A stretch of DNA of 64,000 nucleotides from NCBI GenBank assembly GCA_964016885.1, contig OZ024746.1, positions 90,396,001 through 90,460,000 of the forward strand, in the 5' to 3' direction. Within the stretch, counting starts at the first letter, position 1, and each line of letters begins with the position of its first letter. The notes under the pieces are model-generated. The model saw only the letters and a list, made by a program, of their open reading frames with translations, was not told where the DNA came from and searched no databases. This DNA comes from Eledone cirrhosa. Its lineage: Eukaryota. Positions 1-64,000 of this stretch are shown here, piece by piece. Position numbers and translations under genes: made by a program.

Positions 1-442
1 TCAGTTTTAGGTTCATTTATTTGTTTTTGTTGGAGCTATCCAACAAAAGGTTCCTCCTATATAATTAATAGCCATTTCAAGAAAAACGAATGTTCTTGTT
101 CTGGAAATAACGACTATACATAATGTTATTAACACCATGCGGTTTAGCAATAGCTATTCAGTTTAAAGTTACATAGCTATTAATGAGAAGACATGAAACA
201 AGAAGTAGCTTACAATATCCTCTTAACAACTCAACCGGAAATTAATTTAATTAATTAACTAAAAGATAATAGCAATATTGTAAAAGTGGATTAAAATAAA
301 TTTTATTTCAATCATATTATATCATACATCAGCTGAAATATGTTTTATAATGAGATAGTTAGTTATTTTAATAAATCCTTCTTAACCTCTGGTTATATAA
401 AACATTTTTGAAAATCATAGGTTGCTTTTCATAACAAATATA

Positions 443-626
443 ATTGTTTCTACTTTTGGCACAAGGCCAGCAATTATCCCAGTGTATTACTGCTACTTTA
501 TTTTATCGACCCCGTAAGGATGAAAGGCAAAGTTAACCTCGGCGGGATGTGAACTCAGTCCGTAAAGGGACGTAACTCTGCTGCAAAGCATGGCGTCCGA
601 CCCTCTACCGATACTGCCAATCCACC
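443..626 (-). mobile_element. tRNA-derived SINE (family A), full length, with 17-bp target-site duplication
   Basis: Minus strand reads GGTGGATTGGCAGTATCGG (A box) ... GAGTTCACATCC (B box) ... GCCTTTCATCCTTACGGGGTCGATAAAATAAAG ... AGAAACAATTA. TTTTCATAACAAATATA flanks it at 426-442 and 630-646. More than 10 copies occur in the window. Confidence 0.9.
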
Positions 627-3016
627 TCATTTTCATAACAAATATAATAAAAGTGTTAAGAATAGGTCTTATACAGTATATTATTAACTCTTTTGTTGTA
701 TTGAGAGACACTATCAACAATTTTCAAATCATTTTGAAAATTACCTATAATTTCTAATTATTAAGCTGGTATTTGGAACATAACTTAAACGTTCTTAAAT
801 AAATTTATGATGGAACATTTTGAGATAAATATAAACATTTTAAAATAAAAAGCTTAGTATCATAACACCAGGGTCACTTTCACACAGTTTCGTGTCAAAA
901 GGTTTAAGTATAGTCGTATGTTCTTTTACTATTCAAATTTGAGTTCTGGATTTAAGAAATATTTTGAAATAAACACAAAAGATATTTTAAGCAGCAATGA
1001 AGAAAAGGAATTTGAAATTACTGCTAAAGAAAATCAGTAGTACTGCCACTTACAATCCATAAAAGCTAAACTTGAAGCATATCGCACTTGTTATAAAATT
1101 GGCTTCGATAAGTTTGAAAAAACATTTTAAAAACAACAAAAACCAAGTGTTGCATTACACTTAACCTCTTTCTCCCTCATGTAACTCTGTCAAATTCCAC
1201 CACATCCACGGTGCCATGCTTAACAACCATCTTAACCCGCTCCTCCTATTCACGCCTCTGAGCATGTCTAGCTTAAGACAAAATATACCTACCCCCACTT
1301 ACCGAGTAGAGAAGGTTCTGCAGTTGAGTTAACCTATGACAGCCTCGCTATTACTGGTGCCATGATAAGATGCATCTAGTACTCTTTGTAAAGTGGTAGG
1401 TGTTGGGAAGGGCCTCAGGTGTAGACATTATGCCAGTTATGTCAAGGAGATGATAAACTCCCTAATGCCTGAGCCATGATAAAATACACCCAGTACATTC
1501 TGTAAAGTGGTTGGTCTTAAGAAGGGTATCCAGCTGTTGAAACCATACCAAAACTGGAAGGTATGTGAGATCATCGAACCCTTCATAGAATCCTTGACTC
1601 CCATCGACTAGGCATGTAAAAAAATAATAAATCATAACACAGAATCTAAAATAAATAAACAATAAAGACTGGTTATATATAAATCAGAAACTTGCATAAA
1701 CAAGTTGTGTTTTATTGTAGTATTAGATGCATTTCCATTTCTTCTATAAGTGTCAGATTTTGGCGTAAACGTGCAATCAAACCCCTGCGTGGTCTCATCA
1801 ACCCACTAGTTCGATATCGACCACTATGGAGATTTACTACTTTAAACGAAACATTTTTGTCACAGCATTTAATCGTGAATTAGTTATAAATTCAAGGTAA
1901 ATAACTCCGTCTAACATAATTTTTAGTCATCAATAGTTAACGTCCGTGATAATATTTCTCATGAATAACACTGTCTATGTTTTTCAAGTAATTATTAAGA
2001 TAATCAAGTATTTAGAGGGATTTAGTAATATAAATAACCCTCTCCAAACAGGTGTTTTGAACATCAATAAACAAAGGTTCTTACATAAAATTATGATGCA
2101 AAGATTTTTAGATAAATATAAATAAGTTTATATCATAGAAATATGTGGTTAGGTATCAAAACAGCTAAACTATTTAATAAAATTATTCTCATCATTCTTA
2201 TCATATGCAGTTTCCTACATTATGAACTAAATTTGTCTGAATTACAGAATATATTTTATTATTTATATTGTCTTAATTTTGTTATTTTTTTATTTGAATT
2301 AATCTATTTTGTGAGCCTTCTTTAACACACACATATGTACAAATATATTCCATATATTTATATATAGAAATAATAGTTAATACGTTAATATGTTGATAGA
2401 AATATGCCCCTCACCTCCACCCAATAAGAAAATATCAACAAATATTTTACCCATATCAGTTGATAAATATTGCTGAGGTTATGTCCCTTGAACGTGCAAA
2501 TTTGTTTCTAATTCATCTATTGAACATATTCTTTAATCAACAGTAAAATAATAACGATTTCTTTGTGCTAAACAACATCTATTGGGTGGTAGACTTAATT
2601 CATTACCTAATCTAACACTATTACCTGGTTGTTGAGTGCCCTTTGCAAAATCCAGCCTGTTAGAATCATTTAGGTTAGGTCTCTGGTTTGAGGATGCCTT
2701 ACTCTCTTCCCTCAAATATTTCTTGGGGCCCTGAAAAGGGTTTTGCCCATCTCATACCAACGAAACTGTAAACTAAAAATAAACAAAAAGTTGAAAAACG
2801 TTTAGGGAAGCCTTACAATAAATTCGTTTAGGGAAGCCTTACAATAAATTCTTCCATCAACACTGAGAAGACCACTAATATGAGTGCTTTACTTACACTA
2901 CGTTCAGCCTGATAGAAGAAGCATTCAAAACTCCCTCGAAATTATATCCTGCTGTCTTTAAAAAAAATAAAAGGAATGATTTGATAATATATTCCTTGAT
3001 ACTCCTAAAAACGTTG

Positions 3017-4203
3017 ATGTCTAGAAAGATCACAGATGTCTAAACGTCACTCCAGCTGTCTAGAAGTAACTCTAGGTTCCTAAACGTCACCCCAGCTGTC
3101 TAAAAGTGACTCTAGTTGTCAAAACCTGACTCCAACCGAGTTGTATAAAAGCCAAACAGCTGTCTAAAAGTCACCTCAACTGTCTAAAAGTGACTTCAGC
3201 GGTCTAAATCTGACTCTAGCTGTCTAAAAGTCAACCCAGCAGTCGGAAAGTGATTCCAACTGTCTAAAATGACTCCAGCTGTTTCAAATTGCCCTTAGTA
3301 ACTCTTGCTCTCTAAAACTGACCCCAGCTGTCTAAACGTCATTCTAGCTGTCTAAAAGTCACCCCAGCTGTTTAAAAGCGTCTCCAATTATCTAAAAGTC
3401 GCCGCAGCTGTATAAAGTGACTCCAGCTGTCCATAATTGAATCCAGCTGTCTAAAGGTCACCACAACTGTTTAAAAATGACACTAACTTCTAAAGTTCAC
3501 TCCCAACTGTCTAAAAGTAACCCCAGCTGTCTAAAGAAAACTCCAACTGTCTAAAATTACCGAAGCTGTCTAAAAGTCACCCCAGCTGTCTAAACGTCAC
3601 TCCAACTGTCTAAAAGTGGTTTCAGCTTTCTGAAAGTCACTCCATCTGTCTAGAAATAACTTTAGCTGTCTAAAGGTCACTCCAGCGGTTTACAAGTAAC
3701 TCTAGGTTTCTAAAAGTAACTGCAGCTCTCCATAAGTGACACCAGATGTCTAAACGTCACTCCAGCTGTCTCGAAGTCATTCTATCTGTCTAAACTTGAC
3801 TCCAACCGAGTTGTATAAAAGTCAAACAGCTGTCTAAAAGTCACCTCAACTGTCTAAAAGTGACTTCAGCGGTCTAAATCTGACTCTAGCTATCTAAAAG
3901 TCACCACAGCAGTCGGAAAGTAATTCCAACTGTCTAAAATTACTCCAGCTGTTTCAAATTGCCCTTAGTAGTCTAAAAGTAACTCTTGCTGTCTAAAAGT
4001 CATCCAGCTGTTTAAAAGCGCCTCCAATTGTCTAAAGTCACCCCAGCTGTCTAAAAGTAACTCTAGGTTTCTAAAAGTCAGCCCAGCTGTATAAAGTGAC
4101 TCCAGCTGTCCATAACTTAATCCAGCTGTTTAAAGGTCACCGCAGCTGTTTAAAAGTGATCCTAACTATCTAAAGTTCACTCCCAACTATCTAAAAGACA
4201 CCC
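3017..4203. repeat. Degenerate ~20-bp minisatellite (CCAGCTGTCTAAAAGTCACT-like) with a ~670-bp higher-order duplication
   Basis: CAGCTGTCTAAAAGT recurs throughout. Block 3127-3300 recurs at 3797-3970. Confidence 0.92.
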
Positions 4204-4355
4204 CATTACTGAATGCTGAAGCTGGTGCATTATTGCACCAGCTTTTGCAATTCTTGCACATAATTCAGCCTCCTCCCTTCCATCATTCATGAATACGGGG
4301 CCGAGATACTTCTCCACCTGCTTCAGTGGAACTCCATTCACATGTAGAGTGCACT
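4204..4355 (-). mobile_element. Non-LTR (RTE-like) RT C-terminal fragment
   Basis: ORF 4177-4467 contains CTLHVNGVPLKQVEKYLG...ELCARIAKA, which matches the LINE RT 'VxxFKYLG...RIxKA' region. Confidence 0.7.
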
Positions 4356-4575
4356 GCACAGGCTTCATATATATATATATGTATATATGCATATCAACAT
4401 TATCACCATTCAACGTCCATTTTTTCATGCTGGCATGGGTCAGACGAGTTATGCAGGCTTTATTCATAGAAATTAATGACCAACAATAACAACAATAATA
4501 ATAATAAATGTAAAAACAGCAGCTTGTCTCCTTTATTTAAATATAAACAAAAGGAAGAAGGGTAGTCATGAAAGC

Positions 4576-4609
<34 letters not shown>

Positions 4610-4704
4610 TATACAGAAATGTCAAGTTAGACATTTTATCTCAACAGGGACACGTGAAACAGATAATTTGATGTACATGTAAAGACAGTGATACATACAT
4701 ATGT

Positions 4705-4748
<44 letters not shown>

Positions 4749-4797
4749 TCATCATCATCGTTTAATGTCTATCTTCCACGCTATATATATATATATA

Positions 4798-5335
4798 CTA
4801 GAAAGAAGGGGTCTCAAAGTCAACCTGTCAAAGATAAAGGTCCTCGTAAGTAGACGGGAAAACAGAACCCAGATCCCCTCAGGGAAATGGCTTTGCTCAG
4901 TATGTAGCAACGGTGTAGGTAGCAATTCCATCCTCTGTCCCAAATGCATACTATGGGTACACAAGAGATGTAGTGGGATCTCAGGAAGCTTAGGAATGTA
5001 GGCTTTAGATGTAGCTGCTGCGCTGGGACAGCAAGCAGCAAATGGCGACAGGAAACAAGCACCACCAAACTCTGGGTGGGCTCTGTAGAAACAGTAGATA
5101 GTTTCTGTTACCTAGGTGCGCGAATTAACACAGTAGGTGGATGTTCTGAAAGTACAATAACTAGAGTAAGAACGGAATGGAAGAAGTTCAGGGAGCTACT
5201 ACCACTGCTGGCTACAAACGGCTTTTTCCTCGAAATGAAAGGCAGACTGTATGATGCGTGTATACGAACATCAATGTTACATGGTAGTGAGACCTGGGTG
5301 TTGTGTGCAGAAGCTGCGTAGATTAGAAAGAAACA
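4798..5335 (+). mobile_element. RTE LINE fragment (PHD-insert family)
   Basis: Translation reads GLKVNLSKIKVL, Cys-rich insert, VDSFCYLG, KGRLYDACIRTSMLHGSETW; frameshifted. Confidence 0.9.
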
Positions 5336-5489
5336 AAGAGAGAGAGTAATGTCCCACGAAAGTCTAGAAACGGCTTAAACTATAGATCCTTTGATCTATA
5401 GGAAGGTTTAAGAATATTGCGTTAGCTTTTATAAAGTCTTTGATTTTACAGAACAAAGAAAAACTGATACTATTTTAAATTAATTTACC

Positions 5490-5846
5490 GGCCAGCTTTT
5501 ATCCATATACTACTTACAGTCCGTACTAACGAAGCTAAACACTTCAGAAGCAATGTTATGCGGTATGTTGCTGTGTTTCAGATGACGCCCTTTGGGGCTG
5601 AAAAAGATCATACTGACTATGGTTATTTCACATTTAAAATCCAAGGCCAATGCTACCATTTAATCGGCAGTTTACTCCCCCAGCCTAATAAGGAAGTTTT
5701 ATGATTATGTTGTTTATATGTCTTTCACACACACGTACGGTCTCACCTCATACTGTAAACCAGACAACACATCCAATAGAGTCGTTTTCTCTTTTATCTG
5801 TCTTCTCTTAACTGTTCTCCCAGCCGAAGCCAGGTACCTCAGCTAG
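5490..5846 (+). mobile_element. Helitron remnant: RepHel fragment plus 3' hairpin/CTAG terminus
   Basis: 5525-5695 translates as TNEAKHFRSNVMRYVAVFQMTPFGAE...FTFKIQGQCYHLIGSLLP, the typical Helitron 'FQMTSFG...FKIQGQxYHxIGSLLP' motif. It ends CCCAGCCGAAGCCAGGTACCTCAGCTAG|T. Confidence 0.8.
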
Positions 5847-6059
5847 TATATATAAGTGAGAACAGCACTGTGGTTACTAATAATTATTATTTAGAAAACA
5901 TGAGAGAAACACAAACAATGGTAATTCCTACTCATCAGCTGTCTTCTGTGGATTACTGATGTTTTCAATGCATCCAGCCCACATGGCCTATTTTCCTGAA
6001 ACACCTGTATAACAGACATGTGTGTATATATATATAGTAGTGTGTGTGTGTGTATAAAT

Positions 6060-6094
<35 letters not shown>

Positions 6095-6095
6095 G

Positions 6096-7130
6096 ACGTT
6101 CTCCCCCACCTTTTTTCCCATTTTCTTCCTTTGCTGTAGTCGTATACAGGATTTGGAGGCCAGCGGTCGAAAATTTGTAATGTAGAAATTTTAAATATTT
6201 CTCCCATACTTTATTCAGTTTTGATTTTAGAGTTTCAATATTTTGGCTAGGAGTAGAGCAGGGTTCACTCAAGAATTGACCCTAAAGAAAAATCGAGAGG
6301 GTTGAGATCTGGTGATGTGGGAGGCCACTTTTCCTTACTGATCCATGCAGGACAATGGTTGTGTTAGGCGAGCAGCGTGGCTCGTCGCTCCATCTTGTTG
6401 GAGAGTCCAAATGTCATCGCCATAAACAGATGTGCACCATAGCATCAGTGCTCCTTCCAAAATATCCTTTATATAAAGTTCTTTGTTAATTTTAACTCCT
6501 TCAGGCACAAAAATCAGAGGAGACTTCCTTCTTTCAGAAATGGCTTCCCAAACCATCACTGATGCTGGTTTCTGTGTTTTGAACACTTTTCCTACACTTG
6601 AAGGAATTGATTTGAGACTTTTTGCAACTACTCGATCATTTTGATGATTGTGAGACTGCTGCACAATGAATAACTTCTCATATGTAAAGATGATGTTTTG
6701 CAGCGTGCCATTCTTGATACGGTTCAATAACATTTTACTTCTGGAGAGCCTCTTTTCAATTGTGGCTGCAGAAAGAAGCTGCCTCTTTTGGAACTTATAG
6801 GGTGACATACCCAGATCATCTCGACATATCCTGCACAGAGTTCTCGGCGATGTTTCTGCTTCTTCTGCCATTTTTCTCATGGACCTTCTTGGATTACGCC
6901 TTATTTTTTCCCTCACACTTTTAACGAGTTTTGGTGTTCTTGAGGTGCGAGGGCGTCCGGATTGAGGTCTGTCTTTGGTCGAGGAAGTTTCCTTAAATCG
7001 ATCGATTGTCCTTTTGATCAACATTCTATTATGATCATTCTTCTCTATTATGAACTTTCTTTTCAATTCTATGGATATTGCAAATTGTTAATGGAGTAAT
7101 GTTCTGAAAAATAGTTAATATGGTTATAGT
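6096..7130 (-). mobile_element. Tc1/mariner transposon, maT (DD37D)-like, decayed transposase
   Basis: ORF 6335-7066 has the HTH 'RSGRPR...RRNPRRSMRKMA', FTYEK (first catalytic D mutated), VMVW and QQDGATSH, followed after a stop by WPPTSPDLNPLDF. Confidence 0.88.
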
Positions 7131-7243
7131 GTGTATATTTTTCCTGTTATTATATTTTATATCTTCATTTCATTATATATCAGCCTCGCTTTCAATTGTA
7201 ATAGCCTTTGTTTTTAAATTCATATCTTACGTCCATATTCAAT

Positions 7244-7315
7244 TTTCATTCTGATGAGCGATTTCACACGTCTCTTTGAGCACGTCTTTCTTCGTGAAAC
7301 CTTTGGTAAATGGAA
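7244..7315 (+). ncRNA. Type I hammerhead ribozyme motif
   Basis: Stem I TTTCATT/AATGGAA; core CTGATGA (7251-7257); stem II GCGA...TCGT; GAAA (7296-7299); stem III ACC-TTT-GGT; cleavage triplet GUA (after 7308). Confidence 0.75.
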
Positions 7316-7424
7316 TAAGTGTCTTATATTGTTTATTACATAATCAAATAGCTCCGTAGCATAGTACACTCTCCTTTCCTTTTACCCTTCCTACGGAAAT
7401 ACTTCTTATATATATATATATATC

Positions 7425-7985
7425 ATCATCACATCATCATCATCATTATCATTTTACGTCCACTTTTCCCTGCTTGCAAGGGTGGGACAGGTCCTATTCA
7501 GCACATCTCTCCACTTGGTATGGTCCTTCGTCATCTCCTCCGTGAGCTTCAGCGATCTGAGGTCTGCTCTGACCATGTTTTTCGTGATCTTCCTCTACTG
7601 TGTCTTCTTCTTAGCACTTCTTTACCTAGTGGTCATCCTCCATGCGCATCACATGTCCATACCATCGCAGTCTTCTCTCCCGCACACTACATCTTATCCC
7701 TCTTATACATAGTTTCTCTCTTAACTCATCTCTGCTTGGTCATTCACTCACATTGACATTGCACATCCAACGGAGCCTGCTTGCTTCATTTCTCTCCAGC
7801 CATCACATATCCTCTGCAGTTGTTGCCCATGTCTCACTACCATGCAGCATCGTGCACCTCACACAGGCATCATATAACCAGCCTTTCGTATGCAGGAAGA
7901 AACCCTTCTTTGTCAACAGAGGAAGTAGCTTCCTAAACTTCTTCCAACCCGTCCTTATTCTAGATACTATGGCCTCAGAACAATT
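7425..7985 (-). mobile_element. RTE LINE 3' fragment with (GAT)n tail
   Basis: Minus strand has RTGWKKFRKLLPLL..GWLYDACVRCTMLHGSETW..LRWYGHVMRM, ending in the TGATGA tail. Confidence 0.85.
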
Positions 7986-8005
7986 ATGAGCACAGTAAAT
8001 ATATA

Positions 8006-8064
<59 letters not shown>

Positions 8065-8068
<4 letters not shown>

Positions 8069-8502
8069 GACAGAAAGTACTCAGTCCACACTGTAAAGTG
8101 GTCATGTTGGTGACACGACAGAAAGATCCCAGTCCACACTATAAAATGATTATGTGGGTGACATGACAAAAAGGTCCCAGCCTACACTGTAAATGTGGTT
8201 GTGTAGGTGACACCACAAAAAGTACACTGTCAACCCTGTAAATGTCGTTATGTATGTGGCACGACAAGAATCACCCAGTACACACTGTAAAGTGGTCGTG
8301 TAGGTGTCACGACAGAAAGCACCCAGTCAACACTGTAAATGTGGTTGGTGTTAGAAAAGGCATCGAGCCATAGAAAGGAAACCAAGCCAGAATCTGTTCT
8401 GTATGAACACAGTCACCTGATCTAACTTTTCTTACGACTGGAAATCTCATCTAACCCATGCTATTGTGGAAAAATGAAGATTAAACAGTGATGATGATGA
8501 TA
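8065..8502 (+). mobile_element. RTE 3' UTR fragment with ~41-bp CACACTGTAAAGTGGT tandem units
   Basis: The same units and 3' end (CCCATGCTA..TGGAAAA..TTAAAC(GAT)n) appear at 20.9-21.1, 40.7-41.2, 46.0-46.2 and 56.4-56.65 kb. Confidence 0.75.
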
Positions 8503-9559
8503 ATTCAATACTATTACCATCATTATTGATGGCACAGATTAAAAGGCAAATGGGTTGGCAGTATCGGCTTTCTGCTCTCTGAGTACGAATCACTCCAAGG
8601 TCAACTTTGCATTTCATCCATTCAAGGTCAATAAAAAAGTACCAGTCTAGTACTGGGATCGATTCTTCCTCTATATCTCACTCTCACTTCCTTTCTTTTC
8701 CAACTTTATCCTTCTCTTGAAGAAATCTGCTTTATTCAGACCTGGAGAGGAGATGGGGTTCCACCAGGTTTAAAACTGCCCTAGAAATTCTGCATGTGGG
8801 CATGGGGCCCCTACAACTTCCCCATGATTTAAGGGATCACATATCCATTATTTTGCTGCACATTCAATCAGTGTGTTTTGAGTCATTCAATTTCTCTTGT
8901 AAACTATATAGTTGTATACACTGTTAATCATTTAATTTCAAATAAACTAAAAGAAACAAATATCAAATAGTAGCCATTATGATTGTCAAAGTTACATTCT
9001 TTATTAGTAAAATATGTTTGAAAATCCCTAATAAATGATCTACATTTCTTTCATAGATCATTAACTATATTATATTAAAAGTTTCTCTCATCATTGCAGT
9101 AGTTCCGATGAAGTCAATATATGGCCTATAATGTATTTTCTAAATCTGTCTGCACATTAATCTTAATTATTTTCAGAACCGGTTGTATCAGGTCAGAATT
9201 CTCTCACCTCTTTCAGTTGAAACAGGCTGTAACTGGCCACTCATACTGATGTGAAGGTCATCTTCTCAAAATAAATTATAACATTATCAAAATCTCATAG
9301 ATTCAATACTATGTGAGATAAAACCTTTACTTCTAAAATACAATAACTCTTAATAACACAAATTATTTGAAATTTCACGATGTCAAACTGTTAATTTAAT
9401 AATTTTCAAATATATCATTTGTACATATGTGTTGAACAGTTATGTACAAATATATCCTAGAAAAGATTATAAAATATCATTACTATATTTAATCATTTCC
9501 ACATAAACTATAGGGTATTTCTTATGCAAACCCTTTTGAAATGTTTATAGAAAAACAAA

Positions 9560-10048
9560 TTAAAGCTGTGTATTTTCTTGCTCTTGGTTAGGGCTAAGAT
9601 TATAAATGTTTTCTTTAGACTCTCTATAGCGAAAATGATAGACGAGGAATACAATGACCCACATACTAAACACAATTACACATGCAACCCCACCAATAAC
9701 AAACTGGGTATAGTATTTTTCAGCAATGCTATCAAATAAGGGACCAGCCATATTCAACAGGTATATTTGGATAGTTTCATCGCTGCCAATACGACACGCA
9801 TAAATTCCTTTATCTTCTTCATCAACACTTTTAATTTTTAATGACTGATTGTAAATCTCATATTTTTCTGAGTCAATTGTTTTGCCGCTTGGAAGAATCC
9901 AATTAGGGGTATCATTTTCAGATGCATTGACACATGTTATAACGGCATCAACACCGAAATACGTATTTAAATTCTTAGGATAATCTTCACCATATGTCTG
10001 CAGCACGAAGACAACCAACAACGTAACAATTAAATACATCATGGACAT
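9560..10048 (-). CDS. Small type I membrane protein: signal peptide, single Ig domain, TM helix, short tail (162 aa)
   Basis: Hydrophobic N-terminus; Ig pattern ITC..PNW..DKGIYAC; TM helix FVIGGVACVIVFSMWVIVFLVY followed by a basic stop-transfer. Splice acceptor TTTATTTCAG 10 nt upstream of the ATG (exon starts 10058). AATAAA at 9005-9000. Confidence 0.88.
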   Translation of the reverse strand: MSMMYLIVTLLVVFVLQTYGEDYPKNLNTYFGVDAVITCVNASENDTPNWILPSGKTIDSEKYEIYNQSLKIKSVDEEDKGIYACRIGSDETIQIYLLNMAGPLFDSIAEKYYTQFVIGGVACVIVFSMWVIVFLVYHFRYRESKENIYNLSPNQEQENTQL

Positions 10049-10086
10049 CGGCAGGATTCTGAAATAAATGAGAAAAAGGAATTAAG

Positions 10087-10335
10087 TTTTGGGGAGGGTC
10101 ATTTTGTTATAATATTGCGAGAAATATATAGTAAAACACACTCACTGTTTGGTTCGAGTTGGTTTTCATTTCAGTATATTTTATATTTCTATAATTAATT
10201 CAGCTGGTAATCAATGTTTATCATTGATTTACCAACAGTTCAAAATATAGATATAAATATAGTTTCTCAGAATTCTTTCGTTGCACACCTGTGACATCAT
10301 CAGTGATGTTATTATGTTTCCTCCCGTTGTTTGAA
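10087..10335 (-). mobile_element. Solo Penelope-like pseudo-LTR fragment
   Basis: Similar in reverse complement to 49905-50160 and 19410-19620; contains the hammerhead motif at 10265-10308. Confidence 0.75.
10265..10308 (-). ncRNA. Minimal type I hammerhead motif (family A, degenerate stem II)
   Basis: CATCA-CTGATGA-T-GTCACA-GGTG-TGCAAC-GAAA-GAAT-TC-TGAGA; two mismatches in stem II. Confidence 0.6.
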
Positions 10336-10908
10336 TATTTAATACATCTTTGGAAGTTGATATTTTTCTACCTTTGATTGGTTTTAACCAATTCATTATC
10401 ATATTTCTAATAAAAGACCACTGTCTATGTTAGTGAAATAATTTGGAAATTAATTAAGAATTTGGAAACATTTATAATAATAATAATAATGATAATGAAA
10501 ATTATTGTGTACAGTGCTCAGGTGCACTACAACTCTTCAAAGGTGCATGTATAGTACATAGAATAATATACAAATGTCAGGAAAGTGAGCAGTGTATGAT
10601 CATGATATACTCACAGATGCACATACATGCATGTGTATGGAGGGGGAATATCAGGTGTAAAGTTGGCAATTTTCAGGAAGCATGGAAGTTTTGCAGGATG
10701 CAGTGTAATAATGTAACTAACTTTATTATTATCAAATTGGTATTTGCAATATAACTTAACAAAGTTTCTTATATAAAATTAGGATGCAAGGTTTTTAGAT
10801 AAATATAAACCCATTAAAATAAACAGTTTTGTATCATAGAACCAGAGGCAATTTCAGACAGTTTAGTAACAAAAGGGTTAAAGAAATATTTGCCACACTT
10901 TTACTTTA

Positions 10909-11188
10909 TGAGGGTCATCTGAAAGGTTCATAGGCTGACTATGAAGGAGAGATACTAGAGCTGTGAAATCTTGCATGCATTAATTTCAACTCTTCTTATT
11001 AATAACTGCATTGTTTCTTTCCAGAGACCATGCTAAAAGATAAACCTCATTTGGTCATTTCATGAGAGTATCTTGGTCAGCCTATGAAGGAGTGATGCTA
11101 GAGCTGTGAGGGACTCTGTTGAAAAATAAACCTCATTTGGTCATTCCATGAGTGTATCTTGGTCAGCCAACTTTACATCCGACCCTCA
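10909..11188. mobile_element. mariner-like MITE with TA target-site duplication
   Basis: TA|TGAGGGTCATCTGAAAGGTTCATAGGCTGAC ... GTCAGCCAACTTTACATCCGACCCTCA|TA; internal partial duplication. Confidence 0.7.
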
Positions 11189-11569
11189 TAAATAGAACTG
11201 ACCATGTATAATATTAAGTACAATTTCCATGTTAGATGTCTGTCAGGGTGGATTTACACATAATAAACTGTCATATGTCAACTGAATCAAAATATTGATC
11301 CAATAGCTGGCATAACTTTAGTTTATTGACACCATAGTCTGCCTAATTTTGTCTCCTCAACTTTCTTAATAATTCTTATTTTTCCATGATCCCCCCCCCC
11401 TTCCCCCAGAAATACAATTTTCAAAATAACACTACATTATTAACCCCGAACCCCATTTATTATAGCTCCACCTGCTTATAAGAATTTAAGCAAATGACTA
11501 AACACCCCCCCCCCCTCACCTATTATTTGGGACCCGAGAGTACTTGTTGAAATAAATACCAGGGTTGTA

Positions 11570-11758
11570 ATAATTGTTTCTACTTTTGGCACAAGGCCAG
11601 CAATTACCCCAGTACATTACTGGTACTTTATTTTATCGACCCTGTAAGGATGAAAGGTAAAGTTAACCTCGGCGGGATTTGAACTCAGATCATAAAGGGA
11701 CGTAACTCTATGCTTCAAAGTATGGTGTCCGACTCTCTACCGATACTGCCAATCCACC
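11570..11758 (-). mobile_element. SINE family A copy
   Basis: Near-identical to 443-626. Confidence 0.9.
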
Positions 11759-12578
11759 TATTTGCTCGCAATAGTGAGAAATGGGGGGGGGGGGCAAGAG
11801 AGATAGAGACGATGACAAGTGGTAGTTCGAGGTTATGAACAGAACACGTGATATAATAGAGAACTGTCATGCAGAAGTATGACGAAGTATGTTTTTTATA
11901 TTTTGAACCAAGTTATCACAATTTTTTTTAATGACTTTAGACCTATATATAAAGTACACACACATATTCCAATTCGTTATTCCGGTTTGGGATCGGGTGC
12001 CGTGCTAGATGCCTCAGACTTGATGTTTTCCTCTCATTATTCAAACCAAATATTTCTCATTCAAAGGGAAATAATTTTGATTTTTTGGGGTGGGTTTTCA
12101 CTCCGTAACACACTAAACAAGAGTTGTTTCCCCTTGTGTGAAAACTACTCTCCGGTCTGTGAAAACTACTCTCGACTCACACACACTTATTAATGTTTCA
12201 GATTTTTCACCCCAACTTAATAAATTTTGCTTGTCTAATTTATCTTTGTCGAAATTTTAGTTCAAGTGGTAGCATTCCTGCAACAATTAATTTTATTCAG
12301 ATATTAAATACATGACAAAGTACATTACTAGAAATCCCATATGTTATAAAATAAATAGGGTGTTGTTTAGTATGTAAACTAAACAACTAATTCGGTTTTT
12401 TTTAAATAATCAAGGGAGACTACCTAGAAAAATTACTGATTTTCCATGACCCACTTATTCGAACTCACTTGTTTGCAAATAATCCCAAAGTGAAAATTCT
12501 TTCCATTCAGTGAATTGTGGTAAAATCCAGAACTAAAATTGAAATGAAAAAAAGTCAAACAAAAGCACAAACAAATAA

Positions 12579-13295
12579 TAATTGTTTCTACTTTTATCAC
12601 AAGGCCAGCAAATTACCCAGTACATTACTGGTACTTTATTTTATCGACCCCGTAAGGATGAAAAGCAAAGTTAACCTCGGCGGGATTTGAACTCAGACCA
12701 TAAAGGGCCGTAACTCTATGCTGCAAAGCATAGCGTCCGACCCTCTACCAATACTGCCAATCCACCACTCTATATATAATAATAATAGTTTCTTATATAG
12801 GCACAAGGCCAGCAATTACCCAAGTGTATTACTGGTACTTTATTCTATATAATAATAATAATTTCTTATATAGGCACAAGGCCAGCAATTACCCAAGTGT
12901 ATTACTGGTACTTTATTCTATATAATAATAATGATTTCTTATATAGGCACAAGGCCAGCAATTACCAAAGTGTATTACTGGTACTTTATTCTATATAATA
13001 ATAATGATTTCTTATATAGGCACAAGGCCAGCAATTACCCAAGTGTATTACTGGTACTGTATTCTATATAATAATGATGATGATTTCTTATATAGGCACA
13101 AGGCCAACAATTTTGGGGGATGGGGAAAGTCGATTAAATTGACCCCAGTGCATGACTGGTACTTTATTTTATTGACCCAGTAAGGATGAAAGGCAAAGTT
13201 AACCTCACCTGGATTTGAACCCAGAACACAAAGGGCCAAAACTGTTTGCCACGAAGCAATGTGTCTGACACGCTACCGATACTACCAATCCACCG
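12579..13295 (-). mobile_element. SINE family A cluster: full copy, about four tandem ~68-bp copies of the SINE 3' part, and another full copy
   Basis: Full copy at 12579-12766; TTTCTTATATAGGCACAAGGCCAGCAATTACCCAAGTGTATTACTGGTAC repeated across 12788-13060; full copy at 13083-13295. Confidence 0.85.
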
Positions 13296-13304
13296 TCTTA
13301 ATAA

Positions 13305-15800
13305 TAATTTTGGAAAACAGTATGGGGAACAGAAAAACCCCATAATGCAAATGGATAAAGAACATGGAAGAGACATACAATAATTTCGAAAGACAGACTT
13401 AGCAAGACAGAACTATGTAAGAACTGGAGTTGGCATGACAGAACTATGGAAGAACTGGAGTTGGCACTAAAGAAAGCCAACAAATGGAAATTTCCTGGGG
13501 TTGATTTGAAAGACACACTAAGCAAGACAGAACTATGGAAGAACTGGAGTTGGCACTAAAGAAAGTCAACAAATGGAAATTTCCTGGGGTTGATAAAGTG
13601 CCAAACTTCTGGTTATCTTCTCTATTACCCATGATATATTGGTAAAATGTGATGACAAAATTATGCATAATCCTGAGAAAACTCCTGACTGGTTTGCACA
13701 GGGTATAACATATCTCCTGCCAACATAGACAGAAACAAATATCCTCCAAAATTCTCACCTCAATCTTGACTGAACAACCTACAAATTTATGGATCAAAAT
13801 CACCTCTTCTCTATTGAGCAGAAAAGGTTTTGCCGTGGGTCTTATTGGTGCAAAGACCAACTTCTCATTAACCATATGATTCTAGAAAACTGTCATAAAA
13901 TGTATAGAAATCAGAGTCCTGCTTGGATTGACTATAAGAAAGCATTTGACAGTGTTCCCCACTCATGGATTTTGAAAACTTTGGATGTTCTGAAGATTTT
14001 TCCTCAGTAATATCAAACTTCCTGAAATACATGTCTATATGGATTACAAACCTATCATTATCACACTATGATGGAATTATAAATTCCAGCAGCATAAGTA
14101 ACAACTGTGGTATTTTTCAGGGTGATTCATTTTCTCCTCTGATATTTTGTATTGCACTCACACCGCTGCCTTTAGCACTCAACAAAATAAAATATGGCTA
14201 CAAACTAGACAGAAAAATAATAAATCACCTGTTTTATATGGATGACTTGTAGCTGTATGCCAAAACTGGCAACGAATTTGAAGAACTACTGAAGACAGTT
14301 AAGGTGTTCAGCAGTGATGTGGGGATGGAGTTTGGATTGGAAAAATGCACCAAAGCAAAATTAAAGAAAGACAGAATGACAAACACAAACTCAATGGAAA
14401 TAGATGTGAATACAGTAATTAGGGAACTAGAACAGAAACAAGCATACAAATATCTAGGAATCAATGAAGGCCAAGGTATTCACCATGCCAGCATGAAAGA
14501 GAATCAGGAAGGAATGCTACAGGAGAGTACATGCTGTCATGAAAACAGAGCTTAACTCGAGAAATAAGCTATCTGCCATAAATGCTCTTGTAATCCCTGT
14601 TGTCATCTACAGTTTCAATATTATAAAATGGACACCAAAATCAGGGAACTTTTGACCTCATAGAATACATTACCCAAAAGCAAATGTGGATCATCTCTAT
14701 CTCCCTAGACAAAACGGAGGTAGTGGAATGATCCAGCCCAAGCTGTCATACAAGTTATCGAGCATTGGACTCAATCAGTACCTTACAACCACAGAGGACT
14801 GGATAATGAAAATGGTTTCACAAAGAAAAGTAGAAAGTTTGCAGAACAATGTGGAATACATTTTGAAAATGATGGTAATTTTGCAATTAAAGCAGCAAAG
14901 AACATAAAAATATTAGTAAAACATAAAGGTCAACAGAGACTGTGCACTAAATGGGAGCAAAAACCACTGCATGGGCAGTATGTTCTCCGTAGTAAAGAAC
15001 CTGATGTAGATCAAACCTTCACCTAGCAGTGGCTACAGAGTTCTTTCAATATGCAACTTTCAAGCCAATGTGATCAGAAATGGAACTGACCAAAAGTGTC
15101 AATTCTGTGATGAGTAAGTTGAGAACATTGACCACCTGGTTTCAGGCTGCAAAGTTGATTAAATTGACCCCAGTGCGTGACTGGTACTTTATTTTATTGA
15201 CCCCGTAATGATGAAAGGCAAAGTTAACCTCAGCAGGATTTGAACTCAGAACACAAAGGGCCGAAACTGTTTGCCACGAAGCAATGTGTCTGATGTAGTA
15301 CCAATACTACCAATCCACCGTCCTAATAAAAATTTTGGAAAACAGTATGGGGAACAGAAAATTCCCATAATGCAAATAGATAAAGAACATGAAGAGACAT
15401 ACCTGGAAAGACAGAACTATGGAAGAACTGGAGTTGGCACGACAGAACTATGGTAAGTAAGTATAAAGAAAGATCTATCAGTTGAAGCTGAGAAAATGTG
15501 GCATCTCAAGGCCTGTACAATACCAATGATAGTAGGTGCACTTGAAATGATAAAAAAAGGAGCTGCAAGCGATACAGAAAATAGCACTGACTAGTACTGT
15601 CCATGTCCTAAGAAGGACATTTTCAATTTAAAACTTTGCAAGGACATTTACTGTTGTTTGTGCCCCTGTGGCATCATTTGTGTGACAACTGATTGTAAAA
15701 TGTGTGGATTATTAAATTTTACCTCAGCTGTCAGGTTGACACTTGGCATGATTTGGGAAAGAAACAGAATTCAAAGGAATTTTTAAATTAAAAAAAAAAA
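13305..15800 (+). mobile_element. Dong/R4-clade LINE, 5' truncated and decayed
   Basis: Motifs AWIDYKKAFDSVPHSWI, GIFQGDSFSPLIFC, INHLFYMDDL, GMEFGLEKC, LYLPRQNGGSG, KPLHGQY, CCHC knuckle CQFC..ENIDHLVSGC and C-terminal IPMIVGAL. Ends in A-rich/(TAA)n sequence. Confidence 0.85.
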
Positions 15801-16089
15801 AATAATAATAATGATTTCTTTATTTACCATAAGGGTTAACATCAAGAAAAACATTATGATGGCACAGGACAGAAACATAGTGTATGTATATGTGTGTGTG
15901 CCATCATCATCATCATCATCATCATTTTACATTTGCTTTTCCCTGTTTGCAAGGGTGGGACGGGAACTGATTCTGGCTTGATTCTACATGCCCTTCCTAA
16001 CACCAACCTCATTTACAGTGTGGGCTGGGTGCTTTTTTGCTGTGGCACCTCCACGACCACTTTGCAATGGAATGATATGGACCCCAGTC

Positions 16090-16240
16090 CCTATCATCTC
16101 ATTTCTACAGCTGAGTAAACTGGAGCAATGTGAAATAAAGTGTCTTGCTCAAGGAAACAACACATCACCTGGTCTGAGAATTGAACTCACAACCTTTCGA
16201 TTTCAAGGCCAATGCTCTAACCACTAAGCCATGTGCCTCC
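16090..16240 (-). mobile_element. tRNA-derived SINE (family B)
   Basis: GGAGGCACATGGCTTAGTGGTTAGAGC...GAGTTCAATTCTC...CCTTGAGCAAGACACTTTATTTCAC; related copies at 58145-58420 and 59061-59230. Confidence 0.75.
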
Positions 16241-16274
16241 TGTGTGTGCGTGTATATGTATATGTGTGTGTGTA

Positions 16275-17365
16275 GGTGTGTGGGTAAACAAATTTAACAA
16301 TGTTAAAAAAGAAAGATAACAATAAAAATTAAAACAAAGGAGTTTCCTCAATAGGGAAGAAATGTTTGAGGGTAACTCATGGAAAAAACCTCATAAAACC
16401 ATGGGTACCCTGATCTCTAGGGTTAGTGCCATGTTCCAGTTGTCCTCAAATCTACAGGTTCATACTCAGAGCAGGCTATGCTTACTTCTCTCCTCCACCT
16501 TTCAACTGATTTTCCTCTTCAAGTGAAACATGAAGAATCAGGGCTTTGCCAAATAGGAAAGTGTTTGTCTTCGAACCTTTCAAGCAAGTCCACCATTGTA
16601 CCTCTTTCACCATGGCCACAAGACAGATAAAAACAACCTACCCTTCCTGACTAAAGTAGGGTGGCAAGACAATCTTAACAATGGACTCGGCTGATAACTG
16701 GATTCATCCTACATGTGACAGCAGGTGTTCAACATAAACCAGTCAGCAATATTCAGACACTGTATGATTGCTTGCAGGATTGTTTCATTGTTCTGTCCAG
16801 ATCTCGGACAGGCCCAGCTGATGGCACTTCCATGCCTGTATCTCGAATTGGCAAAGCTCCTCAGTGCCATTTCCATGCCAGGGATTTCTGGAAATCATCC
16901 ATGGTATCTGGATCGAGTCCTACTGAAAAGTGTGGCTAGTTGATTTTTGTCAATGCCTAGATTTTCCCCAAGAATGTCATCACTTTCATCGACTACTAAC
17001 CCCCTATAGACTGCCAAGGTGGAGTTTCCACTGATCATACTGACTGATTGGCAGAGGGTTGTGGGCAGCTGAAGACATTCCACATTGCCAAGCATTCTCC
17101 TTCAGTCTCTGCTTGACCCAGAAGTGCAGCTCTGTTTAGGAGACGAGCTGGGGGGAAATGCATTTTTTCTGTTAAGGAAAAGATGGCGATGTCGTAAGCT
17201 TAGTGCATGTTTACGTATCATCAGTCATGGCATTCCAGTCCCCAACACAGCAGATGTTGACAGCAGAGGGACTGTCTGACCAACAGAACACTTCCCTTCC
17301 ATAAAAAGCGGAAGAGAAAACACTTCAGTGAAGTCTGACAGGGTTTAAGACAAAGCAAGATGGTA
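16275..17365 (-). mobile_element. L1/Tx1-like LINE ORF2 3' fragment
   Basis: Minus strand at ~17310-17190 reads LFRFLWKGSVLLVRQSLCCQHLLCWGLGMP, the L1/Tx1 'FLW...GGLG' region; many stops. Confidence 0.7.
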
Positions 17366-17424
17366 TTATATATATATATATTTATTTAAATATATATATA
17401 TACATATATACATATATATATATA

Positions 17425-18135
17425 TTGTTATACTTTGGGAGGGTCATGTTGCCAATAAGAAACACACGCACCAGTTGCTTTCACTTCAATTTATTATATA
17501 TTTATAAATTTATAAATTTATAAATTTCTGTTTGGTTGGCTGGTTCCACAACCAGATAGTTGTTTATATATAGTCATAGTTCTTTCGTCACACACTCTGT
17601 GACCTCTTCAGTGACTGGGGATTCCTTTCTTTGTTTCTGTGCCTCTCCTTTGTTCTGTCCTACGCCATTTTGTCTCTGTGTGTGTGTTGTGTGCTCAGTC
17701 TGCGCATGCGCCACATCCGGGTGTCTGTGTGTGTTTATGTTCATTTATTTATTTGTTTATTTACATGTTACTGGTTGGTTGTTTGTTCTATGTGTGTGTG
17801 TGTTTTCATTTTGACCTTAATTGTAAGTTGTGATGTTGCTGTTCCACTCATATTTCCTATTTAATTTTGGTTGTAATTCTTTTATGTTTATTGCCTCTGT
17901 AATTTGTCTAAACATTGCGTCTTTTCTGTGTGTAGATTCTATTTTTATTTCTATGTTCTCTAATTTACCCTTGTGTTCTATCTTAGCATGTTGGTAGAGT
18001 ACAGATGATTCTTTATTATCTTGAAGGTCTCGCCAGTGTTCATTTATCCAAAGTATAACAATATCCAAAGTATAACAATATCAGTTTCAACACACGATTT
18101 CAGATAAAGAATCTTGCTAAACAAATTCAGAAACG
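17425..18135 (-). mobile_element. Penelope-like element: GIY-YIG C-terminus, sense 3' pseudo-LTR with hammerhead, short inverted pLTR piece at the 5' junction
   Basis: ORF 17817-18068 reads EHW..SVLYQHAKIEH..RQITEAINIKELQPKLNRKYEW. The pLTR end CCAAAGTATAACAATAT occurs at 17425 (minus) and inverted at 18049-18082 (plus). Confidence 0.85.
17572..17616 (-). ncRNA. Minimal type I hammerhead motif (family A, best-preserved copy)
   Basis: AGTCA-CTGAAGA-G-GTCACA-GAGTG-TGTGAC-GAAA-GAAC-TA-TGACT: 5-bp stem I, 6-bp stem II, 2-bp stem III, CUA cleavage site. Confidence 0.8.
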
Positions 18136-18704
18136 ACATATATATATATATATATGTATATGTTTTGCAAGGTTTTTCATATGAAATCTTGTGTCGAAAC
18201 TGGTGTGGAGCAGGGAGACTGGTATGCATGGGTGTGTGTGTGTATACATATACATATATATGTATATATGTATATATATGTATATATATATATGTATAGG
18301 AAAATGTTTAACTCTGACGGCAGTGGTCAAGGTGTTTCGACGGCTATTTCTGGACTAAATTAGAATTTTTAGTGTGGTAATAAATAGTCGAACTTGTCAA
18401 GGGGTAATTCCTTATATGGGAAGATTATAGTTGTCAAAAGGATTGGTCAAAATTTCTTGTAAACACAATTAGATCTTTTATGGCAGTGGGTGGGTGTGGG
18501 GTGGCTGAACTTGCCTGTAGAACAATGAGGGAGTGGGTGTAGCCGGTCAAGCGTTGAAAGTGAATTCTATACAGCAAATTCTAAGGAGTGTGTGTGAAAT
18601 TAAGCTAGTTAGGAATGCTTCCTAACTAGCCTAAAGCATACTGAGAATAGGACGTTATAGATATGGTTAATAAATTGAGATTAAAAGATAATAAATAAAA
18701 AAAA

Positions 18705-19679
18705 AATGCGCATGCGTTTGCGCGTGTGTATAGTGTTTTGTTTGATGTGTGTTCGTGATTGGGTGGCTGTGTATTGGTTAATGTATTCTATCTTTACTAG
18801 TGTGTGTTTATATGTGTTTGTTGTTATTGTGCTTGTGTATGTATTTATTTATTTATTTATCTATTTATTTATTTATTTATTTATACTTCTCTTAGGTCAG
18901 TGTTGTTTGTTTGGGTGTTGTTGTTATTCCATTCATTCCTTCTGTTTAGTCTTGGCCTTCTAAGTTCTATTTCACTGGCCTCTCTGATTTGCCTATCTGC
19001 TGGGTCATTTCTATGTTTAGATATTATTCTAATTTCTATGTTGTCTATGTTACCGTCGTGTTGTTGTCTGGCATGTTCGTATAGTACTGACCCGTTTTTT
19101 CGTCCTTTTAGTTCCCCCCAGTGTTGGTCTATCATTTCACCTATGCTACGAGCTGTCTCGCCTATGTATGTTGTTGTCATGTTTCTGCAAGTACCCTCTG
19201 TACATCTTATGCTATAGACTACGTTTCTAGTTTTACAGTTTATCCGGGGGTTTACCATACATATGATACATTTCCTATTAGTACAGTGGGTTTTCAAACA
19301 AAACACTATACACACACGCAAACGCATGCGCAAAGAAGACAAAATAAAATAAACAAACAAATAAATAAATATATAAACAGACTAAATAAAGATGGCGTAG
19401 AAAATACAATGTAACGGGAGGAAACAATAGCACCACTGACGAAGTTGCAGATGTGCAACGAAAGATTTATGATAAACTATATATATGTGTTTGTGTCTAT
19501 ATTGTATCTGTATTATTTTTTACCGTTGGTCAGTCAATGGCAACATTGAGGACCGAATAAATTAGATTACCGATATAAAAGATACAGAAGCGAAAAGCGA
19601 AAACCAACCAAACAGTGAGTGAGTTCAGAAATACCCGTCGAAACGGCTTGAGCTCTGCCGTCGGGGTCCTGAACCTTTT

Positions 19680-19680
<1 letters not shown>
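18705..19680 (-). mobile_element. Penelope-like element: GIY-YIG endonuclease with inverted pseudo-LTR
   Basis: ORF 18881-19360 reads CIIC..NCKTRNVVYSIRC..TYIGET..HW..YEH..REASEI..PRLN. 18706-18744 is the inverted repeat of 19293-19331, and the plus-strand pLTR continues to ~19680. Confidence 0.9.
19431..19474 (+). ncRNA. Minimal type I hammerhead motif (family A)
   Basis: CACCA-CTGACGA-A-GTTGCA-GATG-TGCAAC-GAAA-GATT-TA-TGATA; stem I imperfect. Confidence 0.65.
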
Positions 19681-19729
<49 letters not shown>

Positions 19730-19824
19730 TATAAGCAAAGGGATATTTAATTTGTTGGTAATTCAACAAATATATATATTTATAACCGATTCGAAGCACT
19801 CGACAGTTTCCATTTATATATCAT

Positions 19825-19895
<71 letters not shown>

Positions 19896-20179
19896 ACATT
19901 ATACATACATCTACACATACAGATACCTATGTGATGACAGAAAGATGTGCGTGAATGTATGTCTGTGTGTATCTGTCTTAGTATATGTATGTGAGTGTAT
20001 GTGAGAGTATGTGTGTGAGAGTATGTATGTGTGTGTAATTGTACGTGTGATGATTTTTAGTTTCAGTTGGATAAAAACAATAGAACCTCATATTGTGTGT
20101 GTGTGAGTGAGTGTGTGTGTGTGTGCGTTCATTAGGTACGTTATTGAATAACACACATCTACACATACATAAATTACAC

Positions 20180-20383
20180 AATGGATATTGTTTACATAAG
20201 GTGCTTCAAGATTGACAGATTTTCATTTCTAAATTGTATTATCATTACAATTTTGATATTTTTTGTTATAAAATACAAATATTTTGAAATAGTTACGAGA
20301 AGAAAAAAACACATCTTCATATTTGTAGTTTACTAATCTGAATAAAACAGTAGTAACCCGAGCAACGCCGGGTAATTCAGCTA

Positions 20384-20384
<1 letters not shown>
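20180..20384 (+). mobile_element. Helitron 3' terminus (non-autonomous; 5' boundary uncertain)
   Basis: ACCCG-AGCAACGC-CGGGT hairpin followed by AATTCAG-CTAG|T at 20381-20384. Confidence 0.65.
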
Positions 20385-20417
<33 letters not shown>

Positions 20418-20418
<1 letters not shown>

Positions 20419-21118
20419 ATGTGTAATAGTAATAGGATGTGTAATAGTAATATACGTGAACGGCAAAGCATAAACGAACTAAGGAAAAAATTAGAAATAA
20501 GAGGGATCAGATGTTGTTTACTCGAGAGAAGGCTACGTTGGTATGGACACGTGATGCGCATGAAAGTCGATAGCTGTATAACAAAGTGCAGGGCAATAAA
20601 GATAGACGGTAGCCACGGAATAGGCAGACCTAGAAAAACCTGGGACGAGCTGATAAAATCCGACCTCACACACTTACACCTCTCCAAGACAATGTCACTG
20701 GACCGAGACCTTTGGCGGTACTCAGTAATAGAGAAGACCCGCCTTACCTAAATACATAGTAAAACCTACTACAGTCAGTAGGCATCTCTAACAAAATACA
20801 CCCCCGTCCCACCACCCCCACCCCATCCACACCACCCCCTTCTATGTAAAGTTATGTTGGTGCCACACCATCCAGGCCGAAACAAATGAGATCGTGTAGG
20901 TGTCACGACAAAAAAACACAGTCCACGCTGTAATGTGGCCGTGTAGGCAACACGGTAAAAACCTCCCAGACCCACACTGTAAATGTGGTTGGTGTTAGGA
21001 AGGACATCCAACTGTAGAAAACCTGCCAGACAGTCCTATGCCTCAAGTGGTAAAACCCCCGTCCAAACCCATGCAAGCGTGGAACACGGACGTTAAACGT
21101 TGATGATGATGATGATGA

Positions 21119-21122
<4 letters not shown>
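20418..21122 (+). mobile_element. RTE LINE 3' end
   Basis: RRLRWYGHVMRM...GRPRKTW, then 3' UTR and (GAT)n tail. Confidence 0.9.
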
Positions 21123-21157
<35 letters not shown>

Positions 21158-22151
21158 CAGAAGGGATATTCAATTTGTTGGTAATTCAACAAATATAAAT
21201 GTTTATAATTGATTCAGAGCACTCAACAACTTTTCTTGAGTATAATATACAATGATATTAAATAAATGGAAACTATATTTATATAACCATATTTATTCTA
21301 TTATATATATTTCAAGGGTAAAGAGACAGAACACACATCGCTATAGCGTTTCACCAGTCCCTTTCGATGTTGTCTGTATCTGTTTATGTATTTACGTGTA
21401 GATGTGTGTTTATGTAAGCAAAGTATAATGTACGTTATGAATGGACGACTAAATGATTTTAACTTGTTTTTTTTTAACAATTGTCTTAACTCAGGCCGCA
21501 ACTCATGATGTCTGACACTCTTAGCGGCTACATAGCCTCTTCCAAAAGGTATTGTCTGAGGAAAACATCTATGTGTGTGTGCCGAGGCATAACTAGGGAA
21601 AATAGCCCCTATGACAAGCACTGTTTTTTGCCTATGGAGGTCTAATAATTTATATAAATGGTTTAATGATCCAGCCACCATAGTGTTCTCACCCATGATA
21701 GAGACAGATCATACATCTGAAGGAGTTTCTTTTTTCACTCTTCGACGAGGCTTATTTGACTTGATGTGACGCCCATCATACTTGCCATATCCTAGTTGCG
21801 CCTCTGTATGCATATATGTTTGGGATATTTATGTATTAAAATGTTGAACTTATAAAAAGTTGTTGGAAATATGTTCAAGGGAATGCATAAATAACACGAA
21901 ATGTAGAACAAAATATTGTTTCGTTGTAAAATAATCACTCCAGATATTTTAGTCCCTTATTTACGTAGAAGTTGGTGAAAATCGGGAAAATATTGACTGC
22001 GAATATAAGTCGACCTCCCCAACGTACCATCGACTTATATTCGAGTATATACGGCAAGTCCAAATACAATATCAAAACTATGTTTTTAATTTCGAAAGCT
22101 CTTTGTAAAAACTATTAACTTAAAAGCATTTTTCTCTCTCTTAATTTCCTG

Positions 22152-22593
22152 ATAATAATGGTTTCTTATATAGACACAAGGCCAGCAATTTTGGGGGAGT
22201 GGAAAGTCGATTAAATTGACCCCAGTGCATGACTGGTACTTTATTTTATCGACCCCGTAAGGAGGAAAAGTCAAGTTAACCTCGGCGGGATTCGAACTCA
22301 GATCATAAAGGGCCATAACTCTATGCTGCAAGGGATTCGAACTCAGATCATAAAGGGCTATAACTCTATGCTGCAAAGCATGGCGTCCGACCCTCTACCG
22401 ATACTGCCAATCCACTGTGGATATTAAGAGATTTTATTCACTGTTGTATAAAAAGAGATATAATAATTGTTTCTATTTTTTGGCACAAGGCCAGCAATTA
22501 CCGGGATGGCGGGATTTGAACTCAGAACGTAAAGGGCCATAACTCTATGCTGCAAAGCATAGTGTCTGACGCTCTACCGATACTGCCAATCCA
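22152..22593 (-). mobile_element. Two SINE family A copies, one with an internal duplication and one with a deletion
   Basis: Copies at 22152-22415 and 22462-22593, similar to 443-626. Confidence 0.85.
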
Positions 22594-23440
22594 AAATACT
22601 TACAGAACGAAAGCACAAACAAATATAATATAAAGGAAAGTGAGAGGGAAAACAGAAAAAAAAAGAATGTAAAAGAAAGAGAAAAGATTTTAAAAAAACA
22701 AAAACATATCGCGAGGAGCACAGGGAAACCTTTCTAGTGATTTTTTAGGCAAGCCAGCACGTTGGCAACGTTACCTCGGGTCATGGCGAGGCTGTTTACT
22801 TTCAAACAACTGCTTTTAGATAATGGAAAATATAATAAAATAAAGAAATAAAAAAAAAAATTATGTCGTCAAAACAAATATAAATTTATAAATTTATATT
22901 TGTAATATTTCATTAAATAAATGGAGATAAAATTTGAAAGATAGAAAATTGTTTCTTACCAGCAAAGTTGATTTCTGTTTAGGTAACACCCAAAGCTTTA
23001 CAAAAATAGCTTCAAATATTTATCTAAAAAAAAAAGAAGCAACACACCTTCGTTTAAGTTTACACAATTACGTGGGTGTGTCTAAGATTGTCAATGAAGT
23101 TTGGTGTTAAAATTATGTGTAACACTTTACAGAATATATGATGTAAAGAATTGTCGATTCGTAACGAATAATAAACTTAAAATATGTCAACGAAAAAAAT
23201 AATAATGAGTAAAATAGGTATAATAATGATAGGTTTAGACTTGCTATTCCTGTTGACAACGTTTATTGTCCATTGTTCACGTTGGTTTCAATACTACTAT
23301 CTCACATTCTCTACACTTGACCCAATCTATTTTATTTCTTATGCAAATATATTCTGATTTGACTTTAGATAGGTCGTCTTGTAAGTTATAAACTATTGTA
23401 AATAAACCTATTTGTTAGTTAATAAATAGCACTAGGTATA

Positions 23441-26400
23441 TACTATGTCTTGTATCTATTACTATGTCTTGTATCTATAACTGTCTTCTATCTATAACTC
23501 TGTCTTCTATCTATAACTATGTCTTCTATCTATAACTATGTCTTCTATCTATAACTATGTCTTGTATCTATAACTGTCTTCTATCTATAACTATGTCTTC
23601 TATCTATAACTATGTCTTCTATCTATAACTCTGTTTCTATCTATTACTATGTCTTCTATCTATAACTATGTCTTCTATCTATAACTATGTCTTGTATCTA
23701 TAACTATGTCTTCTATCTATAACTATGTCTTGTATCTATAACTCTGTCTTCTATCTATAACTATGTCTTCTATCTATAACTATGTCTTCTATCTATAACT
23801 CTGTCATCTATCTATAACTATGTCTTCTATCTATAACTCTGTCTTCTATCTATAACTATGTCTTCTATCTATAACTCTGTCTTCTATCTATAGCTATGTC
23901 TTCTATCTATAACTATGTCTTCTATCTATAACTCTGTCTTCTATCTATAACTATGTCTTCTATCTATAACTTTGTCTTCTATCTATAACTATGTCTTCTA
24001 TCTATAACTCTGTCTTTTATCTATAACTCTGTCTTCTATCTATAACTGTCTTCTATCTATAACTCTGTCTTGTATCTATAACTATGTCTTCTATCTATAA
24101 CTATGTCTTCTATCTATAACTATGTCTTCTATCTATAACTTTGTCTTTTATCTATTACTATGTCTTCTATCTATAACTATGTCTTCTATCTATAACTATG
24201 TCTTCTATCTATAACTATGTCTTCTATCTATAACTATGTCTTCTATCTATAACTATGTCTTGTATCTATAACTATGTCTTCTATCTATAACTCTGTCTTC
24301 TATCTATAACTATGTCTTCTATCTATAACTCTGTCTTCTATCTATAACTATGTCTTCTATCTATAACTATGTCTTCTATCTATAACTCTGTCTTGTATCT
24401 ATAACTATGTCTTCTATCTATAACTATGTCTTCTATCTATAACTCTGTCTTCTATCTATAACTATGTCTTCTATCTATATCTATGTCTTCTATCTATAAC
24501 TATGTCTTCTATCTATAACTCTGTCTTCTATCTATAACTATGTCTTCTATCTATAACTATGTCTTCTATCTATAACTATGTCTTCTATCTATAACTATGT
24601 CTTGTATCTATAACTATGTCTTCTATGTATAACTATGTCTTCTATCTATAACTCTGTCTTCTATCTATAACTATGTCTTCTATCTATAACTCTGTCTTCT
24701 ATCTATAACTATGTCTTCTATCTATAACTATGTCTTCTATCTATAACTATGTCTTGTATCTATAACTCTGTCTTCTATCTATAACTATGTCTTCTATCTA
24801 TAACTCTGTCTTCTATCTATAACTCTGTCTTCTATCTATAACTATGTCTTCTATCTATAATTCTGTCTTCTATCTATAACTATGTCTTCTATCTATAACT
24901 ATGTCTTCTATCTATAACTATGTCTTGTATCTATAACTCTGTCTTCTATCTATAACTCTGTCATATATCTATAACTATGTCTTGTATCTATAACTATGTC
25001 TTCTATCTATAACTATGTCTTCTATCTATAACTGTCTTCTATCTATAACTATGTCTTCTATCTATAACTATGTCTTGTATCTATAACTATGTCTTCTATC
25101 TATAACTATGTCTTCTATCTATAACTATGTCTTGTATCTATAACTATGTCTTCTATCTATAACTATGTCTTCTATCTATAACTATGCCTTGTATCTATAA
25201 CTATGTCTTCTATCTATAACTGTCTACTATCTATAACTATGTCTTCTATCTATAACTCTGTCTTGTATCTATAACTCTGTCTTCTATCTATAACTCTGTC
25301 TTGTATCTATAACTCTGTCTTCTATCTATAACTATGTCTTCTATCTATAACTGTCTTCTATCTATAACTATGTCTTCTATCTATAACTCTGTCTTGTATC
25401 TATAACTATGTCTTCTATCTATAACTATGTCTTCTATCTATAACTGTCTTCTATCTATAACTATGTCTTCTATCTATAACTATGTCTTGTATCTATAACT
25501 CTGTCTTCTATCTATAACTATGTCTTCTATCTATAACTATGTCTTCTATCTATAACTATGTCTTGTATCTATAACTATGTCTTCTATCTATAACTATGTC
25601 TTATATCTATAACTATGTCTTGTATCTATAACTCTGTCTTCTATCTATAACTATGTCTTATATCTATAACTATGTCTTGTATCTATAACTCTGTCTTCTA
25701 TCTATAACTATGTCTTCTATCTATAACTATGTCTTGTATCTATAACTCTGTCTTCTATCTATAACTATGTCTTCTATCTATAACTCTGTCTTCTATCTAT
25801 AACTCTGTCTTCTATCTATAACACTGTCTTCTATCTATAACTCTGTCTTCTATCTATAACTCTGTCTTCTATCTATAACTCTGTCTTCTATCTATAACTC
25901 TGTCTTCTATCTATAACTCTGTCTTCTATCTATAACTCTGTCTTCTATCTATAACTATGTCTTCTATCTATAACTATGTCTTCTATCTATAACTATGTCT
26001 TCTATCTATAACTATGTCTTGTATCTATAACTCTGTCTTCTATCTATAACTCTGTCTTCTATCTATAACTCTGTCTTCTATCTATAACTATGTCTTCTAT
26101 CTATAACTATGTCTTCTATCTATAACTATGTCTTCTATCTATAACTATGTCTTCTATCTATAACTCTGTCTTCTATCTATAACTCTGTCTTCTATCTATA
26201 ACTCTGTGTTCTATCTATAACTATGTCTTCTATCTATAACTATGTCTTCTATCTATAACTATGTCTTCTATCTATAACTCTGTCTTTTATCTATAACTCT
26301 GTCTTCTATCTATAACTGTCTTCTATCTATAACTCTGTCTTGTATCTATAACTATGTCTTCTATCTATAACTATGTCTTCTATCTATAACTATGTCTTCT

Positions 26401-29400
26401 ATCTATAACTTTGTCTTCTATCTATTACTATGGCTTCTATCTATAACTATGTCTTCTATCTATAACTGTCTTCTATCTATAACTATGTCTTCTATCTATA
26501 ACTATGTCTTCTATCTATAACTATGTCTTCTATCTATAACTCTGTCTTCTATCTATAACTGTCTTCTATCTATAACTATGTCTTCTATCTATAACTATGT
26601 CTTCTATCTATAACTCTGTCTTCTATCTATAACTCTGTCTTCTATCTATAACTATGTCTTCTATCTATAACTATGTCTTCTATCTATAACTATGTCTTCT
26701 ATCTATAACTATGTCTTCTATCTATAACTCTGTCTTCTATCTATAACTATGTCTTCTATTTATAACTATGTCTTCTATCTATAACTCTGTCTTCTATCTA
26801 TAACTATGTCTTCTATCTATATCTATGTCTTCTATCTATAACTATGTCTTCTATCTATAACTATGTCTTCTATCTATAACTATGTCTTCTATCTATAACT
26901 ATGTCTTCTATCTATAACTATGTCTTGTATCTATAACTATGTCTTCTATGTATAACTATGTCTTCTATCTATAACTCTGTCTTCTATCTATAACTATGTC
27001 TTCTATCTATAACTATGTCTTCTATCTATAACTATGTCTTGTATCTATAGCTCTGTCTTCTATCTATAACTATGTCTTCTATCTATAACTATGTCTTCTA
27101 TCTATATCTATGTCTTCTATCTATAACTATGTCTTGTATCTATAACTCTGTCTTCTATCTATAACTCTGTCTTCTATCTATAACTCTGTCTTCTATCTAT
27201 AACTCTGTCTTCTATCTATAACTCTGTCTTCTATCTATAACTCTGTCTTCTATCTATAACTCTGTCTTCTATCTATAACTCTGTCTTCTATCTATAACTA
27301 TGTCTTCTATCTATAACTATGTCTTCTATCTATAACTATGTCTTGTATCTATAACTATGTCTTCTATCTATAACTATGTCTTCTATCTATAACTATGTCT
27401 TCTATCTATAACTATGTCTTGTATCTATAACTCTGTCTTCTATCTATAACTCTGTCTTCTATCTATAACTCTGTCTTCTATCTATAACTATGTCTTCTAT
27501 CTATAACTATGTCTTCTATCTATAACTATGTCTTCTATCTATAACTCTGTGTTCTATCTATAACTATGTCTTCTATCTATAACTATGTCTTCTATGTATA
27601 ACTCTGTCTTTTATCTATAACTCTGTCTTTTATCTATAACTCTGTCTTTTATCTATAACTCTGTCTTCTATCTATAACTGTCTTCTATCTATAAATCTGT
27701 CTTGTATCTATAACTATGTCTTCTATCTATAACTATGTCTTCTATCTATAACTATGTATTCTATCTATAACTTTGTCTTCTATCTATTACTATGTCTTCT
27801 ATCTATAACTATGTCTTCTATCTATAACTGTCTTCTATCTATAACTATGTCTTCTATCTATAACTATGTCTTCTATCTATAACTATGTCTTCTATCTATA
27901 ACTCTGTTTTCTATCTATAACTGTCTTCTATCTATAACTATGTCTTCTATCTATAACTCTGTCTTCTATCTATAACTCTGTCTTCTATCTATAACTATGT
28001 CTTCTATCTATAACTATGTCTTCTATCTATAACTCTGTCTTCTATCTATAACTCTGTCTTCTATCTATAACTATGTCTTCTATCTATAACTCTGTCTTCT
28101 ATCTATAACTATGTCTTCTATTTATAACTATGTCTTCTATCTATAACTCTGTCTTCTATCTATAACTATGTCTTCTATCTATATCTATGTCTTCTATCTA
28201 TAACTCTGTCTTCTATCTATAACTATGTCTTCTATCTATATCTATGTCTTCTATCTATAACTATGTCTTCTATCTATAACTATGTCTTCTATCTATAACT
28301 ATGTCTTCTATCTATAACTATGTCTTGTATCTATAACTATGTCTTCTATGTATAACTATGTCTTCTATCTATAACTCTGTCTTCTATCTATAACTATGTC
28401 TTCTATCTATAACTATGTCTTCTATCTATAACTATGTCTTGTATCTATAGCTCTGTCTTCTATCTATAACTATGTCTTCTATCTATAACTATGTCTTCTA
28501 TCTATAACTATGTCTTCTATCTATAACTCTGTCATCTATCTATAACTATATCTTGTATCTATAACTATGTCTTCTATCTATAACTATGTCTTCTATCTAT
28601 AATTCTGTCTTCTATCTATAACTATGTCTTCTATCTATAACTCTGTCTTCTATCTATAACTCTGTCATCTATCTATAACTATGTCTTGTATCTATATCTA
28701 TGTCTTCTATCTATAACTATGTCTTGTATCTATAACTATGTCTTCTATCTATAACTATGTCTTCTATCTATAACTATGTCTTCTATCTATAACTATGTCT
28801 TGTATCTATAACTCTGTCTTCTATCTATAACTCTGTCATCTATCTATAACTATGTCTTCTATCTATAACTCTGTCTTCTATCTATAACTATGTCTTCTAT
28901 CTATAACTATGTCTTCTATCTATAACTATGTCTTCTATCTATAACTATGTCTTGTATCTATAACTATGTCTTCTATCTATAACTCTGTCTTCTATCTATA
29001 ACTATGTCTTCTATCTATAACTCTGTCTTCTATCTATAACTATGTCTTCTATCTATAACTATGTCTTCTATCTATAACTATGTCTTCTATCTATAACTCT
29101 GTCTTGTATCTATAACTATGTCTTCTATCTATAACTATGTCTTCTATCTATAACTATGTCTTCTATCTATAACTATGTCTTCTATCTATAACTCTGTCTT
29201 CTATCTATAACTATGTCTTCTATTTATAACTATGTCTTCTATCTATAACTCTGTCTTCTATCTATAACTATGTCTTCTATCTATATCTATGTCTTCTATC
29301 TATAACTATGTCTTCTATCTATAACTCTGTCTTCTATCTATATCTATGTCTTCTATCTATAACTATGTCTTCTATCTATAACTCTGTCTTCTATCTATAA

Positions 29401-32400
29401 CTCTGTCTTCTATCTATAACTCTGTCTTCTATCTATAACTCTGTCTTCTATCTATAACTATGTCTTCTATCTATAACTATGTCTTCTATCTATAACTATG
29501 TCTTCTATCTATAACTCTGTCTTCTATCTATAACTCTGTCTTCTATCTATAACTCTGTCTTCTATCTATAACTCTGTCTTCTATCTATAACTCTGTCTTC
29601 TATCTATAACTATGTCTTATATCTATAACTATGTCTTCTATCTATAACTATGTCTTCTATCTATAACTATGTCTTGTATCTATAACTCTGTCTTCTATCT
29701 ATGACTCTGTCTTCTATCTATAACTCTGTCTTCTATCTATAACTATGTCTTCTATCTATAACTATGTCTTCTATCTATAACTATGTCTTCTATCTATAAC
29801 TATGTCTTCTATCTATAACTCTGTCTTCTATCTATAACTCTGTCTTCTATCTATAACTCTGTGTTCTATCTATAACTATGTCTTCTATCTATAACTATGT
29901 CTTCTATCTATAACTCTGTCTTCTATCTATAACTCTGTGTTCTATCTATAACTATGTCTTCTATCTATAACTATGTCTTCTATCTATAACTATGTCTTCT
30001 ATCTATAACTCTGTCTTTTATCTATAACTCTGTCTTCTATTTATAACTATGTCTTCTATCTATAACTATGTCTTCTATCTATAACTGTCTTCTATCTATA
30101 ACTCTGTCTTGTATCTATAACTATGTCTTCTATCTATAACTATGTCTTCTATCTATAACTATGTCTTCTATCTATAACTTTGTCTTCTATCTATTACTAT
30201 GTCTTCTATCTATAACTATGTCTTCTATCTATAACTGTCTTCTATCTATAACTATGTCTTCTATCTATAACTATGTCTTCTACCTATAACTATGTCTTCT
30301 ATCTATAACTCTGTCTTCTATCTATAACTATGTCTTGTATCTATAACTCTGTCTTCTATCTATAACTATGTCTTCTATCTATAACTCTGTCTTCTATCTA
30401 TAACTATGTCTTCTATCTATAACTCTGTCTTCTATCTATAACTATGTCTTGTATCTATAACTATGTCTTCTATCTATAACTATGTCTTGTATCTATAACT
30501 CTGTCTTGTATCTATAACTATGTCTTCTATCTATAACTCTGTCTTCTATCTATAACTATGTCTTCTATCTATAACTATGTCTTCTATCTATAACTATGTC
30601 TTCTATCTATAACTATGTCTTCTATCTATAACTATGTCTTCTATCTATAACTATGTCTTCTACCTATAACTATGTCTTCTATCTATAACTATGTCTTCTA
30701 TCTATAACTATGTCTTGTATCTATAACTCTGTCTTCTATCTATAACTATGTCTTCTATCTATAACTATGTCTTCTATCTATAACTATGTCTTCTATCTAT
30801 AACTATGTCTTCTACCTATAACTATGTCTTCTATCTATAACTATGTCTTCTATCTATAACTATGTCTTGTATCTATAACTCTGTCTTCTATCTATAACTA
30901 TGTCTTCTATCTATAACTATGTCTTCTATCTATAACTATGTCTTCTATCTCTAACTATGTCTTCTACCTATAACTCTGTCTTCTATCTATAACTATGTCT
31001 TCTATCTATAACTATGTCTTCTATCTATAACTATGTCTTCTACCTATAACTATGTCTTCTATCTATAACTATGTCTTCTATCTATAACTATGTCTTGTAT
31101 CTATAACTCTGTCTTCTATCTATAACTATGTCTTCTATCTATAACTATGTCTTCTATCTATAACTATGTCTTCTATCTATAACTATGTCTTCTACCTATA
31201 ACTCTGTCTTCTATCTATAACTATGTCTTCTATCTATAACTATGTCTTCTATCTATAACTATGTCTTCTACCTATAACTATGTCTTCTATCTATAACTCT
31301 GTCTTCTATCTATAACTGTCTTCTATCTATAACTATGTCTTCTATGTATAACTATGTCTTCTATCTATAACTATGTCTTCTATCTATAACTATGTCTTCT
31401 ATCTATAACTATGTCTTGTATCTATAACTCTGTCTTGTATCTATAACTATGTCTTCTATCTATAACTATGTCTTCTATGTATAACTATGTCTTCTATCTA
31501 TAACTCTGTCTTCTATCTATAACTATGTCTTCTATCTATAACTATGTCTTCTATCTATAACTATGTCTTCTATCTATAACTCTGTCTTCTATCTATAACT
31601 ATGTCTTCTATTTATAACTATGTCTTCTATCTATAACTCTGTCTTCTATCTATAACTATGTCTTCTATTTATAACTATGTCTTCTATCTATAACTATGTC
31701 TTCTATCTATAACTATGTCTTCTATGTATAACTATGTCTTCTATCTATAACTCTGTCTTCTATCTATAACTCTGTCTTCTATCTATAACTATGTCTTGTA
31801 TCTATAACTCTGTCTTCTATCTATAACTCTGTCTTCTATCTATAACTATGTCTTCTATCTATAACTATGTCTTGTATCTATAACTCTGTCTTGTATCTAT
31901 AACTATGTCTTCTATCTATAACTCTGTCTTCTATCTATAACTATGTCTTGTATCTATAGCTCTGTCTTCTATCTATAACTATGTCTTCTATCTATAACTA
32001 TGTCTTCTATCTATAACTATGTCTTCTATCTATAACTCTGTCATCTATCTATAACTATATCTTGTATCTATAACTATGTCTTCTATCTATAACTATGTCT
32101 TCTATCTATAATTCTGTCTTCTATCTATAACTATGTCTTCTATCTATAACTATGTCTTCTATCTATAACTATGTCTTGTATCTATAACTCTGTCTTCTAT
32201 CTATAACTCTGTCATCTATCTATAACTATGTCTTCTATCTATAACTATGTCTTCTATCTATAACTCTGTCTTCTATCTATAACTATGTCTTCTATCTATA
32301 ACTATGTCTTCTATCTATAACTATGTCTTCTATCTATAACTATGTCTTGTATCTATAACTATGTCTTCTATCTATAACTCTGTCTTCTATCTATAACTAT

Positions 32401-35400
32401 GTCTTCTATCTATAACTATGTCTTCTATCTATAACTCTGTCTTCGATCTATAACTATGTCTTCTATTTATAACTATGTCTTCTATCTATAACTCTGTCTT
32501 CTATCTATAACTATGTCTTCTATCTATATCTATGTCTTCTATCTATAACTATGTCTTCTATCTATAACTCTGTCTTCTATCTATAACTATGTCTTCTATC
32601 TATAACTATGTCTTCTATCTATAACTATGTCTTCTATCTATAACTTTGTCTTCTATCTATAACTATGTCTTCTATCTATAACTATGTCTTCTATCTATAA
32701 ATATGTCTTCTATCTATAACTATGTCTTGTATCTATAACTATGTCTTCTATCTATAACTCTGTCTTCTATCTATAACTATGTCTTCTATCTATAACTATG
32801 TCTTTTATCTATAACTATGTCTTCTATCTATAACTATGTCTTCTATCTATAACTATGTCTTCTATCTATAACTATGTCTTCTATCTATAACTCTGTCATC
32901 TATCTATAACTATATCTTGTATCTATAACTATGTCTTCTATCTATAACTATGTCTTCTATCTATAACTCTGTCTTCTATCTATAACTATGTCTTCTATCT
33001 ATAACTATGTCTTCTATCTATAACTATGTCTTGTATCTATAACTCTGTCTTCTATCTATAACTCTGTCATCTATCTATAACTATGTCTTGTATCTATAAC
33101 TATGTCTTCTATCTATAACTATGTCTTCTATCTATAACTGTCTTCTATCTATAACTATGTCTTCTATCTATAACTATGTCTTCTATCTATAACTATGTCT
33201 TCTATCTATAACTATGTCTTCTATCTATAACTATGTCTTGTATCTATAACTCTGTCTTCTATCTATAACTATGTCTTCTATCTATAACTCTGTCTTGTAT
33301 CTATAACTCTGTCTTCTATCTATAACTATGTCTTCTATCTATAACTGTCTTCTATCTATAACTATGTCTTCTATCTATAACTCTGTCTTCTATCTATAAC
33401 TATGTCTTCTATCTATAACTATGTCTTCTATCTATAACTGTCTTCTATCTATAACTATGTCTTCTATCTATAACTCTGTCTTGTATCTATAACTCTGTCT
33501 TCTATCTATAACTATGTCTTCTATCTATAACTGTCTTCTATCTATAACTATGTCTTCTATCTATAACTCTGTCTTGTATCTATAACTATGTCTTCTATCT
33601 ATAACTATGTCTTCTATCTATAACTGTCTTCTATCTATAACTATGTCTTCTATCTATAACTATGTCTTGTATCTATAACTCTGTCTTCTATCTATAACTA
33701 TGTCTTCTATCTATAACTATGTCTTGTATCTATAACTATGTCTTCTATCTATAACTATGTCTTCTATCTATAACTATGTCTTGTATCTATAACTCTGTCT
33801 TCTATCTATAACTATGTCTTCTATCTATAACTATGTATTGTATCTATAACTCTGTCTTCTATCTATAACTATGTCTTCTATCTATAACTATGTCTTCTAT
33901 CTATAACTATGTCTTGTATCTATAACTCTGTCTTCTATCTATAACTCTGTCTTCTATCTATAACTCTGTCTTCTATCTATAACTCTGTCTTCTATCTATA
34001 ACTCTGTCTTCTATCTATAACTCTGTCTTCTATCTATAACTATGTCTTCTATCTATAACTATGTCTTCTATCTATAACTATGTCTTGTATCTATAACTAT
34101 GTCTTCTATCTATAACTATGTCTTCTATCTATAACTATGTCTTCTATCTATAACTATGTCTTGTATCTATAACTCTGTCTTCTATCTATAACTCTGTCTT
34201 CTATCTATAACTCTGTCTTCTATCTATAACTCTGTCTTCTATCTATAACTCTGTCTTCTATCTATAACTATGTCTTCTATCTATAACTATGTCTTGTATC
34301 TATAACTATGTCTTCTATCTATAACTATGTCTTCTATCTATAACTATGTCTTCTATCTATAACTATGTCTTCTATCTATAACTATGTCTTCTATCTATAA
34401 CTATGTCTTGTATCTATAACTCTGTCTTCTATCTATAACTCTGTCTTCTATCTATAACTCTGTCTTCTATCTATAACTATGTCTTCTATCTATAACTATG
34501 TCTTCTATCTATAACTATGTCTTCTATCTATAACTATGTCTTCTATCTATAACTCTGTCTTCTATCTATAACTCTGTCTTCTATCTATAACTCTGTCTTG
34601 TATCTATAACTATGTCTTGTATCTATAACTCTGTCTTCTATCTATAACTATGTCTTGTATCTATAACTCTGTCTTCTATGTATAACTATGTCTTGTATAT
34701 ATAACTATGTCTTGTATCTATAACTATGTCTTCTATCTATAACTATGTCTTGTATGTATAACTATGTCTTCTATCTATAACTATGTCTTCTATCTATAAC
34801 TCTGTCTTGTATCTATAACTATGTCTTCTATCTATAACTCTGTCTTCTATCTATAACTGTCTTCTATCTATAACTCTGTCTTGTATCTATAACTCTGTCT
34901 TCTATCTATAACTATGTCTTCTATCTATAACTCTGTCTTCTATCTATAACTATGTCTTCTATCTATAACTATGTCTTGTATCTATAACTATGTCTTCTAT
35001 CTATAACTCTGTCTTCTATCTATAACTATGTCTTCTATCTATAACTATGTCTTCTATCTATAACTCTGTCTTGTATCTATAACTATGTCTTCTATCTATA
35101 ACTGTCTTCTATCTATAACTATGTCTTCTATCTATAACTATGTCTTCTATCTATAACACTGTCTTCTATCTATAACTATGTCTTCTATCTATAACTATGT
35201 CTTGTATCTATAACTATGTCTTCTATCTATTACTATGTCTTCTATCTATAACTCTGTCTTGTATCTATAACTATGTCTTCTATCTATAACTCTGTCTTCT
35301 ATCTATAACTGTCTTCTATCTATAACTCTGTCTTGTATCTATAACTCTGTCTTCTATCTATAACTATGTCTTCTATCTATAACTCTGTCTTCTATCTATA

Positions 35401-36898
35401 ACTATGTCTTCTATCTATAACTATGTCTTGTATCTATAACTATGTCTTCTATCTATAACTCTGTCTTCTATCTATAACTATGTCTTCTATCTATAACTAT
35501 GTCTTCTATCTATAACTCTGTCTTGTATCTATAACTATGTCTTCTATCTATAACTGTCTTCTATCTATAACTATGTCTTCTATCTATAACTATGTCTTCT
35601 ATCTATAACACTGTCTTCTATCTATAACTATGTCTTCTATCTATAACTATGTCTTGTATCTATAACTATGTCTTCTATCTATTACTATGTCTTCTATCTA
35701 TAACTATGTCTTCTATCTATAACTATGTCTTCTATCTATAACTGTCTTCTATCTATAACTCTGTCTTCTATCTATAACTATGTCTTCTATTTATAACTCT
35801 GTCTTCTACATATAACTATGTCTTCTATCTATAACTATGTCTTGTATCTATAACTATGTCTTCTATCTATAACTATGTCTTGTATGTATAACTATGTCTT
35901 CTATCTATAACTATGTCTTCTATCTATAACTATGTCTTGTATCTATAACTATGTCTTCTATCTATAACTCTGTCTTCTATCTATAACTATGTCTTCTATC
36001 TATAACTATGTCTTCTATCTATAACTCTGTCTTGTATCTATAACTATGTCTTCTATCTATAACTGTCTTCTATCTATAACTATGTCTTCTATCTATAACT
36101 ATGTCTTCTATCTATAACACTGTCTTCTATCTATAACTATGTCTTCTATCTATAACTATGTCTTGTATCTATAACTATGTCTTCTATCTATAACTATGTC
36201 TTCTATCTATAACACTGTCTTCTATCTATAACTATGTCTTCTATCTATAACTATGTCTTGTATCTATAACTATGTCTTCTATCTATTACTATGTCTTCTA
36301 TCTATAACTCTGTCTTGTATCTATAACTATGTCTTCTATCTATAACTCTGTCTTCTATCTATAACTGTCTTCTATCTATAACTCTGTCTTGTATCTATAA
36401 CTCTGTCTTCTATCTATAACTATGTCTTCTATCTATAACTCTGTCTTCTATCTATAACTATGTCTTCTATCTATAACTATGTCTTGTATCTATAACTATG
36501 TCTTCTATCTATAACTCTGTCTTCTATCTATAACTATGTCTTCTATCTATAACTATGTCTTCTATCTATAACTCTGTCTTGTATCTATAACTATGTCTTC
36601 TATCTATAACTGTCTTCTATCTATAACTATGTCTTCTATCTATAACTATGTCTTCTATCTATAACACTGTCTTCTATCTATAACTATGTCTTCTATCTAT
36701 AACTATGTCTTGTATCTATAACTATGTCTTCTATCTATTACTATGTCTTCTATCTATAACTATGTCTTCTATCTATAACTATGTCTTCTATCTATAACTG
36801 TCTTCTATCTATAACTCTGTCTTCTATCTATAACTATGTCTTCTATTTATAACTCTGTCTTCTACATATAACTATGTCTTCTGTCTATAACTATGTCT
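23441..36898. repeat. 13.4-kb tandem satellite, 19-bp unit CTATCTATAACTATGTCTT (~700 units)
   Basis: Uninterrupted array. Common variants are CTCTGT/CTATGT, TTGTA/TTCTA and 17-bp deletion units. Confidence 0.99.
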
Positions 36899-37065
36899 GT
36901 TGTGGTATTATTCACTGTTTCCCCAGCGTCTTCCATTCTTGACCTAAATATAGTCAATGACAACACATTAGTAATTGTCATATTTCTGTGAAGAAACTTC
37001 TTTCTAGGTTGGTTCAAACATATTTGTGATTAGTCGGTGATATGGGTGTATATGAAACTGTTTAT

Positions 37066-37523
37066 TCCTACCTACCTCCCTACCTATCTCCCTACCTACC
37101 TACCTCCCTACCTACCTACCTACCTATCTACCTGCCTACCTACCTACCTCCCTACCTACCTCCCTACCTACCTACCTACCTACCTCCCTACCTACCTGCC
37201 TACCTCCCTGCCTACCTCCCTACCTGCCTACCTACCTACCTACCTACCTACCTACCTACCTCCCTACCTCCCTACCTCCCTACCTACCTACCTACCTACT
37301 TACCTACTTATCACCTACCTACCTCCCTACCTCCCTACCTACCTCCCTACCTACCTCCCTACCTACCTACTTACCTACCTACCTCCCTACCTCCCTACCT
37401 ACCCCCCTACCTACCTACCTACCTACCTACTTACCTACCTACCTACCTCCCTACATACTTACCTACCTACCTACCTCCCTACCTACCTCCCTACCTCCCC
37501 ACCTACCTCCCTACCTACCTACC
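37066..37523. repeat. (CCTA)n microsatellite
   Basis: Imperfect CCTA array; it explains the YLPT-repeat ORFs. Confidence 0.98.
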
Positions 37524-38700
37524 ATGAACTTGTGTTTTCAAATCTAAATCTATCCCACCGATCCACTACTGGCTCAATTTCTAGCAAAACTCTTCTCTCT
37601 GATCAAGAACATTAAATTCAAAAGACACCTTAATTCATCAGAGGACTGAAGAACATGAATGACCTCCTTGTACACTCGGATATAAAAGAACAACCTGTAC
37701 CTCATTGATCATGAATGTTACTATTGTTTCATCTACAGCCTCACTTCTAATTACATAAAGACCAACCACTCAACCATCAAAGCAATCAATAAAATGGTCC
37801 AACAGATTACCTCTGACCTCCAAATGAAAGATCGCACTGAACCCCTTAGCTCACAGGAATCGTACTTCACAGTTTGGAGGGGGCTTGTACCCTGACAATG
37901 GCCTACTTACCCTCAACAATTTCAGTCGTCACACAATCAACTGAACCAGAAAAGGTCTGGACATCTTCACCGTCCAGAAATTCTGCATTACCTTCCAGCT
38001 CCACATGAGTTCTGTGGACTTCCTCGAAGTTACACTGAACCTCGAAACCAGACTATACTACCCATATGGGAAGCCCAACAAAACCCTAAAATATATAAAC
38101 AGGAACTCCAGCCGTGTCCATTCCATAACCAATAATCTGACTAAAAACATTTCCATTAGTATCTCCTGGCTCTCTGTGACCAAGCAGGTCTTCCATGAGC
38201 ATGCACCCTATTACACCAATGCCAACACAGCAGATTTAAAAAAGGACATAATTCATCAGATTCCACCAGCAGAACAGGAAATGTAGGGTTATGTGTTACA
38301 ACCCACCCCAAAAATGCGGAAGTGGCACAGCCCTTGCTCAGATCTTATTCAGTATGATCCAGAGACTCTTCCCACCATAGCGCCGGTACCACAGGACTTT
38401 CAATAAAAACACTGTAAAGCTATCCTACCCAACAACACCAAATATAGCACAAAATATCGCTACATATGACAGGACCAAACTCAGCAGACACAGTTCCTAT
38501 GATTCAACCAACCCAACCATAGAACACTACTACAATTGCTGTCACCAGGAGGAGTGCTCTCTGGACTCCAAATGCCTAACTACCAATTTAGTATACAAAT
38601 GCAAGGTCACCACCAGCGTGCAGAGAAAAGCATATATATGTATGATGGTTAACATCTTTTCAATATACCGGGCAACCTAAGTCAGAACCAACATGCCCTG
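37524..38700 (+). mobile_element. Decayed Penelope-like element, second lineage (RT thumb plus GIY-YIG N-terminus)
   Basis: VDFLEVTLNLETRLYYPYGKPN...HAPYY; downstream FNKNTVKLSY..PNI and NCCHQEECSLDSKCLTTNLVYKCKVTT..AYI. Confidence 0.8.
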
Positions 38701-40080
38701 TGGCCCCAATTTATAACCAAATGTCTACCAACCTGTACTAGAAATGATACAGTTGCTGCCCTCTTCACAGCAAGCTTAGCCCCCTTTCCACCATACAACT
38801 ATCCCTCAGTTGACGCTATGCACAGGTTCATTGTTTGCCACCATGTTTGCACCAGGCCCAAATCAGATGTATGCACGCACCACGCCCAAGTTTTACCTAC
38901 CCACCTTAATCCACAACTGAGCACACTTGCGAAACACCATGATAATACACGCCATTGTTCCATAGGAACCTGACATTCAGTGATGATATCCCCTTGCAGC
39001 CATTAGAACCCCTAATCTTATGGATTTCTCGTGCGTGTTCATTTATTTCTATTCACTTTTATTTATCCTTACCTTTTTTGCTTGCACGCACCTACTCGCT
39101 TACGGATTCCATCTTTCCACTTAGTCTCAATTATATCTACCTTCACCTGCCTGTATGATTACTTTAGTCTTCCCCATGCCAACATACATGCAGCAGTGTC
39201 TGCATCTGTCTGTACGTGCACCCAACTATATAGTTATATCCGTGTCTCTACCTAAATGTATATGTGTATTTATATGTGCTATGGCTCAGCTGTGAAATAG
39301 GTCAGGCTCCAAAACTATGGTTCCATTGTGAGATGGATTTAACGCGGCCAGCTGGCCTGTCCCTCCTCGTGATGGAGCCATCCAGTCCCACATTGTAAAT
39401 GTGGTTGGTGTTAGGAAGGGCATCCAGCTGTAAAAATACCTGGCCAAATTTATAGTCCTCGCCGGAGCAAGGTGTGGCATGGCCAACTATGGCCAGACTT
39501 GTCTCTCGGCATGGATCCGTCTAACCCATGATGATGATGTATGTATGTGTATGTGGATGAGTGTCTTTATATGTATCCCACAGTCACGATTAATATACTG
39601 GCTGGGGGGGGGGGGGGGTTGATGTAACCACATGACCACGTATGTGTAATATTTTCTTTATTCCTATTTAAGTTCACCTGTCCATTGATATCTGTCACAG
39701 TTTGCCTCGGTACACTTATACCAATCCTTACACATGAAATTGTGGGGACGTTTTTTGGTTGATATCCAACAGAAATGATATATGATGTTCTTCGGGACAT
39801 ACCACCTCCTAACTCAGACCAATAAAGACATTACTCAGCCATTCAAAGTAGATCGTAATTGTCTCCATGAAGCCCACCCCACCCCAGATACAAAGGCTGA
39901 CTCTATCAGCACGGCCTCTCACTATAGCCAGTTATTTGACCACACTAAACAATTATTTGTTTATGGTCCCACAGATCATGGCATTCGCCTTGTATTGGGC
40001 AAATTGGTACGCGCACTCACACACAGCTCAAATCACCCTACCACTTAGAGAGAACTTATCTAAATACTACAACTATCCAC

Positions 40081-40229
40081 ATCTGAGTTCAAATCCCGCC
40101 GAGGTTAACTTTGCCTTTCATCCTTACGGGGTCGATAAAATAAAGTACCAGTAATGCATTAGGGTCGATTTAATCGATTTTCCCTTCCCCAAAAATTGCT
40201 GGCTTTGTGCCTATTATAAGAAACCATTA
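40081..40229 (+). mobile_element. 5'-truncated SINE family A copy
   Basis: Runs from the B box to the 3' end. Confidence 0.85.
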
Positions 40230-40654
40230 CACACACTTCTCCCACCCTCACCACCCAGACACACTTCTACACACTACTCCCAAACTCACCACCCAGACAC
40301 ACTACTCCCACCCTCACCACCCAAACACACTTCTCCCACCCTCACCACCCAGACACACTACTCCCACCCTCTCCTATTTCAGCCACCACCCAGCCACAAG
40401 TCTCTGCCTCTTTATATCTTCATGTATATATCCAGCAAATAAAATCACAGTTTAGTGTTTCTGAAAAAGTCGGCCGATTGACCAGGGATGTAGAGACGAG
40501 AAATAGTTAGTAACTTAACCCTACCATGGTAATCAATATATTGATCTCCACCAGCCAATCAATCTTCTGAAACGATCGTAAAACAATGAACTAACTATCT
40601 ACCTACGACTGATATGTTTTTTTTTATTGTTCTATGCACAAACACTCACATATC

Positions 40655-43090
40655 ATAATCATCATCATGATCATCACCGTTTAACGTCCATTTTTTTCCA
40701 CACTAGCATTGGTTAGACGAGTTGTCCTGTTGTGAGCAATGCTAGGTCAGGTGACCATGTCATGCTCATACAGAACGGATTTGGGATTGGTTTCTACAGA
40801 TGGATGCCCTTCCTAGCAGCAACCTCCTTTACAGTGAGTACTAAGTGCTTTTTGTCGTGACGCCTATACGAACACTTTACAGTGTTTTGGGCGCTTTTTG
40901 CCATGACACCTACATGACAACTTTACAGTGTGGACTGGGCGCCTTTGCTGTGTCGCCATCAAGACAACTTTACAGTGTAGGCTGGGCGCCTTTGCTGTGT
41001 CGCCATCAATACCACTTTACAGTGTGGGCTGGGCGCTTTTTACCGTGTCACCATCAAGACAACTTTACAGTGTGGACTGGGCGCCTTTGCTGTGTCGCCA
41101 TCAAGACAACTTTACAGTGTGGGCTGGACGCTTTTTACCGTGTCACCTACACTAGATGTATACTTCAGCTTGTCCTCATGGAAGATGCATGGGAGTGGGT
41201 GAGGTGGGGTGGTGCATATTATACATATGATTCAGCTTTGGCCTGTGCCCGTGGGAAGTTGGGCGTTCTGTATTACTGTGTAACGCCAGAGATCTTGGTC
41301 CTGTGTCATCGCCTTTGAGGGATGCAATTGAGCAAAATTCGCTTTTATCACCTCTTCCCAAGTCTTCCTGGGTGTCCTCACTCCATGGCTTCCATCAACT
41401 TTGAGCGCTCTGCACCTTTTTATACAGTTGCTATCCTTCATATGCATCACATCTTCATACCAATGCAATCTCTTCTTCTGCTCACAACATTTGATTCCTC
41501 TTATGCCTAGTTTCTCTCTCAATATGTTTTTGATTTGCCGTTCGCATATGTTACTATTACACATCCATCGGAGCATGCAAGCTTCCTTTCTTTCCAATCT
41601 ACGCGAGTTTCCTGTACACAACACCCAGGTCTCACTATCATGCAACATTGCTGTTCGTATGCACGCATCATACAATCTGCTTTTCACTTTGAGGGAAAAG
41701 CCTTTTGCGGCTAGCAGTGGTAGTAGCTCCCTGAACTTCTTCCATCCCATTCTTACTCTGGCTTTCAGAACACCCACCTCCGCTGTTAATTCGGTCACCT
41801 AGGTAGCAGAAGCTGTCTACTGTTTCTACAGAGCCCTCCCAGAGTTTGGTAGTGCTTGTTTCCTGTGGTCGTTTGTTGCTTATAGTCCTGGAGCAACCAC
41901 TACATGCAAAGTCTACGTTTTTTAGCTAAACTTACTGAGATCCCACTACAACTCTTGTGTACCCATAGTTTGTATTTGGGGCAGAGGATGGAATTTCTAC
42001 TTACACCTTTCCTACATACTGAGTAAGACCATTTCTCTGAGGGGATCAGGGTTCTGTTTTCTCTTCTACTTACTAGGAACTTAGTCTTTGTCAAGTTGAC
42101 TTTAAGACTCCTTTTTTCTAGGCCCTGCTTCCATGTTTGGAAGATTTAACTATAAGTGTAAGATCATCTGCATACAGAAGTTCCCATGGGTATCCGGTCT
42201 TAAACTGCTCTCTATAGACTGTAGTACTATAATAAACAGAAGAGGGTTAAGAACAGAGTATACTAAATTCCTTGCTATAGTCATTGTTATCCTAACTTTG
42301 CTGACTGCTCCTCTATACGTGACTTGTACAGCCTTCACAAGCCATTCATCTACTAGTTTTCTAAGAGCCCACTAGATTGTGGCACGGGGCTCTCTGTTGA
42401 AAGCTTTCTCCAGATCAACAAATGCTAGGTAGAGTGGCTTACTTTTAGCTAGGTACTTTTCCTGTAACTGCTTCACCAGGAAGAGAGCATCAGTGGTGAT
42501 TTTGCCTGGTACAAATCTGAACTGCATCTCGTCTAGATCTACCTGGTCCCTATTGAGCTCTGCTATATATATATATATATAACTCTTTCTGTTACTTTCA
42601 TGACCTGATCCATCAGCTTTATACCTCTATAGTTTTCTCTATCTAGTGCATTTCCTTTACTCTTGTAGCAGTTGACAATGATGCTGGTGCACCAATCCTT
42701 TGGTATGACACCCTCTAGTATTACCTAGTTAACAATACGTGTGGTTATGGTGTGACCTCCTGACCCAGATGCTTTCAACATCTTGGCAACTATTCCTGAT
42801 GGACCAGCTGCTTTCCCAGTCTTTATATCCTTAATAGCATTACTTACTACACTGTTGCTGACTTGTACAGCTGCGCCCTCTATGAGGTTCACTTGGGGTA
42901 GGGTCTCTTTCTCCCATGCATTCTCCTCATTCAGTAATCTTTCATGATGGCTCTTCCACGCGGCTTTCTTCTTGGCACCTTTGAGGCAAGTGTGTCTTTA
43001 TCATCCCGGACACACTTCTCACCAACGACATCACAATTTTCTCTAATACACTGCCTCGCAATCCTGAACACCTCCTGTTTCTGGTCCACT
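40655..43090 (-). mobile_element. RTE LINE (RT, PHD-like insert, C-terminus, 3' UTR with tandem units), decayed
   Basis: Motifs GKAAGPSGI, LYLAFVDLEKAF, LNPLLFII, EKWSYSVCRKGVSRNSILCPKYKLWVHK and MLHDSETW, with a (GAT)n-like tail. Confidence 0.9.
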
Positions 43091-43132
43091 CACACATACA
43101 CATACACACATATATTTATATATATATATATA

Positions 43133-43939
43133 CGAGGTGGGTCAGAAAAGTTCCAGGACTGATGTCACAAAAGATTTATTCCAAACACAAATTTCACACT
43201 AAGAGTTTTCTCCTTCAAAGTTATCCCCTTGGAGTCTAATGCACTTTTCCATCCTTTTCTGTCATGCTTGCATGCACTCCTTTAAGGATTCTTCCGGGAT
43301 CCTCCGCAGTTCCGTCGTCACAGCCTTTTTGATGTCGTTCACGTCTTCAAAACGGGTCCCCTCCGGGTCGTACTCGAAGATCCATGACTCATCACCGGTG
43401 ATGACTGTCCCTAGAAAATCTGGTTCGGTTTCAAGACGCTTGAGGATGTCCTGGCATACTTGCATGCGTCGACCCTTCTGGTCATCGTTCAGCAGTTTTG
43501 GCACCATCTTCACGCAGACTTTACGCGTGTCCAAATCTTCAGTGAGAATTTTCCAGACGCTGTCCCGATTCATGCCCACCTCATTTGCCATCAGTCGAAC
43601 AGTCAGCTGACAATCGCTACGCACCATCTGCCTGACGCGCTCAACGTTGATCTCAGTCTTGGTTGTTGAGGGCCTTCCGCTCCTGGGGTCATCTTCCACG
43701 CCCTGGTGTCCTTCTTTAAACCTCTTGCACCACTCAAAAACATGTGAGCGTGACATCGTAAGTACAAGTAAGTAAGTATATAAAATTATGAAGAAAAAAC
43801 TTTGATCGCTGCAGAGAGCTAAGATTACAGTTACATACTCCAGGGGGATTACTTTGAAGGAGAAAACTCTTAGTGTGAAGTTTGGGTTTGAAATAAATAT
43901 TTTGTGACGTCAGTCCTCGAACTTTTCTGATATACCTCG
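43133..43939 (-). mobile_element. Internally deleted mariner element with ~103-bp TIRs and TA target-site duplication
   Basis: TA|CGAGG...CCTCG|TA; TIRs at 43133-43235 and 43837-43939. ORF 43262-43756 has the HTH, VPKLL and TGDESW, then jumps directly to the C-terminus. Confidence 0.92.
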
Positions 43940-44142
43940 TATATATATATATTACCCACTCTACTACCCTAAGTGTTGAGTACTTTGGTGCGTTATGGTC
44001 CACCTGCTTCCTTACCACACTTTCTTTGTTTTATATATATACATATATATCATCATCATCATCATCGTCATTTCATTTTACGTCCGCTTTTCCCTGCTTG
44101 CAATAGATACATATATATACACACACATATATATATATATAT

Positions 44143-44380
44143 ATTTCGTTTCTGAATTTGTTTAGCAAGATTCTTTATCTGAAGACGTGTGTTGAAACCG
44201 ATATTGTTGTACTTTGGGAGGGCCATGTTGTCAATAAGAAACACACGCACCAGTTGCTTTATAAATTTAAGAATTTATAAATTTCCGGTTGGTTGGTTGG
44301 TTCCATAACCGGACGGTTGTTCATATATTGTCAAAGTTCTTTCGTCACACATTCTGTGACCTCTTCAGTGACTGTAGTTT
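44143..44380 (-). mobile_element. Solo Penelope-like pseudo-LTR in a (TA)n tract
   Basis: Similar to 17425-17620 and 18065-18135. Confidence 0.8.
44330..44372 (-). ncRNA. Minimal type I hammerhead motif (family A)
   Basis: GTCA-CTGAAGA-G-GTCACA-GAATG-TGTGAC-GAAA-GAAC-TT-TGAC. Confidence 0.78.
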
Positions 44381-44383
44381 CTT

Positions 44384-44431
<48 letters not shown>

Positions 44432-44454
44432 ATACATATATATATAAATATACG

Positions 44455-44488
<34 letters not shown>

Positions 44489-44544
44489 TATATAAATATA
44501 TATATATATATCCAGGGAGTGTAACTTGGAGTTACTGTATATAC

Positions 44545-44613
<69 letters not shown>

Positions 44614-45230
44614 CATATATACATATATATATACATATATATATACACATATATATATACATATATATATAAATACATATATATATGGTGGCTGCCAACT
44701 CGTTTTTGAGTACGGCCACTACTTTATATCCATGTAGGAGAACCCCTACCGATGCGCTGAACGAGTGTGACTTTTTAGTCCAGCCAGCAACTTGAAATCT
44801 CTGGTACAAACACTACACTTGTGACAATTATTGACACATAGTGCTGGGCCCATGGTACCATGTGACGACAAGTGCAGAGAGATCTCCAGATATAAAGCAA
44901 TGCCTGTGCCGTGAAGCTTTTATAGTGAGCAAAGGCACTGCACAAAGCCAGTCCCACTCTCTTAACCAAGAAGATATTTACCAAAAAGAAGAATCAACAT
45001 CATTGGATACCATCAGGGTTGCAGGTGTTATATCAGAGTTTTCCTTCTCCTAGAATTCTGCCTTGACAAAGGCTAAGGGGTCATCTCTCATATATATACA
45101 TACATACATACACACACACATTAGTATATTTTGACTGGCAATTTTCTTTAATACATGTACAATTACAAAAGATGAATCTATGTCTTGATAACAAGTTTAA
45201 TGTTAAGTCTCAAGTCTATATACTTAGTTC

Positions 45231-45236
45231 TTTATT
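45231..45236 (-). terminator. PolyA signal of the VWA gene
   Basis: AATAAA on the minus strand, ~75 nt after the stop codon. Confidence 0.55.
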
Positions 45237-45308
45237 TCCAATGCTGGTTAAAGTAAGTTAGATTCTCTTATAGATGATTGATTCGGGACAGGTGAACCAA
45301 GTTGAGAG

Positions 45309-45883
45309 TTATTTTGTCTTTAGACAAACCAATTTATTTAAAATGGAAGAAAACTTTCTCAGTGAATCAAAAGTTGGAGTGAATAATACATTTTGAGGAG
45401 ATGATGCCATGTTATGTAGCTCAGTCATATCAACAGAATTACTAACTCCTATGGAGAATACATTAATCTTCATTTCGTGTAGCTTTGCTGCAGCAACTCT
45501 AGTTGTGTAAGGGTTGCTTGATACATTATCTGTGATGACGATCAGTATTGACTTAGCATTTTTTCGTGCCCCAAATGCCACAGTAAAACCTTTCTTTCGA
45601 ACAGCATCTAAAACTAAATTAGTGTTTGTTTGACCTTTGACCAGCTTTAAACTCAGTAGTGCATGATTAAAGGCAAACTTCTCATTATCTATTCCTAGTG
45701 GAAGCTCTAATCTTGGGCAATCAGAGAAAGTATACACACCCACTTGGGTTCCAGTTTCACCAAATATAGCTGTTTGAAGAACAAATTCAGATACAACATT
45801 GAGCATTTGTTGAAATTCTGACTCAGTAATGCTTCTAGAAGTGTCCAAAGCAAAGATGACATCTGTTGGAATTACAGTGCAAG
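45309..45883 (-). CDS. Secreted two-VWA-domain protein, exon 3 (VWA 2, terminal)
   Basis: Acceptor TTTTTAG, phase 1. Reads CTVIPTDVIFALDTSRS (MIDAS DxSxS), GQTNT, LIVITD, VFSIGV; TAA stop at 45311-45309. Confidence 0.92.
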
Positions 45884-47939
45884 CTAAAAAGGAAATAATT
45901 TGAATTATTGTAAGTATAAAGAAGAAAAGAAGAAAAATATAAATATTTCATTCTGTGATGTTATTCCACTGTTTTGTAACACATAAAACAGGCTGAAGTT
46001 TATAACTGCTGTCTACACCACCCTTACACTTTCAAGAAAACATATCCAGTCCACATTGTAAAGTGGTCATGTGTAGGTGTCACGACAAAACACACAGTCC
46101 ACATTGTAAAGTGGTTGTGTAGGTGACACGATAAAAAGCACCCAGCCTCCACTGTAAAGTGGTTATGTATGTGTCATGACAAAACACCCAGCCCACACCT
46201 GTTCATCACAGAGAGTAACGGCACAAGAGATTGGCTGAAACTTGGCCAATGAGAATCTAACTAACAACACCTTAGATAAAAGATTTCTAAACTTTTTCTA
46301 TTGGCAACATACTTTTAAAAAGTACAATTTTTTGTTTTATTAACAACATAAAAATGATAAATTAAACCTCATACCATGTTCTACTAACCAAGTGTCGAAT
46401 TTTATGCTGAGTTTATCAGATCTTAAATATACTTTAGGTGGCAAATTGGCAGAGTCATTAAGATATCGGATAGAATTCTTTATGGTATTCATCCCACCTC
46501 ATTGTGCCGTGGTCAACTTTGCCTTTCATCCTTTCAAGGTTGATAAATGAAGCACCAGTCCAGTACTGGGGTCGATTCTTCCTCTATAGAAAAAATTGGT
46601 TGTGTTCAGACCTGGACAGGGTTGGGCTCTGCTAGATTTAAAACTGCCCTAGACACACCATATGACAGTGCCTCTACAACTCCACAAATATTTGTTACAA
46701 TTTATTAGATTTGACTTAATTGTACCATACACTAGAGATTCTTAATGACACACTAAAGTTTTAGGACAGTTTAGAAAGATCTGCCTTTAGCACTGACCTT
46801 TGGTCAAAGACTAGGAAATTGTCATGGTTTGCTCCTTTCTGAACCCTCTTTGGGGTCTCGGGATATGTGGTCACTGTGCATCCATCTCACGCCTCCCAGG
46901 ACAGTTTGCAGGCCCATTGCCAGTTTTTGCGGCATGAAATGAAGAATGTAATATATTTTTCAAACAGGCCCCTCTACCTAAGGCTTCAATGCATCCCTTG
47001 TTAACCTGCACACAGGACAATGCAGTAAGATTTTTTTTATACCTCTCACCATATTGCAGTCTTGGTGGCCATATTCATGCCAGTCACCAATCTGTTATTT
47101 TCTCAAACCTGCAAAGACTAGGATGTTTTAGAAGCAACCTTTACTCAACTCATCATTAACTACATCACTGGGTTGTAAGAGTTTTCTTGGGAGCTACAGA
47201 TACCACCTATTGCTCCATCTCCCTTAATAGTTTACCGTTGTTGGTCTGAGGTTACTTATTCATCTGGCAGTTGCCTGCTTATATTGCAACTAACCATCAT
47301 ATCTGGTCGCCGTATTGCTACCAGATGCTAGCATAACAACAACAATAACAACAGCCACAACAAAGATGAGATGGTCATGGTTAGAACCAGTGCCGGATTA
47401 GCCTAGTAGCAAAAGTAGCATTTGCTATGGGCCCTGTATTTTCAGGAGTTCCATACTGTGTGCTTCATAATATAGTATTTTACTATATTGCCTTTAACCT
47501 GTAATACAGGGTCAAAAAGATCATAAAGTAAAAAATGGGCTTGGTATCCAAAACTCCCGCTGAGATTAGCTTTGTGTTTCATTCTTCTGAAATCAATAAA
47601 GTAGTAGTCTATAATAGTGGACAGGGGATGTTAGAACATTTGATAGAATGCCTTGCAGTATTTGTTTGGGGGACTTTGTGTTCTGAGTTCAAATCTCACT
47701 GAGCTCAAATCTCATCTGACCTTTAGATAATTTTAACAGAGTTCATTCTGTTACAAGCGACCGTTCTTTGGTTTGTGCACATCATCCTCCCTCAGTCTTT
47801 GAGGCCCTCGGAAAGGCTCATGGTTACTGCCATCTCTTCTGATTAAGTGTTAAAAACACAAATCAATAATTATGAGATTGAATTAATATCTCTTCAAAAC
47901 TAGATAAAATTTTATAAAATTGTGCAAATTTGACGTTAA

Positions 47940-48073
47940 ATGATGATGATGGTGATGGTGGTGGTGCTGGTGGTAGTGGTGGTGGTAGTGGTGGTGGTGG
48001 TGATGATGGTGGTGGTGGTGGTGGTAGTGGTGGTGATGGTAGTGCTGCTGCTGATGATAACGACAATGATGAT
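47940..48073. repeat. (GGT/GAT)n microsatellite
   Basis: Direct reading of the sequence; intronic. Confidence 0.95.
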
Positions 48074-48094
48074 TTTACAAATGTTCACACTTAC

Positions 48095-48658
48095 TTGAAC
48101 AGGTGATTTCTCTTAATCGTTGTTGAATGTTATTAAAGGCATCAAACTTCTCTGAGACAAAGATATTTTTGGCTGAGGATGCAATATCTAAAAATAGTTT
48201 TGGATCTACATTTTTACCAATACCAATAGTAAAAATGTTTACATTATTCTGCATAAGTTCATTAGCTGCTGCTTTAGTTCTCAGCAAATCTGCAGCATGT
48301 CCATCAGATATTAAAATAACTACTTTATGAACTAGAGCCCTGGAACCGCGAGCTGGACTGAATCCATTCTTCTTAACTTCTTCCAAAGCTAAGTGAGTAT
48401 TAGAAATTCCATGTAAACGTTGTATTTGTGTAATTGCAGTTACTATGTCAATTTGGTTCTCATATGTACCAAGATCGAAATTAGCTTTGGTATGTGAAGC
48501 AAAAATCTGTATTCCTATTTGTTTTCCTTGCCTTCCGATGTTTCTCGTGCCTAGGACGAAGTTAGTTACAAATACTAGTTCGTTTCGAAAGTCCTCGTTT
48601 GAGATATTGTCAGAGGAATCTACTACAAAAATAATGTCTACTTTGCTATCTGTACAAT
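48095..48658 (-). CDS. Secreted two-VWA-domain protein, exon 2 (VWA 1)
   Basis: Acceptor TTTTACAG and donor A|GTAAGT; 564 nt, phase 1-1, open frame. Reads CTDSKVDIIFVVDSSDNIS...SNTHLAL...VVILISDG...IFTIGIG...REITCS. Confidence 0.92.
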
Positions 48659-48735
48659 CTGTAAAATAAAATAAAAAAAATGAAGACAGAAAATGGAATC
48701 AAACTTTGTTGCTGCCAGTTCTCTTTACTTTTTAA

Positions 48736-48944
48736 CCCTTTAGCATTTAAAACAGTCCTATCCGGCCAGAATTCTCTCACCTCTATCTGTTCAAACCAGA
48801 TGCTCTTACTTATGTTAAGGTATTGTTCTCACAATAAATGATATCAAAATCTTGTAGATTCAATATTATGTGAGATAATTATGAGATAAAGCCTTTACCA
48901 CGAAAATACAATAGGTTATATAGAGTCATGTAAATGCGAAAGGG
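48736..48944. mobile_element. piggyBac-type MITE with TTAA target-site duplication
   Basis: TTAA|CCCTTTAGCATTTA ... TAAATGCGAAAGGG|TTAA. Confidence 0.85.
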
Positions 48945-49106
48945 TTAACTTTCTAAATTTCATGAAAAAAGGAGAGGGGGAAGAAAAAGAAAATATATTT
49001 CAAACAAGGCCCCCACCACCTCTTTTTGAGATATTACAACAGCAATATGTTCAGACCTATGCTGAAAGGCATTCTAACTATGACTATCACAACTTTACAA
49101 TGGCGA

Positions 49107-49505
49107 TGGATTGGCAGAGGGTGAGAGATTGGCAGTATCAGTAGAGAGTCAGACACCATGCTTTGCAGCATAGAGTTACGCCCTTTTATGATCTGAGTTC
49201 AAATCCCACTGAGGTTAACTTTGCCTTTCATCCTTACGGGGTCGATAAAATAAAGTACCAGTAATGCACTGGGTAATTGTTGGCCTTGTGCCAAAAGTAG
49301 AAACAATTATTATTATGGATTGAGAGTATCGGTAGAGGGTCGGACGCCATGCTTTGCATCAAAGAGTTACGGTCCTTTATGATCTGAGTTCAAATCCCTC
49401 CGAGGTTAACTTTGCCTTTCATCTTTACGGGGTCGATAAAATAAAGTACCAGTAATACACTGGGATAATTGCTGGCCTTGTGCCAAAAGTAGAAACAATT
49501 ATTAT
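49107..49505 (+). mobile_element. Two tandem SINE family A copies
   Basis: Copies at 49107-49314 and 49316-49505. Confidence 0.88.
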
Positions 49506-49554
49506 CTCAGATTAGATTACACAATAGATTATTCCCTTTTTCAAGATGGTAGAA

Positions 49555-50165
49555 TTCGATTTGAGCTGTCTCACCTATGTACATTGTTGTCATCTTTCTG
49601 CAAGTACCCTCTGTACATCTTATGCTATAGACTACATTTCTAGTTTTACAGTTTATCTGGGGGTTCATTCTACATATAACACATTTCTTATTTGTACAGT
49701 GTGTTTTCTTATTTGTACAGTGTGTTTTCTTATTTGTACAGTGTGTTTTCTTATTTGTACAGTGTTTTTTCTTATTTGTACAATGTGTTTTCTTGCTGAT
49801 CAGGGATTGTATGGTAGTTCCTGGCTTTTCTACCACTTTAAACTTTAGAGACAGAAATAAATAAATAAATAAATAAAATAAAATAAAAATGGCGTAGGCA
49901 TTATAACACAATGGGAGGAAACATAATAGTACCACTGATGATGTCACAGATATGTGACGAAAGAACTTTGATAGACTATATATATATATATTTATATCTG
50001 TATTTTTAACCATTGGTCAATCAATGATAAACATTGATTGCCAGATAAATTAACTATGGAGATATAAAAAATACAGGAGCAAAAACCAACCAAACAGTGA
50101 GTGTGTTCTGTTGTTATTTCTCGCAATATTATAACAATATGACCCTCCCCAAGTATAACAATATA
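49555..50165 (-). mobile_element. Penelope-like GIY-YIG fragment with inverted pseudo-LTR
   Basis: Minus strand 49845-49560 reads KVVEKPGTTIQSLI..CVIC..NCKTRNVVYSIRC..MYIGET. Plus-strand pLTR runs from ~49846 to 50165. Confidence 0.88.
49930..49973 (+). ncRNA. Minimal type I hammerhead motif (family A)
   Basis: TACCA-CTGATGA-T-GTCACA-GATA-TGTGAC-GAAA-GAAC-TT-TGATA. Confidence 0.7.
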
Positions 50166-50399
50166 TATATATACACACACATATATATTTATATATATAT
50201 ATATATAAGTATGTATACGTACATACATATATGTATACAGACGTACAGTAGTATGTATATATATATACATGCACACATATATATATGTACGTATGGATTC
50301 ACTGAACATTTATTATAATGCTCGGTGTGTTTGTAAACAAACATCCCAAATTAAGCCGTACAGTGTCTAGCAACCATCGTTGCTCATTTGTTCAACACT

Positions 50400-51642
50400 G
50401 ACAAAGGTGACCATGTCTCGCTCGTATAGGACTGTATCTGGCAGGTTTTCTGCGGCTGGATGCCCTTCCTAACACCAACCACATTTACAGTGTGGACTGG
50501 GAACTTTTTTCTGTGTTACCTATATGGCTACATTACAGCGTGGACTGTTTTTTTTTTTGTTGTGACACCTACATGATCCCATTAGTTTGGACTGGATGTT
50601 GTGGTACCAACATAACTTTATAGAGAGAGGGTGGCGTTGGAGGGAGTGGAAGGATGGAGTAGGGGTAGTGGGTTGGGGTGTATGTTTGGTTTGGAGGTGC
50701 GTACTGACTATAGGTTAACTTTGTACATAGGGAAGGTGGGTCTTCTGTATTACTGTGTGACGCCAAAGATCTCGATCCAGTGACATTGTCTTAGAGAGGT
50801 GTAAGTGTGCAAGGTCGGATTTTATCATGTTGTCCCAGGTTTTTATGGGTCTACCTACTCCGTAACTTCCATCAATTTTGATTGCCCTGCACTTTTTTAT
50901 GCAGCTGTCATCTTTCATGCACAACACATGACCATACCAACATAATCTTCTCTCAAGTAAACAACATCTGATCCCTCTTATTCCTAATTTCTCATTTTTA
51001 TGTTTTGCCGTTCGTGTATATTACTATTACACATCCAACAAAGCATGCATGCTTCATTCCTTTCCAATCTGTGCAGGTCCTCTGCACACAATGCCCATGT
51101 CTCACTGCCAGGTAACATTGCTATTTGTATACAGGTATCATACAATCTGCCTTTCATTTTTAGAGAGAAACTTTTTGTGCCCAACAGCGATATAAGTTCC
51201 CTGAACTTTTTCCAGCCCATTCTAACTCTGGCTACTGTACTTTCAGAGCACCCTCCACCAATGCTGATTTTGTCATCCAGGTAACGGAAGGTGTCCACTA
51301 TTTCTATATCACCATCTGGGCAGTAGAAGGATCTAGGGCACTTGCTACTTATTGCACCTGAGCATCGGCCACATATAAAATCTACATTCTTAGATAGCTT
51401 GCCCGTGATTCCACTACATCTTTTATGTACCCATAGTTTGCATTTGGGGCATAGAATGGAATTTCTACCTACTCCTCTCCTACACACTGAGCATGGCCAT
51501 TTCCCAGAGGGCATCTGTACCTTATTTTCCTTTCTACATACTAGAACTTTCTCCAAGTCAACAAAAGCTAAGTAGAGGGGTTTACTTTTAGCTAGGTACT
51601 TCTCCTGTAGTTGCTGTACAAGAAAAAGAGTATCAGTGGTAC
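50400..51642 (-). mobile_element. RTE LINE 3' part with intact PHD-type insert
   Basis: ORFs 50984-51556 and 50715-50927, plus 3' UTR. Confidence 0.9.
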
Positions 51643-51643
51643 T

Positions 51644-51900
51644 TATATATAAATGATCTTTATAACATAATGTACAAAAATTGATGTTAGCAAAGCCTGC
51701 TTTCTCCTTTTTGGATCATCAAAACATTTGTTATTAGGTTAAACTGTCTTTTTGTTAAAACTCCTGCATGTTAATTCTCGTCCACATGTGGTCGAGAATC
51801 AACAGGCAGGAGTTTTAACAAATGTTTTGATAAAGCAGTCTTTGCTAACATCAATTTTTATCATTTTTTACATGTTATAAAAATTATTTATATATATATA
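51644..51900. repeat. Imperfect foldback palindrome without spacer
   Basis: Centre CCACA|TGTGG at 51782-51791; arms TTTGTTAAAACTCCTGC/GCAGGAGTTTTAACAAA and TTGATGTTAGCAAAG/CTTTGCTAACATCAA. Confidence 0.88.
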
Positions 51901-52149
51901 CCAGGTGCGCTTTTCAAACCCTTCTTTAAAAATCATTGGGTAGAGAAGTCCCCTAAGTCCAGTAAGACAACTTCCCTAGTGCTGGTGGCACAAACAAAAG
52001 CACCCAGTCCATGCTGTAAAATGGAAAGGTGGAGAGGGCCCCTGAGTCCAGTAAGACAACCTCTCTAGTGTTGGTGGCAGGAATAAAAGCACCCTGTCCA
52101 TGCTGTAAAGTGGTGCTGGTGTTAGGAAGGGCATCCAACCAATATATTA

Positions 52150-54551
52150 ATGCCAAAAATTATGAGCACAACAAATAAGTATTGCAATAACTGTGTAAAC
52201 AACGATAACACTAACCCTGCTAGGGCTGCACACGGCAGTGGGGTGGCTGGTGCGGCCATGTGCGAGAACCCCCCCGACTGTCATCAAGCAATTGCACAAT
52301 ACGATTATAAACCATTTTTCTTTGCAGAAAAGGAAGAAATTTCAACGATAGACGTCGCATCTCAGGGTTACCACACTTAATGTTGGCACCTTGACAGGTA
52401 GATCTGGTGAGATAGTGTAGATGCTAGAGAGAAGACATGTGGATATGTGCTGCGTGCAAGAGGTGAGATGGAGAGGTGCCTCAGCAAGACTAATTGCAGG
52501 CAAACAGCTTAACTATAAGCTTTTCTAGGTAGGAAATGATGATGGGTTAGGTGGGGTAGGCATTTTACTTGCTGAGAGATGGATCAATAAGACAATAGAA
52601 GTAGTTAGAGTTAGTAATAGAATAATTAAAATTAGATTAGTTGTAGGCAAGAGACTGCTGACAATCATCTCTGCCTATGCTCCCCAGGCAGGCCTAGGTA
52701 AAGAAGAGAAGGACTGCTTTTACGAGCAACTTCTAGAGACAACCACAATGGCAGAGAACAGAGACCTAGTTATACTAGCAGGGGACTTCAATGGTCATGT
52801 TGGACAGTTCCAGGATGGATAGACTGGGGTAGATGGTGGTGATGGTTATGGCTCAAGAAACGAAGAAGGAGTGAGGCTTCTTGAATTTTGTGATGCAAGT
52901 GAACTAACCATTTGTAACACTAACTTCAAGAAACCTACCAACCACCTAATAACCTACAAATCAGGCGAGCACATAAGCCAGATTGACTTCTTGCTAGTTA
53001 GGCACCGAGACAGACAGATAGTGTCAAATACTAAGGCATACCCCAGGGAAGAATGTACCCCATAGCATAGGTTAGTCGTTAGTGACATCTCAATAAGCAA
53101 AAGACAAAATGAAACATACAGTAAGGTCTGGAAGCTAAAAGACCTTTCACTAAAATACAAATTTAGGAAAACCCTTCAAGATGTGTATGACGAAAAAGAA
53201 CACGATTTAGAATCATATGACATAGATGATAACTGGAATTTCTTATGTGACAACTTACTGCAGGCTACTGAAGAAACTTGTGGCTGGAGCAGAGCTCCAA
53301 CCAGACAGAGAGTGACCTGGTGGTGGAACAGCACGGTAGATAGGACCATTAGAGACAAAAGACTAGCATGGAAGGCTTGGAAAAATGGTGGGAATAGAGA
53401 AGGATATACAGCCGCTAAGAGAGAAGCTAGACGTCAGGTGTACTTAGCACGCAGGGAAGCTGAGAGTAGGAGGTTTGCCATTGTTCTGCGACGGGAAGAT
53501 CAGAGATGTGCGGTGTTCTGCATTGCAAGGCAGTGTATCAGTATAAATCGAGATGTTGTTGGAGATAAGTGTGTCCGGAATGATGCTGGTGTACTTAGTG
53601 TCACTAATGATAAAAAAAAAAGGAGGCCTGGAAATGTCATTATGAGAGACTGATGAATATTGAGAATGTATGGGAGAGAGAGAAACTACCTCCAGTAGAC
53701 CCAACAGAGGGACCAGCTATTGAGGTTGACTACTCTAGGGTCGAAGAGGCACTTAAGGAAATGAAAAGTGGTAAGGCTGCTGGACCATTGGGGATAGTTG
53801 CAGAGATGCTGAAGGCATCAGGAGAAGTAGGAACTAAACTGGTTGCACACATCGTCAATCTAGCTACATATGTCAGAGTCATACTCAAAGACTGGTGCAG
53901 CAGTATCCTTATAAATTGCTACAAAAGTAAAGGGGATGCTCTGGAGAGGAGCAATTATAGGGGTATAAAGCTGAGGGATCAAGTTATGAAAGTGGCAGAG
54001 AGAATATTAGCACAACTAATTAGAGAAAGGGTCAAACTAGATGAGATGCAGTTTGGTTTTGTGCCTGGGAAAAGTACAACAGATGCCCTCTTGTTAGTGA
54101 GACAACTACAAGAGAGGATCTTGGAGGAGAATAAACTACTATACTTAGCTTTTGTGGACCTAGAGAAGGCCTTTGATAGAGTACCCCAATCTATCATCTG
54201 GTGGTCCTTAAGGAAACTTGTGAGGACAGTCAAAGCTATGTACAGGTGTGCTGTCAGTAAAGTGAAAGTGGGAATGGCGTTTAGTGAGGAATTCCAATTA
54301 CAAGTAGGAGTGCATCAGGGTTTGGTCCTCAGCCCGCTCTTGTTCATTATAGTCCTCCAAGCCATAACAGAGAGGTTTAAGACTGGCTGCCCATGGGAAT
54401 TTCTCTATGCTGACGATCAGGTACTTATAGCAGAATCAGTAGAGGAGCTAGAGAATAAATTCTGGCTATGGAAACAGCAGTTGGAATCAAGAGGACTGAG
54501 TGTAAACCTAGCTATGACAAAGGTGTTGATAAGTAGGAAAGAGGACAAAAC
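52150..54551 (+). mobile_element. RTE LINE 5' part (APE endonuclease and RT), truncated by a Penelope-like insertion
   Basis: Endonuclease motifs NVGTL, CVQEVRW, GVGILL, AYAPQ, AGDFNGHVG, QIDFLL. RT motifs GKAAGP, NYRGIKL, QFGFVPGKSTTD, FVDLEKAFDRV, GVHQG..SPLLF, YADD. Internal stops. Confidence 0.95.
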
Positions 54552-55759
54552 TCCGCCGCTGAGGCCCTGGAAATACTCTACGCCACAGACCACATCTTAA
54601 ACAAAAAATCTGAGGCAATTTCGGCTTGTAAACATAAATTGCACAAACCTTTCCTGTATTACAGCCCCACATTATACCCTAACGGATAGTACGATCTATA
54701 CGCAGTTATTTTACGTCTTGCTGTGGTAGCTAAGTATATATTATGTTTATACCATTACTTATTTGCATAGGTAAGTATATATTACCTGTATGTGTTGTGA
54801 AGGTACGTATACTTTCTCGTACGTATTTTTGATTGTATATGTTATGGCATATATTTTATATATTCTGGTACATATGCTTTTGGTTATGTGTATACGTGAG
54901 TTTATGGCGTCTGTGTGAGTATGTGGGTTCGTACGTATGTAGGGTGTGTGTATATGTGTACTTCGTGTTTTGGTTGACGATCGTCTCCGAACATATGTGT
55001 ATTTACATGTAGGTATGTATGTGCGCTTGTTATATACGTATTTATTTATTTATATACGTTTATTTAATTATTTGTATACACGCGCACACACACATATTTA
55101 TATGTGCGTGTTTTTGTATACCTATGGCGAGTTTTTCGCGTATGCTTGTGTATGTACGTATATGGATGCGTGTATGTATTTATTTAATTTCAATTACCTC
55201 TGTATTTTATTTACTTTATTCTTAACTCTGAAGCTGAGTATCATTCGGTTTCCTAGTTAGAATTTTAGTCTACGACTTCAGTTATACCATTTACGTGGTT
55301 TTGTCTTTGCGTGCAATTGTTCTCCATACTCCACATATGACGTATTATCTTCGTTTTTTATGTTCATTGCCAGAGAACGTCTCTATGAACCACCTAAGAG
55401 AATATTAGTCTACGATTTCTTTTATACCATAAACGTGGTTTTGTCTTTGCGTGTAATTGTTTTTCGCCGCTCCTATTAATGACGTATTATTCGTTTTTTT
55501 CCCGTTCTTTGCCATGGAACGTTTCCACGAACCAAAGTATCGTCTTCCTGTCTTCCCCCAGTTGCAACATTTTTTGAAATATTCACTCGTGCGTTCACAG
55601 ATTGACTTTGTAGTTTCAGAAGATCCCGTTAAGGGTGAAAGCAGCGATTCTTTGCTTAAACTTTAATCTGTTATTTTAATAAATATTTGCTCTACGGTTC
55701 TTATATATTTGATATATATTTATCCTTATCGAGCCCTCTTTGGATTTTAGTCTTCAAAT

Positions 55760-55765
<6 letters not shown>
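54552..55765 (+). mobile_element. 5'-truncated Penelope-like element: endonuclease C-terminus plus ~1.07-kb 3' UTR/pLTR
   Basis: 54552-54689 translates as SAAEALEILYATDHILNKKSEAISACKHK...*, matching the PLE 'E..I...LNKRSE..S.CRH' terminus. A hammerhead-like motif lies near the end. Confidence 0.72.
55612..55662 (+). ncRNA. Degenerate type I hammerhead motif (core CAGAAGA)
   Basis: AGTTT-CAGAAGA-TCCC-GTTAA-GGGT-GAAA-GCAG-CGATTCT-TTGCT-T-AAACT. All three stems form; U4 is changed to A. Confidence 0.6.
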
Positions 55766-55858
<93 letters not shown>

Positions 55859-56729
55859 GTGTGTCTGTGTGTGTATATATGTACACACACACATATATAT
55901 ATTATTTCTCCCTCTCCCTCAGTCATTAATACTACCCTTCCAAGCCTTTGCCTCAGTTTTTTGTGATTTGTTACTGACCTTGTCAGTCATCTTCCCCATG
56001 TCTCTTCTATTAATATTAGTTCTAGGACTTACTGCTCGAACTAGTATTAATCTAATCCATTCCTTCATTTCTCTACTATGGTTACCTAGACCTTATTTTG
56101 TTGCTTTTGATTGTAGGTTCCTCTCCCATATCGCTATGTAGTTATCTCTTTTTTTTTTTTGTGGATGTTTTATGTCCAAATAGCTATCCATGGATAACTC
56201 TGTAATTTCTATTGATGCACTGGTGGTGAATAGTCCTATCTTATAAAGCATCTAAAACTATAATGATCCCCAGAAAAATAGCTGATGAGTGGGAATTGTC
56301 CATGTACTCTTTCGCGTTTTCTGTTTTCTATATCTCTCTCTTGTGTTTATATATATATATATATAAAAGTCATCGTGTACGGTAATATGTACCCTGTCCA
56401 CACTCTAAAGTGGTTGTGTAGGTGACATGACAAAAAGCACCCAGTACTTACTGTAAAGTGATTGTGTAGGTGACATGACAAAAAGCATCCAGTACTCACT
56501 GTAAATTAGGTTGGCACTAGGAAGGGTATTCAGCTGTAGAAATCAAGCCAAAATCAATTCTGTATGAGCAAGAATGGCATTGCTAACACCAGGACAACTT
56601 ATCTAATCCATGCTAGTGTGGAAAAGTTGATGTTAAACGGTGATGATGATGATGATATATATATATATATTAGAAAGTGAGGTTTTTTTACAAAATGAAA
56701 AAAAACGAGGTGTCCTACACGAGTGAAAG

Positions 56730-57029
56730 TATAAGGAAAAAAGATGAAATCGAAAATGCAACTGGAGTCTTTTTTTATAAAAATATATATTTATTTGGTT
56801 CCTTTACCGGTTTTTGCAGTTCTTCTGCTTTTCATAAGTAGAATTGAGATGGAGGGTTTGTGGTTTTTCTTACATGATGTGAGATGTGAGAAAAACCACA
56901 AACCCTACATCTCAATTCTACTTATGAAAAGCAGAAGAACTGCAAAAACCGGTAAAGGAACCAAATAAATATATATTTTTATAAAAACAGACTCCAGTTG
57001 CATTTTCGATTTCATCTTTTTTCCTTATA
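56730..57029. repeat. Near-perfect 300-bp palindrome (146-bp arms, 8-nt loop)
   Basis: 56730-56875 is the reverse complement of 56884-57029 with about 3 mismatches. Confidence 0.95.
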
Positions 57030-57233
57030 TATATATAACGAAGGAGTTGTGGTAAGAAACCAGATGGACCATAACGCACCAGAGTACTCAATATTTAGGG
57101 TAATAGAGTGGGTAATAGGAAAAAGTATGACCCCGACGGCAGAGCTCAAGCTGTTTCGACGGCTATTTCTGGACTGATAATATATATATATATTATATAT
57201 GTGTGTGTGTGAAAATATTTAATACAAACTTAC

Positions 57234-57300
57234 TTGACAGGGAGAAGACATTTTTCAATACCATTGAAATGCAAAATATTAAATATAATTTGGAAGCCAT
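57234..57300 (-). CDS. Secreted two-VWA-domain protein, exon 1 (signal peptide)
   Basis: ATG GCT TCC... gives MASKLYLIFCISMVLKNVFSLS + A|GTAAGT; 67 nt, phase 1 matching exon 2. Spliced CDS is 67+564+575=1206 nt (401 aa plus stop). Confidence 0.8.
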
Positions 57301-57319
57301 ATTGTATTAACCAAACATA

Positions 57320-57356
57320 TTACTGATAGATTGGTGATTACATATTTATATATATA
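57320..57356 (-). promoter_or_regulatory. TATA box and initiator of the VWA gene
   Basis: TATATATAAATA lies 26-30 nt upstream of TCAGT (A at 57324), which is 24 nt before the ATG. Confidence 0.55.
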
Positions 57357-57579
57357 CTATACACACACATATACACACACATACAGGCACATAGACACAC
57401 ACACACAGACACAGACACGCAGATACATACACACAGACACACATATACATACACACAGATACATACACACAGATACGTGCATGTGTATGTGTGCAGGTGT
57501 GCCTACATATGCATGTATGTTTATATCTAACCATGCAAACATGGAAGATAGACGTTAAATGATGATGATGATGATGTTG

Positions 57580-57636
<57 letters not shown>

Positions 57637-57710
57637 CATACATATATCCACATATATATATATATATATAAACATATTATATAGAGATAATTATGTGTTT
57701 TGGCATGTTT

Positions 57711-57744
<34 letters not shown>

Positions 57745-57899
57745 GTAGGTAAGTGCCTAAATAGAGAGATGTAAACCAGAATGTGGATGTGGGATGTATA
57801 TACTGATAAACATTTATCAGTAAAACTATCCCCCCCCCCCCCGACATATTTTAAATCCAAAATAACAAGAAAAATTACCCAACAACAAAAGATGATAAT

Positions 57900-58083
57900 G
57901 TGGATTGGCAGTATAGGTAGAGGGTCGGACGCCATGCTTTCCAGCATGGTTAGGTCCCTTTACGATCTGAGTTCAAATCCCGCCGAGGTTGACTTTGCCT
58001 TTCATCCTTACGGGGTCGATAAAATAAAGTACCAGTAATGCACTGGGTAATTGCTGGCCTTGTGCCTAAAGTAGAAACAATTA
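57900..58083 (+). mobile_element. SINE family A, full length
   Basis: A and B boxes and conserved body. Confidence 0.9.
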
Positions 58084-58144
58084 TATAAAAAGTATGGGAG
58101 ATGATTTTTGGATTAAATTCTTGACACTATTCAATAACGATAGA

Positions 58145-58420
58145 GGCAGGTAGCTTAGTGGTGAGGTTATTTGGCTCACGATCATAGGGTCGTGAGTTCA
58201 ATTTCTGTTGTGTCATAAATCTCATGTTGCTCCAGTTCATTCAGCTGCGGAAAAAAGAATCATAGCTATAATTCAAACAATCAGCCATGTTATTCAGTGT
58301 GTCATACTGAATCTCCCTGAGAATAAATTTAAGGATGCACGTGTCTCTATAGTGCTCAGCCACTTGCCAGTTAATTTCACAAGCAGACTATTCTATTGGC
58401 CAAATGACTGGCATATGTTT
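58145..58420 (+). mobile_element. SINE family B copy
   Basis: TAGCTTAGTGG A box, GAGTTCAATT B box, ATGTTGCTCCAGTTCATTCAGCTG body. Confidence 0.7.
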
Positions 58421-58590
58421 TATGAGAACCAATCAAGGTCCAGTATACAAGTTTAATTTTGGCAATAACTTTTATCTCTCTGGGTTCCTGGATAAAAGAA
58501 GCCGGACATTTATCCTGATTGGTTGTTGACATTCATCATGTGACTAAGCCGAAGGTAACCACTAATTTAATCAGTTGATATTTTATTTGA

Positions 58591-58775
58591 TAATTGTCTC
58601 TACTTTAGGCACAAGGCCAGCAAATACCCAGTGCATTACTGGTACTTTATTTTATCGACCCCGTAAGGATGAAAGGCAAAGTCAACCTCGGCGGGATTTG
58701 AACTCAGATCGTAAAGGGACGTAACTATGCTGGAAAGCATGGCGTCCGACCCTCTACTGATACTGCCAATCCACC
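58591..58775 (-). mobile_element. SINE family A with 18-bp target-site duplication
   Basis: GATATTTTATTTGATAAT at 58577-58594 and 58786-58803. Confidence 0.9.
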
Positions 58776-59010
58776 GCCCTTTCACGATATTTTATTTGAT
58801 AATGTTATCAATTCAGACACTTATACATCATTCATTACATTCCATAATATTATACATACAACAAATCCTGCCGAGGTTAACTTTACCTTTCATCCTTATG
58901 GGGTCGATAAAATAAAGTACCAGTAATACCCTGGGATAATTGCTAGCCTTGTGCCAAAAGTAGAAACAATAATATTATACATACATATATACATCCATCC
59001 ATACATCCAT

Positions 59011-59057
<47 letters not shown>

Positions 59058-59060
59058 TAA

Positions 59061-59230
59061 AGGCGTGTGGCTGAATGGTTAGAGAATTGGATTTGCAATC
59101 GTGGGGTTGTGAGTTCGATTCCCGGACCGGGCAATCCGTTATGTCCTTGAGTAAGACACGTTATTTCACGTTGCTCCTTCTACCTGGAGTTGCGACTAAT
59201 AGATAGTATTAGCAATTGGAAAGACCAATG
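59061..59230 (+). mobile_element. SINE family B copy
   Basis: TGGCTGAATGG A box, GAGTTCGATTCC B box, GTCCTTGAGTAAGACAC body. Confidence 0.75.
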
Positions 59231-59376
59231 GAAACATTGTTTCCTCAGTCCGATTTGACGAAAGTCGATTGTAAAAAAAATATATATATATATATATATA
59301 TATGTGTTATATATCTATACACACACACATCCGCGAGCGCGCACACACACACACACACATATATCTAAATATATAT

Positions 59377-59610
59377 ATAGTGTATGTGATTCAGTGAGTT
59401 ACTGGTGGTAGTACCAAAGCAAGCACGCTATGCCCAGGCAGAGTGTATATATATTAATAAAAGTGATGAAGTTTCATTTACATGTATTTAGATTTTTATT
59501 GTGTATCGACCTGTTACGCACAATAAACAAAACTTCATCACTTTTATTAATATATACACTCTGCTTGTTTTAGTACCACCACCAGTAATTCACTGAATCA
59601 CATACACTAT
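59377..59610. repeat. Imperfect foldback palindrome
   Basis: Arms ATAGTGTATGTGATTCAGTGA/TCACTGAATCACATACACTAT and TTAATAAAAGTGATGAAGTTT/AAACTTCATCACTTTTATTAA. Confidence 0.88.
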
Positions 59611-59984
59611 ATCATCATCATCGTTTAACATCCATCTTCCACGCTAGCATGGGTTAGACGGTTTTGTTCCATTTGATGCGGGAATGGTCGGGAGACCGTG
59701 CCTCACTTGCACGGAAGCGTCTCTGGTAGGTTTTACAGCTTACAGCGGGATGCCCTCCCTAACACCAACCTCAGTTATAGTGGTAAATATATATATGTAT
59801 GAAAAGAGTCAGGACCCCGACGGCTGAGCTCCGGCCGTATCGACAGCTAGAATATTACCCACTCTACTACCCTAAGTATCGAGTATTCTGGTGCGTTATG
59901 GTCCAGCTGGTTCTTTACCACACTTTCTTTGTTATATATATATATGTATATATATATAACAAAGAAAGTGTGGTAAAGAACCAG

Positions 59985-60022
<38 letters not shown>

Positions 60023-60024
<2 letters not shown>

Positions 60025-61490
60025 TAATCAGAGAGAGGAATTGATCTAGATGAAATGCAGTTCAGGTTTGTGTCAGGTAAAAGTACCACAGACGCTCTTT
60101 TCATTGTACGACAACTACAGGAGAAGTACCTAGCTAAAAGTAAACCCCCTCTACTTAGATTTTGTAGACCTGGAGAAAGCCTTTGACAGAGTCCCCCGCT
60201 CCATTATCCGGTGGGCTCTTAGAAAACTAGGTGTAGATGAATGGCTTGTGAGAGCTATACAAGCCATGTATAAAGAAACAGTCAGCAAGGTTAGAATTAA
60301 CAACGAATATAGTGAAGAGTTTAGCGTAAAAGTTGGTGTTCATCAGGGCTCCGTCCTTAGCCCCCTCCTATTTATTAACACCCTTCAAGCTATAACGGAG
60401 GAGTTCAAGACCAGCTGCCCATGGGAACTCCTATACGCAGATGATCTAACACTCATAGCCGAATCAATGGCTGAACTAGAGAAGAAATTCCAAACATGGA
60501 AGCATGGCCTAGAATCAAAAGGCCTTAAAGTTAACTTGTCTAATACTAAAGTCCTAATATGTAGGAAGGAGAATAGGGCACTGGTCCCATCTGGGAAATG
60601 GCCATGCTCAGTGTGTAGGAAAGGAGTAGGCAGAAACTCCATTTTATGTCCCACATGCAAAGTATGGGTGCATAAAAGATGTAGTGGCGTACAGGTAAGC
60701 CAACTAAGAATATAGATTTTATATGTGGCCGGTACTCTGGTGCAATAAGTAGCAGCAAGTGCCCACAGAATACTAGCTCATTCCATTGCCCAGATGGTTC
60801 TATAGAAATAGTGGACACCTTCCGTTACCTGGGTGACAAAATCAGCAGTGGTGGAGGGTGCTCTGAAAGAACTGTAGCTAGAGTCCGAACGGGATGGAAA
60901 AAGTTCAGAGAGCTTATACCACTGTTGGCCGCTAAAGGTTTTTCTCTAAAAATGAAAGGCAGGCTGTATGATGCCTGCATACGAACAGCAATGTTACATG
61001 GCAGTGAGACATGGGGCTTGTGTGCAGAGGATCTACGCAGACTGGGGAGGAACGAAGCTTGCATGCTCCATTGGATGTATAATAGTAATATACGCGAACG
61101 GCAAAGCATAAATTAACTAAGTGAGAAATTAGGAATAAGAGGGATCAGATGCTGTTTACTCGAGAGAAGACTACGTTGGTATGGTCACGTGATGTGCATG
61201 AAAGATGACAGCTGTATAAAAAAGTGCAGGGCGATCAAAATAGATGGTAGCTACGGGGTAGGCAGACCCAGAAAAACCTGGGACGATTTGATAAAATCCG
61301 ACCTCACACACTTACACCTCTCCAAGACAATGTCACTGGACCGAGATCTTTGGCGCTACGCAGTAATACAGAAGACCCGCCTTGCCTAAGTACAAAGTGA
61401 AACCTACAGTCAGTAGGCACCTCTTAACCAAAATACACCCCCGTCCCAACTGTACCCCCACCGCCATCTACACCACCCCTTTCGATGTAA
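60023..61490 (+). mobile_element. RTE LINE (RT, PHD-type insert, C-terminus)
   Basis: ORFs 60248-60715 (GVHQGSVLSPLLF, YADDL, GKWPCSVC), 60811-61116 and 61189-61389. Confidence 0.95.
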
Positions 61491-61842
61491 AGCTTTACAT
61501 CGAGAGGGGTGGTGTACTAAGTACAAAGCTTTGTAAGCTCCAATACAATGGGCATGTGGTCAGAATGTCATGAGAAAAAATTGTTTGACAGATTTTATGG
61601 GCAAAACCAACCAGCAGGAGACCCAGGGGTAGACCCTGAGCAAGATGGTTGAATAACATCCATGAGCTTGGCTGGTCTCACTTGGGGATCCAGCAGGATC
61701 AGCTGGAGATGGTTGCTTCTCACAGGACCTGCTAGAAGGAATGTTTGAAGAGTCTCCCTCCATGACCCTCTCAGGAATAAGTGGGCAAAGAAGACAGATT
61801 TCCTATAAACAATAAAAAGATATCAACATATTATTAATTTAA

Positions 61843-63101
61843 CCCTTTAACATGTACGTTACTCTATATATATACTACTGTATTTTCATGGTAAAGGCTT
61901 TACCACACATAATATCTCACATAACATTTACATTACTCTATATATACTACTGTATTTTCATGGTAAAGGCTTTACCACACATAATATCTCACATAACATT
62001 TACATTACTCTATATATACTACTGTATTTTCATGGTAAAGGCTTTACCTCACATAATATCTCACATAACATTTACATTACTCTATATATACTATTGTATT
62101 TTCACAGTAAAGGCTTTACCTCACATAATATCTCACATAACATTTACATTACTCTATATATACTATTGTATTTTCACAGTAAAGGCTTTACCTCACATAA
62201 TATCTCACATAACATTTACATTACTCTATATTTACTATTGTATTTTCACAGTAAAGGCTTTACCTCACATAATATCTCACATAACATTTACATTACTCTA
62301 TATATACTATTGTATTTTCACAGTAAAGGCTTTACCTCACATAATATCTCACATAACATTTACATTACTCTATATATACTATTGTATTTTCACAGTAAAG
62401 GCTTTACCTCACAATATCTCACATAACATTTACATTACTCTATATATACTATTGTATTTTCACAGTAAAGGCTTTACCTCACATAATATCTCACATAACA
62501 TTTACATTACTCTATATATACTATTGTATTTTCACAGTAAAGGCTTTACCTCACATAATATCTCACATAACATTTACATTACTCTATATATACTATTGTA
62601 TTTTCACAGTAAAGGCTTTACCTCACATAATATCTCACATAACATTTACATTACTCTATATATACTATTGTATTTTCACAGTAAAGGCTTTACCTCACAT
62701 AATATCTCACATAACATTTACATTACTCTATATATACTATTGTATTTTCACAGTAAAGGCTTTACCTCACATAATATCTCACATAACATTTACATTACTA
62801 TATATATACTATTGTATTTTCACAGTAAAGGCTTTACCTCACATAACATTTACATTACTATATATATACTATTGTATTTTCACAGTAATATCTCAATAAT
62901 ATTTACATTACTCTATATATATACTATTGCATTTTCATGATAAAGTCTTTATCTCACATAATTTTGAATCTATGAGATTTTGATATTATTTATTTTGAGA
63001 ACAATACCTTAACATCAGTATGAGTGGCTAGTTATGGCCAGTGTGAACAGAAAGAGGTGAGAGAATTCTGGCTGGATACAGCCGGTTTAAATGCAAAAGG
63101 G
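61843..63101. mobile_element. piggyBac-type MITE expanded by an internal 72-bp tandem array
   Basis: TTAA|CCCTTTAACAT ... TTTAAATGCAAAAGGG; same family as 48736-48944 and 63374-63556. Confidence 0.8.
61855..62960. repeat. 72-bp minisatellite, ~15 copies
   Basis: Unit TTACTCTATATATACTATTGTATTTTCACAGTAAAGGCTTTACCTCACATAATATCTCACATAACATTTACA. Confidence 0.97.
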
Positions 63102-63373
63102 TAAAGGTTTGTTGCAGTTTGTTAGACATTTGTGACAATCTCACGAAGATTAAAGAGAAATTATCAATATTTTCGTTATTTGGTTATTCAACAGGTTTTT
63201 ACATTCCCATGAGATAATAAATTGAGGTTAATTTAGAAACCTATCTAATGTTATAAAGGTTATCAAAAGAACAATTCACAGAAATTCCATACTCTGTAGG
63301 ATATAGATATAGACCTGAGACATAGTCTGTTTTCTTATGACAAAGAGTACAGTGCACGCATTAATATTATTAA

Positions 63374-63556
63374 CCCTTTAGTATTTACATTACTCTATAT
63401 ATACTATTGTATATAATATCGGATCTATGAGATTTTGATATTATTTATTTTGAGAAGAATACCTTAACATCAGTATGAGTGGCCGATTACAGCCAATTTG
63501 AACAGAAAGAGGTGAGATATTTCTGGCTGGATATGGCTGGTTTAAATGCTAAAGGG
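63374..63556. mobile_element. piggyBac-type MITE; further partial copies follow, including one at 63935-64000
   Basis: TTAA|CCCTTTAGTATTTA ... TAAATGCTAAAGGG|TTAA. Confidence 0.85.
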
Positions 63557-64000
63557 TTAACCCTTTTCTTACTATATTTCTATTTCTATGGTAAAGGCTT
63601 TACCTTGCATAATTATCTCACAAGATATCAGATCTACAAGGTTTGGAAGGAACAATCAGTTCTATCAGTATTTGGTAATTATTTTATTGACTCTGAAAAG
63701 CTGAATGTCATCAGTAATGCTACAGAAAAGCCACTTTACAATGTCCATCTCATCATTGTCTCTTCCACTTACCTTCCATATCTTTTTTACTTTTCTTACT
63801 AACACTCATTCTCTCTCATACCACTACAATATCTTACATCCACTCCTTTTCTTCTCCGTTTCTCCTTCAATTTTTGTCTTTCCTTCCTTTCTCTTCCACT
63901 CTCTATATATCTCTTATTCTTTTGGTACCCTTAACCCTTTAGCATTTAAACTGGTCATATCCGGCCAGAATTCTCTCATCTTTTTCTGTTCAAACCGGCC

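What the first reader, a model, noticed from the sequence alone, without database searches (positions are those of the whole stretch)
10265..49973. Family of five minimal hammerhead ribozymes in Penelope pseudo-LTRs, with an extra core nucleotide and a non-palindromic 2-bp stem III
Seen: copies at 10265-10308(-), 17572-17616(-), 19431-19474(+), 44330-44372(-) and 49930-49973(+). All share stem I-CUGANGA-N-6-bp stem II-GAAA-GA(A/U)(C/U)-UH-stem I. Three sit beside GIY-YIG fragments and two are solo pLTRs. Established: PLEs carry minimal type I hammerheads that are thought to cleave as dimers through a palindromic stem III/loop. Unusual here: a variable nucleotide (G/A/U) between A9 and G10.1, a long stem II, and a stem III (AG-AA-CU) that is not self-complementary. 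Caveat: the apparent stem II covariation (GTCACA/TGTGAC versus GTTGCA/TGCAAC) may just be CpG decay from GTCGCA/TGCGAC.
Basis: partly seen in the sequence, partly recalled or inferred. Interest (0 to 1): 0.75.

Follow-up and report, generated by a model that had tools for sequence, protein, structure and literature searches.

The report
Penelope hammerheads with mismatched pairing helix
The five motifs are copies of the small hammerhead-ribozyme motif that Penelope-like jumping genes are known to carry, but in most of this family's roughly 34,000 copies the short helix thought to let two ribozymes pair is not self-complementary, so they likely cut only weakly, in pairs held across a two-purine mismatch.

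Summary
All five motifs are real and lie in pLTRs of a Neptune/Nematis-type Penelope-like element (PLE) with about 34,000 hammerhead copies in this genome. The extra nucleotide between 9 and 10.1 and the long stem II are not unusual: Cervera and De la Pena 2014 list both as general features of PLE hammerheads. The non-palindromic helix III is real and family-wide. About 81% of copies read AG-AA-CU, AG-GA-CU or AG-AG-CU, 17% read the wobble palindrome AGAUUU, and 0.5% the perfect palindrome. Only 3 of the 5 window copies read AG-AA-CU. Four metagenome relatives (30-52% RT identity) have palindromic helices, so the loss is likely derived. Stem II covariation runs through paired G-U intermediates and is not just CpG decay within copies. 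The catalytic core is invariant across lineages 66% identical in protein. Most likely a weak, protein-assisted double hammerhead with a 2x2 purine mismatch; cleavage is untested, and a junction test was inconclusive. The scan has noted PLE minimal hammerheads before on other DNA; my look-ups returned no note on this family. New variant of a known kind.

The parts
10265..10308 (-). Hammerhead, subfamily C, decayed (two stem II mismatches, helix III AGAAUU); predicted cut after 10270
10088..10312 (-). Solo pLTR holding that hammerhead
   Evidence: 68% to a lineage B unit
17572..17616 (-). Hammerhead, young subfamily A (AG-AA-CU, N17=A), intact, 5-bp helix I; predicted cut after 17577
   Evidence: (1.1% from subfamily majority)
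17422..18049 (-). 5'-truncated lineage A element: GIY-YIG tail (17820-18047), 3' UTR and pLTR
   Evidence: 94% over 649 bp to a full unit
18065..18143 (+). Short inverted arm of the same insertion (3' tail region)
   Evidence: 97%
18707..19295 (-). Lineage B arm with Zn-linker and GIY-YIG coding fragment (18884-19294, 95% to residues 1081-1217 of an intact ORF)
19294..19734 (+). Inverted lineage B arm with pLTR
19431..19474 (+). Hammerhead, subfamily B with AGAUUU (wobble-palindromic helix III); predicted cut after 19469
44330..44372 (-). Hammerhead, subfamily A (AG-AA-CU, N17=U), intact; predicted cut after 44334
44139..44374 (-). Solo pLTR with tail, next to a (TA)n tract, beginning just before helix I
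49561..49848 (-). Lineage B Zn-linker/GIY-YIG fragment with local tandem duplication
49871..50185 (+). Inverted arm with pLTR, older B subfamily
49930..49973 (+). Hammerhead, older B subfamily (AG-AA-CU, N17=U), interrupted helix I; predicted cut after 49968

Best explanation
These are minimal type I hammerhead motifs in the pLTRs of a Penelope-like retrotransposon family whose helix III hexamer is mostly not self-complementary, and they likely cut their own RNA only weakly, as a double hammerhead in which the two hexamers would pair through A-U and G-C ends around a 2x2 purine-purine mismatch, likely with help from the element's protein. Shown: identity, context, copy numbers, invariant core, compensated helix II, and helix III states by subfamily. 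Inferred: that palindromy was lost in this lineage (outgroups), that cleavage occurs at all, that it needs a dimer, and that the protein assists. Weak cleavage suits the element, because a cut in the 3' pLTR would part the ORF from the priming end, and nearly all inserted copies that span the site keep the motif whole.
For: Intact 1,217-aa ORF between two hammerheads, in about 4.1-kb tandem units, with RVT_1 (6 of 21 aligned members) and GIY-YIG (3 of 21) hits. Across 10 representatives of lineages 66% identical in protein and 47% different at 183 fourfold sites, the core is invariant, helix II is 100% paired with 2 two-sided changes, and both helix III pairs are kept in 10 of 10, while the flanking pLTR of A versus B/C barely aligns. 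Helix III states: AGAACU 22,156; G-B-N-Y types 4,439 (91 of the first 100 AGGACU); AGAGCU 1,224; AGAUUU 5,809; AGAUCU 168. Every amplified state is a purine-purine tandem or fully paired, and one subfamily regained full self-complementarity by two changes. Turner self-duplex energies: AA +2.4, GA -1.7, AG -0.4, AGAUUU +0.2, near the published minimal AUAU (+1.6). PLE min-HHRs cleave weakly and only as multimers (PMC4209133); the anole PLE hammerhead needs its protein, and uncut RNA is the main template (PMC11167929).
Against: AG-AA-CU, the commonest and probably ancestral state, gives the weakest self-duplex of all 16 loops. Only three loop changes were seen, two of them transitions, so the purine bias is not significant, and keeping both As across A and B is expected by chance about 28% of the time (0.53 squared). 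Helix I has a mean pairing probability of 0.52 or less in all 8 pLTR contexts folded, and about 0 in lineage B. No RNA evidence: only contigs were available and the one RNA run laid gave nothing. Junctions are more frequent near the cut site but show no sharp peak.
Confidence: 0.5

Rival explanations
1. The motif works as a protein-assisted monomer in which helix III is the single A15.1-U16.1 pair capped by a G-R-R-C (or GAUU) tetraloop, so palindromy was lost because dimerisation is no longer needed.
For: Palindromy is lost relative to 4 of 4 outgroup hammerheads, and the loop changes about as often as the free positions N7 and N17. An axolotl hammerhead with a 1-bp helix III and tetraloop cleaves 6% as a monomer (PMC7229834). 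U-turn folds for GNNC loops are recalled, not checked.
Against: 15.2-16.2 stays a standard pair in 10 of 10, with a G-C to G-U change. Closing the 1-bp hairpin costs about 5 kcal/mol in the Turner model. The axolotl motif has loop 1-loop 2 contacts and a palindromic loop, and cleaves much better as a dimer. A strict GANC tetraloop is excluded by the large AGGACU subfamily.
Confidence: 0.2
2. The motif no longer cleaves; the fold is kept as a protein-binding or promoter/packaging signal, and helix III drifts because catalysis is not needed.
For: Weakest possible dimer helix, poor helix I in lineage B, and insertion in vitro does not need hammerhead activity (PMC11167929). Any cut-site excess of junctions is under about 0.5% of lineage A copies.
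Against: All catalytic positions and N17 = H are kept in every subfamily. Junctions at the cut window are about 2.4 times a downstream control and 4 times an upstream control.
Confidence: 0.22
3. The family had a palindromic helix III and CpG-rich stem II, and the window copies only show decay after insertion.
For: Copy 10265 carries the doubly mismatched stem II expected from CpG decay; 27 copies genome-wide keep the CG/CG form.
Against: The perfect palindrome is 168 scattered copies against 22,156 AG-AA-CU; subfamilies 1-4% diverged carry the non-palindromic form as their majority; stem II combinations are not independent.
Confidence: 0.03

Closest known systems
[quoted passage not shown]
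   Same: Type I topology in pLTRs, intact core, extra nucleotide between 9 and 10.1, G10.1-C11.1, 6-bp helix II, short helix I, thousands of solo and inverted copies.
   Different: Helix III hexamer has a 2x2 purine mismatch in the predicted dimer in about 81% of copies. In the 56 motifs of Fig. S3, read from PDF text, none has this; 54 are self-complementary, one has a central U-U (Hydra) and one a C-A (Latimeria 3). Oikopleura has exactly the palindrome AGAUCU. G as the extra base is rare there (1 of 56).
Small-stem-III hammerhead variants of PLEs that cleave as dimers (Lunse, Weinberg and Breaker, RNA Biol 14:1499; not held, seen only as a reference and as summarised in PMC6765202 passages)
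   Same: Diminished stem III, PLE association, dimer model.
   Different: The review describes the stem III loop as palindromic; I could not check whether the paper's alignments include non-palindromic loops.
Protein-assisted hammerhead of Poseidon from Anolis carolinensis (PMC11167929; passages and section 3 part 2 read)
   Same: PLE hammerhead in the pLTR, tail with two 3' ends, uncut RNA as the main template.
   Different: Different clade; there the motif overlaps the start codon, here it lies about 170-220 nt upstream of the first ATG.
Neptune/Nematis EN+ PLEs (PMC8557442; passages read)
   Same: RT followed by CX2-5CXXC linker and C-terminal GIY-YIG with CCHH, (TA)n targets, tandem and inverted structures, tail.
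   Different: Not placed against reference Neptune or Nematis sequences in a tree.
Double hammerheads of ASBVd and newt satellite 2 (PMC6466107, PMC7229834; passages read)
   Same: Unstable 1-2 bp helix III rescued by a double-hammerhead fold.
   Different: Those have canonical helices I and II with loop contacts. That the ASBVd dimer helix holds internal mismatches is recalled, not checked.

Membership tests
Hammerhead ribozyme (type I) | CUGANGA, GAAA and UH core in type I order | tested here: met
   5 of 5 window copies; invariant in 10 of 10 representatives
Hammerhead ribozyme (type I) | Helix II with G10.1-C11.1, supported by covariation | tested here: met
   100% paired, 2 pairs with two-sided change; compensatory path through G-U
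Hammerhead ribozyme (type I) | Helix I | tested here: inconclusive
   Two inner pairs invariant; 78% of cells paired; 4-5 bp in lineage A, interrupted in B/C; low pairing probability in context
Hammerhead ribozyme (type I) | Self-cleavage after N17 | not testable with these tools
   No raw RNA reads; junction test inconclusive
Hammerhead ribozyme (type I) | Loop 1-loop 2 tertiary contact of canonical motifs | not tested
Metazoan PLE min-HHR | Located in PLE pLTRs | tested here: met
   Flanks full 4.1-kb units; window copies map to unit ends
Metazoan PLE min-HHR | Extra nucleotide between 9 and 10.1, long helix II | tested here: met
   All subfamilies
Metazoan PLE min-HHR | Palindromic 15.2-16.2 and loop 3 | tested here: not met
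   About 81% of copies have AA, GA or AG loops; met only in the AGAUUU subfamily (17%, with G-U). Filed as a variant for this reason
Metazoan PLE min-HHR | Activity as dimer, not monomer | not testable with these tools
   Only nearest-neighbour energies
Neptune/Nematis PLE | RT with C-terminal GIY-YIG endonuclease in one ORF | tested here: met
   1,217-aa ORF; RVT_1 E 1e-4 in it, GIY-YIG in 3 of 21 aligned homologues, all below curated cut-offs or weak; VVY...YIGET motif seen directly
Neptune/Nematis PLE | CX2-5CXXC linker and CCHH motif | tested here: met
   C-x4-C-x2-C before the endonuclease and C..C..H..H within it, read from the translation
Neptune/Nematis PLE | Phylogenetic placement among reference clades | not tested

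The most novel reading that the evidence does not exclude
This lineage has escaped the palindrome rule for minimal hammerheads: it keeps a fully conserved catalytic core for about 34,000 insertions with a helix III that cannot self-pair well, because it cleaves as a protein-folded monomer with a one-pair helix III and a G-R-R-C tetraloop. Its four natural loop variants would be a ready-made series for settling whether PLE hammerheads work as dimers.
Probability: 0.2. Interest if true: 0.58.

Novelty: new variant of a known kind. Interest (0 to 1): 0.33.

Why it matters
The palindromic helix III is the main sequence argument that PLE hammerheads act as dimers. A successful family that lost the palindrome while keeping the core, and whose subfamilies carry AA, GA, AG and AU/G-U versions in nearly the same frame, makes that model directly testable and shows that searches requiring a palindrome would miss tens of thousands of motifs. 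The kind itself is known, and two of the three features flagged as unusual are published.

Tried and rejected
Rfam scan: no hammerhead family matched. Complementary partner family (AGUUCU) for heterodimers: none among the first 100 of 4,439 matches; the reversed-pattern control of that search had 5,909 hits, so it is not a clean control. Other families sharing this helix III with a different stem II: 217 matches, the first 100 mostly point mutants of the same family. GANC-tetraloop reading: contradicted by AGGACU. Conserved long-range partner for the hexamer, or a type III rewiring: none shared among 8 pLTR folds. Junction map from held loci: no start at the cut among 120 (A) and 71 (B) alignments, a small sample biased to intact motifs. 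Genome-wide junction windows: cut site 116 raw (about 20 of the first 30 loci real junctions), upstream control 25 raw (18 of 25), downstream control 139 raw (7 of the first 30); extrapolated about 77, 18 and 32. The excess is spread over 3 nt, overlaps a TA microhomology with the target, and the patterns differ in reach, so it is not taken as proof of cleavage. Public runs: contigs only; the RNA run laid gave no cover, which proves nothing. Lunse et al. is not held. Protein atlas had no model. Solved-structure search gave only weak RT matches. Literature searches for a non-palindromic or mismatched helix III in PLE hammerheads, or for octopus PLE hammerheads of this kind, found no description (supplement search); most subscription papers are not searched.
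Full report
Observation. The five motifs are at the stated places. With helices I and II required, the window has 5 against a mean of 0.01 in 200 shuffles; the bare core pattern is not significant by itself, and Rfam has no matching model. Three copies read AG-AA-CU in helix III, 19431 reads AGAUUU and 10265 AGAAUU. Copy 10265 has two mismatches in stem II, and helix I is uninterrupted only in 17572 and 44330.

What carries them. An exact pattern gave 27,597 matches in the 3.0-Gb genome and 0 for the reversed control. Tandem units of about 4.1 kb have a hammerhead at each end, and one holds an intact 1,217-aa frame. It has a weak RVT_1 match, and 3 of 21 aligned homologues match GIY-YIG; the window fragments alone gave no Pfam GIY-YIG hit. 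A C-x4-C-x2-C linker, a C-terminal endonuclease with CCHH, (TA)n targets, inverted 5' arms and two 3' ends fit the Neptune/Nematis description in PMC8557442 (passages). The best protein hit is labelled Octopus vulgaris at 69%, so the host is probably an octopod (inference). In the window, 17572 is in the sense of its endonuclease fragment, 19431 and 49930 are on inverted arms, and 10265 and 44330 are solo.

Two of three unusual features are published. [quoted passage not shown] Here that base is G in lineage A and U in B/C, and G in the four outgroup motifs.

Stem II covariation. In the first 100 of 811 older lineage B copies (tallied by eye) the two variable dinucleotides were TG/CA 52, CA/TG 21, CG/TG 7, TG/CG 6, CG/CG 3, TG/TG 2, CA/CA 0, CA/CG 0, CG/CA 0, other 9. 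Independent CpG decay would give about 15 CA/CA among the 75 fully converted (Fisher p 1e-16; copies share ancestors, so this is not a true probability). The states seen form a path that stays paired through G-U. A CG/CG form survives in 27 copies, so CpG-type transitions may have supplied the changes, but the amplified masters kept pairing. Copy 10265 is CA/CA and is decayed.

Helix III. Genome-wide exact counts: AGAACU 22,156, AGAUUU 5,809, AGAGCU 1,224, AGAUCU 168, and 4,439 with a non-A first loop base, 91 of the first 100 being AGGACU. That is about 33,800 copies, about 81% not self-complementary. I sorted 196 held copies (a sample biased by the search patterns) into nine groups; six have AA, and the others GA (youngest, 1.1% divergence), AG (8.6%) and AGAUUU (3%). 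Lineages A and B are 66% identical over 729 aa and differ at 47% of 183 fourfold sites, yet core, helix II and both helix III pairs hold in 10 of 10 representatives. Of 35 metagenome relatives, 4 showed a hammerhead by the strict descriptor, all palindromic (AUAU, AUCGAU, AUAUAU, ACUAGU); a fifth has a U3-A8 core with AUAUAU and a doubtful helix I. Many of the others end before the pLTR, and three with over 1 kb downstream showed none. In a tree of 13 RT regions the genome's lineages form one clade (support 1.0) next to the AUAU relative. The loss of palindromy is therefore likely derived. None of the 56 published representatives has a 2x2 purine loop (PDF text). I could not read Lunse et al., whose alignments may bear on this.

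Mechanism. In a double hammerhead the hexamer pairs with a second copy of itself. Turner energies are +2.4 for AA (worst of 16 loops), -1.7 GA, -0.4 AG, +0.2 AGAUUU and -5.0 for the unused AGAUCU, against +1.6 for AUAU and -1.7 for ACGU. All amplified states are purine tandems or fully paired, which fits a weak dimer, but three changes are too few to show selection. In 8 pLTR folds only helix II is stable and the hexamer has no shared partner, so the active fold would need help. The anole PLE hammerhead cleaves only with its protein and uncut RNA is the main template (PMC11167929). I put 0.5 on a weak, protein-assisted mismatched dimer, 0.2 on a monomer with one pair and a tetraloop, 0.22 on a non-cleaving signal and 0.03 on decay.

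Test for cleavage scars. At the cut: 116 raw, about 20 of the first 30 real junctions. Upstream: 18 of 25. Downstream: 7 of the first 30 of 139. The extrapolated 77 against 18 and 32 is an excess, but it is spread over three bases, overlaps a TA microhomology and is under about 0.5% of the lineage. It is inconclusive. Public runs gave contigs only.

Verdict. A real PLE minimal hammerhead family that fails one feature of the published consensus, the palindrome. It is a new variant of a known kind, useful as a natural test series for the dimer model. My paper searches found no description of it. Other papers seen as passages only: PMC6765202, PMC6466107, PMC7229834, PMC13282606 and bioRxiv 10.64898/2026.07.22.740005. 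Interest 0.33.

Noticed in passing
window 23437-36898: 13.5-kb satellite of a 19-bp unit, about 712 copies, 94% matches.
   Followed up: no
window 45309-45947 and 48075-48698 (-): Two von Willebrand A domain exons (Pfam E 1e-32 and 1e-31); the 44330 hammerhead lies on the same strand just beyond them and may be intronic in the sense of that gene.
   Followed up: partly
window 9560-10081 (-): Exon with a weak Ig-domain match and a hydrophobic stretch; the 10265 solo pLTR ends about 30 bases before its apparent splice acceptor.
   Followed up: partly
window 6335-7087 (-) and 43262-43909 (-): Tc1/mariner-like transposase fragments (HTH matches); many RTE-like LINE fragments elsewhere (by eye).
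   Followed up: no
window 37945-38680 (+): Two frames that look by eye like a fragment of another Penelope-like element; no Pfam support.
   Followed up: no
L193 (G000:C2:56838500-56848000): Intact 1,217-aa ORF between two hammerheads in a tandem array; copies end at two sites, just after the start codon region and about 60-90 bases further on in lineage A.
   Followed up: partly
L328:2764: Metagenome relative with a U3-A8 variant core and AUAUAU helix III.
   Followed up: no
L355, L362, L372, L374-L377: Several junctions at the predicted cut carry a short TA-rich linker between the inverted arm and the element, and one joins the ORF end directly to the cut site.
   Followed up: partly
genome-wide, control: The reversed control pattern has 5,909 matches, so some other abundant repeat matches it.
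   Followed up: no
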